The position numbers and the translations under genes are program-made. A stretch of DNA of 64,000 nt from an uncultured Thiomicrorhabdus sp. (GTDB lineage Bacteria; Pseudomonadota; Gammaproteobacteria; Thiomicrospirales; Thiomicrospiraceae), in assembly GCA_965603495.1 (NCBI GenBank), contig CBFDDF010000008.1, positions 33,887 through 97,886 on the forward strand, in the 5' to 3' direction. Position 1 is the first letter of the stretch; each line of letters opens with the position of its first letter. Shown here one piece after another: positions 1 through 64,000 of the stretch. The notes beneath the pieces were generated by a model, which ran no database searches, was not told where the DNA came from, and worked only from the letters and a program-made list of their open reading frames with translations.

Positions 1-416
1 GCGCTTTCTTGTTCAGCAAGAGAGTTTTCAATGGTCGCCAAACCTAAGACAAATTGATTCTGGATAGAAGTCGAAATATCAGGTGCCGCTTGCAAGTTAT
101 CTATATCAAATACATGAACATCGGAAACTGCGTCAACGACTAAACCGACAATTCGCTCTCCTTGACTCGTCAATACATGAACGACAATGACAACAGTGGT
201 GCCGTCATAACTGGCCTTTAATTTAAACTTTTCACGCAAATCAATAATGGGTACCACGGTGCCACGTAAATCAACCACGCCTTTTACATAGCTAGGCACA
301 TTAGGCAAAGGGCTTGGATCCTTCCAACCCCTAATTTCTTGTACACGAAGAATTTCAACCGCATACTCTTCACTACCGATAATAAAGGTCAAAAATTCTT
401 TATTTGATTCTGCCAC
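1..416 (-). CDS. cheW: Chemotaxis coupling protein CheW (3' end runs off the window)
   Basis: Manual translation from GTG at 416: MAESNKEFLTFIIGSEEYAVEILRVQEIRGW...PNVPSYVKGVVDLRGTVVPIIDLR...IVGLVVDAVSDV. GGAG RBS upstream. Not in the ORF track. Confidence 0.93.
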   Translation of the reverse strand, partial: MAESNKEFLTFIIGSEEYAVEILRVQEIRGWKDPSPLPNVPSYVKGVVDLRGTVVPIIDLREKFKLKASYDGTTVVIVVHVLTSQGERIVGLVVDAVSDVHVFDIDNLQAAPDISTSIQNQFVLGLATIENSLAEQES

Positions 417-643
417 GTTCTGTCTCCGCTAAACGATAATCGGTTTCACTTAATAAAGCATTTCTGCTCATTAAACTCACCTTTGAACAATGAGTGTTTC
501 CATACTACTATACTTAGCATAGAATTCAACTGGTTTTAGTGTTGTTTGTTAATGTATGAACGCAAGAAATAAGCCAAGATGTTTTGTGATTTTAAGGTCC
601 TACTGTATCATCTGCAAACAGTTTAAGAATGAAGGAAAATGCA

Positions 644-1729
644 ATGAATTCAAGCGACACTTTAGACCCACAATGGCTAGCCCTTTTAGCATCACAAAAT
701 GCTCAATTTGATGAATCAGGCAAAATAGTCACATTCGGACAAGCCGAATTGGAACGTTTTTTAATCAAAAATGGCCCTGTGTTAACGAGTCTAACCCACC
801 AAGCATTGCTTAAAGTAACAGGGAGCGAAGCAGAGACTTTTTTGCAAGGCCAGTTAAGCAATGACCTTAAAGAAGTCACGGACACCCATGCTCAACTTTC
901 TGCCTATTGTGATCCACAAGGCCAAGTTCTTGCATTGTTCTTAATCTTTAAATACCAAGGTGACTTCTATTTAAATTTTGATGGTTCTTTAAAAGAATCT
1001 ATTCTCAAACGTTTACGCATGTTTGTGATGCGTGCTGACGTTCAATTCACCGATGTTTCTGACAGCCTCATCCAGATTGGTTTTGCCGGTGAGTTTGGTG
1101 ATTTGGATATTCAACGTCGTTTAAACACCAAGGTAAAAGACGTTTATGAAACTGGTTATATCGATATTGATGGTATGCGGGATGTCTGCGTCGTTAAAGT
1201 ACCCGGCCCTTACCATCGCTATGCACTATTTGGTCCAGCTGATCAAATGACCGAAACGTGGAAAAGCCTGCGTAGCAATGCCGATTTAACCAACTCTTAT
1301 GATTGGAATCTGCTCAATATTGCCGCCGGAGTCCCCGAGGTTAATTCAGAGACAACCGCAAGTTTTATCGCGCAATTTTTAAACCTAGATAAGCTGGATG
1401 CAATTAACTTCAAAAAAGGCTGTTTTCCTGGGCAAGAAATTATTGCGCGCATGCATTATCGCGGTAAAGTCACCAAACGTATGTTCCGTATTCGCTTTGA
1501 AGAGACGCTTGAATTAAAGGCTGGTGAAGCACTGGTTCTAAAAGACTCAAACAATAAGAGTCACAAGCTGACTGTTATCAGTACGAATCCGGATATTTAT
1601 AATGGTAGCCTTTGTTTAGCCGTGGGAACTTTAAAGTCTTTGGAAGCGGTTGAAGGCGATTTGGTGACCGAATCAGGCTCTCCAGCCATTCTTGAGCCAC
1701 TGCCTTATTCGGTTACAGACGACGAATAA
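644..1729 (+). CDS. ygfZ: Folate-binding Fe-S cluster repair / tRNA-modification protein YgfZ (GcvT family)
   Basis: KGCFPGQEIIAR matches the YgfZ KGC[YF]xGQE motif; N-terminal FLQGQLSNDL. The ORF track starts at 629; ATG 644 follows AAGGA. Confidence 0.88.
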   Translation: MNSSDTLDPQWLALLASQNAQFDESGKIVTFGQAELERFLIKNGPVLTSLTHQALLKVTGSEAETFLQGQLSNDLKEVTDTHAQLSAYCDPQGQVLALFLIFKYQGDFYLNFDGSLKESILKRLRMFVMRADVQFTDVSDSLIQIGFAGEFGDLDIQRRLNTKVKDVYETGYIDIDGMRDVCVVKVPGPYHRYALFGPADQMTETWKSLRSNADLTNSYDWNLLNIAAGVPEVNSETTASFIAQFLNLDKLDAINFKKGCFPGQEIIARMHYRGKVTKRMFRIRFEETLELKAGEALVLKDSNNKSHKLTVISTNPDIYNGSLCLAVGTLKSLEAVEGDLVTESGSPAILEPLPYSVTDDE

Positions 1730-1752
1730 AGCAGGAAATAAAGCATAAAAGC

Positions 1753-1802
1753 AAAAAGCCCGTTAAAGTGGCCAGGCCTGGTCACTTTAACGGGCTTTTT
1801 TT
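1753..1802. terminator. Bidirectional intrinsic terminator between convergent ygfZ and lysS, with CCAGGCCTGG at the apex
   Basis: AAAAAGCCCGTTAAAGTG (1753-1770) pairs with CACTTTAACGGGCTTTTT (1783-1800); A/T tracts on both sides. Confidence 0.9.
1771..1782. repeat. ACCAGGCCTGGT family copy (GCCAGGCCTGGT, 1 mismatch)
   Basis: Read directly from the sequence, inside the terminator hairpin. Confidence 0.9.
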
Positions 1803-1882
1803 ATGCACGAGATATGCACTCGACTTAGCAAAATCTTCCAGCCCTATTTCAGGCTAGAAAATTCATCACCAAATGTTAGCTT

Positions 1883-3394
1883 TTACTGCTTACGCATATG
1901 CGGAAACAACAAGACATCACGAATTGAAGCCGAATCAGTGAATAACATCACCAAACGGTCAATCCCGATACCTTCACCTGCTGTCGGTGGCATAGCGTGC
2001 TCCAAAGCGGTAATGTAGTCTTCATCATAATGCATCGCTTCATCATCACCGGCATCTTTTGCCTCGACTTGAGACTTAAAGCGCTCTGCTTGGTCTTCTG
2101 GGTCATTTAACTCGTTGAAACCGTTCGCCAACTCACGACCACCGATAAACAACTCAAAACGATCAGTAATAAATGGGTCCTGGTCATTACGACGTGCCAG
2201 TGGAGAAACTTCTGCTGGATACTCAGTAATGAACGTTGGATCCATTAGCTTTTCTTCAACCGTCTCTTCAAAGATCTCAGTGATAATTTTACCTAAACCA
2301 TAGCCTTCTTTAACATGAATCTTCAAGCTATTGGCCAAAGCAGTTGCTGACTCAATCGTCTCTAACTGAGAAAGCTGAATGCCTTCGTTGTACTGCACAA
2401 TCGAATCTTTCATGCTTAAACGTGCAAACGGCTTACCAAAATCAAACTCCAGTCCTTGATAAGGCACTTTAGTCGAACCAACCGCCAACTCCGCCAACTC
2501 TTTCAGTAGCTCTTCCGTGTAATCCATCAACTGATGGTAATCAGTGTAAGCAGCATAGAACTCAACCATGGTGAATTCTGGATTATGACGCGTCGAAAGC
2601 CCTTCGTTTCGGAAACTACGGTTAATCTCGAAAACACGTTCAAAACCACCAACCACTAAACGCTTAAGGTAAAGCTCAGGTGCAATACGTAGATAAAGCG
2701 GCATATCCAACGCATTGTGATGCGTGTTAAAAGGCTTAGCAGTTGCGCCCCCTGGAATGACATGCATCATTGGGGTTTCAACTTCCATGAAATCATGACG
2801 AATCAAGAAGTTACGTACATGTTGTACAATTTTAGAACGCAACATGAACGTTTCACGTGTTTCTTCGTTAACGATTAAATCGACATAACGCTGACGGTAA
2901 CGGACTTCTTGATCTTGCAGACCGTGGAATTTATCCGGTAATGGACGAATCGACTTAGTGATTAGCTCAATATGCTCAACGTGAATTGAAAGCTCGCCGG
3001 TATTGGTTTTAAAAACAAATCCTTCAGCCCCAACGATATCGCCTAAATCCCATTTTTTAAACTGAGTGTTATAGAAATCGGTTGGTAACTCATCACGCGT
3101 AACATAGATCTGAATACGTCCGGTAGGATCTTGCAAAGTTGCAAAACTTGCCTTCCCCATAATACGACGTAACATCATACGTCCTGCCACCTTAACACGC
3201 ACTGGCTCGCCGGCTTCTAACTCTTCTTTGCTCTTAGCATCATAAAGAAGATGTAACTCTGCAGCATTATCCTCACGGCGAAACGTATTTGGGTATGAAT
3301 GCCCGCCTTCTCTTAATGCATGAAGTTTTGCGCGGCGTTCTGCAATGATTTTATTCTCATCAACTTCAGGCACTGTATTTTGTGTTTCGGACAT
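1883..3394 (-). CDS. lysS: Lysine--tRNA ligase (class II)
   Basis: OB-fold [16 protein letters not shown]; motif 2 [11 protein letters not shown]; [13 protein letters not shown]; motif 3 [11 protein letters not shown]. Confidence 0.98.
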
Positions 3395-3420
3395 GGGATA
3401 ACTCTCTTAACTTTAATTGG

Positions 3421-3463
3421 TAAAACGACCAGGCCTGGTGGTTTTAAAACGACCAGGCCTGGT
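3421..3463. repeat. Tandem direct repeat TAAAACGACCAGGCCTGGT x2 (24-nt period) carrying two ACCAGGCCTGGT copies (3428-3439, 3452-3463)
   Basis: Read directly in the prfB-lysS spacer. Confidence 0.95.
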
Positions 3464-3564
3464 AACTTAATAGATTGGAATATGAACGGTATTTTAAGGC
3501 TTTAAGTCGTTAAAAACTAGTTAAACAACACTTAACTTGGTTAAAGACGCTTTTTAAAATAGTC

Positions 3565-4660
3565 TTAAACACCTGCTTTTAAACTGGCGACAATAAACTG
3601 ATCTAAATCACCATCCAAGACAGCGCCAGTATTACCGGTTTCAACATTGGTTCTTAAATCTTTGATGCGCCCTGAATCCAATACATACGAACGAATTTGA
3701 CTGCCCCAACCGATATCCGATTTAGAGTCTTCTAACTCTTGCTTATCCGCATTACGACTTAACATCTCTAGCTCATATAACTTAGCGCGCAACTGTTTCA
3801 TCGCTTCGGCTTTGTTTTGATGCTGTGAACGACCATTCTGACACTGAGTCACCGTATTGGTCGGTAAGTGTGTAATACGCACCGCTGATTCGGTTTTGTT
3901 AACGTGCTGCCCACCCGCGCCACTGGCACGATAAACATCAATTCGTAAATCCGCCGGGTTAATATCCACCTCAAAACTGTCATCAATTTCTGGAGAGATA
4001 AATACCGATGCAAACGAAGTATGGCGACGATTACTCGAGTCGAATGGCGACTTACGGACTAAACGATGCACGCCAGTTTCAGTGCGTAACCAACCAAACG
4101 CATAATCGCCCTGCACATGGATGGTGGCGCCTTTAATGCCCGCCACATCGCCCGCTGTGATTTCAATAATCTCTGCTTTAAAACCGTGGCTGTCCGCCCA
4201 ACGCAGATACATCCTTAAAATCATATTGGCCCAGTCTTGAGCTTCTGTACCACCCGAACCTGACTGAATTTCTAAATAGGCATTATTGGGATCCATCTCA
4301 CCCGAGAACATACGTTGGAACTCAAGCTTTTCAAGTTTTTCGCCCAAAGCATCCAAATCGGCAACGACTTCATCGACCATTTCCTGGTCATTTTCCATCT
4401 CTGCCATTTCGAGCAGTTCTTTGACCGATTCGGTGCCTGATTCCATCTGATCAATGGTGGAAACAATCATCTCTAACTGAGATTTCTCCTTGCCTAAGGC
4501 TTGCGCCTTTTCAGGATCATTCCAAACATTGGAATCCTCCAGTTCTCGTAAAACTTCATCTAAACGCTCTGAACGGGCTTCATAGTCAAAGATACCCCCT
4601 AAGCACTTGTGTACGCGCCTGGTAATCATCAATACGAGTATAAATAGGATTAAGTTCCAT
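3565..4660 (-). CDS. prfB: Peptide chain release factor 2, translated by programmed +1 frameshift: join(4660..4589, 4587..3565)
   Basis: ATG 4660 gives [24 protein letters not shown] then TGA; the +1 frame continues [12 protein letters not shown] motif (GAGGQHVN) and SPF anticodon mimic (KSPFDS) present. Confidence 0.97.
4585..4600 (-). promoter_or_regulatory. prfB autoregulatory frameshift signal
   Basis: Minus strand AGG GGG TAT CTT TGA C: internal SD, slippery CTT-T and UGA stop, the canonical RF2 site. Confidence 0.96.
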
Positions 4661-4822
4661 TTCCTTCCACTTCCAAATCACAGTAAAAATATCAACGAAT
4701 GATACCAGTATTCGCCCTATCCTGCTGAAATTATGAGCGAATCTGTTGTGTTATAGCGGATTCTTTGACACTTACATTCTAAGCGAATGCCATTCTATTT
4801 TGCCTAAAAACTTATCATTCAC

Positions 4823-4849
4823 TTAAGCTTTAATTTTATCGGCCGATAA
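4823..4849 (+). promoter_or_regulatory. Candidate sigma-28 (FliA) promoter for the 4977 gene
   Basis: TTAAGCTT-N11-GCCGATAA against consensus TAAAGTTT-N11-GCCGATAA: perfect -10, 6/8 at -35. Confidence 0.7.
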
Positions 4850-4976
4850 TAACTGTATAAGAATTTGTCTATAAGTTGTTTGAAGACTTATTAGAGACAT
4901 TTCCCAACATTACAAATAAGCGTTAAGATAAACGTACTCGATAATAAAAATACTCGACTAGAAAAGAGGTTCTATC

Positions 4977-5708
4977 ATGGCTGTTGAAATGAATAATTTA
5001 AGTTCCATCCAAGCCTATCAAAAATCTGCGGGGCTCGAGAATGCCAACCCAGATAATCATGGCCGACGTGCCTTAGGTCAACCGAGCCAAGCTAATCAAG
5101 CACGTGAAACCCATCAAACAAACCAACCTGATTTGCCAGAAAAAGCATCTATGCAAGCAACCCAAATGACGATCCGTACCGAACGTCAAGCCAGCTTGGT
5201 AGCACATCTATTTGGTGATGGCACATCCGCTTCTGCGGATTCATTAAAATTGACCTTTCAGGCCGCTATGGAAAAACTCAATGAAGTACTGAGTGCTGAA
5301 TTTGGAGTTGCCGAAGGTGGCGCAGCACCAATTAGTGAAGAAGCCTTAAAGGCACAGGGAGGCATGGAGTATTGGACACCTGAAAATACCGCGAAGCGTA
5401 TTGTCGATGGTAGCACGGCTTTCTTGGCTGGTTTTCAAGCAGCCAATCCCGAGCTTGAAGGAGAAGCTTTAATGGATCGCTTTATTGAAGTGGTCGGTGG
5501 CGGAATCACTCAAGGCTTCGATGAGGCTAAAGGGCTATTAGGGGATTTGGATGTACTTAAAGGCGATATTGCAGACAATATCGAATCAACCTTTAAATTG
5601 GTGCAGGATGGATTACAAAACTTTCGTAATCAATATTTAGGCATTACTGAAACTGCCACACTTAATAACGATGTAACCCCGGCGACTTCACAAGAACAAG
5701 AGTCTTAA
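4977..5708 (+). CDS. Uncharacterised protein, DUF5610-like
   Basis: WTPENTAKRIVDGSTAF and GGGITQGFDEAKGLL resemble DUF5610 as I recall it; Q/N-rich N-terminus; RBS AGAGG. Confidence 0.6.
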   Translation: MAVEMNNLSSIQAYQKSAGLENANPDNHGRRALGQPSQANQARETHQTNQPDLPEKASMQATQMTIRTERQASLVAHLFGDGTSASADSLKLTFQAAMEKLNEVLSAEFGVAEGGAAPISEEALKAQGGMEYWTPENTAKRIVDGSTAFLAGFQAANPELEGEALMDRFIEVVGGGITQGFDEAKGLLGDLDVLKGDIADNIESTFKLVQDGLQNFRNQYLGITETATLNNDVTPATSQEQES

Positions 5709-5780
5709 TCAGCTAGTTAAGTCATTTATACCAACCATTGCCTTTCGCTAATCTTTCTGCAAGCATTCCTATCAGGCAAC

Positions 5781-5808
5781 AAAAAAGGGCGTTAAACGCC
5801 CTTTTTTT
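5781..5808. terminator. Bidirectional intrinsic terminator
   Basis: AAAAAAGGGCGT-TAA-ACGCCCTTTTTTT between convergent genes. Confidence 0.9.
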
Positions 5809-5838
5809 AAACATGAAACCAGAAGAATAAATTAAAAC

Positions 5839-6486
5839 TTATTCAATCTCTTCTAGTCTAACTTTAGTTAAACCTGTTTCATTTGCATAGTTCGTTAACT
5901 CTGCTGTTGAAGTCGCGCCCATTTTAGTCATCAGGTTCTCGCGGTGCTTAGAAACCGTACGATCACTAATTTCTAGCATATCGGCAATCTCTTTAGTTTT
6001 GTAGCCTTCAGCAACCAATTTAACAACTTGTTTCTCACGAACAGATAAACGTTTATTCGTTAAGCCTGCTGCTTCTTCCAGAATTGGTTGAATCTCAGAA
6101 TGAATAAATAACTCACCCTGCATGACTTTACGAACGCCTTGAATCAACTCTTTTGGTGAGATTGATTTCATAGCAATTCCACTCACACCCAACTCAAGCA
6201 CTTCATTCCAAACATTCGTTGTTTCCGCAGCCGTCAAAACAATAACCTTGGTGTCAGCATAACGCTTCTTGATATGAGTGATCGCGTTTAAACCGCTTAG
6301 TTTTGGCATAGATAAATCCAAAAGAACCACTTGTGGTGACTTGGTTCTAACCAACTCTAAACACTCTAAACCATCTTCAGCTTCACCAACGACTTCAAAA
6401 CCCGCTTCGGCTTGCAGGATTGATTTGAATCCCGCTCTCACTAAAGCATGATCTTCAGCTAATAAAATACTAATTTTTTCAGACAT
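5839..6486 (-). CDS. NarL/LuxR-family response regulator (REC + LuxR HTH)
   Basis: ILLAEDHALVRAG, VVLLDLSMP, LSVREKQVVKLVAEG...TVSKHRENLMTKM. The ORF track starts at 6495; ATG at 6486 is more likely. Confidence 0.92.
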   Translation of the reverse strand: MSEKISILLAEDHALVRAGFKSILQAEAGFEVVGEAEDGLECLELVRTKSPQVVLLDLSMPKLSGLNAITHIKKRYADTKVIVLTAAETTNVWNEVLELGVSGIAMKSISPKELIQGVRKVMQGELFIHSEIQPILEEAAGLTNKRLSVREKQVVKLVAEGYKTKEIADMLEISDRTVSKHRENLMTKMGATSTAELTNYANETGLTKVRLEEIE

Positions 6487-6545
6487 ATAAATCACCCAAC
6501 TTGAAACGTTTTAAGTAATAACACCTAATGAAAGCATGCACTTAT

Positions 6546-8633
6546 TTATTGATTCCCATTATGACCAATCGTCATGGACTTCTCAAGGTATTTCAATCCA
6601 AACTCTAGCTTTTCTAACAGGAGATCTATTTTTTGTTGTTTAATCGGTGCATTTTTTTCATTTTTCTCAATATTTTCAATTTCTCGCAGCAAGCTGACAG
6701 TATTATCTAATTGAAACAGCATGCAGTTGCCTTTTAGATAATGTGCTTTAGCCGCTAAAGCAAACCAATTTTTGGATTGATTGTAAGATTGTAGATCCGC
6801 CAGACCAGATTCAATTTCAATCATAAAAGCATCCATTAAAGCACTAAACTGAGCAGGCACTTTTTCAACAGTATCCCAGCCATTCGCTGCGACATCGTTC
6901 TTTACCGAATTTGCAACACTCTTCTCAAGCTGCAATGGCTTCTGAGACTTTTCAGCGGAGTCTTTATGACCAATCTGTCGAATAGAATCAATCGGCTCTT
7001 TATGCTCCTGCAACAACCCAATGATTTGTGATTGTGTCACCGGCTTGACAAACCAGCCATCAAATCCAATTGAGGCAAGGGATTCACCTTCTGGAATAAA
7101 ATTAGACTCTTCACCGCCAGCAGTAATTGCATACACCCCTTTTAACTGCTTAGCCAGCTGAGGGTTTTGTGCAATACTCTGCTGAATTTTCTGGCTGACT
7201 TCAATCCCATCAAAAAAAGGCATTTGAATATCCAAAAAGACATAATCAAAAGGTTCTTCCTGGAAAATTTCCCAAGCCTCTCTGCCATCCTTTGCCTCAA
7301 ATACCGTGCATGCTTGCTCTTGTAAATAGCCTGCTAAAACCATGCGGTTAATTTTAGAGTCGTCAGCCACCAATATTTTGTAATGTGCACGGGATTCACT
7401 CAGTACATCCTTTTCTGTAGAAGTAGACGTGATATGATCTAAGTCCATTGCACCTGCAAAGCCCGCTTCCATTTCATCGGCCTCACCGAGCTCTAAATCC
7501 ACATAAAATGAAGTCCCGACACCTAGGTTTGATGTTACTGAAATCTCTCCCCCCATCAGTTCCACAAGTTGCTTAACCACAAACAAACCTAAACCAGAAC
7601 CTATATTGAAAGAACTGCCGCGACTCTCTAGCTGTGCAAAAGGCTCAAAAATACGGTCTTGCTTGTCCTTAGAAATACCTTCTCCAGAATCTGTCACCTT
7701 AAACATAAAATGATTATTTGCTTTTTCACTGACTTCAATGGAAACGCCACCGAACTGAGTGAACTTAAGACTATTTACAATCAAGTTAATTAAAATCTGT
7801 GAAATCCGTACACTATCGCCGATGACTCGGTCACGCTTGCCCAAATAAACCATCGAAATAATCAAGCCTTTATCAGTGGCAATTGATTTAGTTAATTGCT
7901 TCACATTCTCCAACACTTCTTTTAGAGAAAATGGCATCGGGTGTAGCGTGATTTCATCATATTCAGTCTGCGAATAGGTCAGAATATCATTGACTAAAAA
8001 GATGGATTGCTCAGCCGTCATATGAATGGTTCTCAATGCAGTCAGCGTCTCGGGATTGGTGATGGCACCTAGAGCTTTGTCTTGAGACTTCTCTTGCAAG
8101 CGCTCAACCAAACTACTAATACCTAATAAAGGAGAACGTAGTTCATGGCTTAACATCGCCAAGAAACGGGACTGTTTTTGATAAGATTCATTAATAAAGC
8201 GATTCTGCTGCTCTAACAGTGCTTGTCGTTCATAAAGTTGATTAACCGATAAACGCCCCTGTGAATCGACCATTTCTCGCTCAAGCTCGACCATCTCTGA
8301 GACATCAATACAGATTGCCCAAACATAACGAACGCCATCGCTTTCAAAGACTCTTAATCTATGCTGAAAGGATTGTTTGCCCTCGAGGGTATTATACGAT
8401 GCCACAAAGCGGGTATTTTTATCAGGTGTCGTAAGTACTTCTTGAATTTTGAGTGGCAGCAATGGCGTCGTATACTGGCCCGTTAAATCCTGAATATGCA
8501 CGACCGGCTTTTCAAACAAGGCTTGCAAGGCGTCAGACAACTCAAAACATTCTTTGCCATCTTCGACAGAATAGCGCCACCATAAAGCCCTATCCAACAT
8601 TTCACTGGCAAAAGCACTCTTATCAAAACTCAT
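6546..8633 (-). CDS. Cytoplasmic unorthodox hybrid histidine kinase (PAS-like N-term, HisKA, HATPase, REC, HPt)
   Basis: H-box MLSHELRSPL; QILINLIVNSLKFT; DSGEGI; GSGLGL; REC FLDIQMP; HPt AHYLKGNC. No hydrophobic TM stretch seen. Confidence 0.9.
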   Translation of the reverse strand: MSFDKSAFASEMLDRALWWRYSVEDGKECFELSDALQALFEKPVVHIQDLTGQYTTPLLPLKIQEVLTTPDKNTRFVASYNTLEGKQSFQHRLRVFESDGVRYVWAICIDVSEMVELEREMVDSQGRLSVNQLYERQALLEQQNRFINESYQKQSRFLAMLSHELRSPLLGISSLVERLQEKSQDKALGAITNPETLTALRTIHMTAEQSIFLVNDILTYSQTEYDEITLHPMPFSLKEVLENVKQLTKSIATDKGLIISMVYLGKRDRVIGDSVRISQILINLIVNSLKFTQFGGVSIEVSEKANNHFMFKVTDSGEGISKDKQDRIFEPFAQLESRGSSFNIGSGLGLFVVKQLVELMGGEISVTSNLGVGTSFYVDLELGEADEMEAGFAGAMDLDHITSTSTEKDVLSESRAHYKILVADDSKINRMVLAGYLQEQACTVFEAKDGREAWEIFQEEPFDYVFLDIQMPFFDGIEVSQKIQQSIAQNPQLAKQLKGVYAITAGGEESNFIPEGESLASIGFDGWFVKPVTQSQIIGLLQEHKEPIDSIRQIGHKDSAEKSQKPLQLEKSVANSVKNDVAANGWDTVEKVPAQFSALMDAFMIEIESGLADLQSYNQSKNWFALAAKAHYLKGNCMLFQLDNTVSLLREIENIEKNEKNAPIKQQKIDLLLEKLEFGLKYLEKSMTIGHNGNQ

Positions 8634-8769
8634 TCAAAAACCTTACTCATGTGGTTACTGTATTTTTGAATTAAACAGGCGTAAAATGATGCCCATTCAA
8701 TATTACTTATTGGTTATTAAACCACGAATAACCTCAAACCACTTATATTAAAAGACTCTTCAAAATACT

Positions 8770-10173
8770 ATGCCAACAATTAACAAACAACCGCAAACTC
8801 GAATTGAAAAAGACAGCATGGGAAGCCTAGAGGTTCCAATCGATGCGCTTTATGGCGCACAAACCCAACGTGCCATCAATAACTTCCCCATCAGTGGCAT
8901 TCCAATGCCAAAAGCCTTCATCCACGCACTTTGTTACGTTAAATTTGCCTGTGCCAGTAGCAACCAGGAATTAGGCTTTTTAAGTAACGAAAAAGCCGAA
9001 GCGATTCAAACAGCTGCTAAAGAAGTTATTCAAGGCGACTTTGCGGCTCAGTTCCCTATCGATGTGTTTCAAACAGGCTCTGGTACCAGTACCAATATGA
9101 ATGCCAATGAAGTTTTGGCCTCGCTTGCGAAACAACTGACTGGTCAAGAAGTGCATCCAAACGATGACATCAATATGAGTCAGAGTTCAAATGATGTCAT
9201 TCCCACGGCAATTCACGTTGCGGCTGCGATTGCGTTAGAAGAAGCATTATTACCAGCACTCCATCACTTGGCTGAAACCATTGAAAATCGCGAAAAAGAA
9301 CTCGTACATGTTATTAAAACGGGTCGCACCCATCTTATGGATGCCATGCCAGTCAAAATGAGCCAAGAACTTTCTAGCTGGCGAGTACAGATCACCGACA
9401 ATATAACTCGTTTAAAAGAAACGCAAAAACGCATACAAAAATTACCGCAAGGCGGAACAGCTGTCGGTACAGGCATTAACGCAGACCCTGAGTTTGGACG
9501 TTTAGTGGCCGCTAACCTGACGACCATAACCTCCGTTGAATTTGAACCAATGGAGAACCTTTTTGTCGGTTTAAGCTCCCAAGATACTTCCCTAGAGCTC
9601 AGCGGGCAATTGAATGTGTTAGCTGCCAGTTTAATGAAAATCGCCAATGATTTACGTTGGATGAACTCTGGCCCTCTAGCCGGCCTGGGTGAAATTCAAC
9701 TGCCAGCGTTACAACCTGGTAGTTCGATTATGCCCGGCAAGGTAAACCCTGTGATTCCAGAGGCTGTCGCCATGGTTGCCGCGCAAATTATGGGCAACCA
9801 TACCGCCATTACGATTGGCGCTCAATCGGGAACTTTTCAATTAAATGTAATGTTACCGATGATTGCCCTCAACCTGCTACAAAGTATCGAGATTGCCGCC
9901 AACGCTTCCGTTCAGCTAGCCGACTTAGCGATTAAAGGCTTTACGGTCAATGAAGCAAACCTACAGAAAGCACTTGATGTAAACCCTATTCTAGTGACCG
10001 CCTTAAATACAGTGGTGGGCTATGAGAAAGGCGCGGCGATCGCTAAAGAGGCCTATCGCTCCGGCAAGCCTGTATTAGAAGTTGCTTTGGAAATGACCGA
10101 TTTGGATGAAGCCACTTTAAAGCAGTACTTAAATCCCGCCTTGCTGACCGAAGGTGGCAACCCTAAAATTTAA
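8770..10173 (+). CDS. fumC: Fumarate hydratase class II
   Basis: RIEKDSMG, FQTGSGTSTNMNANEV, KTGRTHLMDA, signature GSSIMPGKVNP. Confidence 0.95.
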   Translation: MPTINKQPQTRIEKDSMGSLEVPIDALYGAQTQRAINNFPISGIPMPKAFIHALCYVKFACASSNQELGFLSNEKAEAIQTAAKEVIQGDFAAQFPIDVFQTGSGTSTNMNANEVLASLAKQLTGQEVHPNDDINMSQSSNDVIPTAIHVAAAIALEEALLPALHHLAETIENREKELVHVIKTGRTHLMDAMPVKMSQELSSWRVQITDNITRLKETQKRIQKLPQGGTAVGTGINADPEFGRLVAANLTTITSVEFEPMENLFVGLSSQDTSLELSGQLNVLAASLMKIANDLRWMNSGPLAGLGEIQLPALQPGSSIMPGKVNPVIPEAVAMVAAQIMGNHTAITIGAQSGTFQLNVMLPMIALNLLQSIEIAANASVQLADLAIKGFTVNEANLQKALDVNPILVTALNTVVGYEKGAAIAKEAYRSGKPVLEVALEMTDLDEATLKQYLNPALLTEGGNPKI

Positions 10174-10233
10174 ATGCCCACTTATTTTTTATTTTAAACA
10201 TTTAAACTTACTAAAAAGACTAAAGGAATTAAT

Positions 10234-10620
10234 ATGGCTGTTATCAACTTAAAAACGGATCAATTCGAAGAAACTATTAAAAATAATGAAATCGTTATTT
10301 TGGATTTTTGGGCTGAATGGTGTGGTCCATGTAAACAATTCGGTCCCGTTTTTGAAGAAATTTCTCAGAAATATCCTGAGATTGCCTTTTGCAAAGTCAA
10401 TGTAGAAGAAGAGCAAGAATTAGCAGGTATGTTCCAGGTCCGTTCAATTCCAACCATTACTTTCATGCGCCAAGGCATTGTCGTTTTCTCTAATCCTGGT
10501 GCCATTCCTGGTAACGCATTAGAAGAAGGTATTAAGCAACTAGTTGAGTTAGATATGGATCAAGTCCATAAAGACTTAGCTGCTGCACAAGCTAAGCAAG
10601 AATCTGAGTCTGAAGCTTAA
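10234..10620 (+). CDS. Thioredoxin
   Basis: DFWAEWCGPCK active site; VRSIPT cis-Pro motif. Confidence 0.95.
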   Translation: MAVINLKTDQFEETIKNNEIVILDFWAEWCGPCKQFGPVFEEISQKYPEIAFCKVNVEEEQELAGMFQVRSIPTITFMRQGIVVFSNPGAIPGNALEEGIKQLVELDMDQVHKDLAAAQAKQESESEA

Positions 10621-10824
10621 TCCAGGCTCCTAAAGTTCGACTGACTCTCCAAAGCAACTCACACGCTTTGGAGCGTCATACCCTTTCATAGCTATTTTCA
10701 CAAAACGCTCTTAATACTAGTCTACAAAGCTCTTAGTTTCGGATAATAAATCCAAAATAAGCTAACATAACTGCAATTCATAAAAATCACTCTAGACATC
10801 CCTAATACACAAAAGGAAAGTAGC

Positions 10825-11667
10825 ATGCTTGTCACCCATTCAGGTCGTTTTCACGCTGACGAAGTCTTTGCAATCGCCATGATTTTAATGATTGAAGACC
10901 GAGAAGTCACGCGCACAAGAGATGACGAAATTATTCAAAAAGCCGACATTGTATTAGATGTAGGGGCTGAATATAATCCACAAACATTACGCTTCGACCA
11001 CCATCAGAATAGTTTTACCAGGGCCAGAGAAGATGGCACACCGTACGCCACAGCAGGCCTGGTCTGGGAACATTTTGGCGAACTCATATTAGCTAAAAAA
11101 GGCCTTAAAGGCAATTATGAAAAACAGTTTGCTTTGCAATGGGTAGATAACAAACTCATCAGTGACATCGATGCGGTTGATAATGGCATGTACACTGAAG
11201 ACCCACGTCCATCGGTCTCAATGTTAGTAGGCATGATGAATGCATCGTCTTCTGAAGATACTGAACAACAAGAAGCAGCCTTTAAACAAGCTGTCAGTTT
11301 CACTACTGGAATTTTGGATAATTTTATTAAAGCAGCTATGAAAGAAGCCGAAGTGGTGGTTGAACTTGAAGCCTGTAGCAAAAATGTTGAGGCAGGCATT
11401 CTCACGTTAGAAAAGAACCTACCATTCAAAGATTTCATTCGTTCACACCCAGAAATTACACGCGTAGTCTATCCAAGAAGTGCGGGGCAATTTGGTGTTT
11501 TCTGCAATGGTAAAGAGAACCATCTTCCTGAAAGATTTCGCGGATTAAGAGATATTGAACTCAATGAAGCCACAGGATTAACAGACACTATTTTTTGCCA
11601 CAAGTCTGGCTTTATGTCGGTTTGTTCAAGTTTAGAAAGTGCCTTATTCATGGCTAAAAGCCAATAA
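10825..11667 (+). CDS. MYG1 (UPF0160) family DHH-type exonuclease
   Basis: THSGRFHADEV, DVGAEYN...RFDHHQ, TAGLVW, DAVDNG, FCHKSGF are MYG1-family motifs. Confidence 0.88.
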   Translation: MLVTHSGRFHADEVFAIAMILMIEDREVTRTRDDEIIQKADIVLDVGAEYNPQTLRFDHHQNSFTRAREDGTPYATAGLVWEHFGELILAKKGLKGNYEKQFALQWVDNKLISDIDAVDNGMYTEDPRPSVSMLVGMMNASSSEDTEQQEAAFKQAVSFTTGILDNFIKAAMKEAEVVVELEACSKNVEAGILTLEKNLPFKDFIRSHPEITRVVYPRSAGQFGVFCNGKENHLPERFRGLRDIELNEATGLTDTIFCHKSGFMSVCSSLESALFMAKSQ

Positions 11668-11677
11668 AAACAAACCT

Positions 11678-11689
11678 ACCAGGCCTGGT
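11678..11689. repeat. ACCAGGCCTGGT palindrome (extends to CTACCAGGCCTGGTAG)
   Basis: Exact copy 10 nt after the MYG1 stop. Confidence 0.95.
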
Positions 11690-11761
11690 AGATTGCAAAA
11701 AATACAAAAGCATTCAAGTCTAATAGGCTCAATGCCATGCTAATGAAACGATACCAAACGT

Positions 11762-11992
11762 ATGATTGAAGATGCTTTAAATAAACTACCTGAGATTCTG
11801 ACAAGGGATTTAGATCGGAACCTGTGTGTCTGTAATGATGTACTCAGAATTGATGTCATCAAAGCCATTGTGGATGGCGCCGACACCATTGAAAAGGTGC
11901 GCGTAAAAACTTACGCCTCCGATGGGAATGGGTGTTGTAAACGCCAAGTACAACGTCTTTTAGATTGTTTGGTCGAAGATAAAGAGCAGTGA
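11762..11992 (+). CDS. Bfd-like (2Fe-2S)-binding small protein
   Basis: CVCNDV...IKAIVDGADTIEKV...GNGCCKRQV fits the Bfd fold pattern. Confidence 0.75.
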   Translation: MIEDALNKLPEILTRDLDRNLCVCNDVLRIDVIKAIVDGADTIEKVRVKTYASDGNGCCKRQVQRLLDCLVEDKEQ

Positions 11993-12006
11993 TATGCCTG
12001 CTTTAG

Positions 12007-14313
12007 TTATTCATTCGTAATGGGAAACTCTAGCCAGAAAGTTGAACCTTGCCCCAAAGTACTTTCAACGCCAATATTTCCAGACATCATTTCGACTAGT
12101 TTTTTACTCAAAACCAATCCAATCCCAACGCCTTGAACATTGCTGTTTTCTTTACCTAAGCGATTAAATTTAAGAAATAAAGAAGCCATTTCTTTTTGTG
12201 CCAAGCCAACTCCTTGATCTGTAAATGAAATTCGAATAGTCTCTCCACTCCTTTGACAATCAATCTTTAAGAAACCGCCTTCAGAATTATACTTAATCCC
12301 ATTAGAAATCAGGTTAAAGACCACTTGCTTGAACCTTTGCTTGTCCACATCTATTGTCTCTTGTGAACAGTTCTGAAAATCAAACGACACTTTGACGTTC
12401 CTTTTATCAGCTGCCGATTGTAACAAAGCCATATCATTCAAATGTAAGTCACTAATCAGATAAGGAGCGGAATTGAGCAATATCCCTCCTCTTTCAACAC
12501 CACCTAAATCCAACACGCCATTAATCAAAGCCAATAAATCTTCGCCAGCATTGTAAATTTCATCAATACCACCTTTAAATTCTTGAGGGAACTCTTGCTG
12601 GTGTCGTAAAATTTCAGCATAACCTATGATGGCATTTAACGGAGTCTTTAATTCATGGCTCATACTGGATAAAAATGCACCTTTGACTCGACTGGCTTCT
12701 TCTGCATGTTCCTTAGCTTTAACCAACAAAGCTTCCGTTTCCTTCCTTTTTGAAATATCTCGCAAAACTAAGGTGTAAAAAATTTTATTTTGTTGCTGCC
12801 ACGAAGTTACCGTTATTTCAGCATCTAATTTTTCACCCTGATGAGGTAATAACTCAATTTCAAACAAAGACCGTATATCCTCTCCTTCTGCACCAATATC
12901 CAGTTCTAAGCAACTTTCAAGTTTTTTTCGAGCATCTTCTGCCATAAACTCAAATAGAGAACCGCCAAGTATCTCTGCCTCACTACTTGCAAACAGGCGT
13001 TCCGCTGCAGGGTTGGTGAATAAAATGACGCCCCTGTTATTGACAGTAATAATCGCGTCTAGAATGCTTTGAGAAACGCTTTTAAAACGCTGTTCATTTA
13101 ATTTGAAATGAAACAACATATTAGCCATTTCTCGACCTCTTTGAGCTCGATACCGAAACATAGAGACGACTTGATCTGGCGATATGCCTTTGTTTAAAAA
13201 GTCTTCAGCACCCGCTTCTATAGAAGAAAACCTTACTTCTTCACTATTACTATTTGTTAAAAAGATAATCGGAATATAAATAAATTCCTTGACTTGTTTA
13301 ATAAGTTTAGCCAACTCAATTCCATTACAATCTGGCATATACATATCAACAACAATTAAATCAGGTAAAAAGCTATGCGCATACTCCATCACTTTGTCAG
13401 CGTGGTTTAACGTTAATACTTTCATTCCAGCGTTTTCAAGCAAGGTTTTATAAAAACGGGTAACAGAGACATCGTCATCAATAATCATGACCTTTAAACT
13501 GTTTTCCGATAACCTACTGGTCAGTCCTTCTATTGTATCCACCAATTCATATATTGAGAACGGTTTGCTCATGTAGCCATCAGCCCCAGCCCTTACCGAA
13601 GCTAATCTGGCGTGGAAATCATTGCGGACAGAAATAAACAGCACCGAACATTGAATTAAACCTTCATCTCTCGCTTTTTGAATCAACGCTGTCCCGCCCA
13701 GGGCATCGTCCTGCAATACGATATCCATCAAAATAAGATCGGGTTCAAATGAAAGTTCAGACTTAAAGTCTTCTATCCCTGTCAGCCCTTTTACCGTAAA
13801 ACCAAAATGACTCAAAATATTGGTCATGGCCTGCAGCTGCTCGGGAGAGTCTTCAATAATTAATATTTTTTTATCACTATTTTCATTCAATCTATTACTT
13901 GATAAACTTTCCTCACTTTCCATTAATGAGTGAATAAGTTCCATATTGGAGGAGTCTGCTTGACGTATCCCCCCCCCTAGAGTCTCAATCATTTTTCCGG
14001 CCATTTTCAGTGATTCGGAATCCATTGAAGCACTTTTCTCCAACTTTAAAGTAGCCAAAAATTCCTCAACAGACCTGGCAGAATGACTTACTTCATCCAA
14101 ACTATACATTGCTGCAGAGCCACTTAAGCTATGAACTAGGCGGGTTAACGTTTGCATATCTTCAGGCTGAGTATCAGTCTCTGTTTTTGTGCAACGTTTA
14201 TAAGCAAGCTGAATCTCTTGATAACGACTTGGTAACCCGTCAATAAACTCCGCTTTTAATTGATCCAACTTTTGCTTAATTGCACTTAAAGTGTCGCTCT
14301 CTTGATTAACCAT
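12007..14313 (-). CDS. Cytoplasmic hybrid kinase HPt-REC-REC-PAS-HisKA-HATPase
   Basis: HPt LVHSLSGSAAMY; REC1 DLILMDIVL; REC2 DLIVVDMYMP; PAS ILDAIITVNNRG; H-box SMSHELKTPL; DQGVGL, GVGIGL. Confidence 0.88.
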   Translation of the reverse strand: MVNQESDTLSAIKQKLDQLKAEFIDGLPSRYQEIQLAYKRCTKTETDTQPEDMQTLTRLVHSLSGSAAMYSLDEVSHSARSVEEFLATLKLEKSASMDSESLKMAGKMIETLGGGIRQADSSNMELIHSLMESEESLSSNRLNENSDKKILIIEDSPEQLQAMTNILSHFGFTVKGLTGIEDFKSELSFEPDLILMDIVLQDDALGGTALIQKARDEGLIQCSVLFISVRNDFHARLASVRAGADGYMSKPFSIYELVDTIEGLTSRLSENSLKVMIIDDDVSVTRFYKTLLENAGMKVLTLNHADKVMEYAHSFLPDLIVVDMYMPDCNGIELAKLIKQVKEFIYIPIIFLTNSNSEEVRFSSIEAGAEDFLNKGISPDQVVSMFRYRAQRGREMANMLFHFKLNEQRFKSVSQSILDAIITVNNRGVILFTNPAAERLFASSEAEILGGSLFEFMAEDARKKLESCLELDIGAEGEDIRSLFEIELLPHQGEKLDAEITVTSWQQQNKIFYTLVLRDISKRKETEALLVKAKEHAEEASRVKGAFLSSMSHELKTPLNAIIGYAEILRHQQEFPQEFKGGIDEIYNAGEDLLALINGVLDLGGVERGGILLNSAPYLISDLHLNDMALLQSAADKRNVKVSFDFQNCSQETIDVDKQRFKQVVFNLISNGIKYNSEGGFLKIDCQRSGETIRISFTDQGVGLAQKEMASLFLKFNRLGKENSNVQGVGIGLVLSKKLVEMMSGNIGVESTLGQGSTFWLEFPITNE

Positions 14314-14324
14314 GTACCTTCCAC

Positions 14325-17300
14325 CTATTCAACTTCTATCGGTTTAATTGACGCCAACCATGATTTAAGCCAAAGCTTGAATTCTGTTTTATTCATCGGC
14401 TTGGCGATAAAGTAACCTTGAACCATGTCGCAGCCTAATGCCTTAACCACATTCCACTCTTCTTCAGTCTCAACCCCTTCAGCAACAATGCTAAGGTTTA
14501 AGCTTTTCGCCATCTCAACGGTCGATGTCAAAATAATTCTAGAATCAGTATCCTGGTCGGACCTATGGACAAAAGAACGGTCTAACTTCAACTCTTTGAA
14601 TGGAATACGCTGTAACGTTTCCAACGATGAAAAACCAGTACCGAAGTCATCAATAGACACGCCAATTTTTTGCATTGTCAATCGAGTTAATATTTCAAGC
14701 GCAACCGCGGGGTCTTTCATGACCCGACTTTCTGTCACTTCGATAATAATATTTTCTAAAAATAAATGTGCATTATCTGCTTCACTTATCAAATAGTCAT
14801 ACCAAGATAAATCAGTTAAGGAATCGCCAGAAATATTAACCGATACCTTTAGGTTGTATCCTTGTTTAATCAATTCCCCCGTAAATAAAAATGCCTTCTT
14901 AATGACCACTTCGGTCAAGCCAGAAATTAAACCTTCTTCCTCAACCCTCGAAATAAAACTTGCCGGACTGATGAACCCTCGTTGTGGGTGATTCCAGCGA
15001 ACCAACGCTTCCATACCCATTGGTACTTTTGTTCGCATGGACACCTTAGGTTGATAGAATACTTCAAACTGGTCTTGGTCTAAGGCCTCTAAAATTTCCT
15101 CTCGAGCAATTTTTACTTCAGGCTGACACTCTTTACTTTGGACTTTTTCCGTAGGTATGAAGCGCTCTACGATTTCGACAATCGATTCGATTTTAATCGG
15201 TTTTTCAAGCACACCAATAACATTCAAATCATGCATATCTGCAAGCCTATTCGCTGCTTTCAACACCTTGATATCCTCACCACTTATCAATATAACCGCC
15301 CCAGAGAATTGATGGGAGGCTAATAATCTTAATACTTCCATACCATCCATATCTGGCATATTTAAATCACAGAAAATAACATCCACTTGATCTTTATGTG
15401 TTGAGATGTGATCAAGTGCTTCAGCACCTGAGGTCGTTAAGAAGATACCACCAACTGAAAGCTTTTCTAAAATCGTTGATAAAATTTCTAGTATAAATAG
15501 ATCATCATCTACGACCATCACATTCAAACCAGATGACGCAGGAGACTCAATCACATCATTAGGGGCAAGCTGTTCAAGCTGACAATAAGACGCTATAAAG
15601 GCTTCAACATCATCCATTCTCGGAAAAATAGACGGTACCAAATTTTTCAAAACATCAATGTCATTTTGTTTTGCGGCACTTTCGATCTGCTCCACAATAT
15701 TCGCGAAAGAATCTGCACCAATCGTTCTGGTGGATGATTTTAATTTATGGGCGACATTTTGGACAGCTACCAGGTCGTTAGCGTTAAAAGCCTCGCTTAA
15801 AATTTTGAGATCTTCCGGCGTTGTTTTAATGAAATCTTTTAAAATGTTACAGTTTAATTCAAGGTCGTCTCCCACCAGAGCCTGCAGTGCTTTAATGTTG
15901 ACGCAGGGTTCCTCAAATGCCAGCTCATTTACAGGAATATTTGAGTTTTGAACTTCTGATAATACAGGCATTGCATCTGTACTTTGACTCAACCAATGAT
16001 TCAGCTTTTCTTCTAAAATATTAAGGTTAATCGGCTTCGATAAATAATCATCAACTCCTGATTCGAAGAACTCCGTTTTTGATGCTTCCATAGCATCTGC
16101 TGTTGCCGCAATAATAGGTAGGCGTGTTTGTTGGCCTTTCTCACTCATCCGAATCTTTTTAACCAATTCGATACCACTCATTTTAGGCATGTGAATATCG
16201 GTTAACAGCAGATCGAATTGACCTACCTGTAATAACTCCCAAGCCTCTTGACCATCACCCGCAATTTTAGACTGATACCCCAGTAGTGATAATTGCTGAG
16301 AAATCACATGCTGATTTATGACATTATCTTCTGCGATTAAAATCCTATAATCCGCTGCCTTCATTTGCTTGTCGGCATCAATATGAATAACGCTGTCGGT
16401 TAAATTCTCGCCACTTTCCTCAACAAAAGGTTCAGATGGAAACGTCACTTTAAATGTCGAACCGATACCTAACTGAGTTTCTAGACCCAATTCTCCACCC
16501 ATCATCTCAACTAGCTGCTTAGTGATAACCAGTCCAATTCCTGAACCTTCAATATCACTAAACTCAGCCCCCAGACGATTGAATGGCGTAAATAGCAAGG
16601 ATCTTCTTTCTTCTGAAATGCCTAAACCGGTATCTCTGACACCGATAGTCAAGCGATTGTTTTGATCGACCTCACAGGTAATGTCAACCAAACCATCTTT
16701 ACGGTTATATTTAATTGCATTAGAAATAAAGTTTATAAACACCTGTTTGATGCGACGTTTATCAACCAAGATACCTCGCCCTGGACAGGTACTTGTAACC
16801 TCGAGCTTAACACCATATTTCTGCGCTAAAGGATTCATCAAAGAACAGGCTTGTGCAATTGCTTCACTGAGGTTGCACCACTCTAAATGGATATCTTTAT
16901 CACCCGCTTCAATTTTTGCGAGATCCAAAACCTCATTGATTAAGTTTAATAGATGTTCACCCGCACTATAAATCTCGCTCACATTTTGAATAATTGATTG
17001 ACTCAACGTTTTATCGTACTGGATCATCTGGGAATAACCCAAAATGGCGTTCAAAGGCGTTCTCAACTCATGACTCATACTGGATAAAAACTCAGATTTG
17101 GCTCTATTTGCATATTCTGCTTGCTCTTTAGCCAAGAGCAAAGCCTCTTCAGCAGCTTTACGTTCAGAGATATCCCTAACCACCCCCGTGTACATTATTT
17201 CTCCCGCCACAATCATTTCATTGACAGCAAGCTCCATAGGGAAAACACTACCGTCTTTCCGCTGTCCAGCGACCTCTCTACCAATACCAATAACCTTATT

Positions 17301-19019
17301 CTCTCTAGTCTCCCTATGACGTTTCAAATAGCCATCATGCTCTTCCTGATAAGGAGCTGGCATGAGCATTTTGACATTTTGGCCGACCATCTCTTCAGCT
17401 GTATAATCAAATATCGTTTCCACTGCGGGGTTGACGGTTTCAATAATACCCATATTATTGATGGTAACGATCGCATCCAATACGGTTTCAACAATCGCTT
17501 TAACCCTGGCTTCTTTGTCTTTAAGCGATTGTTCATAAGCTAACCGTATTTCAATACTATGAAAAAAACCTATCCCATGCCATCGTTCATTCAAAATAAC
17601 GGATGTAAAGGACAACTCAACAGGTACCTCCTTGCCATCCTTATTTTGGGTTAAAATAATTTTGTGTTGATTCAACCATTCTTTTTCACACCATTCTTTA
17701 AAAGAGCTCGTTCGACTCGCCATTTGTTTTTGAGCCGATTCAGAAAAAATTAACTCAATTAAATGCTTACCTACCACCTCTTGAAAGCCATATCCATATA
17801 AGGCTTCTGCACCCGGATTCCAGAAATCGACCTCACACAGGTCATTGACAATAATAATGCCATCGTTGGCATTGTTAGTGATGGCGTTTAAACGTTTTTC
17901 TTTTTCCGCAAGGGCTGTAAATTGTTCAAAAACAGTTAGTTGATATTCTCTTCTTCGATGTATATTGAGCATTAGGTAAACAGCAAACAAAAAGCTAATA
18001 ATTAAAGTTACACCACTGGCAATCAAAGGCACATACGTTTGCTTCGAAAGAAATCCTACTCCGACTGGTATAAAGACAAATTTCCAGTTAGCGCCATAAG
18101 CACGAGAGTCTATAGCAAAAAATTCAGTGGGACCAAGGGTTTTGAAGAAGGCTTTATTTAAAACTTTACTATCGGAATTTAGAGTTTTTTTATATTTTTT
18201 TGCGCGACTCCCATGGTAGACAATCAAATTCTTCTGATCGATGTCCTGATCATAAATATAAAATTCTAATCCACCAGGCACAGGGACATACTTATCTAAT
18301 GCATGTAAGACCAATTCAGCAAAATTTATCGACAAAATGATAAACCCATTGAATTTTCTGTGTTGCTGATATCTATCTATCACGTCTTGCGGCGCACTAA
18401 ATACTGGCATAATGACCTTAAAAGCTTCAGAATGATCCGAAACAATAGGCGCCGTTAAAAACTCAATATAAAACTGCGGTTTTCCCGTTTCCATCGCGAG
18501 TTGCAATTTATGAACCAAATCCGGGTTTTCGAATTCCTCAGTCCAGCGGACATGTTCTGCCGAAGGTTTATGCATACCAGGCGAAGCTGTATGGGTTTCA
18601 ATGTGTGTTTTTGTGTAAAAATGATCATGAGTAAATTGCTCTTGCAAAACTTGTGGGGTTATCATCCGACCTTCAGAATATCCTAAGCCACTTTTATCAT
18701 CTAAAATTAGAACCTCATTAAGCTCTTTTGAAGGGACATACGTTTGTTGCATAAACTTTTGAAATTTATCCGCAAACAATCCTTTTTCTTTGCTTTTCAG
18801 CTGGGCTAAGGATTCGCCTAAATCAATAACTTCCTCTTGTAGGGTATCTATAATAACGGCCATACGAATATTAGCTTTCTGGCTAAATTCACTTTGAACG
18901 GCCTTTTCTTCAATTTTAGAATAGTACTCAAATTCAAGTATAGAAAGTATCAAACCAACAACAAGAACAACGACAAATCCCGTGACAGCTTCTTTATCCT
19001 TAAAAATATTTAGAACCAT
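14325..19019 (-). CDS. Membrane sensor CHASE-PAS-PAS(heme)-HisKA-HATPase-REC-HPt-REC-EAL
   Basis: Two TM segments flank a CHASE-like region; FixL-like PAS; SMSHELRTPL; LLTDIHMP; VAHKLKSS; IFCDLNMP; EALVRW, DDFGTGFSS, AEGVET. Confidence 0.88.
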   Translation of the reverse strand: MVLNIFKDKEAVTGFVVVLVVGLILSILEFEYYSKIEEKAVQSEFSQKANIRMAVIIDTLQEEVIDLGESLAQLKSKEKGLFADKFQKFMQQTYVPSKELNEVLILDDKSGLGYSEGRMITPQVLQEQFTHDHFYTKTHIETHTASPGMHKPSAEHVRWTEEFENPDLVHKLQLAMETGKPQFYIEFLTAPIVSDHSEAFKVIMPVFSAPQDVIDRYQQHRKFNGFIILSINFAELVLHALDKYVPVPGGLEFYIYDQDIDQKNLIVYHGSRAKKYKKTLNSDSKVLNKAFFKTLGPTEFFAIDSRAYGANWKFVFIPVGVGFLSKQTYVPLIASGVTLIISFLFAVYLMLNIHRRREYQLTVFEQFTALAEKEKRLNAITNNANDGIIIVNDLCEVDFWNPGAEALYGYGFQEVVGKHLIELIFSESAQKQMASRTSSFKEWCEKEWLNQHKIILTQNKDGKEVPVELSFTSVILNERWHGIGFFHSIEIRLAYEQSLKDKEARVKAIVETVLDAIVTINNMGIIETVNPAVETIFDYTAEEMVGQNVKMLMPAPYQEEHDGYLKRHRETRENKVIGIGREVAGQRKDGSVFPMELAVNEMIVAGEIMYTGVVRDISERKAAEEALLLAKEQAEYANRAKSEFLSSMSHELRTPLNAILGYSQMIQYDKTLSQSIIQNVSEIYSAGEHLLNLINEVLDLAKIEAGDKDIHLEWCNLSEAIAQACSLMNPLAQKYGVKLEVTSTCPGRGILVDKRRIKQVFINFISNAIKYNRKDGLVDITCEVDQNNRLTIGVRDTGLGISEERRSLLFTPFNRLGAEFSDIEGSGIGLVITKQLVEMMGGELGLETQLGIGSTFKVTFPSEPFVEESGENLTDSVIHIDADKQMKAADYRILIAEDNVINQHVISQQLSLLGYQSKIAGDGQEAWELLQVGQFDLLLTDIHMPKMSGIELVKKIRMSEKGQQTRLPIIAATADAMEASKTEFFESGVDDYLSKPINLNILEEKLNHWLSQSTDAMPVLSEVQNSNIPVNELAFEEPCVNIKALQALVGDDLELNCNILKDFIKTTPEDLKILSEAFNANDLVAVQNVAHKLKSSTRTIGADSFANIVEQIESAAKQNDIDVLKNLVPSIFPRMDDVEAFIASYCQLEQLAPNDVIESPASSGLNVMVVDDDLFILEILSTILEKLSVGGIFLTTSGAEALDHISTHKDQVDVIFCDLNMPDMDGMEVLRLLASHQFSGAVILISGEDIKVLKAANRLADMHDLNVIGVLEKPIKIESIVEIVERFIPTEKVQSKECQPEVKIAREEILEALDQDQFEVFYQPKVSMRTKVPMGMEALVRWNHPQRGFISPASFISRVEEEGLISGLTEVVIKKAFLFTGELIKQGYNLKVSVNISGDSLTDLSWYDYLISEADNAHLFLENIIIEVTESRVMKDPAVALEILTRLTMQKIGVSIDDFGTGFSSLETLQRIPFKELKLDRSFVHRSDQDTDSRIILTSTVEMAKSLNLSIVAEGVETEEEWNVVKALGCDMVQGYFIAKPMNKTEFKLWLKSWLASIKPIEVE

Positions 19020-19108
19020 TATCCAAGTTTCCTCAATTGCATCTATGTATAAGGCCAGATTCTATTTTAGTCAGAATCTGCTCTTTATTTGACGGCTTCA
19101 CGATAAAA

Positions 19109-19537
19109 TCACGAGCCCCTAAGGTCGAGGTTTTTTCTGAGCACCTCTACCGATCGCATGATTGCCGCATTAAAAACCTGATGATCGTATAAAGGATTCA
19201 CAATAACATAATCGTTAAAGACTTCATCCTTACAGAGTTCGTAAGCACGCCCTGCATCGGTTGCGCAAACCATCAATACCGCTCTGTGGTTTTGCAGACC
19301 TTTAACTTTTTTGATGATGTTTAAATAAATATGTTCTGATTTAGAAAGGGTTTTAGCACCAATTAGAATGATGTGCGGATGTTCTTTTTTACAAATTTCC
19401 TCTGCTTCAGTAATCGTCATTGCAACCTGGTAATCTGCAAAATCTGTTGCTAAATGCGACTTCAAATCCGTCAGTAAACCCTGATCATCCATCACAAATA
19501 AACAAGGTAATCGTTTATCATCAAATAGTTTTTTCAT
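19109..19537 (-). CDS. Stand-alone pseudo-receiver protein (Gly at the phosphoacceptor position)
   Basis: Receiver-like pattern CLFVMDD...PHIILIG...FNDYVIVNP; 69/132 identical, ungapped, to the N-terminus of 20067..21203 (manual count). Confidence 0.7.
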   Translation of the reverse strand: MKKLFDDKRLPCLFVMDDQGLLTDLKSHLATDFADYQVAMTITEAEEICKKEHPHIILIGAKTLSKSEHIYLNIIKKVKGLQNHRAVLMVCATDAGRAYELCKDEVFNDYVIVNPLYDHQVFNAAIMRSVEVLRKNLDLRGS

Positions 19538-20066
19538 AAAGTCCTCATATAAATTTCATGCTATATAAGAAAGTTTACCTCAATAAAAACCCTACAATTA
19601 GGAATGAATTGAAAAAAAATATTGACCCTTATAAAAAAAATTAATAGAAGAAATCGGTTAAACTCATTTTTCTAGAATAATAAACCAGAATAGCGCTTTA
19701 GCAAGAAGTGTAGCTCAGACTTAAGCCAACGCTACGAGCTTGATTTTCAGGACAACCCCGCCGAGTTCATAAAAATCTGGAAAGCAACTCTGACTAATCT
19801 ATAGCCAGCCTCAAAACGGCGGTAGAAGTAAATGAAGTTAAGTAGGAAGAGTCTAACCAACAATTTACCTGGCCACAGACCTAAGCGGCAGTATTTTTTG
19901 TCATAAATCCGGGTTTATCCCGACATGCATAAGTTTGGGAAGCGCTTTAGTGATGGCTAAAAGCCAGTGAAAATATATTCGCCCTTAAATTTAAACTCTC
20001 CATTAATGGCGCCTGTTCCAACTACCAAATAAGACCCTGTGCAGCTAACACCTTCTACTTGCTGAA

Positions 20067-21203
20067 TTAGAGTTTCTTGTTATAAAGAGCGGATTCAATT
20101 TTTTGAATCAACTGCTCTTTATTAGAAGGCTTGACGATAAAACCTAGTGCTCCTAAAGCAATCGCCTCTTTAACGACAGCTGGCTGACTATTTCCCGTTA
20201 AAATAATGACAGGAACATGACTGTATTTGATATTGGTTTTAAGGGTTTTCAACACAAAGGAGCCCATAATATCAGGCAGAGTCCAATCCAAAATAATGAC
20301 ATCTGGATGACATTGAGCAATTAATTCAATGCCTAACTTTCCGGTGGACGCTTGTTTAACAGTAAAGCCTTCCGAGACCAGAACCCTGGACAATACCTTT
20401 AAATAAAAAGGATCATCCTCAATCAGTAAAATAGTTCTTGGTATTATTGCTTGAGAAAGTCCCGCGTTAATTTCATCGTAGGATTTATTAGAAGCCTCTT
20501 CTAAACCATCCAATATTGAGGACGCAGCTTTATCGGCCTTATCCAAAGATTGGTTCAAGGAGTTTGAAAACTCTGTAAGGCTTTTGGTTAAGGCCTTAGA
20601 ATCCTTAACGGTCTTAATATCATTGATGACTTTACCGGTAAATTGGTCAATATTATCAGACAACTCCGCTTTCATCTTCTGTTGACTGGCGCGTGCTTCA
20701 TTGCGAAGTTCAGCTTCAATCTTTTTATTTTCGTCCGTTGCTTTCTTTAGTTTTCGGAGCTGAAGATCAACATCTGATGATTTATTCTGATTATTGTGTT
20801 CTTGGATGACTTCAATGGCGCGAAAAATTGCCGAGTTAAAAATCCCTTTATCAAATAAAGGGTTCACAACGATATAGTCGTTAAATACTTTATCCATACA
20901 CAGCTTGGCTGCTTGCTCAGAATCAGAAGCTTGTACCATTAATACCGTGCGGTGAAATTGCGAAACCTTGTTATTTTTAATTAACTTTAGATAAAGTTCG
21001 TGTGACTTAGCAAGGTCTTCCTTTCCAAATAACATAATGTGCGGTTGGGATTTTTCAACAAACTCTTCTGCCTCTACTGCCGTGACCGCAAGCTCGTAAT
21101 CATTAAATTGCTTTCCTAAGTTCGATTGAAGGTCATACACTAAATCTGGGTTGTCAATAATAAACAAACAGGTCAATCGATTATCGTCGAATATTTTTTC
21201 CAT
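20067..21203 (-). CDS. Response regulator: pseudo-receiver + helical linker + canonical REC
   Basis: N-terminal paralog of the 19109 protein; C-terminal REC ILLIEDD, IILDWTLP, ILTG, FIVKP intact. Confidence 0.82.
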   Translation of the reverse strand: MEKIFDDNRLTCLFIIDNPDLVYDLQSNLGKQFNDYELAVTAVEAEEFVEKSQPHIMLFGKEDLAKSHELYLKLIKNNKVSQFHRTVLMVQASDSEQAAKLCMDKVFNDYIVVNPLFDKGIFNSAIFRAIEVIQEHNNQNKSSDVDLQLRKLKKATDENKKIEAELRNEARASQQKMKAELSDNIDQFTGKVINDIKTVKDSKALTKSLTEFSNSLNQSLDKADKAASSILDGLEEASNKSYDEINAGLSQAIIPRTILLIEDDPFYLKVLSRVLVSEGFTVKQASTGKLGIELIAQCHPDVIILDWTLPDIMGSFVLKTLKTNIKYSHVPVIILTGNSQPAVVKEAIALGALGFIVKPSNKEQLIQKIESALYNKKL

Positions 21204-21471
21204 AAAACCTCAAGCATTGAATAATAATTACTTAGTTATATTACTAGAAAAACCCTGACTATTTGATAAAGAAATGAATAAATTTACTATCCATCTATTA
21301 GTCAATTCTATCCCATGCTAACACCCTTAATAATGTTAAGGAGTGATACCAGTAGCGATGTTAATCTTAAGAAAGATAGGTTGAGACAATCGTTCAAAGT
21401 AGGTGTTTATTTAAACACTAAGGGAATAGTAAGCACCGTGAACAAGTCAAAGAGAGAAAGACAACAAACTT

Positions 21472-21483
21472 ACCAGGCCTGGT
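21472..21483. repeat. ACCAGGCCTGGT palindrome
   Basis: Exact copy in AAACTT-ACCAGGCCTGGT-AGGTTT. Confidence 0.95.
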
Positions 21484-21636
21484 AGGTTTTATTGAAGGAT
21501 GATTTCGTCTTGTTTCTTTGGTGATCGTTATAACACCTTACACCACATCAAATACCAAACTAAGTTCAATAGGCAAACATAGATTACTGCATGGCAACTC
21601 TTAAGTTATCAATATGTGTCCCACTATTGCGCGCCA

Positions 21637-21930
21637 CCTAATACCTACAAGAGTAAATCCATTAGACGGGCGAATACTAAAAGATTTTAAGAATGCTTGC
21701 CTAAAGGTAGGCATGAACATCTACGCTGGCATGATCTACGGCATACCAGGGCAAGCTGGCATGTTCAACGAGGAACGCCTTTAGAAGTACTTTAAGAATT
21801 GGGTGGATGGTCTGATTATAAGATGGTTAAGCGTTATGCTCATTTTACGCATCAGCACCTAAAACAGTATGTAAACTGCTCCAGCTCTGGCCTAGCTACA
21901 AATTTGGGTACAAAGACAAATTTTAGGTAA
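21637..21930 (+). pseudogene. C-terminal remnant of a phage/ICE tyrosine integrase
   Basis: Frame from 21724: [40 protein letters not shown] (HxxR box, LGGW box, catalytic Tyr). In-frame stops at 21688-21690 and 21793-21795; no intact 5' part. Confidence 0.88.
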
Positions 21931-21986
21931 AAAAAAACCTGACCTTCAAAACACATAAAGTGTATGAAAATCAGGCTTTTAGAATG

Positions 21987-22063
<77 letters not shown>

Positions 22064-22103
22064 ACAATTTGTAAACCGAATCAAGAGTGTTTCTCGTTTC
22101 GAT

Positions 22104-22138
22104 GTGGCGTATTATAGGGGGTTGTAGAATTTAAGCAA
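22104..22138 (-). promoter_or_regulatory. Stable-RNA type sigma-70 promoter for tRNA-fMet
   Basis: Minus strand TTGCTT-N16-TATAAT followed by the GC-rich discriminator ACGCCAC. Confidence 0.8.
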
Positions 22139-22155
22139 CCCCTAATATCACTTAT

Positions 22156-22476
22156 TTATGCTTTATTTTGTTTTAAGAATTTTTTGAGGTTATAACGGTA
22201 GATAAATCCTGGAAATGCGAAGATTATGAACATGAACAAGGCGATGGTGTAGAACTCCCACGTTTGCGGTGAAACATGCCCCATGCTCTTATTTTCGAGT
22301 AAATAGGCAAACATGCCTGTAATGAAGAAGTAGACGAACCATTCAATTAGGTTTACAACAATGGACTTGTGCGGCACCTTAATAAATAAGAAGAGTCTAT
22401 TACTGAGTATGAAAGGGATATTTGCTAAAACGATTGCTGTGATAAGCAATAACCAAACAGCTTGATTTAATTCCAT
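22156..22476 (-). CDS. DUF2818-like small membrane protein
   Basis: ANIPF and WEFY...FAFPGFIYRY motifs; position directly after nuoN is typical of this family. Confidence 0.75.
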   Translation of the reverse strand: MELNQAVWLLLITAIVLANIPFILSNRLFLFIKVPHKSIVVNLIEWFVYFFITGMFAYLLENKSMGHVSPQTWEFYTIALFMFIIFAFPGFIYRYNLKKFLKQNKA

Positions 22477-22494
22477 GATTTACGTCCTTAAATG

Positions 22495-22515
22495 AAAAAA
22501 GCCCGATACTCGGGC
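22495..22515 (-). terminator. Intrinsic terminator after nuoN
   Basis: Minus strand GCCCGA-GTA-TCGGGC-TTTTTT. Confidence 0.8.
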
Positions 22516-22535
22516 TCTAATTGAATACGATTTGG

Positions 22536-23981
22536 TTAGAAAGCTTTGAGACTGTGATAACAAAGATCAATCAATGAACTAGGTAGCAACCCAAGCACAA
22601 CCAGCAATATTGCAGTAAAGCTTACCGCCCAAGTTAAACTTGGATTAACCGGCTCTAGAGGTGATTCATCTTCCGCCTTATCAAAATACATGGCCTTAAC
22701 GACTTTCAAGTAATAGAAGGCACTGATAACGGCCATAATCACGGCAAGAACCGCAAGCCATGTGAACCCTGCTTTAACCACTTCTTCGATAACGACAATC
22801 TTGGCCCAGAAGCCAACAAACGGTGGGATTCCTGCCATTGAGAACAGTACAATCAACATCATGACCGCTAACCAAGGGTTACGAACGTTAAGTCCTTTAA
22901 AGTCTGATATTAAATCGAACTCTTTTCCAGTACGTGATAAAGCGATAATCATCCCAAAACCAGCCACACCCGTGATCGCGTAAATAATCACGTAGAACAT
23001 TGCTGCTGAATAACCTTCTGGGGTTGCAGCGATCACACCTAGTAATAAGAAACCGATATGACCAATACCTGAGTAAGCCAATAGACGCTTTAGGTTGTCT
23101 TGTGCAATCGCAACAATAGAACCAATAACCATTGATAAAATCGAAAGGATGATAATCAGTGACTGCCAATCCTCAATGAGTCCAGGCATGCCTTCTGCCA
23201 GCAGACGGTAAAGCATTGCAAAACCGGCAATTTTTGGTGCAGTACCAATAAACAAAGTCACGGCGGTAGGCGAACCATGGTAAACATCCGGTACCCACAT
23301 GTGAAATGGCACAGCACCGAGCTTAAATGCGAGACCAATGACAACAAAAACAACACCAAAAGAAAGCACTACGCTATCAACTTTGCCTGATGCAATAATT
23401 TTGGCCATTTCTGGGAAAGTAATTGAGCCTGTTGCGCCATAAATCATAGAGAAACCATATAGCAACATACCAGTTGCTAAGGCACCCAATACAAAGTATT
23501 TAAGGGCTGCTTCAACCGCATGACCACTGTCTTTACGTAATGCAATCATGGCGATGGTAGCCAGGGATAGGATTTCCAACCCTAGATACATCGTGATCAT
23601 ATTGTGGGCAGAAATCATGACGAACATGCCCAAGACACCAAACAATCCTAAAATGAAGAATTCACCACTGTAGAACTTCTGCTGCTGTAAGTATTCTCTT
23701 GAAAAGAGGAAAATACCCATCGAAATTGCAATCGTAAAGAGTTTTAGAATATCAGCAAAACTATCACGTACAAAACTGCCATCAAAGGTAATGATTTGAG
23801 CGGTGGTAAAGCTGGTTAATATTAGGTAACCAACTACGACTAAACCGACCTGAGTCGCATAATAGGTAGCAAATTGATAACGTTTTGACCAAAAGGTATC
23901 TGCAACCAAGATAAAAGAGATGAGCGCTAATAACGCCATCTCTGGTATTGCGGGTGCAAATGCTGGAATCACAAAATTCAT
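22536..23981 (-). CDS. nuoN: NADH-quinone oxidoreductase subunit N
   Basis: EAALKYF, FKLGAVPFHMWVPDVY, KRLLAYS, GIPPFVGF; operon position. Confidence 0.97.
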   Translation of the reverse strand: MNFVIPAFAPAIPEMALLALISFILVADTFWSKRYQFATYYATQVGLVVVGYLILTSFTTAQIITFDGSFVRDSFADILKLFTIAISMGIFLFSREYLQQQKFYSGEFFILGLFGVLGMFVMISAHNMITMYLGLEILSLATIAMIALRKDSGHAVEAALKYFVLGALATGMLLYGFSMIYGATGSITFPEMAKIIASGKVDSVVLSFGVVFVVIGLAFKLGAVPFHMWVPDVYHGSPTAVTLFIGTAPKIAGFAMLYRLLAEGMPGLIEDWQSLIIILSILSMVIGSIVAIAQDNLKRLLAYSGIGHIGFLLLGVIAATPEGYSAAMFYVIIYAITGVAGFGMIIALSRTGKEFDLISDFKGLNVRNPWLAVMMLIVLFSMAGIPPFVGFWAKIVVIEEVVKAGFTWLAVLAVIMAVISAFYYLKVVKAMYFDKAEDESPLEPVNPSLTWAVSFTAILLVVLGLLPSSLIDLCYHSLKAF

Positions 23982-24004
23982 ATTGTTAACTCACCTATTC
24001 CGAA

Positions 24005-25519
24005 TTAAAGTTTAGAGGTTGTTGCTTGAACAAGTAACTGTTCAACAGAAGTATGCATGACTTCCATTAATGGACTTGGGAACACACCCAGTGCAATAAT
24101 CGCAATTGCAAGTGTCGCCATAATGGCAAACTCACGTTTATTTAGATCTTGTAGCTTCTCAACGTTTTCGTTGGTCACAGGACCAAAGAAGACACGTTTA
24201 ACCATCCATAGGGTATAAGCGGCACCGATCACCAATGTAAGTGCGGCAAGTGTTCCGTACCAAAGGTTTGCTTTGAAGGCACTTAGGATAACCATGAACT
24301 CACCGACGAATCCAGAAGTACCCGGAAGCCCTACGTTCGCCATAGAGAAGATCACTGCAAACAAAACGAACCATGGCATTTTATTAACCACGCCGCTATA
24401 AGCCGAGATTTCACGCGTATGCATTCGATCGTAAAGCACCCCAATTGCTAAGAACATCGCGCCAGAGATGAAACCGTGGGAGATCATCTGAACCATCGCC
24501 CCTTCCATCCCTAACTGTGCACCTTGCATTGAGCCTGTTGACTGAACAATGTCATACACTAAGAACATACCGAGCGTTACGAATCCCATGTGAGAAATTG
24601 AGGAGTAAGCGACCAATTTCTTCATATCGTTTTGTGCAAGCGCCACGACACCGATATAAACGATCGCGATTAATGATAATGCAATGACTAACCAATCTAA
24701 TGTCATGGAAGCATCTGGCGTAATCGGCAAACTAAAACGAACGAAACCATATCCCCCCATCTTCAACATGATTGCAGCAAGGACGACTGAACCAGCTGTC
24801 GGTGCTTCAACGTGCGCGTCCGGTAACCAAGTATGTACTGGAAACATTGGAATCTTAACGGCGAAGGCTGCTAAGAACGCCAAGAAGATCAGAATCTGTG
24901 CAGTCATGCCTAAATGCATGCCTTGGAAATCAAGAATCGAGAAGCTACCTGATTGGTAATACATATATAGGAATGAAACCAACATGAATACCGAACCTAA
25001 GAAGGTATACAAGAAGAACTTCAAAGTCGCATAGACTCGACGTGGTCCACCCCATTTACCGATAACGATAAACATTGGAATTAATAGCGCTTCCCAGAAT
25101 ACATAGAACAGAATAGAGTCGAGTGCAACAAACACACCAACCATAATCCCACCCATAATAAGGAAGGCACCCATATACTGTTCAACACGGTCTTTAATCA
25201 CGTCCCATGCAGAAGCAATCACTAGCACTTGTGTAAATGTGGTTAGCAATACCAAAGGCATAGACAGACCATCAACCCCTAAGTGGTAGTTGATATTGAA
25301 CATGGGGATCCATGCTACAGTTTCAACAAATTGCATAGAAGCAGTCGAATTGTCGAATCCAATCCACAATGGAATTGAAAGAATAAACGTTAACCCAACG
25401 GTTATAAGTGATAACCATTTTGCGACAGTATCGTTATTACGACCTGCAAACAGTACTAATAGACCACCCAAAATAGGTAGCCATATCAATGTACTTAAAA
25501 TAGGAAAGCTTGTTAGCAT
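24005..25519 (-). CDS. nuoM: NADH-quinone oxidoreductase subunit M
   Basis: FYVFWE, KIPMFPVHTWLPDAHVEAPT, KKLVAYSSISHMG. Confidence 0.97.
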   Translation of the reverse strand: MLTSFPILSTLIWLPILGGLLVLFAGRNNDTVAKWLSLITVGLTFILSIPLWIGFDNSTASMQFVETVAWIPMFNINYHLGVDGLSMPLVLLTTFTQVLVIASAWDVIKDRVEQYMGAFLIMGGIMVGVFVALDSILFYVFWEALLIPMFIVIGKWGGPRRVYATLKFFLYTFLGSVFMLVSFLYMYYQSGSFSILDFQGMHLGMTAQILIFLAFLAAFAVKIPMFPVHTWLPDAHVEAPTAGSVVLAAIMLKMGGYGFVRFSLPITPDASMTLDWLVIALSLIAIVYIGVVALAQNDMKKLVAYSSISHMGFVTLGMFLVYDIVQSTGSMQGAQLGMEGAMVQMISHGFISGAMFLAIGVLYDRMHTREISAYSGVVNKMPWFVLFAVIFSMANVGLPGTSGFVGEFMVILSAFKANLWYGTLAALTLVIGAAYTLWMVKRVFFGPVTNENVEKLQDLNKREFAIMATLAIAIIALGVFPSPLMEVMHTSVEQLLVQATTSKL

Positions 25520-25553
25520 GTATTCCAGTCCCTTATCTTCTTATTCTTCTTAA

Positions 25554-27527
25554 TTACCAAAGTGTCCAAACTAGCATCGCTAGCAGGCCTAAAATCATGA
25601 CAAATGCATAGTGATACATAAAACCTGTCTGTGTTTGACGTAACACGGCAGCAGAGTTAGCCACTGACATAAAGATATTTGTCACCATACCGATATCAAT
25701 GATTTTAGTATCCACAACACGGCTAAAGAAATGACCTAGCTTTCTCATACCATCGACAAAAACGATGTCATTTAAACGATCGAAACCATATGCACTATCC
25801 AGCACATAGAAACCACGCGGACACATCTGTTTTAACTTAGCCGGCATTGTCGGTATTTTGATATACATCAACCATGCTAAGAAGACACCTGAAACCGCTA
25901 AGATAACTGGTAGAGTTAGCAATGAATGCACAACCATATCTACAGCGCCATGGAAGTAGTTAGTGTAGACCGCTAGCATGACGTCATTCGCTGGCTGTAC
26001 ATAGACAGAGTCGCCGAAATAAGCACCGGTTAACATCGGCTCAATCATTGGTAATCCCATGAGTGCCGCAGGAATAGCCAACAACACTAATGGCACTGTT
26101 ACGACCCATGGAGACTCTTTAATCTGATGTGTCTTCACATATTCACTTTCTTCACCGTGGAACACCAGGAAGAACATACGGAAGCTATAGAATGCCGTGA
26201 TGAATACACCCGCCATCAATAATACATAAGAGAAAGATGAACCAAAACGCTCTGCTTCATCAAGCGACAATAAAATACTATCTTTTGAAAAGAATCCTGA
26301 GAAGCCTGGAAACCCAATCAGCGCTAATGAACCAATCAGCATGGAAATATAAGTAATCGGCATGTACTTCTTCAAGCCACCCATATCGGAAATTTCTTGC
26401 TTGTGGTGCATTGCGATAATCACTGAACCTGCTGCCAGGAACAACAACGCTTTAAAGAATGCATGTGTTAATACATGGAACATCCCTGCCGCGTAGGCTG
26501 ATGCCCCCATTGCTGCAATCATATACCCCAATTGAGACAAGGTAGAGTAAGCAACGACACGTTTAATATCTGTCTGTATTAAGCCTAGCAACCCCATTAG
26601 GAACGCCGTTAGTGCGCCGATAATCAATACCACACTCAAAGCCGTTTCAGATAATTCGAATGCTGGAGACAAACGTGCGATTAAGAACACCCCTGCAGTA
26701 ACCATTGTTGCCGCATGGATTAAGGCAGAAATAGGCGTTGGACCTTCCATGGATTCTGGAAGCCAAACATGTAGCGGCATTTGCGCTGATTTACCCATTG
26801 CACCAACGAATAATAGAATCAACATCAAAGTAATCATTGACCATTCAACGCCAGGGATGACTTCAATCATAACGTCTTTATTGGCCGCTAACTGAGCGAA
26901 GAATTCATTGTAGTCCATGGTATTGAAGTAAACGAAGACCACTGCAATCCCTAGAATGAACCCTAAATCACCCACACGGTTGACTAAGAATGCTTTCAGG
27001 TTTGCTTGAATGGCTGATTCACGCTTCATATAGAAACCAATCAACAAATATGAAACAAGTCCTACTGCTTCCCAACCAAAGAACAGTTGTAAGAAGTTAT
27101 TTGCCATAACCAATGACAGCATTGAAAAAGTAAACAATGAGATATAGCTGAAGAAACGCTGATAGTAAGGATCGTTATGATCGTAATCTTCATCATGATC
27201 CATATAACCTACCGTGTAGATATGCACCATTAAAGAGACAAACGTCACAACCAACATCATCGTTGCAGAAAGCTGATCAATCATAAAGCCGATTTCAAAA
27301 CGGATGCCGTCAGACACCATCCAGGTATACAGGCTCGCGTTGTAGGCTTCTGTACTATTCAATACAAACATATTAAATACATAAGCAGATAGCAACATTG
27401 AAATTGCTACGCCAATAATGGTTGCGAAATGCGCTCCACTACGGCCAATTTGTCTTCCCAATAGTCCAGCAAGCAGAGCGCCGATAAGGGGAGTAACAAG
27501 AATTAAAGTTAAAATCGTATGTAACAT
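25554..27527 (-). CDS. nuoL: NADH-quinone oxidoreductase subunit L
   Basis: GWEAVGLVSYLLIGF, GKSAQMPLHVWLPESMEGPTP, HAFFKALLFL. The track starts at TTG 27533; ATG 27527 is more likely. Confidence 0.97.
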   Translation of the reverse strand: MLHTILTLILVTPLIGALLAGLLGRQIGRSGAHFATIIGVAISMLLSAYVFNMFVLNSTEAYNASLYTWMVSDGIRFEIGFMIDQLSATMMLVVTFVSLMVHIYTVGYMDHDEDYDHNDPYYQRFFSYISLFTFSMLSLVMANNFLQLFFGWEAVGLVSYLLIGFYMKRESAIQANLKAFLVNRVGDLGFILGIAVVFVYFNTMDYNEFFAQLAANKDVMIEVIPGVEWSMITLMLILLFVGAMGKSAQMPLHVWLPESMEGPTPISALIHAATMVTAGVFLIARLSPAFELSETALSVVLIIGALTAFLMGLLGLIQTDIKRVVAYSTLSQLGYMIAAMGASAYAAGMFHVLTHAFFKALLFLAAGSVIIAMHHKQEISDMGGLKKYMPITYISMLIGSLALIGFPGFSGFFSKDSILLSLDEAERFGSSFSYVLLMAGVFITAFYSFRMFFLVFHGEESEYVKTHQIKESPWVVTVPLVLLAIPAALMGLPMIEPMLTGAYFGDSVYVQPANDVMLAVYTNYFHGAVDMVVHSLLTLPVILAVSGVFLAWLMYIKIPTMPAKLKQMCPRGFYVLDSAYGFDRLNDIVFVDGMRKLGHFFSRVVDTKIIDIGMVTNIFMSVANSAAVLRQTQTGFMYHYAFVMILGLLAMLVWTLW

Positions 27528-27533
27528 TAACAA

Positions 27534-27839
27534 CTACCCTTTTAGTGCACTAAGATCATCAACATTGATGCTCTTACGTTTACGGAAGACTAAAACAACT
27601 ATCGCCAAACCAATGGCCGCTTCAGCAGCGGCAACCGTTAGGATAAAGAATACGAAAATCTGGCCTGTCACATCATTTAAATAATGTGAGAAAGCCACTA
27701 AATTGGTGTTAACAGCCAACAAAATTAACTCAACGGCCATTAAGAGTATGATGATGTTTTTTCGGTTAAGAAAAATACCTGCAATACCGATCATAAACAA
27801 CACCGCACCAAAAATTAGGTAATCAGATAAAGCGATCAT
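27534..27839 (-). CDS. nuoK: NADH-quinone oxidoreductase subunit K
   Basis: [22 protein letters not shown]. Confidence 0.97.
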
Positions 27840-28477
27840 TTGTCGTCCTCTTCTTTAGTCGGAATGTCTTTCTCAACCACCGAATCCATTTTGACCATTC
27901 TAAAACGATCAGTCGCCAGCGTTTTAACTTGCTTAGAGACATCCTGATAAAGCACCAAAGTATCTGTACGACGACGTAAAGTAAGTGCAATCGCGGCAAC
28001 AATTCCCAGAAGTAACAAAACCGCTGCTAATACGAAAGCATAAGCATGCGTGGTATATAACGGGATCGCAATCGACTTGGTGTTATTGTAATCAGCAGGA
28101 TGACTCATCGGCACACCCGTCACTTCTATTCCGAAATGTTCAGGACCTAGTACTAAGTACATCATGGCAAAAATCGCAGCAACCGTCATCGCGCCTAGAG
28201 GCAGGTACTGCGTGAAACCTTCCTTTAAAATCGTCAGGTTTATATCTAACATCATGACGACGAATAGGAATAACACCATCAATGCACCCACGTACACTAG
28301 AATCAAAACCAGACCAAGGAATTCAGCTTGCGCCATAATCCATACACCTGCCGTTGCGATAAAGGCTAGAACTAGCCATAAAGCCGCTTTAACTGGGTTT
28401 TTGATGGTAATCATCATCAATGCAGAAATAGTGGCTACGGCAGTTAATAGATAAAAGATAAATAGTTCAAATGTCAT
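27836..28477 (-). CDS. nuoJ: NADH-quinone oxidoreductase subunit J
   Basis: AEFLG...[18 protein letters not shown]. Confidence 0.96.
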
Positions 28478-28494
28478 ATTGAGTTCGCTTTCCG

Positions 28495-28986
28495 TTATCG
28501 ATACTTAGCATCAACCGCACGATCTGCAGCGATTTGAGCTTCATGTTTGTCACCAAACTCTAAAAGTTTGTCTTTCGTCATTATGTGCTGACCACGTTCT
28601 TGAAAGTCGTATTCAAATACGCGCGTTTCAACAACGGCATCTACTGGACAGGCTTCTTCGCAGAAACCGCAATAAATACATTTGAACATATCAATGTCAT
28701 ATTGAGTGGTTCTACGCGAACCATCTTCACGTTCCTCAGATTCAATCGTAATCGCATTAGCAGGACAAACGGCTTCACACAATTTACAAGCGATACAACG
28801 CTCTTCACCGTTTTCATAACGACGTAAAGCATGATGACCACGAAAACGCGGAGATAGCGGTGTTTTTTCTTCAGGGTAACGGACTGTAATTTTTCTTTTA
28901 AAAAGATATTTACCCGTTACGCGAAGCCCCTTGAATAACTCAGTGAGGCCCCATGTTTTTATTTGATGCTTTAAAAATCTTACCAT
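28495..28986 (-). CDS. nuoI: NADH-quinone oxidoreductase subunit I
   Basis: [12 protein letters not shown] and [12 protein letters not shown] ferredoxin motifs. Confidence 0.98.
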
Positions 28987-28998
28987 GTCACCCTCTAA

Positions 28999-30063
28999 TT
29001 AATTAAACCAAGGACCGAAGTCGAAGTATTTCATTGCGCCTACAACAAATACCCACAAAATCGTCACTGGAATCAGTACTTTCCAACCCAAGCGCATTAA
29101 TTGATCATAACGATATCTTGGGAAAGTCGCACGTAACCAAATGAATACGAACAATAAGAAAGAAACTTTAAATGCTAACCAACCTAACTGAGGAACCCAA
29201 GCGAACGCCGCTTCTAAATATGGAATACCTTCGAAGGGCGATAACCATCCTCCCAGGAACATAATGGAAGTCATGAATGAGATCAAAATCATCATGGCAT
29301 ATTCAGCCAACATGAAGACACCAAAAGTCATACCTGAGTAATCAACGTGGAAACCAGCAACGATCTCTGCCTCCCCTTCAATAACATCAAAAGGTGTACG
29401 GTTAGTTTCGGCTAAACCTGAGATAAAATAGACAAAGAACATAGGTAGTAAAGGTAATAGATACCAATTAAGCATACCGCCCTGTTGACCATTAACAATT
29501 TCAGTCAGGTTCATGCTACCGGCAATCATTAATACGGTTACCAGTGCAAAACCCATCGCGATTTCGTATGAAATCTTCTGAGCAGCACCACGCATCGCAC
29601 CTAAAAAAGCATACTTGGAGTTAGAAGCCCAACCGGCAATGATAACACCGTAAACCAATATCGAAGAAACCGCTAAGATGTACAACACACCTGCATTGAT
29701 ATTCGAGACAACCATACCATCCGCAAACGGGATAACAGCCCAAGCAGCAACCGCAGGGGCCAACGCTAAGACGGGGGCAATGATAAATAGAAATTTATTC
29801 GCTTGATCAGGAAAAATGACCTCTTTAGTCATCAACTTAAGCGCATCCGCAATCGGCTGCAATAGTCCAAATGGTCCAACCCGATTAGGGCCCATTCTTA
29901 CTTGCATATAACCAATCACTTTACGCTCAGCATAGGTTAACCAGGCCACTACCAACATAATTGGTAAAACGACCGAGACAGCTTGAATGACTAGAGTGAT
30001 AAGAATTGCCAACCAATCAAATAGAAAGGTGGACAAAAAGGCTTGGAGTGCATCAAACATCAA
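28999..30063 (-). CDS. nuoH: NADH-quinone oxidoreductase subunit H
   Basis: [36 protein letters not shown]. Confidence 0.98.
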
Positions 30064-30065
30064 TA

Positions 30066-32177
30066 TTATCCTCTTCCCATAGTAGCTGAATCAGCATCTG
30101 GCGTGGCTTGTAATGATGGAGATCTTCTCACCAATCCATCCATTTGATAAGGTGACACGATCTGTACCTTAGAATCGTTATTCGCAGAAGGCATTTTGCA
30201 GGTGACGTTAGAGAAATCAACTTGATCAGCACGATTATCTAGAACTTCGCGCAGCACTTCATTGCTATGAACGTAATCAAAACCAGTAACATCAAACATG
30301 TTACCCAAAACACGCAATACCTTCCAAGCTGCTTTCGCATCACCTTTCGGCTCTACTGACATTTTGAATGACTGTTTTAAGCTATTTGCATTAACAAACG
30401 TTCCCGCAGTTTCAGCGAAGGTTGCAATCGGTAACATCACATCTGCATATTCACGCTGTTTTTCGCTATCAAATGCCGTTAGGCTAACGACAAAGTCAGC
30501 ATTAGACATTGCGACTACAGCGGCTTCTCCATCGGTAAAATCAACCTCCGGCTCGACATTCATATTAATGAATGCTTTCATACCCTGAGAAATCATCTCT
30601 GAACTGTTCTTACCTAATTTAGGTAAAAAGTTCACTAAATGTGCACCAACTTCATTCGCAGCCAAAGGCAGAATATTGAGAACAGTAGAACTGTGTTCAG
30701 CGATGATGCTTGCCAATTTCTGGATAACGGCATAATCAGCGTGCATTTGACTAATTTGACCCAGCATCATGCTGGATTTTTTAGCGTCCACAAGGTGTTG
30801 TGCAATAGCTTTATGCTCATCTGTCGGTTCAATTGAATCTAACCAGGCCTGGTCACTCTTAGCCGCGATGTCAATCACGGCTTTTGCGATGCCTGCAAGA
30901 TTAAAGACCATGCCCGCATCAACATCCGCTTGGGTAATTTTATAGTTAAAGTCGAACTTAATCGGATTAACAACAAAAACCTTAGCGTCGTCCAATACAG
31001 CTTTACGGACACGATGATTAAGAATTGGCAACTCTTTTCTTAAATAAGAACCTACAATCAATAGCGCATCTAATGTTTCGACGTCTGCGATATCATGCGC
31101 AAGAACGGGCATATTGAAACCAGTCTTATCAATTGAGAAATCAGCTTGGCGGTGGCGGTAGTCGATATTTTCCACTCCGATGCCACGTGCCATTTTTTGT
31201 AACAGGTGTAATTCTTCTAAAGTTGAATTCGCTGAAGCTAATACACCAATATCTTGACTGTTAACTAAGACTTTTTGTAAGCCTGCGACCGTAAACTCAA
31301 GTGCAGTTTCCCAGTCAACAACAGACCAAGTACCATTCTGTTTAATCACTGGCTGTGTCAAACGAGACTCAGAATTAATGCCTTCATAAGAGAAACGATC
31401 CCTATCTGACAACCAGACTTCATTGATTGATTCATTTTCACGGGGAACAACACGTTTCACTTCGTTGTTTTTTGAGTGAACAATGATATGAGAACCCATA
31501 CTGTCATGCGCAGCAATAGACTTATGTGATTTAAGCTCCCAAGCGCGAGCAGTATATCTGAACGGCTTAGAGGTTAAAGCGCCTACAGGACATAAATCAA
31601 TCATATTTCCTGACATTTCTGAGGTAATAGACTTCTCGATATAAGTACCGATTTCCATCCATTCACTACGACCTGTCGCACCTAACTCCATCATCCCAGC
31701 CACTTCTTGGCCGAAACGAACGCAACGAGTACAGTGAATGCAACGCGTCATATCAGTTTTAATCAAGGAGCCCGCATCGCGATCGCCTACGACACGCTTT
31801 GCTTCTGTATAACGGGAAACATCATCGCCATAATCCATAGCAACATCTTGTAGTTCGCACTCCCCACCTTGGTCACAAATAGGACAGTCAAGTGGGTGAT
31901 TAATCAACAAAAATTCCATTACAGACTTCTGTGCCGCAATGGCTTTCGCTGATTTTGTATGAACCTTCATACCATCGGTCACAGGTGTTGCGCAAGCAGG
32001 TAGTGCTTTCCAAGCACCTTCAACTTCAACAAGACACATGCGGCAGTTTGCTGCAATTGACAGTTTCTTGTGGTAACAAAAACGGGGGATTTGAATCTGA
32101 GCATCATCAGCAACATCAATTAGCATGTCGCCTTCTTGAGCTTCAACAACTTGTCCGTTTATCTCAATTTTTACCAT
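30066..32177 (-). CDS. nuoG: NADH-quinone oxidoreductase subunit G
   Basis: [36 protein letters not shown]. Confidence 0.97.
30842..30853. repeat. ACCAGGCCTGGT palindrome inside nuoG (reads DQAW)
   Basis: Exact copy. Confidence 0.95.
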
Positions 32178-32246
32178 AATTCTTTAACCTAAGTTTTCTG
32201 ATGGAACCCAATAATCGTGACCTATCCAATACCTGGAAGGTGCCAC

Positions 32247-33530
32247 TTATGGGTTACGATCGTAAATACTGCATCCATGTTCAATGTAGTGAACAAATTC
32301 ATCTTCAAAGTGTTCAAGCGCGCTGGTCAAGCCAATCGTAGCCGCGTCCCCTAAACCACAGATAACATTACCCATGATTTTGCCGGAAACATCTTTTAGT
32401 GCCTGAATGTCTTCTGGTTTACCCTTACCTTCAACAATACGAGTTAGAACACGGTACAACCAACCTGTTCCTTCTCGACATGGAGTGCATTGGCCACAAG
32501 ACTCATCCCAATAAAAGTGACTCAAGTTCTGCATGACTTTTACGATGTCTGTTTGATCATCCATAATAATCACCGAACCCGCGCCTAGAAATGAACCCGC
32601 TTTCGCGATGGAATCATAATCCATGTTCATTTCAAGTGCCTTTGCAGCAGGTAAAATGGCAGTGGATGCACCGCCTGGAATGACCGCCTTGAGTTGACGT
32701 CCTTTCCAAATACCGCCAGAAAGTTCTAATAAATCTTTAAATGGGGTACCCATACGAACCTCAAAATTACCTGGGTTATTAACATGTCCAGATATTGAGT
32801 AACATTTGGTACCACCGGCGTTATGTACACCTAAATCATTAAACCAATCACCACCTTTCGCTAAAATCATAGGAATAGAGGCTAATGTTTCTGTGTTATT
32901 GATAGTGGTTGGCTTACCATATAAGCCGTAACTGGCTGGAAAAGGTGGCTTAAAACGCGGCTGACCTTTCTTACCTTCGATAGACTCGATTAATGCAGTC
33001 TCTTCACCACAAATATAAGCACCTGCACCCAGGTGTGTAAACAGGTCGAAATCAAATCCAGAGCCTAAAAGGTCTTTACCTAACAGGCCTGCCTCACGCG
33101 CTTGGTTGACGGCATTATTAAAACGCTGATATGGCTCCCAAAACTCGCCACGGATATAGTTATAACCAGCAGAAGCACCAATCACATAAGCTGCGATCGC
33201 CATACCTTCGACTAACGCATGCGGGTTATAACGCAGGATATCTCTATCCTTAAACGTTCCTGGCTCACCTTCATCAGAGTTACAGACAATGTATTTCTGA
33301 CCAGGGGCAAAACGGTTCATAAAGCTCCATTTCAAACCAGTCGGAAAACCGGCTCCACCACGTCCACGGATGTTTGAGGTTTTAACTTCTTCTATGATTT
33401 CAGAAGGCTCTAATTCGCCCGCCAATACTTTTTTCCAGACTTCATAACCACCATTAGCAACATAAGTCTCTATGTCCCACGGGTTCTCGAGATGGTTTAA
33501 GCGGAAGCAGTTTTCATTTTGTACAACCAT
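32247..33530 (-). CDS. nuoF: NADH-quinone oxidoreductase subunit F
   Basis: [39 protein letters not shown]. Confidence 0.98.
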
Positions 33531-34037
33531 TTATTTCTCCCACTCCGCTAGAAGTAAATCAATCGATTGATTGGTTAAATTCTCGTAGTAATCCTTACCA
33601 ACCTGCATCATCGGCGCACCACCACAAGCACCTAAACACTCAACTTTCTTGATTGTAAAACGGCCATCTTCTGTCGTTTCACCAGGTTTGATGCCTAGCT
33701 TTTGCTCTAGGTAATCGTAAATCTCTTGATTACCACGCAACATACAAGAAATACTGTTACAGATACAAAGCTTGATCTCACCTACCGGAGCATGCTCGTA
33801 ATTACCGTAGAAAGTAGCTACCTCGTAGACTTCCATCGGAGTGATTTCAAGGTAAACTGCAATTTGATCCATCAAGTCATTCGTCAAGTAGCCGTTATGG
33901 CATTCTTGAACAATTCTTAATGCAGGCATGACTGCAGATTTTTTTTGGTCTGCTGGATAATTGGCAATCCATTTATCAATACGTGTTTTAACATCGCCTT
34001 GGATGAAATTTGCTGGGCTAGTCGTTGTCGAACTCAT
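33531..34037 (-). CDS. nuoE: NADH-quinone oxidoreductase subunit E
   Basis: CNSISC...[10 protein letters not shown] 2Fe-2S motif. Confidence 0.97.
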
Positions 34038-35287
34038 CGATCTACCTCTCCAAATACAATATCTTGTGTACCAATAATGGAAACTACATCGGCAATCATA
34101 TGACCCTTAACCATCTCATCAAGTGAGGCAAGGTGAGCGAAACCTGGCGCTCTGACTTTCATTCGATAAGGCTTATTTGCCCCATCAGAAACCATATAAA
34201 TACCAAATTCACCTTTTGGATGCTCTACCGCAGCATAGACTTCACTTTCAGGTACGGTATAACCTTCTGTATAAAGCTTAAAGTGGTGAATCAATGCTTC
34301 CATATTAGATTTAGCATCTTCACGTGAAGGCGGTGCAACTTTGTGGTCATCCGTCATCACGGCACCAGGATTCGCTTTTAGCCAATCCACACATTGCTTA
34401 ATGATTTTATTAGACTCACGCATTTCGGCCACACGCACTAAATAACGATCGTAACAATCCCCTGTAACACCTACTGGGATATCGAACTTTAGTTTATCGT
34501 AAACTTCATACGGTTGTTTCTTACGTAAATCCCACTCAACCCCTGAACCACGTAACATCGGACCAGTAAAACCAAGTTGTAATGCACGTTCTGGTGAAAC
34601 AATACCGATATCAACAGTACGCTGCTTCCAGATACGGTTATCTGTTAATAATGTTTCGTACTCATCAATGTAACCTGGAAAACGATCCGTAAAGGCCTCG
34701 ATGAAATCAAGCAACGAACCTTCACGAGTTGCATTCAATTCATCTAGCTTCTTGCCAGAGTTCCATTTTGACTTTTCATATTTAGCCATCGTATCAGGCA
34801 GGTCACGATAGACACCGCCTGGACGGTAATAGGTCGCATGCATACGCGCCCCTGAAACCGCTTCATAACAATCCATTAAGTCTTCACGCTCACGGAAGGC
34901 ATATAAAAACACCGTCATTGCACCGATATCAAGTGCATGCGCACCCAACCACATTAAGTGATTGAGGACACGGGTGATTTCATCAAACATCACACGGATA
35001 TACTGGGCACGCTCAGGCACTTCTAGCGCAAGCATCTTTTCAATGGCCATGACATAAGCATGTTCGTTAGACATCATAGAGACATAATCTAAACGATCCA
35101 TATACCCAATAGATTGGTTATATGGTTTATATTCCACTAGCTTTTCTGTTCCGCGGTGTAATAAACCGATATGCGGATCAGAACGTACAATGGTTTCACC
35201 ATCCAACTCTAGTACTAAACGAAGTACACCGTGAGCGGAGGGATGTTGGGGACCAAAGTTAAGGGTATAGTTACGAATTTCAGGCAT
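34034..35287 (-). CDS. nuoD: NADH-quinone oxidoreductase subunit D
   Basis: [20 protein letters not shown]-terminal GEVDR. Confidence 0.98.
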
Positions 35288-35300
35288 TTATTAGTCCTAA

Positions 35301-35972
35301 TTACACGTTTTGAGGTGATTTCTTACGAATCACTCTTGGAACATTGACTCTGTTTTCAATCGTGACTGGCTCATAAATAACACGCTTTTTCTCGGCGTCA
35401 TAACGAACTTCAACATGCCCAGTCAACGGGAAATCTTTTCTTAATGGATGACCGATAAAACCGTAATCAGTTAACAAACGACGTAAATCAGGATGACCAT
35501 TAAAGAGAATGCCGAACAAATCAAAAGCTTCACGCTCAAACCAGTTGGCGCAATTCCAAACATCAATAACACTATCGACAATCGGCATCTGCGTTGCTTC
35601 AGGAAAGACTTTGACTCGGATTCTTAAGTTATGCTGTATTGACAACAAATGGTAGACAACTGCAAAACGTCGATCCATCTCTAACGTTTCGTCCTCATTG
35701 TCCTCGGCAAAATCAAAGACACCACGACTGAAACCACTATTCACGGCCGTCATGGTTTCCCAATTGGCTTGACCATAATCAAGGTAATCAACGCCACAAA
35801 GATCCATTAACTGGTCAAAACCAAGCTGCTCTTTTAAAGCCTTGAATGCATCCAACGATTTCGTTGGAGACAACTCAATGGTAAGTTCATCTAAGGCGAT
35901 AGTGGATGAAACGACATCATCACCGAGGACCTGATTAACTCTTTTTTGTAAATCTAATACTGACTGTTTCAT
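35301..35972 (-). CDS. nuoC: NADH-quinone oxidoreductase subunit C
   Basis: [14 protein letters not shown]...[11 protein letters not shown]...GHPLRKDFP. Confidence 0.97.
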
Positions 35973-36018
35973 AGTAAAACTACCTTACCGCCTATTTCGC
36001 CGATGAATAACCAAGGAT

Positions 36019-36495
36019 TTATCTTGCAATGGTATTGGTGCGTTTAATTTTATTCTGTAACTGAATAATGCCGTATAACAGAGCCTCAGCGGTTGGAGGG
36101 CAACCCGGAACATAAACATCAACAGGAACAATGCGATCACAACCACGGACAACGGAATAGGAATAATGGTAATAACCCCCGCCATTAGCACAAGAACCCA
36201 TTGAAATAACCCAACGAGGCTCAGCCATCTGATCGTAGACTTTACGTAATGCAGGTGCCATCTTATTCACTAGAGTACCAGCAACAACCATAACATCAGA
36301 CTGACGAGGGCTTGGACGGAAGATAATACCGAATCTATCCAAATCATATCGAGAAGCACCAGCATGCATCATCTCAACCGCGCAACAAGCCAAACCAAAC
36401 GTCATAGGCCACAAAGAACCTGTCCTTGCCCAGTTAATCAACTTGTCGGCAGAAGTCGTGACAATCCCTTCTTTTAAAACGCCTTCTACTCCCAT
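36019..36495 (-). CDS. nuoB: NADH-quinone oxidoreductase subunit B
   Basis: [24 protein letters not shown]. Confidence 0.98.
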
Positions 36496-36842
36496 TCAAG
36501 CGCTCCCTTTCTCCACTCGTAAATAAAACCAACCACCAATAGAGACAGAAAAACCCCCATTGCCAGCAAGCCAAAGGTTCCTACTTCCTCAAGCGCAAGC
36601 GCCCAAGGAAACAGGAATGCAATCTCTAAATCAAAAATAATGAATAGAATAGCGACAAGATAAAAACGCACGTCAAACTTCATGCGTGAATCTTCAAAGG
36701 CTTCAAATCCGCACTCATATGGAGAGTTTTTCTCTGAATCTGGCTTTTGTGGACCGAGCAAATACCCAATCAAGATCGGCCCTACACCAAACATAGCCCC
36801 TAGTACGATAAAAACTAGGACTGGAAGATAGTTTTCTAGCAT
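36486..36842 (-). CDS. nuoA: NADH-quinone oxidoreductase subunit A
   Basis: [23 protein letters not shown]. Confidence 0.98.
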
Positions 36843-36870
36843 TGCTACACACCTCGTCTAGCTTTAAATT

Positions 36871-36921
36871 AACTACTGCAGCTTTGCAATAGACATTGAA
36901 CTACTGCAGCTTTGCAATAGA
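36871..36921. repeat. Tandem direct repeat AACTACTGCAGCTTTGCAATAGA x2 (36871-36893, 36899-36921)
   Basis: 23-bp exact duplication with 28-bp period between tRNA-Leu and nuoA. Confidence 0.95.
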
Positions 36922-36929
36922 TCTAAATA

Positions 36930-37014
36930 TGGTGCCGATGGCCGGACTCGAACCGGCACAGCTTGCGCCACTACCCCCTCAAGGTAGCGTGTCTACCAAT
37001 TTCACCACATCGGC
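36930..37014 (-). tRNA. tRNA-Leu (GAG)
   Basis: GCCGATGTGGTGAAATTGGTAGACACGCTACCTTGAGGGGGTAG...GGTTCGAGTCCGGCCATCGGCACCA, 85 nt with long variable arm; downstream of secG as for E. coli leuU. Confidence 0.96.
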
Positions 37015-37067
37015 ATATAGATTGAATCCAATTTTAAAAAACTGGATTCGAATATTAGTTTGTTACT

Positions 37068-37385
37068 TTAGTTTGGAATAACAGGCGCGTCAGTAGGTTC
37101 AACGACCGTTGCTGACGCTGCTTCTTTAGCAACACTTTGATAACCTTTCGCTTTCTGACTACCGATATAAGCCAAAGCTAAACTTGTCACGAAGAAAACG
37201 GCTGCGATAATCGCTGTCATTCTTGATAAAAAGGTTCCTGAACCTCCACTACCGAATACTGACTGCGAAGAACCACCGCCACCAAAGTTGGCGCCTGCAT
37301 CCGCACCCTTACCGTGCTGAATAAGCACAAACACGATAAGAAGGAAAGCTACAATTAAATGAATCGTTAGAACTATTTCAAACAT
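37068..37385 (-). CDS. secG: Preprotein translocase subunit SecG
   Basis: [17 protein letters not shown]...FLSRMT. Confidence 0.95.
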
Positions 37386-38143
37386 TACACACCTGCCGCT
37401 TTACAAATTGCCATAAAATCATTTGCATCCAAAGATGCTCCACCAATCAAGCCACCATCAATATCTGGCTGACCAAAAAGTTCTTCTGCATTATTAGGCT
37501 TAACACTGCCACCGTATTGAATAATGACCTTCTCAGCAACCGAAGAATCTAACACTGCCAATTCAGAACGGATAAAAGCGTGAACTTCTTGCGCCTGCTC
37601 GGGAGAAGCCGTAACACCCGTACCAATCGCCCAAATAGGCTCATAAGCAATAACAACACTTTCAAACGCTGTGATACCAATAACATCCAGCACAGCCTTA
37701 AGCTGTGTTGAGATTACAGATTCCATTACACCTGACTGGCGCTCCTCAAGCGTTTCTCCCACGCACAAAATAGGTGTAACACCTGCCTTCATGGCAACTT
37801 TAACTTTTGCAGCAACCTGGGCATTGGTTTCGCCATAAATCGTACGACGCTCAGAATGACCTAAAATCACATACTGACATCCTAAATCTTTAAGCATTTC
37901 TACCGAAGTCTCACCTGTAAAAGCACCCTGACACGGTTCTTCAGCGATATTCTGCCCACCGACAGATATATTGCCCGCTGTTAAACAGCGATTTGTATAG
38001 TCTACATAAAGCGCTGGCGGGCAAATTGCAATATCAACACCACTAACTTCACCTGATTTCGCGTTCAGCCCAGTGACTAAACTCAAAATAGATGCCTTTG
38101 AACCGTGCATTTTCCAGTTCCCTGCTACAAATGGTTTTCTCAC
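37385..38143 (-). CDS. tpiA: Triosephosphate isomerase
   Basis: [33 protein letters not shown]; GTG start. Confidence 0.98.
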
Positions 38144-38211
38144 CTAATATTCTCCGACACAAAAGTTTCACAATATTAGCGTTTTCTTTAATTAAAAACA
38201 ATATTGAAATT

Positions 38212-39546
38212 TTACGAAAATTCTGATTTAACCAAATTAGCCAATAGTTCAGCTACTGTTTCCACCAAATCAGCCTCTTTACCCTCAACCATCACTCGAA
38301 TCAAAGGTTCAGTACCTGATGCACGAATCAAAATTCGGCCTTCACTTCCCATCAAATCTTCGAATTCTTTAACCTTTTCTCTAAGCGGTACATTCTCACT
38401 CAATCCAAATGCACTCTCTACTCTAATATTTTTTAACACTTGCGGATACATCTCAACCACAGACGACAATTCCAATAAACTTTGGCCCGTCTGAACCATG
38501 GCTGTCAACACCTGCAAGGCTGCGACAATACCATCACCGGTAGTGGTTTTATCCAAACACAAAACATGTCCTGAAGGTTCCGCACCATACAACCAAGAAT
38601 TTTCTACCAAACGCTCCATGACATAGCGATCACCAACGTTAGTACGATGCAAATCAATACCAACAGCTCTAAGGGCATTCTCTACCCCTAGATTGCTCAT
38701 CACGGTACCGACCACACCAACAACGTTCTGTTGAAGCACTGTCGCTAAGATATAGAGAATGATATCGCCATCAACGATACCGCCCTGCTCATCGACCATC
38801 ATGACTCGGTCGCCATCGCCGTCAAATGCAATACCAAAATCTGCTCCTTCAGCAACAACCGTCTTTTGTAGCAGATCTAAATGCGTCGCGCCACAATCTT
38901 GGTTAATATTGACACCATTTGGTTCAGCACCAATAGTAACCACTTCTGCACCTAACTCTGCGAAAACATGCGGACCAATATGATAAGTTGCCCCATGTGA
39001 ACAATCCACCACAATCTTATACTCGTCAAGCTTATGCTTACCAGTAAACGTGCTTTTACAAAATTCTATATAACGACCGGCAGCATCATCAACTCGACGC
39101 GCTTTACCCAATTCTTCAGAAGGAACAACCTCCATTTCCAGCTCAAATGCCGCTTCAATAGCGAGCTCGATCTCATCGCTAATTTTCTTTCCGGCTGATG
39201 AGAAAAACTTAATGCCATTATCATGGTGAGGATTATGGGATGCACTAATGACTATCCCAGCATCTGCACGGAAGGTTTGTGTAAGATAGGCGACTGCAGG
39301 TGTTGGCATAGGACCTAGCAACAACACATCTATACCGGCAGCAATGAATCCAGCTTCTAGGGCTGATTCAAACATATAACCAGATATGCGTGTATCCTTA
39401 CCAATCATGACCGTTTTTTCACCACGGGCCTTCATAACTTTCCCGGTTGCCCAGCCAAGCTTCAACACTTGATCTGGACGAATCATCCCTTGACCGACAC
39501 GATTACGAATCCCGTCTGTACCAAAGTATTTCTTTTTACTTCGCAT
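38212..39546 (-). CDS. glmM: Phosphoglucosamine mutase
   Basis: FGTDGIR, ISASHNP, FDGDGDR, RASGTEP. Confidence 0.97.
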
Positions 39547-39581
39547 TAATTTCTAAACTCTTTTTATCGCATACTGTGAAA

Positions 39582-40418
39582 CTACATTAAATGCATCGTT
39601 ACCCGCAAGGCATCCACCGTCGCTTTAACATCATGAACCCGTACAATACTAGCGCCCTTAATAGACGCCAAAACAGCCGCAGCGACACTCCCGAACAACC
39701 TATCTTCAACAGCTGCACCGTTTAAAATATCACCAATCATACGCTTTCTGGAAACCCCCACTAGGAGCGGATACCCTAAATTGGTAAATTGGTCTAAATT
39801 TTCGAATAGCTGGCTATTATGCGCTAAATTCTTACCAAACCCAAACCCTGGGTCCAAGATAATTTGGCTACTGGCCATTCCGGCCTGTCGACAAAGGCTA
39901 ACTCTCGTTAACAAGAAATCACTGACCTCCGTCACTACATCATGATATTGAGGGGCATCCTGCATAGTTGAGAATTCACCCAACTTATGCATCAGACAAA
40001 CAGTAGCACCGGAATTTACAACACATTCAACTGCACCTTCTGCCTGCAATGCATTGACATCATTAATCAACCTTACCCCCATACTAACGGCTTCTGACAT
40101 CACTTCTGTCTTATAGGTATCAATAGAGATAGGCGTATCGTAACGTGCAGCAATCCATTCAATCACAGGCAATACTCGATCCAACTCTTGCTGTAAACCT
40201 ACCTGAACTGCACCAGGCCTGGTTGACTCACCACCGACGTCAATAATATCAACTCCTGACTGAACCATCGTTTCTACCCGCTGAGCAATCTGCTCTTCAG
40301 AAGTAAAGGCCCCGCCATCCGAAAAAGAGTCAGGTGTGATATTCAAAACCCCCATCACTAAAGGCATGTTGTTCTGAGTTGATGATTTCTGGGCTATCAG
40401 TGCATTAATGTCTAACAT
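39582..40418 (-). CDS. folP: Dihydropteroate synthase
   Basis: MGVLNITPDSFSDGG, GGESTRPG, DPGFGF, GVSRK, IVRVHDV. Confidence 0.97.
   Translation of the reverse strand: MLDINALIAQKSSTQNNMPLVMGVLNITPDSFSDGGAFTSEEQIAQRVETMVQSGVDIIDVGGESTRPGAVQVGLQQELDRVLPVIEWIAARYDTPISIDTYKTEVMSEAVSMGVRLINDVNALQAEGAVECVVNSGATVCLMHKLGEFSTMQDAPQYHDVVTEVSDFLLTRVSLCRQAGMASSQIILDPGFGFGKNLAHNSQLFENLDQFTNLGYPLLVGVSRKRMIGDILNGAAVEDRLFGSVAAAVLASIKGASIVRVHDVKATVDALRVTMHLM
40212..40223. repeat. ACCAGGCCTGGT palindrome inside folP (reads TRPG)
   Basis: Exact copy. Confidence 0.95.
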
Positions 40419-40432
40419 GATTTTTCCTATTC

Positions 40433-40463
40433 AAAAAAAAACCCCGATACAACGGGGTTTTAT
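40433..40463 (-). terminator. Intrinsic terminator after ftsH
   Basis: Minus strand AAAACCCCG-TTGTAT-CGGGGTTTTTTTTT. Confidence 0.85.
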
Positions 40464-40480
40464 TCGGCCATCAAGAGACC

Positions 40481-42454
40481 TTAGTGTACTTTAGGTTCAC
40501 CATCATCAACAGAAGGGGCATCGCCACTTAAATCATCAGAAACACTGTCTTTACTTGGTTTTTCTGCGACTTCATCTTCAGAGACAGCTTCACCAGGCGT
40601 TGCAGAAGTTTCATCATCATTAGAGTCAGTCCAATCCTTAGGCTCTCCTGCAGGACGACCTTCCATAATATTTTTAATCTGGTCTGCATCAATCGTTTCA
40701 TAAGTCATCAATGCTTCGGTCATTAGCTCAAGCTCATTTGCACGTTCCAGAAGAATCTTCTGGGCACGCTTATAGTTACGATCAATTAGATTACGGATTT
40801 CAACATCTATTTGCTTAGAAACCTCACCCGAAACATTTGCATTACGAGAAGTCCCCATAAAACTGCCATTATCTTCCTCTTCGTATAACAAAGGCCCTAG
40901 ATTGTCAGATAAACCCCATTTAGTAACCATATTACGCGCAATAGCCGTTGCACGTTCGATATCATTACTAGCACCCGTTGTTACCATATCAGGTCCAAAA
41001 ATCTGCTCTTCTGCGATACGTCCACCATACAAGCTCGATAACTGACTTTCTAGCTTTTGCTTACTGTAGCTATAAGAATCCTCTTCAGGCAAATACATAG
41101 TCACACCCAATGCACGACCACGCGGCATAATACTGACTTTATAAACAGGATCATGATCAGGCACCAACCAGCCGACAATCGCATGCCCTGCTTCATGATA
41201 GGCGGTCATCTTGCGTTCTTTCTCATTCATGACCATGCTTTTACGTTCTACGCCCATCAGAATCTTATCTTTGGCTTTTTCAAAGTGCTTCTGAGTAACT
41301 AACTTTTCGTTAAGTCTTGCTGCAAACAATGCCGCTTCATTGACTAAATTGGCTAAATCTGCACCTGAAAATCCAGGCGTACCGCGCGCAATATAAGAAG
41401 GGTTAACATCATCCGCTAAAGGAACCTTACGCATATGGACTTTCAATATTTGCTCACGACCACGAATATCCGGCAAACCAACGGTCACCTGACGATCAAA
41501 ACGACCAGGACGAAGTAAAGCATTATCCAAAACATCAGCACGGTTGGTTGCTGCAATAACAATCACACCTTCATTACCTTCAAAACCATCCATTTCAACC
41601 AATAGCTGATTCAAGGTTTGCTCACGCTCGTCATTACCACCGCCCATTCCCGAGCCACGCTTACGACCAACCGCATCAATCTCATCGATAAAGATAATAC
41701 AAGGTGCATGCGCTTTAGCTTGCTCAAACATATCACGAACACGCGAAGCACCCACCCCGACAAACATCTCAACAAAATCAGAACCAGAAATCGTAAAGAA
41801 TGGCACTTGCGCTTCACCCGCAATAGCCTTAGCCAACAATGTTTTACCCGTACCCGGAGGTCCGGTCATTAAAACACCACGAGGAATACTTCCCCCTAGG
41901 TTTTGGTACTTGGCAGGATCTCTTAAGAAATCAACAATCTCACCAACTTCTTGCTTGGCTTCATCCGCTCCAGCAACATCATCCAATGTAACCTTGATCT
42001 GTTCATCCGTCAGCATTTTGGCCTTACTCTTACCGAATGACATGGGACCACCTTTACCGCCCATACCACCACCGACAGATTTCATAAAGAAAATCCACAC
42101 ACCGATCAATAACAACATAGGGAACCATGAAATAAAGATCTGCATCAACACACCTTGTTGCTCTGGTGGTTGTGCAGTAATCTTAACGCGGTTATCCAAC
42201 AAGTCACCCATCAGGCCGGCATCACCTGGGTTATAAGTCGTAAATGAATCGCCACTGACATAAACGCCACGAATCGTCGGACCTTCAATATTGACCTTAC
42301 TGACCTGACCTTGATGTACCTGATCAATAAAATCAGAATAATCTAGACGAGTAGAGGAACCCTGTCCTTGCGAGCTAAAATGATTGAAGACAGACATCAA
42401 TATCATTGCTGCAATCGCCCAAACCAATACATTTTTTAACATATCATTCTTCAT
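40481..42454 (-). CDS. ftsH: ATP-dependent zinc metalloprotease FtsH
   Basis: Two TM segments, [27 protein letters not shown]. Confidence 0.98.
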
Positions 42455-42608
42455 TGACTACCTTTTCACCACTTTACAAGACATTTTTTAGTAGAGCATC
42501 CGCTCTGCAAAATGTCGTTTAAATTTTTATATTTATCCAAGTACTTTACCATAATTTTCATAAATAAAACTTATGGTGCACTTAAAAGACTCGTTCCAAT
42601 AAGCTTTA

Positions 42609-43229
42609 CTAAGCTTTTTTGCCTCGCGCCAACAAATAGATTTCTTTGCTTCTTGCACGAGAAGAATCAGGCTTTCTAGTGATAACCTTTTGATACTTTG
42701 ACCTCAAAGTAATCAACAATTGATCATAACCCTCACCCTGAAAGACTTTCATTAATAAGTCACCATTGGGTTTTAAAACTTGACCTGCTAATTCAACACA
42801 TAAATCGACTAAATACATTGCTCGGGGAATATCAACCCCTTTATTACCACTCATATTCGGTGCCATATCTGACATAACCACGTCAACATCTCGACCCGCT
42901 AAAGCCGACAACAAACCGTCATAAACCTCATCCTCTCTAAAGTCTCCCTGAATAAAGGTAACCCCAGCAAAGGGCTCAACAGGCAAAATATCTAAGGCAA
43001 AGACCTCACCCTTACTGCCAACTTTGTGTGTCGTCCACTGTGACCAGCCGCCAGGAGCCGCACCTAAATCAACAACACACATGCCCGGCTTGAACAAACC
43101 ATCCTTGTCATCAATTTCTTGTAGCTTATAAACTGCACGCGAACGCCAGCCTTCTTGCTTTGCCTTTTGGACATATGGATCGTTAAAATGTTCTTTTAAC
43201 CAAACGTCACTCGATTTACTTCTCGCCAT
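42609..43229 (-). CDS. rlmE: 23S rRNA Um2552 methyltransferase
   Basis: RSRAVYKL, DLGAAPGGWSQ, SDMAPN, KVFQG, SRARSKE. Confidence 0.97.
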   Translation of the reverse strand: MARSKSSDVWLKEHFNDPYVQKAKQEGWRSRAVYKLQEIDDKDGLFKPGMCVVDLGAAPGGWSQWTTHKVGSKGEVFALDILPVEPFAGVTFIQGDFREDEVYDGLLSALAGRDVDVVMSDMAPNMSGNKGVDIPRAMYLVDLCVELAGQVLKPNGDLLMKVFQGEGYDQLLITLRSKYQKVITRKPDSSRARSKEIYLLARGKKA

Positions 43230-43293
43230 AATGCGTTTTCAACTACAATATACAAATACTATTAATTAATAATGACCATGATTGGAATATTCA

Positions 43294-43602
43294 ATGAGCC
43301 AGCCAGAAAAACTTACCAATAATCAAAAAAAATACCTACGTGGCATTGCCCACGGATTAAACCCGATGATCATGATTGGTGCTAACGGTGTGACAGAAAG
43401 CCTAATGGCTGAACTGGAAAGCACTCTAGCCCATCATGAAATTCTTAAAATCAAAATCGCCAGTGCTGATCGAGATGAACGTAAAGAAATCATTCAGCAT
43501 CTTGTGAAAGAAAGCGGTGCGCTTCTTGTTCAAACAATCGGTAAAATCTGTGTCATCTATCGCCAGAATGATGAAACTGAACTACCACTTCCTAGAAACT
43601 AG
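43294..43602 (+). CDS. yhbY: CRM-domain ribosome assembly RNA-binding protein YhbY
   Basis: QKKYLRGIAHGLNP, IGANG, HEILKIK, QTIGK; divergent from rlmE. The track starts at TTG 43282. Confidence 0.93.
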   Translation: MSQPEKLTNNQKKYLRGIAHGLNPMIMIGANGVTESLMAELESTLAHHEILKIKIASADRDERKEIIQHLVKESGALLVQTIGKICVIYRQNDETELPLPRN

Positions 43603-43709
43603 TTCAGCAGTCAATCGCACAGTCTAAGCGGAGTGGAATCAGAGGTACGATTACCATTCAGCCCGCTAAGTAGCCAAATTTTACTTAGCGGACCTTCTTC
43701 ACTAATCCG

Positions 43710-44888
43710 CTATTTCAACAGATCCAAACCTCTAGCAAGATCTGCTTTAATATCTTCAATTGATTCCAAACCAACTGATACACGTACCAAGTTATCCGTG
43801 ATACCAGCCTTAAGTCTCGCTTCAGGCTCTACTCGAACATGCGTTGTTGTCGCTGGATGGGTGATGCTGGTTTTGACATCACCTAGATTTGCAGTTATGG
43901 ATAACATTTGAGTATGATCGATGACCGACCACGCTTCAGCCTGATTACCCTTCACTTTAAAACTCACCAAACCGCCGCCAGCAGATTGCTGTTTACAAGC
44001 CAACTCATACTGTGGATGCGACTTTAATCCAGGATAAAAAACTTGCTCTACCGCAGGATGCAAAGAAAGCCACTCTGCTAATTGCAATGCGCTTTGACAG
44101 TGTGCGGCCATTCTGATAGGTAACGTTTCCAGACCCTTTAAAAAAATCCAAGCATTAAATGGACTCATTGAAGGTCCTGCTGTTCGCATAAAACCACGGA
44201 CATGCTCATCAACCAATTCATTTGATCCAACAACAGCACCACCGATACCTCTTCCTTGGCCATCTAGAAACTTTGTAGCTGAATGGATAATAATATCAGC
44301 ACCTTGCTCAAGAGGTCTTTGCAGAATCGGTGTACAGAAGCAATTATCGACAATCAGCAAACAATTATTGGCCTTGGCCAAAGCGCTTATGATCGATAAA
44401 TCCGCGATTTCTGTCAATGGATTTGAAGGCGTCTCTAAAAAGAAAGCTTTGGTATTTGACTGAATCGCGTCTACCCATTCCGAAGTGTCCGTCTGCGAAA
44501 CAAACGTCACCTCAAGTCCAAATTTAGCTAGGTATTTATTGAAAAGAACCTTGGTGGTACCAAAAACACTTTGCGAACAAATGACATGATCACCAGACTC
44601 ACATAAAGCCATAAAGGTAGAGAGAATGGCTGCCATGCCTGATGCAGTACCCACACAAGCTTCACCACCTTCCATTAGCGCAAGGCGATTCTCAAATGCA
44701 CGGACGGTTGGATTGGTAAAGCGAGAATAAACGTTTCCCTTCTCTTCGCCGCTAAAACGTGCAGCTGCTTGAGCCGCAGATTTATAACGAAAACTTGAAG
44801 TCGGAAAAATCGCCTCACTATTCTCTTGCTCTTGCGTTTGATCGTAACCCGCACGAACTGCTAATGTTTCAATATCAAATGAATGCAT
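43710..44888 (-). CDS. metZ: O-succinylhomoserine sulfhydrylase
   Basis: YSRFTNPT, ETPSNP, HSATKFLDGQGR, ANLGDVK; position after purF. Confidence 0.92.
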   Translation of the reverse strand: MHSFDIETLAVRAGYDQTQEQENSEAIFPTSSFRYKSAAQAAARFSGEEKGNVYSRFTNPTVRAFENRLALMEGGEACVGTASGMAAILSTFMALCESGDHVICSQSVFGTTKVLFNKYLAKFGLEVTFVSQTDTSEWVDAIQSNTKAFFLETPSNPLTEIADLSIISALAKANNCLLIVDNCFCTPILQRPLEQGADIIIHSATKFLDGQGRGIGGAVVGSNELVDEHVRGFMRTAGPSMSPFNAWIFLKGLETLPIRMAAHCQSALQLAEWLSLHPAVEQVFYPGLKSHPQYELACKQQSAGGGLVSFKVKGNQAEAWSVIDHTQMLSITANLGDVKTSITHPATTTHVRVEPEARLKAGITDNLVRVSVGLESIEDIKADLARGLDLLK

Positions 44889-44920
44889 TGTAATTCTCTA
44901 TCATTAAAAACAGCAAAGCT

Positions 44921-44932
44921 ACCAGGCCTGGT
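44921..44932. repeat. ACCAGGCCTGGT palindrome in the purF-metZ spacer
   Basis: Exact copy; a half copy ACCAGGC follows at 44947. Confidence 0.95.
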
Positions 44933-44961
44933 CAAAGTTAATTAAAACCAGGCAACCATTT

Positions 44962-46479
44962 CTAGCTACCGTTATAAATTCCGACCGTTTCCTGACCGGA
45001 AGCTTGTTTAGTCGCTTGTGCATCATCATTACGTGCACTATCTATAGACGCTAAATACTCAGGCGTAATATCTCCTGTGGCATAAATTCCACTGAAACAA
45101 GAGGTATCAAATTCAGCAATCTCTTCATTACCCACCCCGACCGCTTCAATCAAATCTTCCAAGTCTTGATAGATTAATTTATCACAACCAATAATTTCGG
45201 CCACTTCTTCAACGGTTCGATTACTCGCGACCAACTCTGTCGGTGACGGCATATCAATTCCATAAACATAAGGAAAGCGAACAGGGGGTGCCGCAGAGGC
45301 GAAATATACTTTTTTAGCGCCCGCTTCACGTGCCATTTCAACGATTTGTGCAGAGGTGGTACCACGAACAATCGAATCATCGACTAATAACACGTTTTTA
45401 CCTTCGAACTCTAAACCAATTGCATTCAGCTTTTGACGTACAGATTTTTTACGTAACTGTTGTCCAGGCATAATGAAGGTACGACCGATATAGCGGTTTT
45501 TGATAAAACCTTCACGATATGGAGAACCCAATCTAGAGGCCAATTCTAATGCAGAGGTGCGACTGGTATCCGGAATCGGCATCACCACATCGATATCATG
45601 ATCTGGCCACTCTTTAAGGATTTTATCCGCAAGCTTTTCCCCCATACGTAGACGAGACTTATGAACGGAGATGTTATCAATCATTGAATCAGGACGAGCA
45701 AAATAAACAAACTCAAAGATACAAGGCGATAATTTCGGATTTTCAGCACACTGCTGAAAGAAAATCTGACCGGAATCCGTAATAACGACCGCTTCACCAG
45801 GTGCCAAATCTTTCAATAACTCGAAACCCAGCCCATCTAAGGCGACAGACTCAGAAGCCACCATGTAATCAAAACCATCCGCATTTGCGCGTTGTCCAAC
45901 CACCACTGGTCGCAAACCAAAAGGATCACGAAAAGCTACGATACCGATATTAGAAATAACGCCGACAGCAGCATAACCACCACGCACACGTTTATGTACA
46001 TTACGAACCGCATTAAAAACATCTTCATGGTCAATAAACAGTTTCTTCTGCTGCATCAATTCATGAGCAAAAATATTTAAGAGTACTTCAGAGTCAGAAT
46101 TGGTATTCAGGTGGCGTAAGTCTTGACGATAAATGTCTTGAGCCAACTCATCAGCATTGGTTAAGTTACCGTTATGCCCCATCGCAATACCATAGGGTGA
46201 GTTAACGTAAAATGGCTGAGCCTCTGCACTCGAAGAAGAACCTGCCGTAGGATAACGAACATGGCCAATTCCAATATTACCATGCAAATCTCGCATGTGA
46301 CGTGTACGAAACACATCCTTAACCATGCCGTTATCTTTACGCTGATAAAAACGCCCTTGGTCACAAGTCACAATACCCGCGGCATCCTGACCACGATGTT
46401 GTAACGTAGTTAAAGCATCATAAATCTCTTGACCAACCGTTTGGCCGTTAGCCAGTACAATCCCAACAATACCGCACAT
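44962..46479 (-). CDS. purF: Amidophosphoribosyltransferase
   Basis: N-terminal [34 protein letters not shown]. Confidence 0.98.
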
Positions 46480-46526
46480 CTTTGTACACTCTCTTACTTA
46501 AAATTTGTTGTCCAGCTTATTGCTGT

Positions 46527-47123
46527 TCAATTAAGTTGCACGACTTCTGCATTCGTTCGTAACATTTTATCTAATTTTTGCTTGTCTTGTTCAGCTTTGG
46601 CTTTAGAAAAATAAGGCCCTGTTCGCACTGAATAAGTTGCAGTTTTTTTAAATTCTTTAATCGACACTTCATAATTGGATTCAAGACGCCCCAGTAAGTG
46701 ATTGGCTTTCTTGATATCTTTATAGGCCGTCACTTTGACAATCCACTGTGGTGGAGTGTGTTTATCCATTTTAACAGCACTGACTGACTCTGTTTTTTTT
46801 TCAGAAGTCACTTGATTAGCGATTTGGCGGGGCGCTACATCTACACTTTTATCCGTCGCTGACGGTGATGAATTTAAGGCTGGCGTTATAACAGCTTGCT
46901 GATTCGTCACTGGAGTGCTTTGAACCTCCACTTGCTTCTGTCGGGTTTGCACGGGCAATTCATAAACATGCTCAACCAAGGGGCGCTCGCCCTTGATTAA
47001 TTCAACCTGATGGCCTAAAGGTTGGAAATTAACAGGGTGACTATACCAACCTGGGACCACAACCACCAATAAAAGCAGCCAAATAACGGCACCGGTTAAA
47101 CGATACTTGCTTACTTCATCCAT
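46527..47123 (-). CDS. dedD: SPOR-domain cell division protein, DedD-like
   Basis: RLTGAVI + TM, low-complexity linker, C-terminal SPOR-like WIVKV...VRTGPY; follows folC. Confidence 0.75.
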   Translation of the reverse strand: MDEVSKYRLTGAVIWLLLLVVVVPGWYSHPVNFQPLGHQVELIKGERPLVEHVYELPVQTRQKQVEVQSTPVTNQQAVITPALNSSPSATDKSVDVAPRQIANQVTSEKKTESVSAVKMDKHTPPQWIVKVTAYKDIKKANHLLGRLESNYEVSIKEFKKTATYSVRTGPYFSKAKAEQDKQKLDKMLRTNAEVVQLN

Positions 47124-48459
47124 GAACAGAACCCATCATTTCAGCAGACGTGTTCGAAGGTAAATTCATCAACACTTGAGACACTGTAAAAAATGAACCC
47201 CAAACTAACACATCTTCTGCAGCACAGCTTCTAGCATAAGCAACTGCATCAGCCATACTATGCTTGGCAATGATATTTGAATCTTCGACCCCGGCTGCAT
47301 TCAATAAACCACGCAGTGCTTCAACCGAGGTTGCTCGAGGTATCTCTAAATCGACAATCACCCAAGTAGACACAAAAGGCGCTACCTGTTGAACCATCGG
47401 TAATGCATCTTTATCGTTTAATACCGAAAACAGAGACAAATAACTTAACTGATTTTGCTTCGTTTGCTGCTGTAAATAATCAGCCAAAGCTTGCGCTGAC
47501 TGAGGATTGTGGGCAACATCAATCAACCAGGATTGCGGCCCAAACTCTATGGACTGCAATCGACCGGGGTGACAGACCTGTTGCAAGCCTAACTTAATCG
47601 CTTTACGATCAACCGGCAACGAGGATCCAAGTTTAGATAATAGAGCAACCACCCCTGCTGCATTATTTAATTGAAACTCACCTTTAAGAGCTGGAAAAGG
47701 TAAATCATCTAATGCACCAATCAGCTGAACAGCATTTTGCTGCGTCAACCACTTAAATGACCAGGCCTGGTCAGTTACTTGCAAATCGAAATCAACTTTA
47801 AACTGACTTAACGGCACTGCATGTTTACCTGCATAAGCCATTAAACTGGCCGGAGGATTCATATCCGAACAAATTGCGGGTTTTCCACTGCGCATGATAC
47901 CGGCTTTTTCCGTAGCGATAATACTGCGGTCATCCCCTAACCAATCTACATGATCAATATCAATCGCCGTAATCAAAGCTGCATCTGCATCGACAATATT
48001 GACTGCATCCAGGCGGCCACCTAAACCAACCTCAAGCACTACAACATCTAATTGCGCCCGTTTAAAAATATAGAGTGCCGCTAAGGTAGAAAACTCAAAA
48101 TAGGTTAATTTAGTTTCTGCTCTAGCCGCTTCAATCGCTATAAATGCCTCAATGATCAAATCATCACTGACGGGATTGCCGTTAATTTGTATACGTTCGT
48201 TAAAAAACTGGATATGCGGGGAAGTATAAGCGCCGACTTTATAGCCAGCGGCTTTGACAATCGCAACCAATAACGCAACACTAGAGCCTTTACCATTGGT
48301 TCCAGCAACACTAATCACCAATGGCCCAGGCCTGGTAATTTGCATAGCTTCAGCCACCAGACGAATCCGGTCAAGGCCAAGGTCTATTTCTTGAGCGTGT
48401 AATTGAAGTAACCAATCAACCCAGTCGGTTAGACTGGATTGACGATTCGGAATTGTCAT
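47116..48459 (-). CDS. folC: Dihydrofolate synthase / folylpolyglutamate synthase
   Basis: VAGTNGKGS, YTSPH, EVGLGGRLDA, DVAHNP. Confidence 0.97.
   Translation of the reverse strand: MTIPNRQSSLTDWVDWLLQLHAQEIDLGLDRIRLVAEAMQITRPGPLVISVAGTNGKGSSVALLVAIVKAAGYKVGAYTSPHIQFFNERIQINGNPVSDDLIIEAFIAIEAARAETKLTYFEFSTLAALYIFKRAQLDVVVLEVGLGGRLDAVNIVDADAALITAIDIDHVDWLGDDRSIIATEKAGIMRSGKPAICSDMNPPASLMAYAGKHAVPLSQFKVDFDLQVTDQAWSFKWLTQQNAVQLIGALDDLPFPALKGEFQLNNAAGVVALLSKLGSSLPVDRKAIKLGLQQVCHPGRLQSIEFGPQSWLIDVAHNPQSAQALADYLQQQTKQNQLSYLSLFSVLNDKDALPMVQQVAPFVSTWVIVDLEIPRATSVEALRGLLNAAGVEDSNIIAKHSMADAVAYARSCAAEDVLVWGSFFTVSQVLMNLPSNTSAEMMGSVHG
47760..47771. repeat. ACCAGGCCTGGT palindrome inside folC (reads DQAW; extends to TGACCAGGCCTGGTCA)
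   Basis: Exact copy. Confidence 0.95.
48325..48336. repeat. ACCAGGCCTGGT family copy inside folC (CCCAGGCCTGGT, reads TRPG)
   Basis: One mismatch at the first base. Confidence 0.85.
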
Positions 48460-48542
48460 ATTTTTTTAAATCTTTGTCCCCGCGCATTGCGAGACTGAGG
48501 TAAATAATTACAAATTGATAAGTGACTAAACACTAAAGTAAA

Positions 48543-49397
48543 TCAAGCAGATTTGTTCAATAACATCTTACAAATATCAGACAGCTCATTCGCCAGTTCA
48601 TGGCGGTGAATAATACGATCAATCGCACCGTGCTCAAGCAAAAATTCACTACGCTGAAAACCTTCAGGCAACTTCTCTCGAACAGTCTGCTCGATAACAC
48701 GAGGCCCTGCAAAACCAATCAATGCTTTAGGCTCTGCCACATTCAAATCACCTAACATCGCAAAACTGGCTGAGACGCCTCCCATTGTAGGATCTGTCAA
48801 TACCGAAATAAACGGTAAACCTTTTGCACGTAATCGGCCTAATGCAGCACTGGTCTTCGCCATCTGCATTAAAGAGAATAACGCCTCTTGCATACGCGCA
48901 CCACCACTGGCTGAAAAGCAGATAAATGGGCATTGACGCTCAATCGCTTCATTCACACCACGGACAAACTTCTCGCCAACGACAGAACCCATTGAGCCGC
49001 CCATGAACTTGAATTCAAACGCAGCCGTCACAACTTCTAAACCATTAATGGTTCCAACACCAGTAATTAAAGCATCCTTCTCACCGGTGGCTTTTTGTGC
49101 AGCAGCAATTCGATCTTTATATTTTTTAATGTCTTTAAATTTAAGCGCATCCACTGGTGAAATATTCGCAGCAGTCTCTTTGAAACTTCCTTCATCCAAA
49201 AATGCATGTAGACGCGAACGACCCCCTAAACGCATATGGTGCTGACACTTAGGACAGACTTCCTTATTGCGCGCTACTTCTGAGCGATAAAGTGTCGCCT
49301 CACATTTAGGACACTTAGTCCACAAGCCTTCAGGAACGGACTTTTTGCGTTCAGTAACTTGTTTAATACTCGGTAAAATCTTTTCGAACCAGTTCAT
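48543..49397 (-). CDS. accD: Acetyl-CoA carboxylase carboxyltransferase beta subunit
   Basis: CPKC...CPKC zinc finger, [30 protein letters not shown]. Confidence 0.97.
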
Positions 49398-49399
49398 GT

Positions 49400-50230
49400 C
49401 TACTCCTGACCTTTTAGTGCATCGGCTCTGTCTATAGCGTGCCGAAATTCTGCCATCTTTTCGCCAATGGCAAGATGAATATCATAACGCCCTTTGGACT
49501 CATTGGCTTCGATTAATTTGACTAACGAAGACCCCACCACCACGGCATCGCCCAGTTTTGCCATTTCAAACGCCATTGGCCCATTATTAATCCCAAAGCC
49601 AATACCAATAGGTATATTTAATTTAGTTTGTAGTCGTGCCATGTTATTGGCAACATCCACCGTATCTAACTCTTTTGAGCCTGTCACCCCTTTTAGGGAA
49701 ACATAATAGACAAAACCGCTACCTTTCTCATTAACTGACTGTAAACGACTGTCCGGCGTGGTCGGTGAAACTAAAAAGATACGATCTAATTCATGTGTAC
49801 TCAGTGCCTGTAAATAACCTTGAGATTCTTCAGGTGGCATATCAACAGTCAATACCGCATCCACACCCACAGAGCTTGCTGCATTGGCAAATTCTTCATA
49901 GCCCATCGCTTCAATCGGGTTTAGATACCCCATTAAAATAATCGGGGTTTCACTATCCTGCTCACGAAAGACACGGACAAACTCAAGTACATCATCCAAA
50001 CTGACATTGTGACGCAATGCTCTTTCAACGGCTTTTTGAATAACGGGACCATCAGCCATCGGATCCGAAAAAGGCACGCCTAATTCAAGCATGTCAGCAC
50101 CTTTTTGAACGAGCAAATGCATTAAATCTATGGTTGCATTTGGCTCGGGGTCACCAGCTGTGATATACGGAATTAAAGCCGTTTTACCGACCCTTTTTAA
50201 TTCCTCGAATTTTTCTTGTATTCTGTTCAT
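49400..50230 (-). CDS. trpA: Tryptophan synthase alpha chain
   Basis: [29 protein letters not shown]. The track starts at 50260; ATG 50230 is more likely. Confidence 0.96.
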
Positions 50231-50340
50231 ACTATTTTTTCCTAAAAAAGCATCCATCAAATCATGACCGATTACGACTCAAGCTGAATAAGTTCTGATT
50301 CATCTAAGGCAAATAGAGTTTCGCCATATAACAAATTATT

Positions 50341-51546
50341 TTAGAATTCAAACCCTTCAATTTGTGCAATGGTATTCATATCTTTATCACCGCGCCCAGA
50401 CAAGTTGACGACAATCATCTGGTCTTTAGACATGGTTGGCGCCAATTTAGTCGCATATGCAATCGCATGACTGGATTCCAGTGCCGGAATAATACCTTCA
50501 TATTTGGTTAGATCTCTAAAACCCTGTAACGCTTCTTCATCGTCAATTGCGACATACTCGACACGTTTAATATCTTTTAACCAAGCATGTTCAGGCCCCA
50601 CGCCGGGATAATCTAGACCTGCGGAAATAGAGTGCGTCCCTAAAATTTGACCATGCTCATCCTGCATCAAATAGGTACGATTACCATGTAGAACGCCTGG
50701 CTTACCTTTACATAAAGGCGCCGCATGCTGCCCAGTTTCAAGCCCTAAGCCACCAGGTTCAACTCCCACCATTTTGACACTGTCATCGCTTAAAAACTCA
50801 TGAAACAGACCAATGGCATTTGACCCACCGCCGACACAAGCGATCAACACATCTGGTAATTTACCTTCCTGCACTAATGATTGTTGCTTGGCTTCACGAC
50901 CAATAATCGCCTGAAAATCCCTCACCATACCAGGATATGGATGTGGCCCTGATACCGTACCAATAATATAGAAAGTATCATCGACATTCGTTACCCAGTC
51001 ACGCATCGCTTCATTCAGTGCATCCTTCAAAGTACGCGAACCGGATTCTACACCAATCACAGTCGCACCGAGCATTTTCATTCGAGCCACATTTGGGGCT
51101 TGACGAATAACATCATCTGCCCCCATGTAGACAACACATTCCAAACCTAAACGAGCGGCAACCGTCGCACTAGCAACACCGTGTTGCCCAGCACCAGTTT
51201 CTGCAATAATACGGGTCTTGCCTAAGCGTTTTGCAAGCAGCGCTTGTCCAATCGCATTGTTGACCTTGTGGGCACCAGTGTGATTCAAATCTTCACGCTT
51301 TAAATAGATTTTTGCACCACCCAAAGATTCAGACCAACGTTTCGCATAATATAAAGGCGTAGGACGCCCTACATAGTTTTGTAGATCTTCAGCCAACTCT
51401 TTTAAAAAATCAGGATCGTTCTTAACACTTTTATACTCCTGATTAAGTTGCTCCAATGCTGCCATTAAAGTTTCTGGCGCAAAAATACCACCATAAGGAC
51501 CAAAATGCCCGTGTTCATCAGGGTATTTAGAATAATCTATTGTCAT
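50341..51546 (-). CDS. trpB: Tryptophan synthase beta chain
   Basis: [44 protein letters not shown]. Confidence 0.98.
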
Positions 51547-52187
51547 TGGACTGTACTCATAACTTGTTGCATAAATTTTTGTATTTTTTCAGCGGATTTT
51601 ACCCCTTTCGAAGCCTCTACTCCGCCACTGACGTCAAGCGCCCAGGGCGCGACCTGTTGAATGGCTTGCTGAACGTTTTCAGCCTTTAAGCCACCCGCTA
51701 AAATAATTCTTTTGGCTATGTCTGATGGGATACTCGCCCAATCAAACTGCTCTCCCGTACCACCAGGAATGCCTTCTTTGTAAGCATCCAACAGCAGGCC
51801 TGCCGAACTGCTATAGCGCGCTTCCAAAGCGACTAAATCAATACCTTCTCGCATTCGAACGGCTTTAATATACGTCAGACCAAACTGTTCACAGAACTCG
51901 GGACTTTCATCTCCATGAAACTGTAATAGATCAATTTTTACCGCGCTTAACACCGTTTTAACGTATTCAACATCCGGGTTCACAAATAAGGCAGTCTTAG
52001 TCACAAATGCAGGAATAGATTCCGCAATTGACCAGGCCTGGTCAATACTCACGTGACGTGGACTTGGTTCATAAAACACCAAACCAATGGCATCTGCGCC
52101 GCAATTCACAGCGAACAATGCATCCTCCGTAGAGGTCAATCCGCAAATCTTAACACGTGTTCTTTGATTAGCGAGACTCACTGCCAC
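51543..52187 (-). CDS. trpF: Phosphoribosylanthranilate isomerase
   Basis: [32 protein letters not shown]. Confidence 0.97.
52031..52042. repeat. ACCAGGCCTGGT palindrome inside trpF (reads DQAW; extends to ATTGACCAGGCCTGGTCAAT)
   Basis: Exact copy within a 20-bp perfect palindrome. Confidence 0.95.
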
Positions 52188-52963
52188 AGCACCTCATCTA
52201 AAGCCACTTGAGGTATTGCATATTTTTCTGGATAAAATGCATTCACAAAATACAACCCCGTTGCAGGTCCCGTGGCCGCGGCTTTAGTTCGATCCATTAA
52301 AGCCAACACCTCAGCAACCCATTCCACTGGTTTCTCTGACAAGCCGATTTGAAATAACGTTCCTGCAATATTGCGAACCATGTGATGCAAAAAAGCGTTC
52401 GCCTGAATATCAATAAAGACAAAATCCCCTTTGCGCGACACCGAAACCGCCTCAACCGTCCGTAACGCATTACTTGCCTGACAACCTGACGCTCTAAAGG
52501 AGCTAAAATCATGATGGCCTAATAACGCTTGCGCGCCTTGATGCATTTTATCGACGTCCAAAGGGGAGTAAATCCATGTCACCCTATTGGCTAAGACCGC
52601 TGAGTTCACTCTACGATTATAAATCACATAACGATACTGACGAGAGCCCGCTGAAAAACGTGCATGAAAGTCTTCCGTAACTTGCTTAGCCCAGCTAATA
52701 CGGATATCAAGTGGCAATTTAGTATTCGCCCCTTGAAGCCAAGCTTTTAACTGACGTTTTGCCTTGGTTTCAAAGTGCACTACCTGGCCAACGGCGTGCA
52801 CGCCAGTATCCGTACGACCAGCACAAGTCAAAGCAATCGGTTCATTGGCAATATTAGATAGCGCTTGCTCTAAATGCCCCTGAACTGTTGGACAATCTAA
52901 TTGTCGCTGGTATCCACAATACTGAGTACCTTGGTACTCTATGCCCAGTGCAATTTTAATCAC
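52178..52963 (-). CDS. truA: tRNA pseudouridine(38-40) synthase
   Basis: AGRTDTGVHA, FHARFSA, AFLHHMVRNIAG. Confidence 0.97.
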   Translation of the reverse strand: MIKIALGIEYQGTQYCGYQRQLDCPTVQGHLEQALSNIANEPIALTCAGRTDTGVHAVGQVVHFETKAKRQLKAWLQGANTKLPLDIRISWAKQVTEDFHARFSAGSRQYRYVIYNRRVNSAVLANRVTWIYSPLDVDKMHQGAQALLGHHDFSSFRASGCQASNALRTVEAVSVSRKGDFVFIDIQANAFLHHMVRNIAGTLFQIGLSEKPVEWVAEVLALMDRTKAAATGPATGLYFVNAFYPEKYAIPQVALDEVLWQ

Positions 52964-52966
52964 GGT

Positions 52967-53989
52967 TTAAATATAATCTTTAATCAACAATTCAGCGATT
53001 TGAATCGTATTAGTTGCCGCGCCTTTACGCACGTTATCTGCAACCACCCAAATATTCAAACCATTTTCAGTCGAAATATCCTCACGTATACGCCCAACAT
53101 AAACCGGGTTCGTATCAGCGGCATCACTGACTGCCGTAGGATAACCACCATCAACATGCTCATCAATCAAGACAATACCTTCTGCAGCTTCCATTAACGC
53201 TTTTGCTTCTGCTGCAGTGATTTTTCTGTCCGTTTCGATATGAATCGCTTCACTATGGCCAAAGAATACTGGCACACGCACCGCCGTTGGATTGACCTTA
53301 ATATTAGCGTCACCCATGATCTTCTGAGTTTCCCACACCATTTTCATCTCTTCTTTGGTGTAGCCATTCTCCATAAAGACATCGATTTGCGGAATAACGT
53401 TGAAAGCGATTTGCTTAGGGTAAACTTTAATTTCTACCGGCTTCATATTCAATAAATTAGCGGTTTGTTTAGCTAGTTCTTCAATTGCCTCTTTGCCAGT
53501 CCCAGATACAGCTTGATAAGTCGCAACATTGATACGCTTGATACCGACAGCATCATAAATAGGCTTTAAAGCCACCATCATTTGAATGGTCGAGCAGTTA
53601 GGGTTGGCGATAATACCTCGTGTTTTATAACCAGCGACAGCATCAGGATTAACTTCTGGCACAACCAACGGAATATCATCGTCATAACGGAATTCAGAAG
53701 TGTTATCGATCACGATACAACCTGCTGCTGCCGCCTTAGGGGCATAGATTTTAGAAACACTTGCACCAGGAGAAAACAGACCAATTTGAGCTTTAGAAAA
53801 ATCAAACTCTGCCAAATCTAAAACCTTAATCCACTTACCAGCAAACTGGATCTTTTTACCGGCTGAACGGCTACTCGCTAACGGGTATAGATTCCCTACA
53901 GGAAAATTACGTTCTTCAAGTACTTTTAAAATTGTCTCTCCGACGGCACCAGTTGCACCAACAACCGCAATATCGTATAACTTTGTCAT
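52967..53989 (-). CDS. asd: Aspartate-semialdehyde dehydrogenase
   Basis: VGATGAVG, ANPNCSTIQ, VRVPVFFGHSE, DNVRKGAA. Confidence 0.96.
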   Translation of the reverse strand: MTKLYDIAVVGATGAVGETILKVLEERNFPVGNLYPLASSRSAGKKIQFAGKWIKVLDLAEFDFSKAQIGLFSPGASVSKIYAPKAAAAGCIVIDNTSEFRYDDDIPLVVPEVNPDAVAGYKTRGIIANPNCSTIQMMVALKPIYDAVGIKRINVATYQAVSGTGKEAIEELAKQTANLLNMKPVEIKVYPKQIAFNVIPQIDVFMENGYTKEEMKMVWETQKIMGDANIKVNPTAVRVPVFFGHSEAIHIETDRKITAAEAKALMEAAEGIVLIDEHVDGGYPTAVSDAADTNPVYVGRIREDISTENGLNIWVVADNVRKGAATNTIQIAELLIKDYI

Positions 53990-54103
53990 CTCTTACCCTT
54001 CAATATTAATCCACTGTCAGCGTGAGCCATCCAGCTTAGCTAGTCAAGCTTGACTATATTTACGCTTTCGAGCTAAAACTTTATAAATTTATTAACCACG
54101 ATT

Positions 54104-54610
54104 TCAGGCAGGAATCGATCCAGTTTTAGCAATTTTCTCAGACTGTTTAGAGTCATCACGAAGAACGCCTTCTGCCGAAGTAGCAACCTTAGTGACTTTC
54201 GCATACTTTCCCATCTGCTCAAAAGTCTCTGGCAAGCTGACGACCATACCACTCTCAGTCATCTCATGACTTTGCCCTATGAATTTACCGCCTGTTTCAA
54301 TGGTAAATTCACCGCAAATCAACTCGCCAATCAATTTTCCGGTCGACAAAATATCAATCGTTTCACAAGCTACCTTCCCCTCAAGAACACCACTTAAAGC
54401 GATTCTTTTAGCCTTAACGAGGCCAGCTACATTGCCGGTTTTTCCAATAGACACATCAAATCCGCTATCAATCACACCATCAACACGGCCATCAATATGT
54501 AACGCCCCTGCTAGTTCGGTGATTTCCCCGCTAATTGAACACCCCTCAGCAATAATTGTTTTTCCACCTTCTTGACGCGCTTGTCGACTGCTTGAGTTAA
54601 AGAACCCCAT
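54104..54610 (-). CDS. Bactofilin (polymer-forming cytoskeletal protein)
   Basis: TIIAEGCSISGEI...LHIDGRVDG...IGKTGNVAGLVKA...GKVACETIDILSTGKLIGEL beta-helix pattern. Confidence 0.9.
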   Translation of the reverse strand: MGFFNSSSRQARQEGGKTIIAEGCSISGEITELAGALHIDGRVDGVIDSGFDVSIGKTGNVAGLVKAKRIALSGVLEGKVACETIDILSTGKLIGELICGEFTIETGGKFIGQSHEMTESGMVVSLPETFEQMGKYAKVTKVATSAEGVLRDDSKQSEKIAKTGSIPA

Positions 54611-55497
54611 GGAACCCCTTTTACCTTTGTAAAAATATTATCGTAATTTTCGATTGACCAATCATGAAATAATTTTGGATCCAATCGATGATATAAAAAC
54701 CACACTTCGTAGTGTAAATGATTACCAGAAGAACGGCCTGTTGTACCAATTTCACCAATTTTATCGCCCTTTTGAACATACTGACCGATCTTCACAGACC
54801 GCTTGCTTAAATGTCCATACAGAGTTCTAAAACCGTTTGCGTGTGCCAGACTTATTAAATTACCAAATCCACTGTCTTTACTAACCGCTGAAAACTTGAC
54901 CACGCCATCAGCAGTCGCAATCACGTCCGCCCCTTTTCTACCCCGATAATCAATTCCACCATGCAAATGTCTTTTGCCGGTAATCGGATGATTTCGATAA
55001 CCAAAAGGACTGGTCAAGCCCTTGTAATTTGCCACCGCATGACCGCTAGGAATCATTGATAACATCAAATCTTTACCCAAAGAGCTTAACTGAACCTGCT
55101 TAACACGCTCTTCAATAGTGAGAGCCTCTGAGTCCTCATGACTATCACTATTCTCGCCAACCAGCTCTTCTAAACCTTGTAAGGTTTGATCTAAAAAAGC
55201 CACTTGAGAACTCGTGATCAACAAATCCTGTTCTATCTTCTCTTTTTCTACTAATAACGATTCATACTCAGCACGCGTCAACTCCAAGCCTTCATTGTAA
55301 GCCTTTACCATGGCCTCATGCCTAACCTCTATATCTGAAGCTTGATGAGTTAACCACCAAATTGAAACGCCACCAACCACCCACACCACTATAAATAGAG
55401 CAAGTAGCACCCAGACAAATTTTCTGACAAATTGCTTAAAAGAAAAATGTCGAGTGCCACGCACATCACTAATAGTTATCGTGAAATGGTCTTTCAT
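54511..55497 (-). CDS. Membrane-anchored M23 family metallopeptidase
   Basis: N-terminal TM, coiled coil, HGGID (HxxxD), YGHL, SSGNHLHYEV (HxH). Confidence 0.92.
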   Translation of the reverse strand: MKDHFTITISDVRGTRHFSFKQFVRKFVWVLLALFIVVWVVGGVSIWWLTHQASDIEVRHEAMVKAYNEGLELTRAEYESLLVEKEKIEQDLLITSSQVAFLDQTLQGLEELVGENSDSHEDSEALTIEERVKQVQLSSLGKDLMLSMIPSGHAVANYKGLTSPFGYRNHPITGKRHLHGGIDYRGRKGADVIATADGVVKFSAVSKDSGFGNLISLAHANGFRTLYGHLSKRSVKIGQYVQKGDKIGEIGTTGRSSGNHLHYEVWFLYHRLDPKLFHDWSIENYDNIFTKVKGVPWGSLTQAVDKRVKKVEKQLLLRGVQLAGKSPN

Positions 55498-55525
55498 AAA
55501 AGATTAAAACCCCATAGATAAAAGA

Positions 55526-56599
55526 TTACAGAGCAGCAACAACAGCGTTACCCATCTCACTGCAACTCACTCTTGTCATACCATCAGAATAGATATCACC
55601 GGTACGTAAACCTTGATCCAATACTTTTGACACAGCTAGTTCAATTTTCACAGCCAAATCTTCACGACCTAAAGTATAACGTAACATCATGGCTGCGGAT
55701 AAAATAGTCGCTAAAGGATTTGCCAAATTTTGCCCCGCAATATCCGGTGCTGAACCGTGGCTGGGTTCGTACATACCTTTATTTTTAGCATCTAAAGATG
55801 CTGACGCTAACATGCCGATAGAGCCCGTCAACATAGAAGCCTCATCCGACAAGATATCACCAAACATATTACCCGTCACCATAACATCAAACTGTTTCGG
55901 ATTAAGAATCAACTGCATTGCAGCATTATCGACATACATGTGATTCACAGTTACTTCAGGATATTCTGCCGCGACAATATCGACGATTTCACGCCAAAGT
56001 TCAGTTACCTCTAAAACATTGGCCTTATCAACTGAGGTCAATTTCTTATCACGCTTCATGGCAGCCTGGAAAGCAACGTGAGCGATACGCTTGATTTCAG
56101 ACTCTTTATAAACGTAAGTGTTATAACCTTGACGCTCACCATTCTCTAAAGTACGAATACCACGTGGCTGACCAAAATAGATACCGCCAGTTAATTCACG
56201 GACAATCAAAATATCCAAACCAGCAACCACTTCGGGCTTTAGCGTTGAAGCATCTGCTAACTGAGGAAATAAATAAGCAGGACGTAAGTTAGCGAACAAC
56301 TGCATTTCAGAACGTAAGCGCAATAAACCTTTTTCCGGACGGACTGAGATATCTAATGATTCCCATTTATAACCACCAACCGCACCTAACAGCACCGCAT
56401 CAGCTGCTTCTGCTTTCGCCATCGTTTCATCAGATAATGGCACACCGTGTACATCATAAGCTGCACCACCAACCAAATCTTCAGACATTTCAATATCTAA
56501 ATTATCCGATAGTTTTAAAGCATCTAAAACCTTAACTGCTTCTGCAGTAATCTCTGGGCCGATTCCATCACCTGGTAAAACCAATACTTGCTGTGTCAT
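55526..56599 (-). CDS. leuB: 3-isopropylmalate dehydrogenase
   Basis: [44 protein letters not shown]. Confidence 0.98.
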
Positions 56600-56645
56600 A
56601 TCATTAACTCTTAATTCTTTAAATTTAAATTCTGTGTTGTAACTG

Positions 56646-56657
56646 ACCAGGCCTGGT
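56646..56657. repeat. ACCAGGCCTGGT palindrome in the leuD-leuB spacer
   Basis: Exact copy. Confidence 0.95.
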
Positions 56658-56699
56658 TACTTCTCATAACCTTATTATTGACCTGATTCAAAGCATATC

Positions 56700-57338
56700 T
56701 CAGTTAAACAACCAAGGCGCTACTTTTCTAGTCTTGGCTTCATAGGCTTTAATATCATCTTGATAAGCCAATGTTAAACCGATGTCATCCAAACCATTCA
56801 TTAAGCAATGCTTTCTAAAAGAGTCCACTTCAAATGGAATCGCTTCCCCATTAGGCTTAATGATTTGTTGCGCCGCTAAATCAACTGTTAGTTGATAACC
56901 CTCTTCAGCAAACACCTCTTTAAACAGACCATCAACGATAGCCTCATCTAAAACAATCGGAATAATGCCGTTTTTGAAGCAGTTATTAAAAAAGATATCA
57001 GCAAAACTTGGCGCGATAACCACATCAAAACCGTAATCTTTCAGCGCCCAAGGTGCGTGCTCTCGACTTGATCCACAACCAAAATTTTCACGCGCCAATA
57101 AAATATGAGCACCCTGATAACGAGCTTGATTTAAAACAAACTCTTTACGTAACGGACGACCTGAGTTATCAGAATCAGGCTGACCCACATCTTCATAACG
57201 CCATTCATCAAACAAGTTAGGACCAAAACCTGTGCGTTTAATTGATTTTAAAAACTGCTTAGGAATAATCGCATCAGTATCCACATTCGCACGGTCCATC
57301 GGGGCAACAATTGATGTCTTTTTTATAAACTTTTCCAT
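56700..57338 (-). CDS. leuD: 3-isopropylmalate dehydratase small subunit
   Basis: [34 protein letters not shown]. Confidence 0.98.
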
Positions 57339-57361
57339 CTTATCTCTCCACTCCTGCTCGG

Positions 57362-58777
57362 TTAGATGTAATCACGCACGTCAACAAAATGACCTGCTAT
57401 CGCTGCCGCTGCCGCCATTTCCGGACTGACCAAATGAGTACGACCACCCGCGCCTTGACGACCTTCAAAGTTACGGTTTGAAGTTGAGGCACAATGTTTA
57501 CCGGTCGGTAACTTATCAGCGTTCATCGCTAAACACATCGAACAGCCAGGATTACGCCATTCAAAACCAGCCTCAATAAAGATTTTATCTAAACCTTCCG
57601 CTTCTGCTTGCTGTTTAACCAAACCAGAACCCGGTACAGCTAAGGCCAATTCGACTTTATCCGAAACCTTTCTACCTTTCAACACTGCTGCCGCAGCTCT
57701 AAAATCTTCAATACGTGAATTGGTACAAGAACCGATAAAGATATATTCAGCTGGAATATCTTTAATAGCCATATCCGCTTCAAGCCCCATATAGGCTAAA
57801 GCTCGACGAATTCCGTCCGCTTTCACCACATCCATTTCATTTGCAGGATTAGGAACCTTACCGTTGATATCTAACACCATCTCTGGCGAAGTACCCCAGG
57901 TGACTTGTGGCTCAATAATTGAACCATCTAATTCAACTACAGTATCAAACACCGCATCGGCATCAGAGGTTAAATCCATCCACGCAACCACCGCCGCATC
58001 CCAATTATCGCCTGTTGGTGAAAAAGGGCGACCTTGAACATATTCGATGGTTTTCTCATCCACCGCAACTAAACCAACACGCGCGCCGCCTTCAATCGCC
58101 ATATTACAAACGGTCATACGCCCTTCAATGGACATATCACGAAAGACTTGACCACCGAACTCGATCGCATGACCATTGCCGCCAGCTGTACCAATCTTGC
58201 CAATAATTGCCAACACGACATCTTTTGGAGTCACGCCCGCGGATAATTTCCCGTCGACCTTGACCAGCATATTCTTCATCTTTTTCTGAATTAAGCACTG
58301 AGTCGCCAAGACGTGCTCGACTTCAGAGGTACCGATACCGTGCGCTAATGCACCCAAAGCACCATGTGTTGCCGTATGAGAATCACCACAAACCACGGTC
58401 ATACCAGGCAAAGTTGCACCGGACTCAGGGCCAACGACATGAACGATACCTTGACGAATATCACCCATCGCATATTCTGTAATCCCAAATTCACGGGTAT
58501 TCATACCCAAAGTCTCAACTTGAATACGTGAAACAGGATCGGTGATACTCGCAATCCCATTACTTAAATCTGTCGTCGGCACGTTATGATCCGGCGTGGC
58601 TAAATTAGTATCAATACGCCAAGGCTTACGATGTGCCATGCGCAGACCTTCAAACGCCTGTGGAGAAGTTACCTCATGTAGCAACTGGCGATCAATATAA
58701 ATCAGAGCCGTTCCATCATCTTCCTGACGCACAATATGTGCATCCCACAATTTATCGTATAAAGTCTTTGCTGACAT
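57362..58777 (-). CDS. leuC: 3-isopropylmalate dehydratase large subunit
   Basis: [42 protein letters not shown]. The track starts at 58816; ATG 58777 is more likely. Confidence 0.98.
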
Positions 58778-58941
58778 CGCGTTTAACCCAACCAGTGTAA
58801 ATTTTAAAATAATCACAAATTATATCACTTCATCCCCCATTCTAAATAGTAAAATACACGCAATATATCAATCTATTCGACTTATTCGTACTAAGCAAAA
58901 GCTTTCAGTGAAAGCCCGCATAAAACCAAAGGAAATCAAAG

Positions 58942-59598
58942 ATGAGTTATTCGGTGAAAGAAGTCTTTTACTCCTTACAAGGTGAAGGATTCCATAGCGG
59001 CCGCCCTGCTATTTTTTGCCGAATGAGCAAGTGCAACCTATGGACAGGCCGAGAAGAAGATCGTGCGACGGCCGTTTGCCAATTTTGCGATACTGATTTT
59101 ATTGGTACCGATGGTCAAAACGGCGGCAAGTTTGCAGATGCCGAAGCACTTTGCCAACACCTTTTACAATTTTGGCCTAAAGACTCAAAAGGCGAAACAA
59201 AAGAGCACCCATTTGTCGTTATCACTGGCGGCGAGCCGCTTTTACAGGTTGACAAGCTGCTAATCGACCAACTGCATAAACATCACTTCGAGATTGCCAT
59301 TGAAACCAACGGCACCAAATCAGCACCCGAAAATATCGATTGGATTTGCATGAGCCCTAAAGCCAACGCACCCCTTATTTTGGAATCGGGTCACGAGTTA
59401 AAATTGGTTTACCCTCAGCCGGATTTAATGCCTGAGAAAGTGGCTGATTTAGATTATGATTACTTCTACTTACAACCCATGGATGACAAAGATCCTTTGG
59501 TAACTCAACAAAACATTAAACAAGCCGTGGCATATTGCTTGGCTCACCCGCAATGGAAATTGAGCTTACAGACCCATAAACTATTGGGCATTGACTAA
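58942..59598 (+). CDS. queE: 7-carboxy-7-deazaguanine synthase (radical SAM, Cx14CxxC type)
   Basis: KEVFYSLQGEG, C-N14-CQFCDT, ITGGEPL, IETNG, SPK, LSLQTHK. Confidence 0.93.
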   Translation: MSYSVKEVFYSLQGEGFHSGRPAIFCRMSKCNLWTGREEDRATAVCQFCDTDFIGTDGQNGGKFADAEALCQHLLQFWPKDSKGETKEHPFVVITGGEPLLQVDKLLIDQLHKHHFEIAIETNGTKSAPENIDWICMSPKANAPLILESGHELKLVYPQPDLMPEKVADLDYDYFYLQPMDDKDPLVTQQNIKQAVAYCLAHPQWKLSLQTHKLLGID

Positions 59599-59623
59599 AC
59601 TACGCCACTCTAAAAGCCAATTG

Positions 59624-59635
59624 ACCAGGCCTGGT
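59624..59635. repeat. ACCAGGCCTGGT palindrome after queE (extends to AATTGACCAGGCCTGGTCAATT, 59619-59640)
   Basis: Exact copy within a 22-bp perfect palindrome. Confidence 0.95.
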
Positions 59636-59729
59636 CAATTGCTGAAAGTGCTTTGTGAGAGTTAAAAACATCACTGACTAAGCATACATAACTTAAATGT
59701 AACCCAAATTAACTTAATCGCAGAAGCCT

Positions 59730-61025
59730 ATGACACAAAAAAACCAGCCAAACACATTGATTGACTCTATAGAAATCACCGGACTAACGCATGATGGTCG
59801 CGGAGTTGCTCGCCATAACGGCAAAACGGTATTTGTTCATCAGGCGGTACCTGGTGATGTTGTCAAAGCCAAAATCACTCAATCACAAGATAAGTTTGAC
59901 GAAGCCGACTGCCTAGCAATCCTGACGCCTTCAAGTGACCGGGTTGAGCCATTTTGTGAATACTATGCAAACTGTGGTGGCTGCCAACTACAACACCTTT
60001 CATTGGATGCGCAACGTCATTGGAAAAACCAAAACTTTATGACGGGTCTCATTCAGGCAGTGGATTCTAAGCAGTGCAAAACCGCCGAACCTTTAATAGG
60101 GACAGGTACTGGTTATCGTAGACGCGCACGATTAGGTCTCGTGATTAGTAAAAAAGACAAGGTCGCGCGCTTAGGCTTTAGGCAAAAATCGTCTAATGAA
60201 CTCATCGACATAAAAAACTGTCCTGTTTTGAGCCCAGCTTTAAATCAAGCGATTCAAGATAATCGTGCCGCTTTATTAGAAACCGCCAGTCGTGCTTATA
60301 AAGAGATTACCTTTGTAGAAGCCGACAATGGCATCTTTATCAATAACTCTACCGACAAAGCAGGCGATTCTGAATCAAACACAGCTGCCTTACCTTATTA
60401 CCAACTCAACACTGAAGTGAATAAAATCCCGACAAAATTGACCCTAACGTTTCCTAAAGAGGGTTTTATTCAGGTCAATGCAGAACAGAACAAAGCTATG
60501 GTCAACCAGGCTATGGCATGGCTTAACCTTGAGTCCTCTCACAAGGTATTAGACCTATTCTGCGGTGTTGGTAATTTCACCCTGCCAATTGCCCAGCAAG
60601 TTTCGCAAGTGGTCGGCATTGAAGGTGAACAATCTTTAGTTGAGGTCGCCAATCACAATGCACAACTCAACCAACTAGATAATGTTAAGTTCGACAAAGC
60701 CAACTTGTTTAACGACATGCGCCCACTACCTTGGTTCAAGAACAACAAGTATGACCGTATTCTGCTAGACCCAGGCCGTCAAGGTGCGTTTGAACTGTGC
60801 AAAACACTAGGATTGCTTAAGGCGGAAATCATCGTTTATGTTTCTTGTCATGCCGCCACTTTGATTCGTGACATTAAAGAACTTGAAAAACAAGGATATC
60901 GCCTAACCAAAGCTGGCCTTATCGACATGTTTCCCCACACAACTCATACGGAAGTCATGGTGCAATTGACCAAGACGAACAAAGCGACACCTAAAATTAA
61001 GAAACGCGCAATTTTTAAACTTTAA
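59730..61025 (+). CDS. rlmD: 23S rRNA m5U methyltransferase, RlmD/RumA family
   Basis: TRAM domain, CEYYANCGGCQLQH Fe-S motif, FIQVN, DLFCGVGNF, YVSC, DMFPHT. Confidence 0.88.
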   Translation: MTQKNQPNTLIDSIEITGLTHDGRGVARHNGKTVFVHQAVPGDVVKAKITQSQDKFDEADCLAILTPSSDRVEPFCEYYANCGGCQLQHLSLDAQRHWKNQNFMTGLIQAVDSKQCKTAEPLIGTGTGYRRRARLGLVISKKDKVARLGFRQKSSNELIDIKNCPVLSPALNQAIQDNRAALLETASRAYKEITFVEADNGIFINNSTDKAGDSESNTAALPYYQLNTEVNKIPTKLTLTFPKEGFIQVNAEQNKAMVNQAMAWLNLESSHKVLDLFCGVGNFTLPIAQQVSQVVGIEGEQSLVEVANHNAQLNQLDNVKFDKANLFNDMRPLPWFKNNKYDRILLDPGRQGAFELCKTLGLLKAEIIVYVSCHAATLIRDIKELEKQGYRLTKAGLIDMFPHTTHTEVMVQLTKTNKATPKIKKRAIFKL

Positions 61026-61202
61026 CCTTCCGCGTTTGCATTCAAATTGATGTCATCCCGCCAGAGATAAAGCGCCCTTTATCTCTGAACCCGCAAGACT
61101 TTAGTACGCTACCAAGACCCTATCAATAACAAACACCCTCCATCATTTAGTTCAATCTTTTCAAGATTAGAGTTTCATGATATAGTGAACTTTAATATTT
61201 TA

Positions 61203-61238
61203 TTAGCCATGACTAACTTTTTATTTAATCATGACTTA
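61203..61238. promoter_or_regulatory. Candidate DtxR/MntR-type metal repressor boxes
   Basis: TTAGCCATGACTAA (61203-61216, 12/14 palindromic) and TTAATCATGACTTA (61225-61238), 22 bp apart, upstream of the metal ABC operon. Confidence 0.45.
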
Positions 61239-61286
61239 GCCCACTGATTTAGCTCGATATTAGACATACTTTAAAACGTCATTTTA

Positions 61287-62285
61287 ATGAGAAATTCTAT
61301 GCAACCGTTGATTATTTTTCCCACGACTGCCACAGAACACAGGCAGGACTTTCGCTTAAATAAGAGCTCAACCCTAGGCTTAAATGTGTTCTTGAGTTTA
61401 GTCGGTTTACTTTTACTGGGCTGGGCTTTTTCAGCCCAGGCACAACTTAAAGTCGTGACGACCACAGGGATGATTGCCGACCTGACGCAAAACATTGGTG
61501 GCCAACACGTCGAAGTCACAGCTCTGATGGGAAGCGGCGTGGACCCTCACTTATACAAAGCGACTCAAGGCGACTTACGTCGATTAACTAAAGCGGACAT
61601 TATTCTGTATAACGGTTTACATCTTGAAGGCAAGATGCAGGATATTTTTGAGAAGATGGCGCGTAAAAAACCCGTCTTTGCCGTCAGTAGTTTGATTCCA
61701 CACTCGCAACTACGACAACATGGTCACTTTCCCGACCCACATATTTGGTTTGACTTGAGCCTTTGGCAACAAGCAGGTCAGCGAGTATTACAAATCTTGC
61801 AACAGCAAGATCCAAAAAACCAACAGGCCTATGCCGATAATGCGCAAACTTATCTAAATGAGATGCAGCAATTACACCAATGGATACAAACTAAGGTGTT
61901 AAGTATTCCAGCAAAACAGCGTATTTTAATTACCGCCCATGATGCCTTTGGTTATTTTGGACAGGCATATGGCATGCAAGTAATGGGTTTACAGGGCATC
62001 AGCACCGCGTCTGAATTTGGCTTGCAAGACATTAAACAATTAAAAGACATTATTGTTCAAAATCAGATTAAAGCTGTTTTTGTCGAATCCAGCGTATCTC
62101 CCCGCTTCATCCAGTCACTGGTCGCAGGCGTTAAAGCCGAAGGTCATGACTTGAGCATTGGTGGAGAACTCTATTCAGATGCCATGGGTAAAAGCGATAC
62201 ACCAACTGGCAGTTATTTTGGTATGGTCAAGCACAATGTGAAGACAATTGTCGACGCACTGAAAAACGCGACACCACAGCCTTAA
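61287..62285 (+). CDS. Mn/Zn ABC transporter substrate-binding protein (TroA/MntC-like)
   Basis: VVTTTGMIADL, GVDPHLY, YNGLHLE, DPHIW, TAHDAFGYF, FVESSV, GELYSDAMG; start uncertain. Confidence 0.92.
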   Translation: MRNSMQPLIIFPTTATEHRQDFRLNKSSTLGLNVFLSLVGLLLLGWAFSAQAQLKVVTTTGMIADLTQNIGGQHVEVTALMGSGVDPHLYKATQGDLRRLTKADIILYNGLHLEGKMQDIFEKMARKKPVFAVSSLIPHSQLRQHGHFPDPHIWFDLSLWQQAGQRVLQILQQQDPKNQQAYADNAQTYLNEMQQLHQWIQTKVLSIPAKQRILITAHDAFGYFGQAYGMQVMGLQGISTASEFGLQDIKQLKDIIVQNQIKAVFVESSVSPRFIQSLVAGVKAEGHDLSIGGELYSDAMGKSDTPTGSYFGMVKHNVKTIVDALKNATPQP

Positions 62286-62340
62286 AAGACCGTTCTATTA
62301 AACCGTCTAAATTAAAGAATCATACTTAAAGAGCCATTAT

Positions 62341-63153
62341 ATGAGCCGTTCCAATGCAAACACTAACTCAAACAAACCCTCACCACTGAGCGTTCAACAC
62401 TTGAGCATGCGTTATCACCATAAACCAGTGTTGACTGATGTCAGTTTTGATATCCCCGAAGGCAAAACCATCGCCATTGTGGGGCCGAATGGTGCCGGAA
62501 AATCAACCCTTCTCAAAGGCATTATGGGGTTGGAACCGAGCATTGAAGGCCACGTCAGCTTCTTTGGGGAATCGCTTGCTAAAAAACGTCAAGCGACAGC
62601 TTATGTACCTCAACGAGAAGAGATTGATTGGGATTTTCCCATTAATGTATTGGATGTCGTATTGATGGGACGACACGGCCACCTTAAATTGTGGCAACGC
62701 CCTAGCCAACTCGATCAAGACATTGCTGAGCAAGCGCTGAAAGACCTCAAGATGTGGGACTTTAAAGATCGACAAATCAGTCAACTTTCAGGCGGACAAC
62801 AACAACGTGTCTTTTTGGCTCGAGCCCTCGCTCAGCAAGCCACCTTGTATCTAATGGATGAACCTTTTGCAGGGGTTGATGTCGCCACCGAACAAGCCAT
62901 TATCGAGCTCTTTAAAGAACTTAAATCACAAGGTAAAACCATTATCTGCGTACATCACGATTTAAACACGGTCGGCGAGTACTTCGATTGGATTATTTTT
63001 ATCAATGCACGCCTGATTGCCGCAGGCCCGGTTGAAGAAGTCCTGACCAAAGATAATCTTAATAAAACTTACGGTGGTCGCCTCTCCCTCTTGAATGACT
63101 TAACTGAACAGATGTACCGCACCCAGCTTAATAAAGCACACGATACGGATTAG
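62341..63153 (+). CDS. Mn/Zn ABC transporter ATP-binding protein (TroB-like)
   Basis: GPNGAGKST, YVPQR, LSGGQQQR, MDEPFAGVD, CVHHDL. Confidence 0.93.
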   Translation: MSRSNANTNSNKPSPLSVQHLSMRYHHKPVLTDVSFDIPEGKTIAIVGPNGAGKSTLLKGIMGLEPSIEGHVSFFGESLAKKRQATAYVPQREEIDWDFPINVLDVVLMGRHGHLKLWQRPSQLDQDIAEQALKDLKMWDFKDRQISQLSGGQQQRVFLARALAQQATLYLMDEPFAGVDVATEQAIIELFKELKSQGKTIICVHHDLNTVGEYFDWIIFINARLIAAGPVEEVLTKDNLNKTYGGRLSLLNDLTEQMYRTQLNKAHDTD

Positions 63154-63161
63154 GCGAAATA

Positions 63162-64000
63162 ATGGAAGCATTTACCTTACTTGAAACGCCATCCGTCTGG
63201 ACGAATTGGTTGGCCTTCTGGTCTTTTGAAGACATCAACTTGCTCTGGGTATTGATGGGGAGCATTTTACTGGGCATGAGTGCCTCGGTGATTGGTGGCT
63301 TTGCTTTTTTACGCAAACGCTCTTTGATTGGAGACGCCTTAGCGCATGCGGCGCTACCAGGTGTCATGATGGCTTTTTTACTATTTCAAAGCCGCGATCC
63401 CTTAGTGATGTTCTTAGGCGCAGTTTTAAGCAGTTTTGTCGGTTTTTATTTAATTGACTGGCTACCGAAAAACACCAAAATCAAAGCCGATGCCGCACTG
63501 GCCATTACCCTCTCATTTTTCTTCGCATTAGGCCTCATGCTACTCTCTTATATTCAGGGCCTAGAAGTCGACAATAAGAGTGGTTTAGATAAAATCCTCT
63601 TCGGCCAAGCCGCCGCCATGACTCAACAAGACATTAATCTATTGGCGTACGTGGCACTTTTCGTACTGATTTGTGTGGCGTTATTTTTTCAGAAGTTTCG
63701 CTTAATCGCCTTTAGCGCAACCTATGCACGCACCATTGGCATCGCGGTTAATCGTTATGAACTGCTATTAGCGCTATTGATTGTCATGTCGGTAGTGGTC
63801 GGCTTGCAACTCGTCGGTGTGGTATTAATGGCCGCTGTACTGCTCACCCCAATTGCCGCCGCACGCTTCTGGAGTAATCAACTTTCACACATCCTGATTA
63901 TCTCAGCGATTTTAGGCGGGTTAAGCGCCATTATTAGCACGCAGATTTCCTACCTGGCGCCCGCCATGCCGACGGGTCCGTGGATGGTTGTCAGTTTATC
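63162..64000 (+). CDS. Mn/Zn ABC transporter permease (TroC-like), runs off the window
   Basis: Manual translation from ATG 63162: ...GGFAFLRKRSLIGDALAHAALPGV...; not in the ORF track. Confidence 0.9.
   Translation, partial: MEAFTLLETPSVWTNWLAFWSFEDINLLWVLMGSILLGMSASVIGGFAFLRKRSLIGDALAHAALPGVMMAFLLFQSRDPLVMFLGAVLSSFVGFYLIDWLPKNTKIKADAALAITLSFFFALGLMLLSYIQGLEVDNKSGLDKILFGQAAAMTQQDINLLAYVALFVLICVALFFQKFRLIAFSATYARTIGIAVNRYELLLALLIVMSVVVGLQLVGVVLMAAVLLTPIAAARFWSNQLSHILIISAILGGLSAIISTQISYLAPAMPTGPWMVVSL

Follow-up and report, generated by a model that had tools for sequence, protein, structure and literature searches.

The 64-kb stretch of Thiomicrorhabdus DNA analysed here (the window) raises the question of why a single 12-bp palindrome, ACCAGGCCTGGT, should recur in both its genes and its spacers, and of what might maintain it there. 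The original prediction had placed 11 exact and three one-mismatch copies in this DNA, called their number far above chance and given the GC content as low-40s %, and on all of these points it is borne out: every copy was recovered, GC content is 42%, and the 14 matches compare with 0.06 expected from dinucleotide shuffles, with none of 100 shuffles reaching 14. The excess extends to the whole genome of 2,641,366 bp, which holds 522 exact copies where fewer than one is expected. Markov models of orders 0-4 predict 0.07-0.66 copies and an order-5 model predicts 0.2 with the core masked or 11 unmasked, the latter because the motif inflates its own expectation. ACCAGGCCTGGT is the most abundant word among all 8- to 14-mers of the genome, its 8-bp core CAGGCCTG is the top 8-mer with 735 occurrences, and all 36 one-mismatch variants together account for 175 occurrences against the 522 exact copies. 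A separate parS-like word, GTTTCACGTGAAAC, is also present in this genome.

Within the window, the one-mismatch copy GCCAGGCCTGGT (1771-1782) lies at the tip of a hairpin of 20 perfect pairs (1755-1798) that runs into TTTTT, between a convergent ORF (629-1729, +) and lysS (1883-3394, -). Two exact copies (3428-3439 and 3452-3463) make up a tandem pair with a 24-bp period, AAAACGACCAGGCCTGGT twice over, in the intergenic DNA downstream of prfB (3565-4632, -) and upstream of lysS. A MYG1/UPF0160-family ORF (10825-11667, +) contains the one-mismatch copy AGCAGGCCTGGT (11052-11063) in the frame xxA GCA GGC CTG GTx, and 11 nt past its stop lies an exact copy (11678-11689) at the tip of a hairpin of nine pairs (11673-11694), which on the minus strand has a T-rich tail. 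The other intergenic copies, all exact, are found downstream of the nuo operon (21472-21483, within AAACtTACCAGGCCTGGTAgGTTT), 30 nt past the stop of an amidophosphoribosyltransferase-like ORF (44921-44932; ORF 44962-46479, -), 43 nt past the stop of another ORF (56646-56657, within GTAACtgACCAGGCCTGGTTAC; ORF 56700-57338, -) and from 26 nt past the stop of an ORF at 58942-59598 (+). This last copy (59624-59635) is the centre of a perfect palindrome, CAATTGACCAGGCCTGGTCAATTG, previously given as 22 bp at 59619 and in fact 24 bp long (59618-59641). Of the eight intergenic copies, counting the seven exact ones and the one-mismatch copy at 1771, six are found no more than ~100 nt downstream of a stop codon, in agreement with the claim that most sit shortly after stops. 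The remaining copies are coding: in nuoG (30842-30853; gene 30066-32177, -) the word is read GAC CAG GCC TGG TT, or D-Q-A-W-L, and in folP (40212-40223; gene 39582-40418, -) ACC AGG CCT GGT encodes T-R-P-G of the invariant GESTRPGA. A Mur-ligase-family ORF (47116-48459, -) carries an exact copy in the Q-A-W frame (47760-47771) and a one-mismatch copy in the coding-strand T-R-P-G frame (48325-48336), and trpF (51543-52187, -) has an exact copy in the Q-A-W frame (52031-52042).

The sequence shared among copies across the genome extends to only ~24 bp, aAAnTK-ACCAGGCCTGGT-MAnTTt, with no conservation beyond approximately 6 bp on either side of the word. The symmetric flank preference that had been noted in the window holds genome-wide, with G or T at base -1 in 401 of the 522 copies and C or A at base +1 in 383, and it continues outward as A-A-A/T on one side and A/T-T-T on the other. 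The flank logo is identical in coding and intergenic copies; therefore, the word is likely to be read at the DNA level by a two-fold symmetric reader. In the intergenic copies the palindrome is often extended further, with four or more extra pairs in 94 of 337 where ~15 are expected from the logo.

Placement follows tolerance, in the order convergent gene ends, tandem ends, promoter-side spacers and coding DNA, with 2.1 copies per kb in convergent spacers, 0.87 in tandem spacers, 0.44 in divergent spacers and 0.08 in coding sequence. Intergenic DNA makes up 13% of the genome and holds 65% of the copies, mostly at the 3' ends of genes and often as hairpin apices, and 36% of convergent spacers contain a copy; the 185 copies inside genes (35%) are without an extended stem. 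A hairpin plus T-tract of terminator form is seen in a subset, such as 1755-1798 and 11673-11694, and a T-tract flanks ~40% of intergenic copies on one side or the other. Density is similar on all 14 large contigs and spacing is Poisson-like or exponential (CV 1.0), in a draft assembly in which periodicity at 10-100 kb is not resolvable. The largest gap, of 61 kb, is an island without any copies, at whose start lie a phage-type integrase and an OLD-family nuclease. Depletion in accessory DNA generally was considered and is weak: gene blocks without a homologue in a motif-poor congener hold 0.18 copies per kb, compared with 0.20, so that among acquired DNA only this most recent island is clearly depleted.

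Comparison with relatives indicates that copies arise in place, through point substitution, synonymous codon choice and some amino-acid changes. At the nuoG site, motif-poor relatives have GAA CAG GCC TGG (E-Q-A-W), and the GAC found here points to a GAA to GAC change. At the folP site, motif-rich genomes use ACC AGG CCT GGT where motif-poor genomes use ACN CGN CCN GGN. The same capture of codons is seen throughout the proteome: ACCAGGCCTGGT spells 19 of 25 TRPG peptides (76%, with the rare AGG codon; 0.2% expected), 128 of 163 QAW peptides (9% expected) and 110 of 268 PGL peptides (1.2% expected), compared with 0 of 4, 7 of 68 and 1 of 142, respectively, in a motif-poor congener. The three peptides themselves occur 1.5-5 times more often in the motif-rich genome than in that congener. 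The word distorts both codon usage and amino-acid content, and its absence marks recently acquired DNA.

The Thiomicrospiraceae share a highly iterated palindrome built on the core CAGGCCTG within a ~24-bp dyad, and ACCAGGCCTGGT is its local form. Among 99 genomes of the family the word is present in 200-850 copies, in intermediate or decayed numbers, or in 0-8 copies, and this pattern of rich, intermediate and poor genomes spans at least four genera. T. chilensis and strain zzn3 have a relaxed CAGGCCTG core dialect, and one congener has 1,025 copies of ACCGGCCGGT, which nests CCGG and GGCC, and none of the usual word. Given that lineages have lost, decayed or replaced the word, individual copies look dispensable. 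The Markov excess and the short shared flanks together uphold the idea of a lineage-specific, chromosome-wide sequence word. In viral contigs, the 14-mer GACCAGGCCTGGTC was single-copy in each of 49 IMG/VR stretches and never multiple, and thus no tagged phage was found.

Several processes could generate such a word. Spread of a REP/REPIN or MITE family by a transposase is scarcely credible: hundreds of palindromic copies at gene ends, a patchy phyletic pattern and a RAYT-like HUH transposase encoded in the genome are what it would predict, but nothing is conserved beyond ~24 bp (a MITE or REP with long conserved flanks is not the case here), 35% of copies lie in genes where they have arisen by substitution, and coding copies at conserved peptide positions contradict it. 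The RAYT-like gene is moreover flanked by a different repeat, GGGTAGCGTCCCC (eight exact matches, 12 when one mismatch is allowed and 33 when two are), and a motif-poor genome has a homologue of it with 68% identity. A primary role in RNA, with the palindrome as the apex of intrinsic bidirectional terminators or stabiliser hairpins, is quite improbable, since a terminator would be harmful within genes such as nuoG, folP and trpF, T-tracts accompany only a minority of the intergenic copies, and codon capture is left unexplained; the extension of intergenic palindromes beyond the logo, the occupancy of convergent spacers and the calling of the window copies at 1771 and 11678 as terminators speak for it. 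The original prediction had also raised a methylation-repair route. In a ratchet of the HIP1 type, orphan methyltransferases would act on CCWGG, GGCC or AGGCCT and, in combination with mismatch repair, cause the word to accumulate. The word does nest these three sites, the switched dialect nests two comparable ones, and cyanobacterial HIPs have been tied to methyltransferases (PMC4390886). This route is not borne out, however, and is very unlikely, because this genome has no match to the C5 (PF00145), N4/N6 (PF01555) or D12 (PF02086) DNA methyltransferase families, at least six other motif-rich genomes also lack all three, and motif-poor genomes have them. CCWGG outside the word is close to its expected count, and a screen for [DNS]PP[YFWH] returned only rRNA and protein methyltransferases plus a type I HsdM, the sole DNA methyltransferase found. 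C5 methylation coupled to very-short-patch repair was likewise set aside, with no correlation with the motif across 36 genomes, as were N4/N6 and D12 enzymes as drivers, which do not correlate with it either.

A sequence-specific bias in repair or gene conversion that is independent of methylation, for example through a nicking or mismatch enzyme acting on the dyad, could turn near-matches into the word without the sites needing any function. The great scarcity of one-mismatch neighbours relative to exact copies, the origin of copies by single-base changes and the on, off or switched phyletic pattern all agree with such a bias, but no such enzyme was identified in this analysis, we know of no nicking or mismatch enzyme for a 12-bp site, and we regard it as unlikely. 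The spacer bias does not favour it, because tolerance yields the same bias under any drive model. It is also possible, if rather doubtful, that the word is bound by an abundant chromosomal protein, a dimer that organises the nucleoid, relieves supercoiling at gene ends or plays a similar role, with each site kept by selection. Perfect dyad symmetry with phased A/T-rich flanks, a common flank logo in genes and spacers, even density on all contigs and enrichment where genes converge and positive supercoils build up would all be expected of such a site. Nonetheless, 500-1,000 sites that are each useful are hard to square with the loss of the sites from whole lineages and their wholesale exchange for a different word in one; 500 exact copies of a 12-mer far exceed, in number and in sharpness, the known specific nucleoid-protein sites; and none of the 15 candidate proteins tested tracked the motif. 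Macrodomain-type sites (matS, SlmA and Noc), which had been suggested as analogues, are a poor match, given the even density across all 14 large contigs, with neither the site-free Ter-like region of Noc and SlmA nor the Ter-only clustering of MatP, and with the 61-kb island as the largest gap.

The best explanation, which we hold tentatively and with somewhat less than even confidence, is that the word is a self-DNA tag of the DUS, USS or HIP1 kind, maintained by biased DNA uptake and recombination. On this reading, a component of DNA uptake or of incoming-DNA processing would prefer fragments bearing the word, homologous recombination would fix new copies by molecular drive, and dialects or decay would follow once the reader had changed or been lost; hairpin-forming intergenic copies may act secondarily as terminators. 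Against the tag reading, every within-genome statistic would also fit sites that are selected because a chromosomal protein binds them. The uptake toolkit here comprises ComEC, a ComEA-like protein and a pilin cluster, alongside PilT/PilU-like ATPases and an MSHA-like pilus operon that were named from sequence motifs and reading, without a family search. ComEC is present in 42 of 44 genomes and a ComEA-like protein in 43 of 44, whatever the motif status, which discounts loss of competence genes as the cause of motif poverty; motif-poor relatives are no less well supplied with these genes and the pilin cluster, so that gene content lends no support to a reader and gives no pointer to one. No naturally transformable member of the Thiomicrospiraceae was found in the literature searched.

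The search for a reader was subtractive and identified no such protein, with 2.1 of the 2.37 Mb of the motif-poor congener compared, and 688 of 2,249 proteins had no homologue there, 111 of them encoded in 74 clean insertion/deletion sites. Fifteen candidates were tested in nine genomes and none tracked the motif. An AlkD-like HEAT-repeat protein (contig C12, 23360-24448) was the only partial correlate and failed a family-wide test. A minor-pilin receptor was also rejected, with homologues of the six pilin-like proteins on contig C4 (78887-86980) occurring in motif-poor genomes and being weak or absent in some motif-rich ones. If the word is such a tag, phylogenetic profiling ought to be able to pick out its reader, as ~100 sequenced relatives either carry the tag, show it in decay, lack it or have switched to ACCGGCCGGT.

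To our knowledge, genome-wide iterated words such as DUS, USS and HIP1 are few, with readers and origins still debated, the USS receptor unidentified after decades and the function of HIP1 only now emerging. The Thiomicrospiraceae offer a natural experiment within single genera, with word-rich, decaying, empty and switched genomes that are small and include several cultured type strains. A HIP-like word that can be maintained without the usual methyltransferases constrains cyanobacterial models, and the word, added to donor DNA, may matter for the genetic manipulation of these chemolithoautotrophs. It is conceivable, if doubtful, that this is a methyltransferase-independent palindromic tag for uptake or recombination with a dimeric reader, in a third bacterial lineage after the Neisseriaceae/Pasteurellaceae and, arguably, the cyanobacteria; if true, Synechococcus PCC 6312, with the very same CAGGCCTG core, would suggest that the reader module is portable.

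The motif had been thought undescribed, and this stands in part: no published description was found for the Thiomicrospiraceae in the literature searched, whereas the core CAGGCCTG is known as an alternative highly iterated palindrome of Synechococcus sp. PCC 6312 (PMC5861425, PMC13756078). REP/REPIN elements with their RAYTs are likewise palindromes that number in the hundreds, lie at the 3' ends of genes and are patchy among related species, but ACCAGGCCTGGT occurs in genes as well, is not copied as a unit and is not linked to the RAYT-like gene. The sites parS, Noc NBS, SlmA SBS and MatP matS share with it a 12-16-bp dyad suited to a dimeric reader, whereas ACCAGGCCTGGT has ten to a hundred times more copies, is exact rather than degenerate and shows no regional restriction. 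By analogy, the motif most resembles the self-DNA tags used in DNA uptake by other bacteria. Like the HIPs (HIP1, GCGATCGC, and the PCC 6312 alternate with its identical 8-bp core), it is a palindrome hyper-abundant in genes and spacers, as is its octamer CAGGCCTG, and it is written by substitution, with lineage variants and independent losses; it differs in belonging to the Gammaproteobacteria, in its length of 10-12 bp with phased A/T flanks, in having no cognate methyltransferase of the usual families, in its Poisson-like spacing and in a lower density, 0.2 per kb against the 0.2-2.7 per kb of HIP1. In cyanobacteria, HIP1 makes natural transformation more efficient (bioRxiv 10.1101/2024.09.10.611283), and it varies together with the genes of type IV pili (PMC13756078). 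The DUS of the Neisseriaceae, with its dialects, and the USS of the Pasteurellaceae are asymmetric and ACCAGGCCTGGT is a perfect palindrome, in a family not known to be competent. Nonetheless, it has in common with them a word of 9-12 bp in hundreds to thousands of copies spread over the genome, intergenic copies in terminator-like hairpins, A/T-rich flanks, an in-place origin with coding copies in tolerated frames and a measurable effect on the proteome (compare PMC2817400), and family-wide dialects among related species.

The palindrome described in the original prediction as highly iterated proved to be so throughout the genome. Every coordinate claimed for it in the window, which spans C8:33887-97886, was matched by pattern search (11 exact and three one-mismatch copies), and dinucleotide shuffles gave an expectation of 0.06 matches against the 14 observed. 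Across the whole assembly of this organism, placed by NuoG-based loci in Thiomicrorhabdus, Thiomicrospiraceae (2.64 Mb, 16 contigs, 42% GC), the exact 12-mer occurs 522 times, at one copy per 3.8-6.2 kb on each of 14 large contigs, and the commonest 8-, 10-, 12- and 14-mers all come from the word and its sub-words. The anticipated excess over Markov expectation was borne out, with 0.07-0.66 copies predicted at orders 0-4; at order 5 the prediction is 0.2 with the core masked and 11 unmasked, because the motif inflates its own expectation. Single-mismatch variants total 175 copies over all 36 variants, and variation is almost absent from the central eight positions. In the literature searched we found no published description of the 12-mer or 10-mer in such a context and no link of Thiomicrospiraceae to uptake sequences or iterated palindromes, and the Thiomicrospira crunogena genome paper makes no mention of the word. 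The iterated word is real and strong and, relative to this literature, new for the Thiomicrospiraceae.

Alignment of the 522 copies gave the consensus aAAnTK-ACCAGGCCTGGT-MAnTTt, a dyad of ~24 bp. Outside this lie weaker A/T-rich positions at intervals of ~10 bp and, farther out, nothing in common, which rules out a MITE/REP-type element. The flank logo is identical for genic and spacer copies, thus the extended word is recognized at the DNA level. Set against a basic gene prediction (2,249 genes, 87% coding), 328 copies are intergenic, 185 lie within genes and nine run across a gene end, so that intergenic DNA, 13% of the genome, holds 65% of copies. Copies are densest in convergent spacers (2.1 per kb; 36% of these spacers carry a copy), followed by tandem (0.87) and divergent (0.44) spacers, and coding DNA has 0.08 per kb. 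The palindrome is extended by at least four extra pairs in 94 of 337 intergenic copies, compared with ~15 expected from the logo, and coding copies show no such extension. A T-tract lies next to only ~40% of intergenic copies, counting both sides, so that the majority do not qualify as canonical terminators. Within the window, the copies at 1771 and 11678 form the apex of terminator-like hairpins, the copy at 59624 is the center of a 24-bp perfect palindrome, and those at 3428 and 3452 are a tandem pair between prfB and lysS (3421-3468, 24-bp period, 18-bp unit AAAACGACCAGGCCTGGT). An ORF of 1,564 aa was also noted at window 14325..19019.

Copy spacing is exponential (CV 1.0), with a single outlying gap of 61 kb on contig C6 (C6:26432-87210) that lacks any copy. 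A phage-type integrase and an OLD-family (OLD/AbiEii-like) nuclease at its start mark this region as an acquired island. It also encodes an 892-aa protein with a weak integrase-domain match (below the Pfam cut-off) adjacent to a 1,054-aa protein, a pair reminiscent of the “DNA breaking-rejoining” genes described in T. crunogena XCL-2, where they adjoin the phosphonate island. Elsewhere, a parS-like palindrome, GTTTCACGTGAAAC/TTTCACGTGAAA, recurs in about four copies in C1:1-100000 and is present in samples of two congeners, hence this stretch is probably near the origin.

Counts of CCAGGCCTGG in 99 Thiomicrospiraceae genomes run to 200-850 for all 11 members of one genus and for some members of three others, Thiomicrorhabdus among them; many further genomes, including the whole of three genera, have 0-8, and some counts are intermediate. 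The 12-mer itself numbers 333 in T. arctica DSM 13458, 498 in strain Milos-T2, 515 in Hydrogenovibrio halophilus DSM 15072, 518 in Thiomicrospira microaerophila ASL8-2, and 670 and 698 in two Thiomicrospira MAGs, vs. 16 in T. chilensis, two each in T. heinhorstiae and T. cannonii and none in Hydrogenovibrio sp. JE_KL2. By k-mer counts in 100-kb samples, T. chilensis and strain zzn3 carry the core CAGGCCTG at a density of about one in 2.7 kb, between flanks that are relaxed or different, and no iterated palindrome was found in T. heinhorstiae, JE_KL2 and three other genomes. A congener lacking the usual word altogether has 1,025 copies of ACCGGCCGGT, which reaches at most 15 per genome elsewhere in the family; its flanks there are A-rich and T-rich, as for the usual word. 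Such dialects, decay and replacement imply that individual copies would be dispensable. Other repeats were seen in the first 100 kb of two genomes: ACCTGGCAGATTTT and CTGCCAGGTTGGGG in JE_KL2 (7-13 copies per 100 kb), which may be a REP-like family, and many 10- to 12-mers each recurring 28-29 times in motif-poor genome G045, the signature of a long tandem-repeat gene or array.

Genic copies are read in the frames xAC-CAG-GCC-TGG-T (89 copies), xxA-CCA-GGC-CTG-GT (77) and ACC-AGG-CCT-GGT (19). The nuoG copy falls at a conserved D/E-Q-A-W-L position; at that site word-free relatives have GAA CAG GCC TGG, a single substitution short of the word. This gene belongs to what looks like a nuo (NADH dehydrogenase I) operon on the minus strand (window 24005-37385), of which it alone was confirmed by Pfam scan. 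The folP copy encodes T-R-P-G within the invariant GESTRPGA, spelled ACC AGG CCT GGT, or with one mismatch, in eleven motif-rich genomes of three genera and ACN CGN CCN GGN in motif-poor genomes; its AGG is a rare codon (4% of Arg codons). Proteome-wide, the word spells TRPG in 76% of cases, QAW in 79% and PGL in 41%, whereas codon usage predicts 0.2, 9, and 1.2% and a motif-poor congener shows 0/4, 7/68, and 1/142. These peptides are also 1.5-5 times more numerous than in that congener after adjustment for genome size. Given this capture and excess, the word has left its mark on protein sequences as well as on the choice of codons.

Several explanations can be weighed against this picture. 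The original prediction entertained a methylation-driven origin; however, six-frame family searches for C5 (PF00145), N4/N6 (PF01555) and D12 (PF02086) DNA methyltransferases were empty in this genome and in six motif-rich relatives, such families are present in several motif-poor genomes, and a methyltransferase motif screen of this genome returned type I HsdM only. The methylation/VSP route and a HIP1-type methyltransferase link therefore appear unsupported. A mobile source is excluded by the anatomy of the copies, macrodomain proteins by their even density and a terminator-only function by the 185 in coding DNA. A RAYT-like HUH/Y1 transposase (222 aa, C2:50216-50884, outside the window; identified by sequence signature alone) was rejected as the spreader, since the repeat that borders its gene, as inverted copies on either side, is another one, AAGGGTAGCGTCCCCTT, and a homologue exists in a motif-poor genome; a search with GGGTAGCGTCCCC gave eight exact matches, 12 at ≤1 mismatch and 33 at ≤2, and gene and repeat look like a small REP/RAYT system distinct from the 12-mer. 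The main rival, in which the word is the binding site of a dimeric chromosomal protein, we consider rather unlikely. The leading, though tentative, candidate is a bias toward self DNA, either at uptake or during its processing: incoming DNA bearing the word would be favored at one of these steps, and recombination would act together with this bias.

Uptake by this organism is plausible from its gene content, namely ComEC, a ComEA-like protein and a pilin cluster, to which sequence motifs and reading alone add PilT/PilU-like ATPases and an MSHA-like pilus operon. Of these, the ones compared across genomes (ComEC, the ComEA-like protein and the pilin cluster) are equally present in motif-poor relatives. 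The pilus/uptake-type loci, mostly assigned in the same way, lie at C4:78887-86980, C3:243873-256067, C1:612245-614487 and C1:604162-604335. Besides type II secretion pseudopilins, the prepilin-type proteins comprise only six pilin-like genes, two of ~500 aa, adjoining a two-component system, with the MSHA-like assembly operon, PilT/PilU-like ATPases and ComEA-like gene elsewhere; a mostly motif-based reading saw no classical pilA-pilVWX set. In the search for a protein reading the word, a motif-poor congener was compared over 2.1 Mb of its 2.37 Mb; 688 proteins lacked a homologue there, 111 of their genes in clean insertion/deletion contexts. Fifteen of the 111 were checked in nine genomes, and the one promising candidate, an AlkD-like protein, failed on a family-wide test. 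In IMG/VR, the 14-mer GACCAGGCCTGGTC occurs once each, never more, in 49 viral stretches, by rough estimate (no computed expectation) no more than chance.

The word may best be filed among iterated genomic words, as it seems to work like the uptake sequences of Neisseriaceae (DUS) and Pasteurellaceae (USS) or like the highly iterated palindromes of cyanobacteria (HIPs), with the full definition of neither. Its 8-bp core has been reported from Synechococcus sp. PCC 6312 as that strain's alternative HIP (0.37 per kb, observed/expected 14.7; PMC5861425; PMC13756078), and HIP1 raises natural transformation efficiency (bioRxiv 10.1101/2024.09.10.611283) and co-varies with type IV pilus genes (PMC13756078). 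HIP1 has a cognate methyltransferase, whereas the Thiomicrospiraceae word has none among the usual three families searched. Unlike DUS and USS the word is palindromic. Its pattern of dialects, decay and replacement is the one known for the DUS of Neisseriaceae.

Follow-up and report, generated by a model that had tools for sequence, protein, structure and literature searches.

The gene P0001 appears to hold a sensor kinase, a phosphorelay and a c-di-GMP phosphodiesterase in one reading frame, which raises the question of whether this is a genuine single protein and, if so, what cue it may carry to which output. It lies within a window of 64,000 nucleotides (the whole stretch of DNA analysed) from an uncultured sulfur bacterium, Thiomicrorhabdus sp. 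ORF analysis showed that the frame is uninterrupted across 1564 codons on the minus strand, and GAGGA is found 8 nt 5' of the ATG. The sequence-only reading had described a single chain of 1564 aa, which the open frame and Pfam domains confirmed, and its manual numbering (H650, D941, H1091, D1218, E1337, DDFGTG and EGVE) agreed exactly with a motif scan. The domain order is TM, periplasmic domain, TM, PAS, PAS, HisKA, HATPase, REC, HPt, REC, EAL; the domains from the first PAS to EAL were recovered by Pfam, while the 'CHASE-like' label given to the periplasmic domain proved weak, being sub-threshold. The features of the gene are as follows.

14325..19019, minus strand: P0001, whole gene, fused sensor kinase, phosphorelay and EAL phosphodiesterase (open frame, 1564 aa, Pfam architecture)
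18924..18992, minus strand: TM1, residues 10-32 (Kyte-Doolittle hydropathy)
18039..18923, minus strand: periplasmic sensor domain, residues 33-327 (orphan, sub-threshold CHASE match)
17964..18038, minus strand: TM2, residues 328-352 (hydropathy scan)
17610..17894, minus strand: PAS1, residues 376-470 (Pfam PAS_8/PAS_3)
17145..17525, minus strand: PAS2, predicted FixL-type haem PAS, residues ~499-625, Pfam 505-621 (phmmer against PDB)
16902..17102, minus strand: HisKA/DHp, residues 640-706, phospho-His650 (Pfam 3e-18)
16431..16763, minus strand: HATPase_c, residues 753-863, with N767, D796xGxG and G825xGxG intact (Pfam 1e-23)
16002..16343, minus strand: REC1, residues 893-1006, phospho-Asp941, with E897/D898, T973 and K995 (Pfam Response_reg)
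15651..15845, minus strand: HPt, residues 1059-1123, phospho-His1091 (Pfam Hpt 1e-11)
15522..15584, minus strand: flexible HPt-REC2 linker, residues ~1146-1166 (sequence; split point in relatives)
15171..15521, minus strand: REC2, residues ~1167-1283, phospho-Asp1218, with D1171/D1172, S1246 and K1273 (Pfam Response_reg)
14397..15101, minus strand: EAL phosphodiesterase domain, residues 1307-1541, catalytic residues complete (Pfam 9e-70)

A single frame could arise as an artefact, if a sequencing or assembly error, or the recent loss of a stop codon, had joined two genes whose products ordinarily work apart, as a kinase and a REC-EAL regulator, without functional consequence. In keeping with this, the same-genus genome G014 contains both parts in frame, separated by one TGA that aligns exactly to the HPt-REC2 linker. 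A second split version was identified in G399, where the kinase and REC-EAL genes overlap by 8 nt; both split pairs have the same domain content as the fused form. However, the identical 1564-aa product was present on 8 independent contigs from other public assemblies, and a stop hidden by assembly error is therefore unlikely. Furthermore, the three nearest homologues (55-57% identity) are all fused likewise, as are dozens of more distant clusters, with the linker at a conserved position, while a REC-EAL tree placed P0001 in a fused-only clade (SH-aLRT 100). We regard an artefact as highly improbable. The stand-alone REC-EAL modules of the split pairs nested among fused ones in the same tree, along which fused and split forms evidently interconvert.

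When the family was defined by the presence of a HisKA-to-EAL core in one chain, it comprised at least 120 clusters at 90% identity; at the 50% level there were at least 63 representatives in which a single alignment spanned the entire core. Among 400 species genomes of the class, between 3 and 5 contained the fused core (3 fused and 2 contig-truncated). These counts do not bear out rarity of the fusion; the architecture is common, but no paper characterising a HisKA-to-EAL fusion family was found in the literature. Given such a sizeable family of like fusions, P0001 is a variant of known parts and does not amount to a novel type of system. A search of 24 other genomes of the genus yielded no orthologue; the gene is accessory, and its relatives give no transferable phenotype.

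Comparison of 120 homologues revealed a block of conservation from residue ~616 to the C-terminus, with variable N-terminal sensors. The relay and EAL residues reported earlier were intact by motif scan and invariant in all 120 (H650, D941, H1091, D1218, E1337, DDFGTG at 1457-1462 and EGVE at 1514-1517), as were the N, G1 and G2 ATP-binding boxes and the acidic pair, Ser/Thr and Lys positions of the receivers. The invariant columns included D941, E897, D898 and K995 in REC1 and H1091, K1094, S1095 and G1101 in HPt. Pfam identified Response_reg in two stretches (893-1006 and ~1167-1283; 6e-43). P0001 has all catalytic and relay residues of a four-step phosphorelay, and its EAL domain is apparently active; conserved residues predict haem binding, kinase activity, phosphotransfer and phosphodiesterase activity. 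The best partial NCBIfam matches were to TorS (629-1125), PvrR REC-EAL (1165-1552) and FixL (489-862).

The closest known parallels are RocS1/RocR and PvrS/PvrR of Pseudomonas aeruginosa and VieS/VieA of Vibrio cholerae, in which, as predicted for P0001, an unorthodox HisKA-HATPase-REC-HPt kinase feeds a REC-EAL phosphodiesterase. The C-terminal 400 aa of P0001 aligned end-to-end with residues 3-385 of RocR (3SY8; E 5e-58). RocR is only 32% identical and falls outside the P0001 clade in the REC-EAL tree, but its D56 corresponds to D1218 of REC2, and all of its catalytic residues are kept: E175, R179, N233, E265 and E268 as E1337, R1341, N1395, E1427 and E1430, and D295, D296, K316, E352 and Q372 as D1457, D1458, K1478, E1514 and Q1534. 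The PvrR model scored 318 bits, under its equivalog cut-off of 580. From the RocR alignment, and the split pairs in relatives, P0001 can accurately be described as a pair of the RocS1/RocR or VieS/VieA type in fused form. The pairs are separate proteins, whereas in P0001 kinase and regulator are joined by a linker of ~20 residues. The sensors also differ: P0001 has a haem PAS together with its orphan periplasmic domain, and RocS1 has SBP_bac_3/PAS (PMC12051241).

At the N-terminus, two TM segments were called with a Kyte-Doolittle scan (19-residue window, score >2.0). The periplasmic domain between them scored 17-20 bits with the CHASE model, whose gathering score is 25, and aligned to no more than its C-terminal half. 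No homologues of this domain were found among the long proteins of a 5.8-billion-protein database or in 40 related genomes, and a single-sequence AF2 model was unusable (pLDDT 34). As judged by these searches, the domain is an orphan, private to the Thiomicrorhabdus copy.

While PAS1 produced only weak matches in PDB, PAS2 closely resembled the haem domains of S. meliloti FixL (1D06; E 8e-34) and B. japonicum FixL (8JS5/1DP6; E 3e-31), and also the haem PAS of DosP/EcDOS (E 7e-16), by phmmer. Identity to the FixL domains was at least 41% across 129 residues. Mapping onto FixL showed five residues to be kept (proximal His561, Arg567, Arg581, Leu597 and Val599); Arg567 and Arg581 correspond to R206 and R220 of BjFixL, which couple O2 binding to kinase control. 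The same motif was present in at least 12 of the 120 family members. These matches and residues mark PAS2 as a FixL-type haem domain, a point absent from the earlier reading, and O2 is therefore the probable cytoplasmic cue. The kinase of FixL is switched off when O2 is bound and on in the deoxy state.

FixL-type haem PAS domains can also respond to NO, CO or redox state. PAS2 might then report one of these, or have lost its haem, and the dominant input would be the periplasmic domain. The capacity of such domains to bind several gases is consistent with this, as are the retention of a 295-residue periplasmic domain and an additional PAS1, and the replacement of BjFixL I215 by Val. Yet the proximal His561, both arginines, Leu597 and Val599 are all kept, identity to the FixL haem domains reaches 41% or more, and for an aerobe living in gradients, as this organism does, O2 is the obvious quantity to sense (PMC1635747). 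A cue other than O2 is considered unlikely.

P0001 is an intact membrane protein in which a predicted haem sensor resembling that of FixL, probably for oxygen, is joined to a complete His-Asp-His-Asp relay and a phosphodiesterase of the RocR type. FixL of Sinorhizobium meliloti and Bradyrhizobium japonicum has a haem PAS and adjoining kinase core like P0001, and residues 489-862 aligned to 108-481 of the 485 positions in the FixL NCBIfam model (229 bits, under the equivalog cut-off of 850). FixL phosphorylates a separate transcription factor, FixJ, in one step; in P0001, REC-HPt-REC-EAL follows the kinase and the output would be second-messenger hydrolysis. DosP (EcDOS) and AxPDEA1 similarly combine an O2-binding haem PAS and EAL phosphodiesterase in a single chain, and the EAL domains of P0001 and DosP matched at ~1e-38. 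However, the haem domain of DosP acts allosterically on EAL via PAS/GGDEF linkers, whereas P0001 has no GGDEF and places a predicted ATP-driven four-step phosphorelay between sensor and enzyme. Among two-component systems written as one chain, the best studied are the hybrid two-component systems (HTCS) of Bacteroides, with membrane sensor kinase and response regulator in one polypeptide (PMC11253607). HTCS belong to a different phylum and use a single His-Asp step with an AraC-type DNA-binding output; unlike P0001, they have no HPt, second receiver or c-di-GMP enzyme. SgmT of Myxococcus xanthus is reportedly a hybrid histidine kinase with a C-terminal GGDEF, and so has a c-di-GMP-related C-terminus like P0001, but this GGDEF is said to be a degenerate c-di-GMP receptor rather than a phosphorelay-controlled enzyme, and SgmT has no HPt-REC2 pair.

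The reading that we favour, as fairly probable, is that P0001 is an intact member of a widespread family that unites an unorthodox (TorS/BarA/ArcB-type) hybrid kinase and its cognate RocR/PvrR-type REC-EAL regulator in one polypeptide, with a relay driven by the haem PAS. The Thiomicrorhabdus copy would add two inputs, its private periplasmic domain between the TM segments and the haem PAS directly before the kinase. In this scheme, each step of which is modelled on FixL and RocR, the haem PAS would report O2 and a second cue would enter through the periplasmic domain and PAS1; autophosphorylation would occur at His650; the phosphoryl group would move from there to Asp941, next to His1091 and on to the tethered Asp1218; and phosphorylation of REC2 would alter EAL activity, most likely upward. 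It is not settled how phosphorylation acts on RocR itself, and the phosphodiesterase activity of VieA has been reported as phosphorylation-independent.

The neighbouring genes are as follows.

12007..14313, minus strand: P0002, 768 aa, conserved partner, downstream, beginning 11 nt past the P0001 stop (Pfam)
19035..19537, minus strand: P0003 (142 aa, 19109..19537) and an out-of-frame relic, directly upstream of the kinase
20067..21203, minus strand: P0004, 378 aa, conserved partner, upstream (Pfam REC 258-370)

P0002 has the layout HPt(H61)-REC(D197)-REC(D323)-PAS-HisKA(H553)-HATPase (Pfam and site positions) and shares 38% identity, from end to end, with the gene that directly follows P0007 in L108, P0007 being a homologue 55% identical to P0001. 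P0004 comprises a receiver-like N-domain without acceptor Asp, a long helical hairpin and a REC (D306); an AF2 model was confident for the REC and of low confidence for the N-domain. It shares 52% identity with the gene abutting the fused kinase in L104 and 40% with the one in L108. P0003 is 51% identical to residues 1-135 of P0004, and 72 nt (19051-19122) match the 3' end of P0004 at 74% identity, the relic reading DFIVKPSNKEQILTKIESGL in another frame; together, these make up a paralogue of the P0004-type partner gene that has lost its middle part. In the closest relatives a module of three genes is kept, comprising P0004-type REC protein, fused kinase-phosphodiesterase and P0002-type second kinase. 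The fused device had been proposed to be insulated from cross-talk, but these conserved flanking genes bring a further REC, HPt and second kinase, and point to a branched circuit. P0001 probably does not work as a closed circuit, and P0004 and P0002 probably share the phosphoryl flux. As the rest of the family consists mostly of orphan genes that lack such partners, this idea is limited to the small P0001/P0005/P0007 clade.

A rival reading gives the tethered module a different role, in which EAL would be constitutive or oligomerisation-controlled and REC2 an intramolecular phosphate sink. REC2 would then set how much flux reaches the real outputs, namely the P0004 REC and/or the two P0002 RECs. 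The conservation of both gene types beside the closest homologues favours this, as does P0004 itself, with its intact REC and a long helical stretch of the kind typical for adaptors, and other relays are known to use receivers as phosphate sinks, such as CheY1 of S. meliloti. Against it, the acidic pocket, Ser1246 and Lys1273 of REC2 and the EAL catalytic residues are all invariant in 120 homologues, and the orphan members, which are most of the family, have no further receiver in their vicinity, so that their output can only be the tethered REC-EAL. A sink is given a minor share of the probability, and regulated REC2-EAL output is preferred.

Relatives of the organism live in redox gradients and possess one cbb3 oxidase only, along with many PAS, GGDEF and EAL proteins (PMC1635747). 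If the favoured reading is correct, low O2 would lead to less c-di-GMP, and motility or detachment would be favoured in a microaerophilic gradient organism.

The fused sensor kinase-phosphorelay-EAL protein, P0001, was encoded by a single open frame of 1564 codons at 14325..19019 on the minus strand, and its ATG was preceded by GAGGA, 8 nt upstream. An identical product was present on eight contigs from other public assemblies (e.g., ENA ERZ25073496), where the neighbours were also the same; therefore, the fusion is not a one-off assembly error. There was no convincing Shine-Dalgarno sequence ahead of Met1168, from which a separate REC-EAL product might be made through an internal start, while scans for promoters and terminators gave scores at background level only. 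The domains of the protein were delimited as follows.

Domains of P0001 (residue numbers; all encoded on the minus strand)
10-32 and 328-352: TM helices, with ~295 residues between them (hydropathy scan)
376-470: first PAS domain, PAS1 (Pfam)
505-621: second PAS domain, PAS2 (Pfam); ~499-625 as a predicted FixL-type domain
640-706: HisKA (Pfam, 3e-18)
753-863: HATPase_c (Pfam, 1e-23)
893-1006: first Response_reg, REC1 (Pfam)
1059-1123: Hpt (Pfam)
between Hpt and EAL: second Response_reg stretch, REC2 (Pfam)
1307-1541: EAL (Pfam, E 9e-70)

All of these domains occurred in the order proposed by the sequence-only reading, from a sensor between two TM helices through two PAS domains to EAL, although the score behind its 'CHASE-like' label for the sensor, 17–20 bits, fell short of the gathering score of 25. 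The residues that had been numbered by hand (H650, D941, H1091, D1218, E1337, DDFGTG at 1457-1462 and EGVE at 1514-1517) were exact throughout. The kinase core was intact, with H650, N767, D796xGxG and G825xGxG all present, and invariant among 120 homologues. The REC1 acceptor D941 was accompanied by E897/D898 and K995, and H1091 sat within an HKLKSS motif of the HPt domain, on the same chain as REC1. The REC2 pocket was also complete (D1171/D1172, D1218, S1246 and K1273, where D1218 and S1246 correspond to D56 and S84 of RocR), as was the catalytic and metal-binding set of the EAL domain (E1337, R1341, N1395, E1427, E1430, D1457, D1458, K1478, E1514 and Q1534), with loop 6 intact (DDFGTGFSS). 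Residues 1160-1564 aligned end to end with RocR (PDB 3SY8, E 5e-58), such that RocR D56, E175, R179, N233, E265, E268, D295, D296, K316, E352 and Q372 all fell on identical residues in P0001; we take the functional roles of these residues to be those of their RocR counterparts, mapped through this alignment.

On sequence grounds, P0001 is a complete unorthodox kinase with a RocR-type regulator attached. It shares HisKA, HATPase_c, a receiver and then HPt with unorthodox kinases of the ArcB/BarA/TorS/BvgS type; however, HPt is C-terminal in those proteins and passes phosphate to a separate regulator, whereas the HPt of P0001 runs on in frame into REC2-EAL (1167-1564). The kinase part and the regulator were joined by a low-complexity linker of ~20 residues. 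Similarly, regulators of the RocR/PvrR/VieA type are stand-alone, soluble proteins of ~400 aa, while the corresponding module here forms the C-terminal end of a membrane protein 1564 aa long. NCBIfam models matched in part, i.e., a TorS-like unorthodox kinase over 629-1125 and a PvrR-like REC-EAL protein over 1165-1552, but no equivalog cut-off was reached (TorS, 337 against 676 bits; BarA, 309 against 890; ArcB, 299 against 838). Since there was neither a stand-alone regulator nor a C-terminal HPt, and no equivalog cut-off was attained, P0001 was filed in an unnamed fused family rather than in any named one. The description of the protein as a fused pair of the RocS1/RocR type was upheld, both by the alignment of RocR along its whole length and by split kinase and REC-EAL counterparts in relatives. 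By comparison with RocS1/RocR and VieS/VieA, P0001 appears to represent the same scheme in one chain, with a FixL-like front end added.

Comparison of PAS2 with known structures identified the FixL haem domains of S. meliloti (1D06, E 8e-34) and B. japonicum (8JS5 and 1DP6, E 3e-31), followed by DosP/EcDOS (E ~1e-15). His200, Arg206 and Arg220 of B. japonicum FixL mapped to H561, R567 and R581 of P0001, while the hydrophobic residues Ile215, Leu236 and Ile238 mapped to V576, L597 and V599. In B. japonicum FixL, H200 is the proximal ligand, R206 and R220 couple haem ligation to the kinase, and I215, L236 and I238 lie on the distal side. The NCBIfam FixL model aligned contiguously over 489-862 (PAS2, HisKA and HATPase), and PAS2 lies directly N-terminal to the kinase core; the same haem-PAS motif was seen in at least 12 of 120 family members. 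PAS2 was thus classified, from its alignment, as a FixL-type haem domain, and this resemblance indicates that the cytoplasmic cue is probably O2. No FixJ-type gene was found in the P0001 operon; a REC-GerE gene at 5839..6495 adjoins another kinase. That gene and a 695-aa HisKA-HATPase-REC hybrid kinase form a separate pair at 5839-8633 (-), in which the regulator is of the NarL/FixJ type and the C-terminal HPt of the kinase is borderline (24.3 bits, or 24.7 with neighbours, against a cut-off of 24.6).

The genome itself also contained a paralogous hybrid kinase (C1:111870-115029, a 1024-aa frame), the PAS domain of which was 59% identical to residues 456-627 of P0001 and, judged by this similarity, is probably a FixL-type haem PAS also. 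A 590-aa ORF containing HPt occurred ~1 kb downstream, with an EAL protein at C1:120993, and this locus may be a split counterpart of P0001 within the same genome.

Among the other sensory regions, PAS1 gave weak matches only. The CHASE profile (PF03924) scored 17.0 bits with the whole protein and 20.1 bits with the isolated segment (cut-off 25), and the match covered only positions 93-187 of 189, i.e., the C-terminal half. A word-indexed search of long proteins in a collection of 5.8 billion, using residues 30-370, returned the query alone, and no match to the periplasmic domain emerged when 40 related genomes were searched in all six frames; a single-sequence AF2 model was unusable (pLDDT 34). 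Given a sub-threshold score and no homologues from which to build a profile, the 'CHASE-like' label is unproven and the periplasmic domain is an orphan.

The sequence-only reading had asked how rare the fusion might be, and it proved not to be rare. Among the 120 best homologues (35–57% identity), a conserved block extended from ~616 to the C-terminus, while the N-terminal sensors varied (GAF, PAS_3, CHASE-type and others). No variation occurred across these homologues at the four relay residues, in the N, G1 and G2 boxes, at the acidic pockets, Ser/Thr and Lys positions of both receivers, or in the EAL columns E1337, N1395, E1427, E1430, D1457, K1478, E1514 and Q1534. HisKA, HATPase, REC, Hpt and EAL were all present in every one of at least 120 clusters at 90% identity. 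The 949-residue core was also used to query a set of 1.84 billion representatives (50% identity level; matches listed down to 406 bits). Among the best 150, 63 (a minimum for the family) aligned in a single stretch from HisKA to EAL (query positions 1-940), and ~14 more, all over 1000 aa long, matched in two stretches, one of which was REC-HPt-REC-EAL. The fused core was verified by Pfam in three of 400 species genomes of the class (G146, G311 and G212), with two more cut by contig ends, which amounts to ~1%; no orthologue of P0001 was found in 24 other genomes of the genus, the host being placed in Thiomicrorhabdus by its fumarase, 82–88% identical to those of named species. The family is unnamed and is mostly annotated just as 'EAL domain-containing protein'. 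A literature search for the fused architecture, or for a FixL-EAL hybrid, turned up no description or experimental study of either. Thus, of the suggestion that the architecture might already be both common and characterised, only the first half was true: the fusion is common but uncharacterised. A genome-contig scan had also implicated named isolates (Pseudoalteromonas rubra, Corticimicrobacter and others), where ORF tracing instead revealed stand-alone REC-EAL genes of 408–480 aa beside separate kinases.

Two family loci had further features. The 3' end of the gene for P0019, a GAF-PAS fused kinase-EAL protein, was overlapped by 4 nt by a convergent globin gene of 133 aa (metagenomic contig L111, 9518-9919), and nap genes (periplasmic nitrate reductase) were nearby; this setting again hints that the fused family has an O2/redox theme. 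The gene for a second homologue, P0008, was followed by an overlapping 136-aa gene for a single-domain REC protein and by a convergent DUF3391 plus HD_5 (HD-GYP-type) gene (L105, 12545-14237), the latter adding a c-di-GMP phosphodiesterase of a different class to this locus.

Both fused and split forms occurred. In G014, a genome of the same genus, HisKA-HATPase-REC-Hpt was followed by an in-frame TGA (L082, 2725-2730) and then by a REC-EAL frame of 419 aa, and alignment placed the stop within the HPt-REC2 linker of P0001. This single TGA might mark an authentic boundary between two genes, or it might be a nonsense mutation or a site of read-through. In another genome, G399, a kinase gene (980 aa) and a REC-EAL gene (400 aa) overlapped by 8 nt. 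A phylogeny was estimated for 85 REC-EAL modules, including 45 fused modules in one group; five stand-alone regulators were nested among these 45 (SH-aLRT 89), while RocR and the regulators of Pseudoalteromonas, Vibrio and Shewanella fell outside the group. Parsimony required at least four changes between fused and split states, of which only one or two were forced by strongly supported branches. P0001 and its homologues P0005-P0007 formed a clade (support 100) comprising fused proteins exclusively. Fusion is therefore an evolutionarily labile, recurrent state, and fused and split forms interconvert.

The genes flanking P0001 were arranged on the same strand.

Neighbour genes of P0001
12007-14313 (-): P0002, starting 11 nt past the P0001 stop
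19109-19537 (-): P0003, 142 aa, 89 nt upstream of P0001, no Pfam match
20067-21203 (-): P0004, 378 aa, 0.5 kb further upstream than P0003

P0002 had an unusual, reversed domain order, HPt(H61)-REC(D197)-REC(D323)-PAS-HisKA(H553)-HATPase, with all phospho-sites present. P0004 comprised an N-domain with no Pfam match, a helical hairpin of ~130 residues and an intact, canonical REC (D306); its N-domain was considered pseudo-receiver or receiver-like because it displays a beta-alpha pattern and is missing the acceptor Asp and the Lys, and an AF2 model of it was of low confidence (pLDDT 40-69). P0003 was 51% identical to residues 1-135 of P0004, i.e., to this N-domain. After the P0003 stop, the DNA still encodes DFIVKPSNKEQILTKIESGL in another frame, which matches the C-terminus of P0004 (72 nt, 74% identical). 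P0003 and its out-of-frame relic (19035-19537) are accordingly interpreted as an internally deleted paralogue of a P0004-type partner, located immediately upstream of the kinase, in a position that is held by the full-length gene in relatives. At the locus of P0005 (57% identical to P0001; L104), the kinase gene is abutted by a gene of 388 aa with 52% identity to P0004, while at that of P0007 (55% identical; L108), the fused kinase stands in a row with a P0004-like gene (40%) before it and a P0002-like gene (38%, full length) after it. This three-gene module was followed by a gene for a BLUF (blue-light FAD) protein at 7928-8311.

The initial proposal that the fusion insulates the relay from cross-talk was not supported by these loci: the conserved operon of the closest homologues carries receivers, an HPt and a kinase in addition to those of the fusion, which argues for a branched circuit in the P0001/P0005/P0007 clade. 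More distant family members were orphan genes with no partner genes, and for them the label 'self-contained' is apt. The four-gene block may be a simple insertion between the MYG1 and DUF2818/nuo genes, which in a complete genome of the same genus (G010) are 57 kb apart and so provide no clean empty site there. Within the window, the DUF2818 gene was followed by what appeared to be the distal part of a nuo (NADH:quinone oxidoreductase) operon (22156-34037, -), in which two Proton_antipo_M subunits were confirmed by Pfam and the remaining genes were identified solely from their size and order.

The kinase of FixL is inhibited when O2 binds, and by analogy the same would apply to P0001. Hence, the haem of PAS2 would go deoxy as O2 falls, the kinase would autophosphorylate H650, and the phosphoryl group would pass to D941, H1091 and finally the tethered D1218. 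Phosphorylated REC2 would then alter the RocR-type EAL activity, with activation somewhat favoured over the opposite effect, and c-di-GMP would fall. The periplasmic domain and PAS1 would contribute a second input, while P0004 and P0002 probably share the phosphoryl flux. Taken to its fullest extent, the P0004-P0001-P0002 trio might be a logic circuit of two kinases and two HPt domains, in which a FixL-type haem sensor gates a four-step relay, driven by ATP, that ends at a phosphodiesterase tethered in fixed stoichiometry, and the second kinase P0002 and the REC adaptor P0004 draw on or supply this relay; such a reading is speculative and rather unlikely. If true, it would provide the first demonstration of a haem-based O2 sensor acting on c-di-GMP via a phosphorelay, and P0001 would be a membrane-anchored 'local sink' with kinase and phosphodiesterase fixed at 1:1. 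Conceptual parallels exist in DosP, which combines a haem PAS and EAL in one chain, and in the HTCS proteins of Bacteroides, where a single polypeptide serves as both kinase and regulator (PMC11253607). However, control of DosP is by direct allostery, whereas P0001, as a logic circuit, would be a gated four-step relay.

P0001 involves no new type of signalling chemistry and nothing categorically new, and its putative FixL link makes it a neat test system. Receiver domains occur in a very large number of c-di-GMP enzymes; links that run directly from a defined stimulus through a kinase to a phosphodiesterase are still rare in the literature, as a review states explicitly (PMC8846402). Carrying a recognisable candidate O2 sensor, all of the relay and its output enzyme in one chain, P0001 offers a self-contained system in vitro that needs no search for a cognate partner, and the natural occurrence of split and fused versions allows a direct test of what tethering gains in speed, insulation or stoichiometry. 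Relatives of the organism have one high-affinity cbb3 oxidase, a redox-gradient habitat and many PAS/GGDEF/EAL proteins (PMC1635747), and its own genome encodes ~22 full EAL domains and six HPt domains in 2.64 Mb; given this biology and richness in EAL, a link from O2 to c-di-GMP would be ecologically sensible. P0001 suggests a way in which O2 availability could be coupled to whether cells attach or stay motile, in a microaerophilic sulfur oxidiser that lives in steep gradients of O2 and sulfide.

Follow-up and report, generated by a model that had tools for sequence, protein, structure and literature searches.

A highly iterated palindrome is written by substitution into genes and terminators of Thiomicrorhabdus and is probably a family-wide word of the HIP1/uptake-sequence kind

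The genome of the sulfur-oxidising bacterium Thiomicrorhabdus is strewn with copies of a short palindrome, ACCAGGCCTGGT, which is most probably a highly iterated word of the HIP1/uptake-sequence kind, common to the Thiomicrorhabdus-Hydrogenovibrio-Thiomicrospira family, made by substitution and held at the level of DNA. Copies form in place, through base substitutions in stretches that were already close to the word; they are not inserted. Existing copies are held by a force that acts on DNA and not on protein. They fix codon choices and alter amino acids in ordinary proteins. HIP1 and DNA-uptake sequences leave such imprints, as the initial annotation of this DNA stated in agreement with published work (PMC2817400; PMC5861425), and here the imprint is found in a new bacterial family.

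The window, the whole 64-kb stretch of DNA that we analysed, contains 13 copies of the 10-mer core CCAGGCCTGG (mean in shuffled sequence, 0.01) and 11 copies of the full 12-mer. Across the 2.64-Mb genome (G000) the core occurs 594 times, against about one occurrence expected from base composition; 522 of the 594 extend to the 12-mer, and the two words rank first among all 10-mers and 12-mers. This is the over-representation of a short GC-rich palindrome, by at least one to two orders of magnitude, by which HIP-type words are recognized. The core, CAGGCCTG or CCAGGCCTGG, has weak flanks (AAA..T and A..TTT), and conservation around the copies ends at about 24 bp. Coding copies weakly echo the AAA../..TTT flanks of this extended 24-bp consensus. 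One-mismatch variants differ mostly at outer positions. The word is a perfect palindrome and is not oriented. A minor longer repeat, present in 5-6 copies, has the motif at one end.

About 60% of the core copies in the genome (356 of 594) are intergenic and about 40% (238 of 594) lie in coding sequences, a split based on gene calls from a crude in-house caller. Core density is about ten times higher in intergenic DNA than in genes and peaks at 2.2 per kb between convergent genes; divergent, promoter-side spacers hold 40 copies. Within genes all three reading frames are used (101, 24 and 113 copies). The spacing of copies is Poisson-like (gap CV 1.06, short gaps near the exponential expectation), and the gap distribution shows no quasi-periodicity. 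Laterally acquired islands and the rpoBC-ribosomal protein cluster lack the word: motif-free stretches of the genome are low-GC restriction-modification and polysaccharide islands, together with that cluster.

Intergenic copies favour the tips of terminator hairpins, a place that tolerates nearly any sequence. Most of them in the genome sit at such tips, and 48% are no more than 60 nt from a stop codon. The palindrome arms reach up to 25 nt, the outer stems are variable with T runs after them, and hairpin stems at the copies show compensatory changes between species. In the window, a terminator-like hairpin at 1755-1798, between convergent genes, has a 20-pair stem followed by a T run and carries the core (1772-1781) at its tip. 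Another, at 11673-11694, presents the 12-mer at 11678-11689 just 11 nt after the MYG1 stop codon. Two 12-mers (3428-3439 and 3452-3463), starting 24 bp from one another, lie downstream of a minus-strand ORF (3565-4632), and further intergenic copies occur at 21472-21483 and, in a 73-nt spacer separating two minus-strand genes, at 44921-44932. The copy at 56646-56657, also between two minus-strand genes, has no alignable counterpart in the motif-rich relative G022. That at 59624-59635 centres a 24-nt perfect palindrome 26 nt past a stop codon, and G022 has its copy in the same place with one substitution.

The copies that the initial annotation read in nuoG, folP, folC (twice) and trpF hold in every codon reading and every gene identity, the latter by NCBIfam matches above cut-off. 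All are in minus-strand ORFs. In nuoG (TIGR01973; ORF 30066-32177) the 12-mer at 30842-30853 (core from 30843) falls in KSDQAWLD, read AGT GAC CAG GCC TGG TTA, with DQAW as GAC CAG GCC TGG. The same four codons spell DQAW in VTDQAWSF of folC (NF008101, TIGR01499; ORF 47116-48459; 12-mer 47760-47771, core from 47761) and in SIDQAWSI of the phosphoribosylanthranilate isomerase gene trpF (NF002298; ORF 51543-52187; 12-mer 52031-52042, core from 52032). A second folC copy, a 10-mer core at 48326-48335 with one outer mismatch to the 12-mer, encodes TRPG in QITRPGP as ACC AGG CCT GGG. In the dihydropteroate synthase gene folP (TIGR01496; ORF 39582-40418; 12-mer 40212-40223, core from 40213), the TRPG of GGESTRPG is indeed spelled by the palindrome, AGG included, as ACC AGG CCT GGT. 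The reported one-mismatch copy in MYG1 is present at 11052-11063 as AGCAGGCCTGGT, encoding TAGLVW in a plus-strand ORF (10825-11667) assigned to MYG1/UPF0160 by PF03690.

Comparison with relatives shows what the word does to these genes. The folP copy is a purely synonymous recoding of the invariant GGESTRPG motif: TRPG is kept in all of 29 congeners, and ACC AGG CCT is used in 9 of 10 motif-rich genomes and 1 of 19 others (Fisher p = 1e-5, a test that ignores phylogeny). At the nuoG site, every motif-rich genome among the 29 congeners encodes DQAW as GAC CAG GCC TGG; motif-poor congeners have SPNW, AQDQ, KHEL, SDAF and other peptides there. The alignment of orthologues proposed in the initial annotation, carried out within the genus, thereby bears out the imprint. 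DQAW conserved independently of the motif and in background codons, the pattern that would speak against it, is not what we find, because motif-poor G003 and G044 spell nuoG DQAW with other codons (GAT CAA GCT and GAT CAG GCA). The folC and trpF sites differ from the motif-free congener at the protein level. At the folC sites the motif-free G003 reads KDSW in place of DQAW (47760) and QKPT in place of TRPG (48326); at trpF (52031) G003 has DQAA and G022 has GAC CAG GCC TGC, one mismatch from the word.

The same imprint runs through the proteome. The codon-usage check at compatible peptides, run genome-wide, came out strongly in favour of the motif: 84 of 99 PGLV, 21 of 25 TRPG and 54 of 57 DQAW tetrapeptides are spelled by it, against 1-2% expected (log10 P from -44 to -143), and AGG accounts for just 4.4% of Arg codons. 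The tetrapeptides themselves exceed the numbers predicted from amino-acid composition 6- to 28-fold (PGLV 99 versus 14.8, TRPG 25 versus 4.4, DQAW 57 versus 2.0), and the occurrences that are not motif-coded roughly match the predicted number. Of 17 compatible peptides conserved with G003, G000 spells 7 with the motif and G003 none (P = 8e-10). The claim that the word is written into proteins through codon choice needs qualification: motif codons dominate at compatible peptides, but codon choice alone explains a minority of coding copies, because most copies changed the protein. Set against the motif-free relative, only some 13% of the copies compared in genes are purely synonymous; the remainder involve amino-acid changes. 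If PGLV, TRPG or xQAW is already present in the protein, silent bases alone change, as in folP and nuoG. Other coding sites carry replacements of one to four amino acids, with a preference for stretches of low conservation (amino-acid identity is 0.54 near coding sites versus 0.64 gene-wide).

How do the copies originate? For this comparison we used 800 kb of G003 and 400 kb of G022. In alignments with the motif-free congener, no gap occurs within six residues on either side of 41 of the 48 coding sites, and at only 2 of the 48 does a gap fall among the motif codons, so the extra residues that in-frame insertion elements bring are not seen. Gaps near coding sites are mildly enriched (7 of 48 versus a 5% background, P = 0.012), and therefore a few copies may come with small indels. 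Between the two motif-rich species, each discordant intergenic site shows one or two substitutions or a small indel in place, and in no case a cleanly inserted element. The earlier proposal of point mutation with maintenance at the DNA level, rather than transposition, is thus supported; the maintenance may be by selection or by biased conversion. Indeed, 22 of 36 coding 12-mers are common to G000 and G022, and third-base identity inside shared motifs is 91% (106 of 116) versus 67% elsewhere (p = 1e-9): the same sites keep the word in species whose silent positions elsewhere have been scrambled. The force acts on DNA, because the word occurs in each of the three frames and outside genes, and its silent positions are conserved far above background.

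Words of the ACCAGGCCTGGT type occur in four of the seven genera of the family. Many relatives keep hundreds of exact copies, and loss is patchy, with several losses inside one genus. The outer bases differ by lineage, giving the dialects A-S-CAGGCCTG-S-T, N-CCAGGCCTGG-N and CACCAGGCCTGGTG.

HIP1 (GCGATCGC) and the alternate cyanobacterial HIPs are likewise short GC-rich palindromes, hundreds-fold over-represented and present in three frames and non-coding DNA. Like our word, HIP1 spreads by substitution and not insertion (Robinson et al. 1997, as cited in PMC4390886), has conserved positions (beyond background, according to Xu et al., PMC5861425), lineage variants and outer-position mismatches, and is patchily absent. 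By contrast, HIP1 belongs to the cyanobacterial phylum and ACCAGGCCTGGT, another word, to Gammaproteobacteria, Thiotrichales; the latter is longer in recognised length (12, up to 24 bp), strongly prefers intergenic and terminator-tip positions, lacks the quasi-periodic spacing of HIP1, and occurs in a genome without a cytosine methyltransferase of the usual families. The USS of Pasteurellaceae and DUS of Neisseriaceae share with it a 10-12-bp word with AT-rich flanks, family-level conservation with dialects, a comparable in-ORF share (40% versus 34.5-65%, PMC2817400), intergenic copies in terminator stems, a peptide imprint that prefers poorly conserved residues, absence from recently acquired genes, and an origin by point mutation that fits the molecular-drive model. 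The genomic signature of an uptake sequence, from family-level word and dialects to terminator location, imprint and absence from acquired islands, is thus present. Unlike USS and DUS, which are oriented, ACCAGGCCTGGT is palindromic and about four times less dense, its tetrapeptide excess is 6-28 times where theirs is roughly 2 times for tripeptides, and two relatives (G062 and G081) keep the word without PilT/PilU. Neisseria also has hundreds of palindromic NTS/dRS3 repeats, read by Ssn GIY-YIG single-strand nucleases and tied to modulation of transformation (PMC11893778). Those repeats differ from ours: SRM repeats are hairpins of about 30 bp with an 8-nt loop, clustered around particular genes and flanking ssnA (PMC11893778), and the sequence is unrelated.

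Could the word be a small mobile palindromic element, a RAYT-mobilised REP or an in-frame MITE resembling the palindromic elements of Rickettsia, inserting in genes and spacers? REPs too are short palindromes found in hundreds downstream of genes. G000 has one Y1_Tnp/RAYT-like gene (C2:50216-50884) and every motif-rich genus-mate at least one hit; the 24-bp consensus faintly visible in coding copies is what a short inserted element would leave, and the gap enrichment and the longer repeat with the motif at one end point the same way. Nevertheless this reading is largely refuted, and we hold it to be highly improbable. REPs are imperfect, longer, essentially intergenic and clustered around their RAYT, whereas 40% of our copies lie in genes and are born by substitution, ungapped at 41 of 48 sites; the RAYT-like gene of G000 is flanked by other hairpins, GGGG..CCCC, in place of the word. 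The folP and nuoG copies sit on residues present in all relatives, species differ by substitutions in place, nothing is conserved past about 24 bp, and Y1_Tnp, found in at least 8 motif-poor genomes too, fails to separate motif-rich from motif-poor. The synonymous codons already refute selection on the peptides PGLV, TRPG and DQAW rather than on DNA. In favour of such selection, DHPS needs TRPG for its function and the W of QAW sites is conserved in many cases. But a single DNA word is common to three unrelated peptides, three frames and 356 non-coding copies, codon use is fixed though synonymous alternatives dominate genome-wide, and motif-free relatives spell the same peptides with ordinary codons.

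Selection at the RNA level only, with the word as the preferred tip of bidirectional intrinsic terminators and coding copies as a by-product, would account for the tenfold intergenic density with its maximum between convergent genes, the proximity to stop codons, and the long, variable, compensated stems with T runs behind. It is very unlikely all the same: 238 copies lie in genes where about one is expected, with silent sites held; a terminator within nuoG, folP or trpF would do harm; divergent spacers hold 40 of the copies; and a stem tip of four pairs plus a GGCC loop adds only about -2 kcal/mol. We also think it improbable, if somewhat less so, that a cytosine methyltransferase acting on CCWGG, GGCC or AGGCCT directs very-short-patch-type repair in which a Vsr-like nuclease converts near-matches, a model reportedly proposed by Elhai for cyanobacterial HIPs. 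The word does include two CCWGG sites, GGCC and AGGCCT, and its one-mismatch variants concentrate at outer positions, as in HIP1. Moreover, HIP abundance in cyanobacteria follows cognate methyltransferases (PMC4390886). But G000 has no match to Vsr (PF03852) or to the usual families of C5 cytosine (PF00145) and N6/N4 methyltransferases (PF01555) among which a cognate enzyme was sought; motif-rich G011 and G016 likewise lack all three, as does G017 except for a sub-threshold PF00145 hit. The sites are also positionally conserved, which Xu et al. take as an argument against continual neutral replenishment (PMC5861425).

A family-wide word held at the DNA level would require a conserved factor that reads it, and several lineages may have lost this factor, after which the word would have disappeared. 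The candidates searched (Vsr, methyltransferases, RAYT-like, TfoX, ComEC and PilT) yielded no reader protein. Our guess, more apt to be wrong than right, is that word-bearing DNA is preferentially taken up or recombined in natural transformation, a molecular drive of the USS/DUS type, which has now been put forward for HIP1 too. Nearly as likely, the force is selection for the binding site of another, putative DNA-binding protein. The distribution of TfoX_N does not follow the motif across genomes, and ComEC is uninformative because it is universal among the genomes compared. The complete genomes of G062 and G081, without PilT/PilU, have a core as clean as that of PilT-positive genomes, with inner-position mismatches rare; this and the TfoX_N distribution count against the uptake guess, as do the palindromic form and low density of the word beside known uptake sequences. 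Pasteurellaceae are transformable without PilT. Tentatively, the word could be the signal recognised by a third family-level system of DNA-uptake or recombination preference, evolved independently of the Pasteurellaceae USS and Neisseriaceae DUS; as the word is palindromic, such a system would bridge uptake sequences and cyanobacterial HIP1. If so, the natural losses within one genus should pinpoint the receptor gene by phylogenetic profiling. G000 itself carries ComEC, PilT, PilU, a PilB/MshE-like ATPase and pilins.

The palindromic word with 8-mer core CAGGCCTG, 10-mer core CCAGGCCTGG and full 12-mer ACCAGGCCTGGT (hereafter the motif) is an iterated word of a gammaproteobacterial family, similar in kind to the cyanobacterial palindrome HIP1 and to the uptake sequences of Pasteurellaceae and Neisseriaceae. 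The source genome, from an uncultured Thiomicrorhabdus sp. (G000; 2.64 Mb, 42.3% G+C), holds 594 cores and 522 full 12-mers, and no other word in it comes near this abundance. The flanks add a weaker palindromic extension, giving the consensus AAAnT[G/T]ACCAGGCCTGGT[C/A]AnTTT. A search of the motif-free congener G003 for an alternative iterated word found none, and we found no publication that describes an iterated palindrome or uptake sequence in these genera.

The motif is imprinted on proteins, and this imprint is both real and very strong. The initial annotation had proposed as much for the window, and the five coding copies there are as it gave them in gene identity (each product scores above the NCBIfam cut-off) and in codon reading. 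GAC CAG GCC TGG encodes DQAW in nuoG, trpF and folC; ACC AGG CCT GGT encodes TRPG within the GGESTRPG of folP (dihydropteroate synthase), and ACC AGG CCT GGG encodes TRPG at the other folC copy. The one-mismatch copy AGCAGGCCTGGT is likewise present at 11052, in the MYG1/UPF0160 ORF (PF03690). Across the G000 proteome, 84 of 99 PGLV peptides are coded CCA GGC CTG G.., 21 of 25 TRPG peptides ACC AGG CCT and 54 of 57 DQAW peptides GAC CAG GCC TGG, whereas codon usage predicts motif spelling in 0.5–2.4% per peptide (log10 P −44 to −143); AGG makes up only 4.4% of arginine codons in this genome. The peptides themselves are in excess over composition (PGLV 99 against 14.8 expected, TRPG 25 against 4.4, DQAW 57 against 2.0), and those that are not motif-coded are about as numerous as composition predicts. 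The motif has thus fixed codons and also given rise to new peptides, which bears out the proposed imprint. Peptide imprints are an already known consequence of iterated words and uptake sequences (PMC2817400, PMC5861425).

In the 64-kb window the 10-mer core occurs 13 times, against 0.01 in shuffles, and the 12-mer 11 times; eight copies are intergenic and five coding. An Rfam scan of the window returned two tRNAs only, with no match at motif sites. One spacer (3428-3463) has two perfect 12-mers whose starts lie 24 bp apart, each preceded by AAAACG, which looks like local tandem duplication of a motif-bearing unit.

Orthologous sites switch between motif spelling and ordinary codons. Similarity of folP places G000 in the Thiomicrorhabdus group of Thiotrichales, and within the genus 12-mer counts run from 0 to 718 per genome. 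All 29 congeners examined have the same folP peptide, GGESTRPG, yet 9 of 10 motif-rich genomes code its TRPG as ACC AGG CCT against only 1 of 19 others, where arginine is CGN (Fisher p = 1e-5, uncorrected for phylogeny); silent positions beside it vary freely among the congeners. There are exceptions in both directions: the richest genome of the genus (G020, 718 copies) codes the peptide ACT CGC CCA GGA, and a genome with 6 copies only (G002, 83% complete) has the motif there. Site occupancy is thus not strictly tied to genome-wide abundance.

In nuoG the residues themselves change. Every motif-rich genome has GAC CAG GCC TGG at the site, genomes with intermediate counts have [E/A/N]QAW coded CAG GCC TGG, and in basal motif-poor genomes the residues are unrelated (KHEL, KVDL, SDAF, NDAL, TDPI). 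DQAW does occur in two motif-poor genomes, G003 and G044, but with other codons, so this comparison of orthologues also agrees with the imprint. On the nuoG tree the motif-rich state turns up at three or more separate positions, and motif-poor lineages are interspersed among them. Of the family's seven genera, four have the 12-mer in abundance (one in 11 of 11 sampled genomes, three patchily) and the other three lack it. We infer that the word arose long ago and was then lost repeatedly.

How do individual copies arise? It had been proposed that they come from point mutation rather than transposition, and comparison with 800 kb of motif-free G003 and 400 kb of G022, the closest motif-rich relative, supports this. 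In alignments to G003, 41 of 48 coding sites are ungapped within six residues on each side, and a gap falls in the motif codons at 2 of 48; gaps near the sites slightly exceed the background (7 of 48, against 5%). The two genomes differ by 0, 1, 2, 3 or 4 residues over the 12-mer codons at 6, 9, 8, 14 and 9 sites, respectively, and conservation around the sites is below that of the whole genes (local identity 0.54, against 0.64). Where a compatible peptide is conserved between the two, it is motif-coded at 7 of 17 sites in G000 and at none of 17 in G003. Between G000 and G022, 22 of 36 coding 12-mers are shared exactly, and where the residue is the same, the third base also matches in 91% of cases inside motifs but in 67% elsewhere (p = 1e-9). 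Among 193 syntenic spacers of this pair, motif-bearing ones comprise 15 with equal copy number and 16 that are discordant. For at least ten of the discordant spacers, one or two base changes or a short indel at the homologous site make up the difference, and none shows clean presence or absence of a discrete element. These differences in place support point mutation, not transposition, for coding and intergenic copies alike. Origin by substitution with maintenance at the DNA level is well supported; the maintenance itself may be selection or biased transmission, either one.

By our own simple gene caller, on which copy locations rest (2227 genes, 86.7% coding DNA), 356 copies are intergenic and 238 lie in coding sequence, so that spacers carry about 1.0 per kb and genes 0.10 per kb. 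Among spacers, those between convergent genes are the densest (2.2 per kb) and those between divergent genes the sparsest (0.47 per kb). Coding copies span all three frames, as PGL(V) (101), (T)RPG (24) and (D/Y/H/N)QAW(S/L) (113).

Density is even among G000 contigs and spacing is Poisson-like (CV 1.06), and the long stretches that lack the motif fall into three classes. The rpoBC-ribosomal protein cluster is one. Low-GC islands are another; one of these encodes a type I restriction enzyme and an SMC-like ATPase, and the others are polysaccharide or sugar-nucleotide clusters. The third is a 60.8-kb stretch of normal G+C (0.426) on contig C6 (C6:26432-87210) that has no copy where about 14 are expected, and that encodes a 2643-residue repeat-rich adhesin-like protein, two large unknown proteins (1054 and 892 residues) and a NirB-like protein; possibly it is a recently acquired region of similar composition. 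Uptake sequences are reported to be lacking in acquired DNA and in the most constrained genes (PMC2817400), and the G000 motif shows both patterns.

Intergenic copies also resemble uptake sequences in gathering in terminator stems. For 48% of them a stop codon is no more than 60 nt away, and 57% are central to a perfect palindrome whose arms measure 7 nt or more, up to 25 nt; the outer arms vary from copy to copy and T runs then follow. The window copies at 1772 and 11679 are tips of terminator-like hairpins. Stems at intergenic copies show compensatory changes between G000 and G022 while the tip word is retained. We read this as accumulation in places that tolerate any sequence. With 238 copies in coding sequence, serving as a terminator tip is not the motif's primary function.

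Two other sequences are associated with the palindrome. In the G022 counterpart of the G000 spacer C10:32775-32977, the motif caps a textbook terminator hairpin and is interrupted at its exact centre by a 21-bp palindromic piece, ATACCCCGCTAGGGGGTATAA, which splits it into ACC and AGGCCTGGT; this suggests a tiny inserted element that targets the palindrome centre. A longer repeat with the palindrome at one end, TGACCCTGCGCTCACATGRTTTTGTAAAGCCGCAGGACATGCCAGGCCTGGT, occurs in five to six copies on G000 contigs C1, C2, C7 and C10 (for example C7:62590) and in two G022 spacers as well; it may be a mobile-element end or an integration site.

For thirty years it has been asked what maintains HIP1-type palindromes. 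As a natural experiment on this point the family is unusually clean: sister lineages of one genus carry 400–700 copies or none, and identical sites (folP TRPG, nuoG DQAW) switch spelling across lineages. Such a contrast within a genus should make a reader or driver gene findable by comparative genomics. A DNA-level signal can evidently override codon usage, even to the point of placing a 4%-usage arginine codon in the catalytic motif of an enzyme, and can alter proteins at hundreds of positions. The word is a lineage marker and a flag for laterally acquired islands, and a candidate sequence to improve genetic transformation of these chemolithoautotrophs.

Is the driver DNA uptake? G000 encodes PilT, PilU, a PilB/MshE-like ATPase, ComEC and an unusual pilin cluster. 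ComEC is universal and thus uninformative, and the presence of TfoX_N does not track the motif. PilT and PilU occur in 61 of 71 family genomes; the ten without them mostly have intermediate 12-mer counts, and their ratio of one-mismatch to perfect 12-mers is 1.6–2.0, against 0.33–0.39 in PilT-positive genomes. Decay of the word would account for this ratio, but is ruled out: mismatches are almost only outer, and the 8-10-mer core is equally clean and dense. In 400 kb of each of three genomes the variants are dialects. G062 has A-S-CAGGCCTG-S-T, varying only between C and G at position 2/11, about 50:50; G081 has N-CCAGGCCTGG-N, varying only at position 1/12, inside longer GC-rich palindromes AAACGCCCAGGCCTGGGCGTTT; and G066 favours CACCAGGCCTGGTG. 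The 12-mer counts therefore understate the motif in such genomes, and the word is maintained without PilT/PilU, which weakens a model of uptake dependent on pilus retraction. Pasteurellaceae are transformable without PilT.

In the pilin cluster (G000 C4:78887-86980) a 342-residue ORF is joined by three prepilin-like proteins of large size (268, 507 and 473 residues), by two pilins of 191–211 residues and by a PilR/PilS-like two-component pair. The first four of these proteins share a (Y/F)(L/F)PCPD motif, and the cluster proteins that were scanned against NCBIfam gave no match beyond the N-terminal methylation motif. These proteins are candidates for a DNA receptor.

A model of methylation and short-patch repair has been put forward for cyanobacterial HIPs (PMC4390886). 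It is unsupported here, since the repair nuclease Vsr (PF03852) has no match in G000 or most motif-rich genomes, and C5 (PF00145) and N6/N4 (PF01555) methyltransferases have none in G000 or several other motif-rich genomes. We also rejected the REP-linked transposase RAYT/Y1_Tnp as driver: the family occurs in motif-poor genomes too, and the single G000 gene is flanked by other hairpins. That gene, within C2:49900-51200, encodes a 222-residue RAYT-like Y1 transposase between AAAGGGGTCAGACCCCTTTT- and GGGGACGCTACCC-type hairpins, which would be a second, different family of small palindromic repeats.
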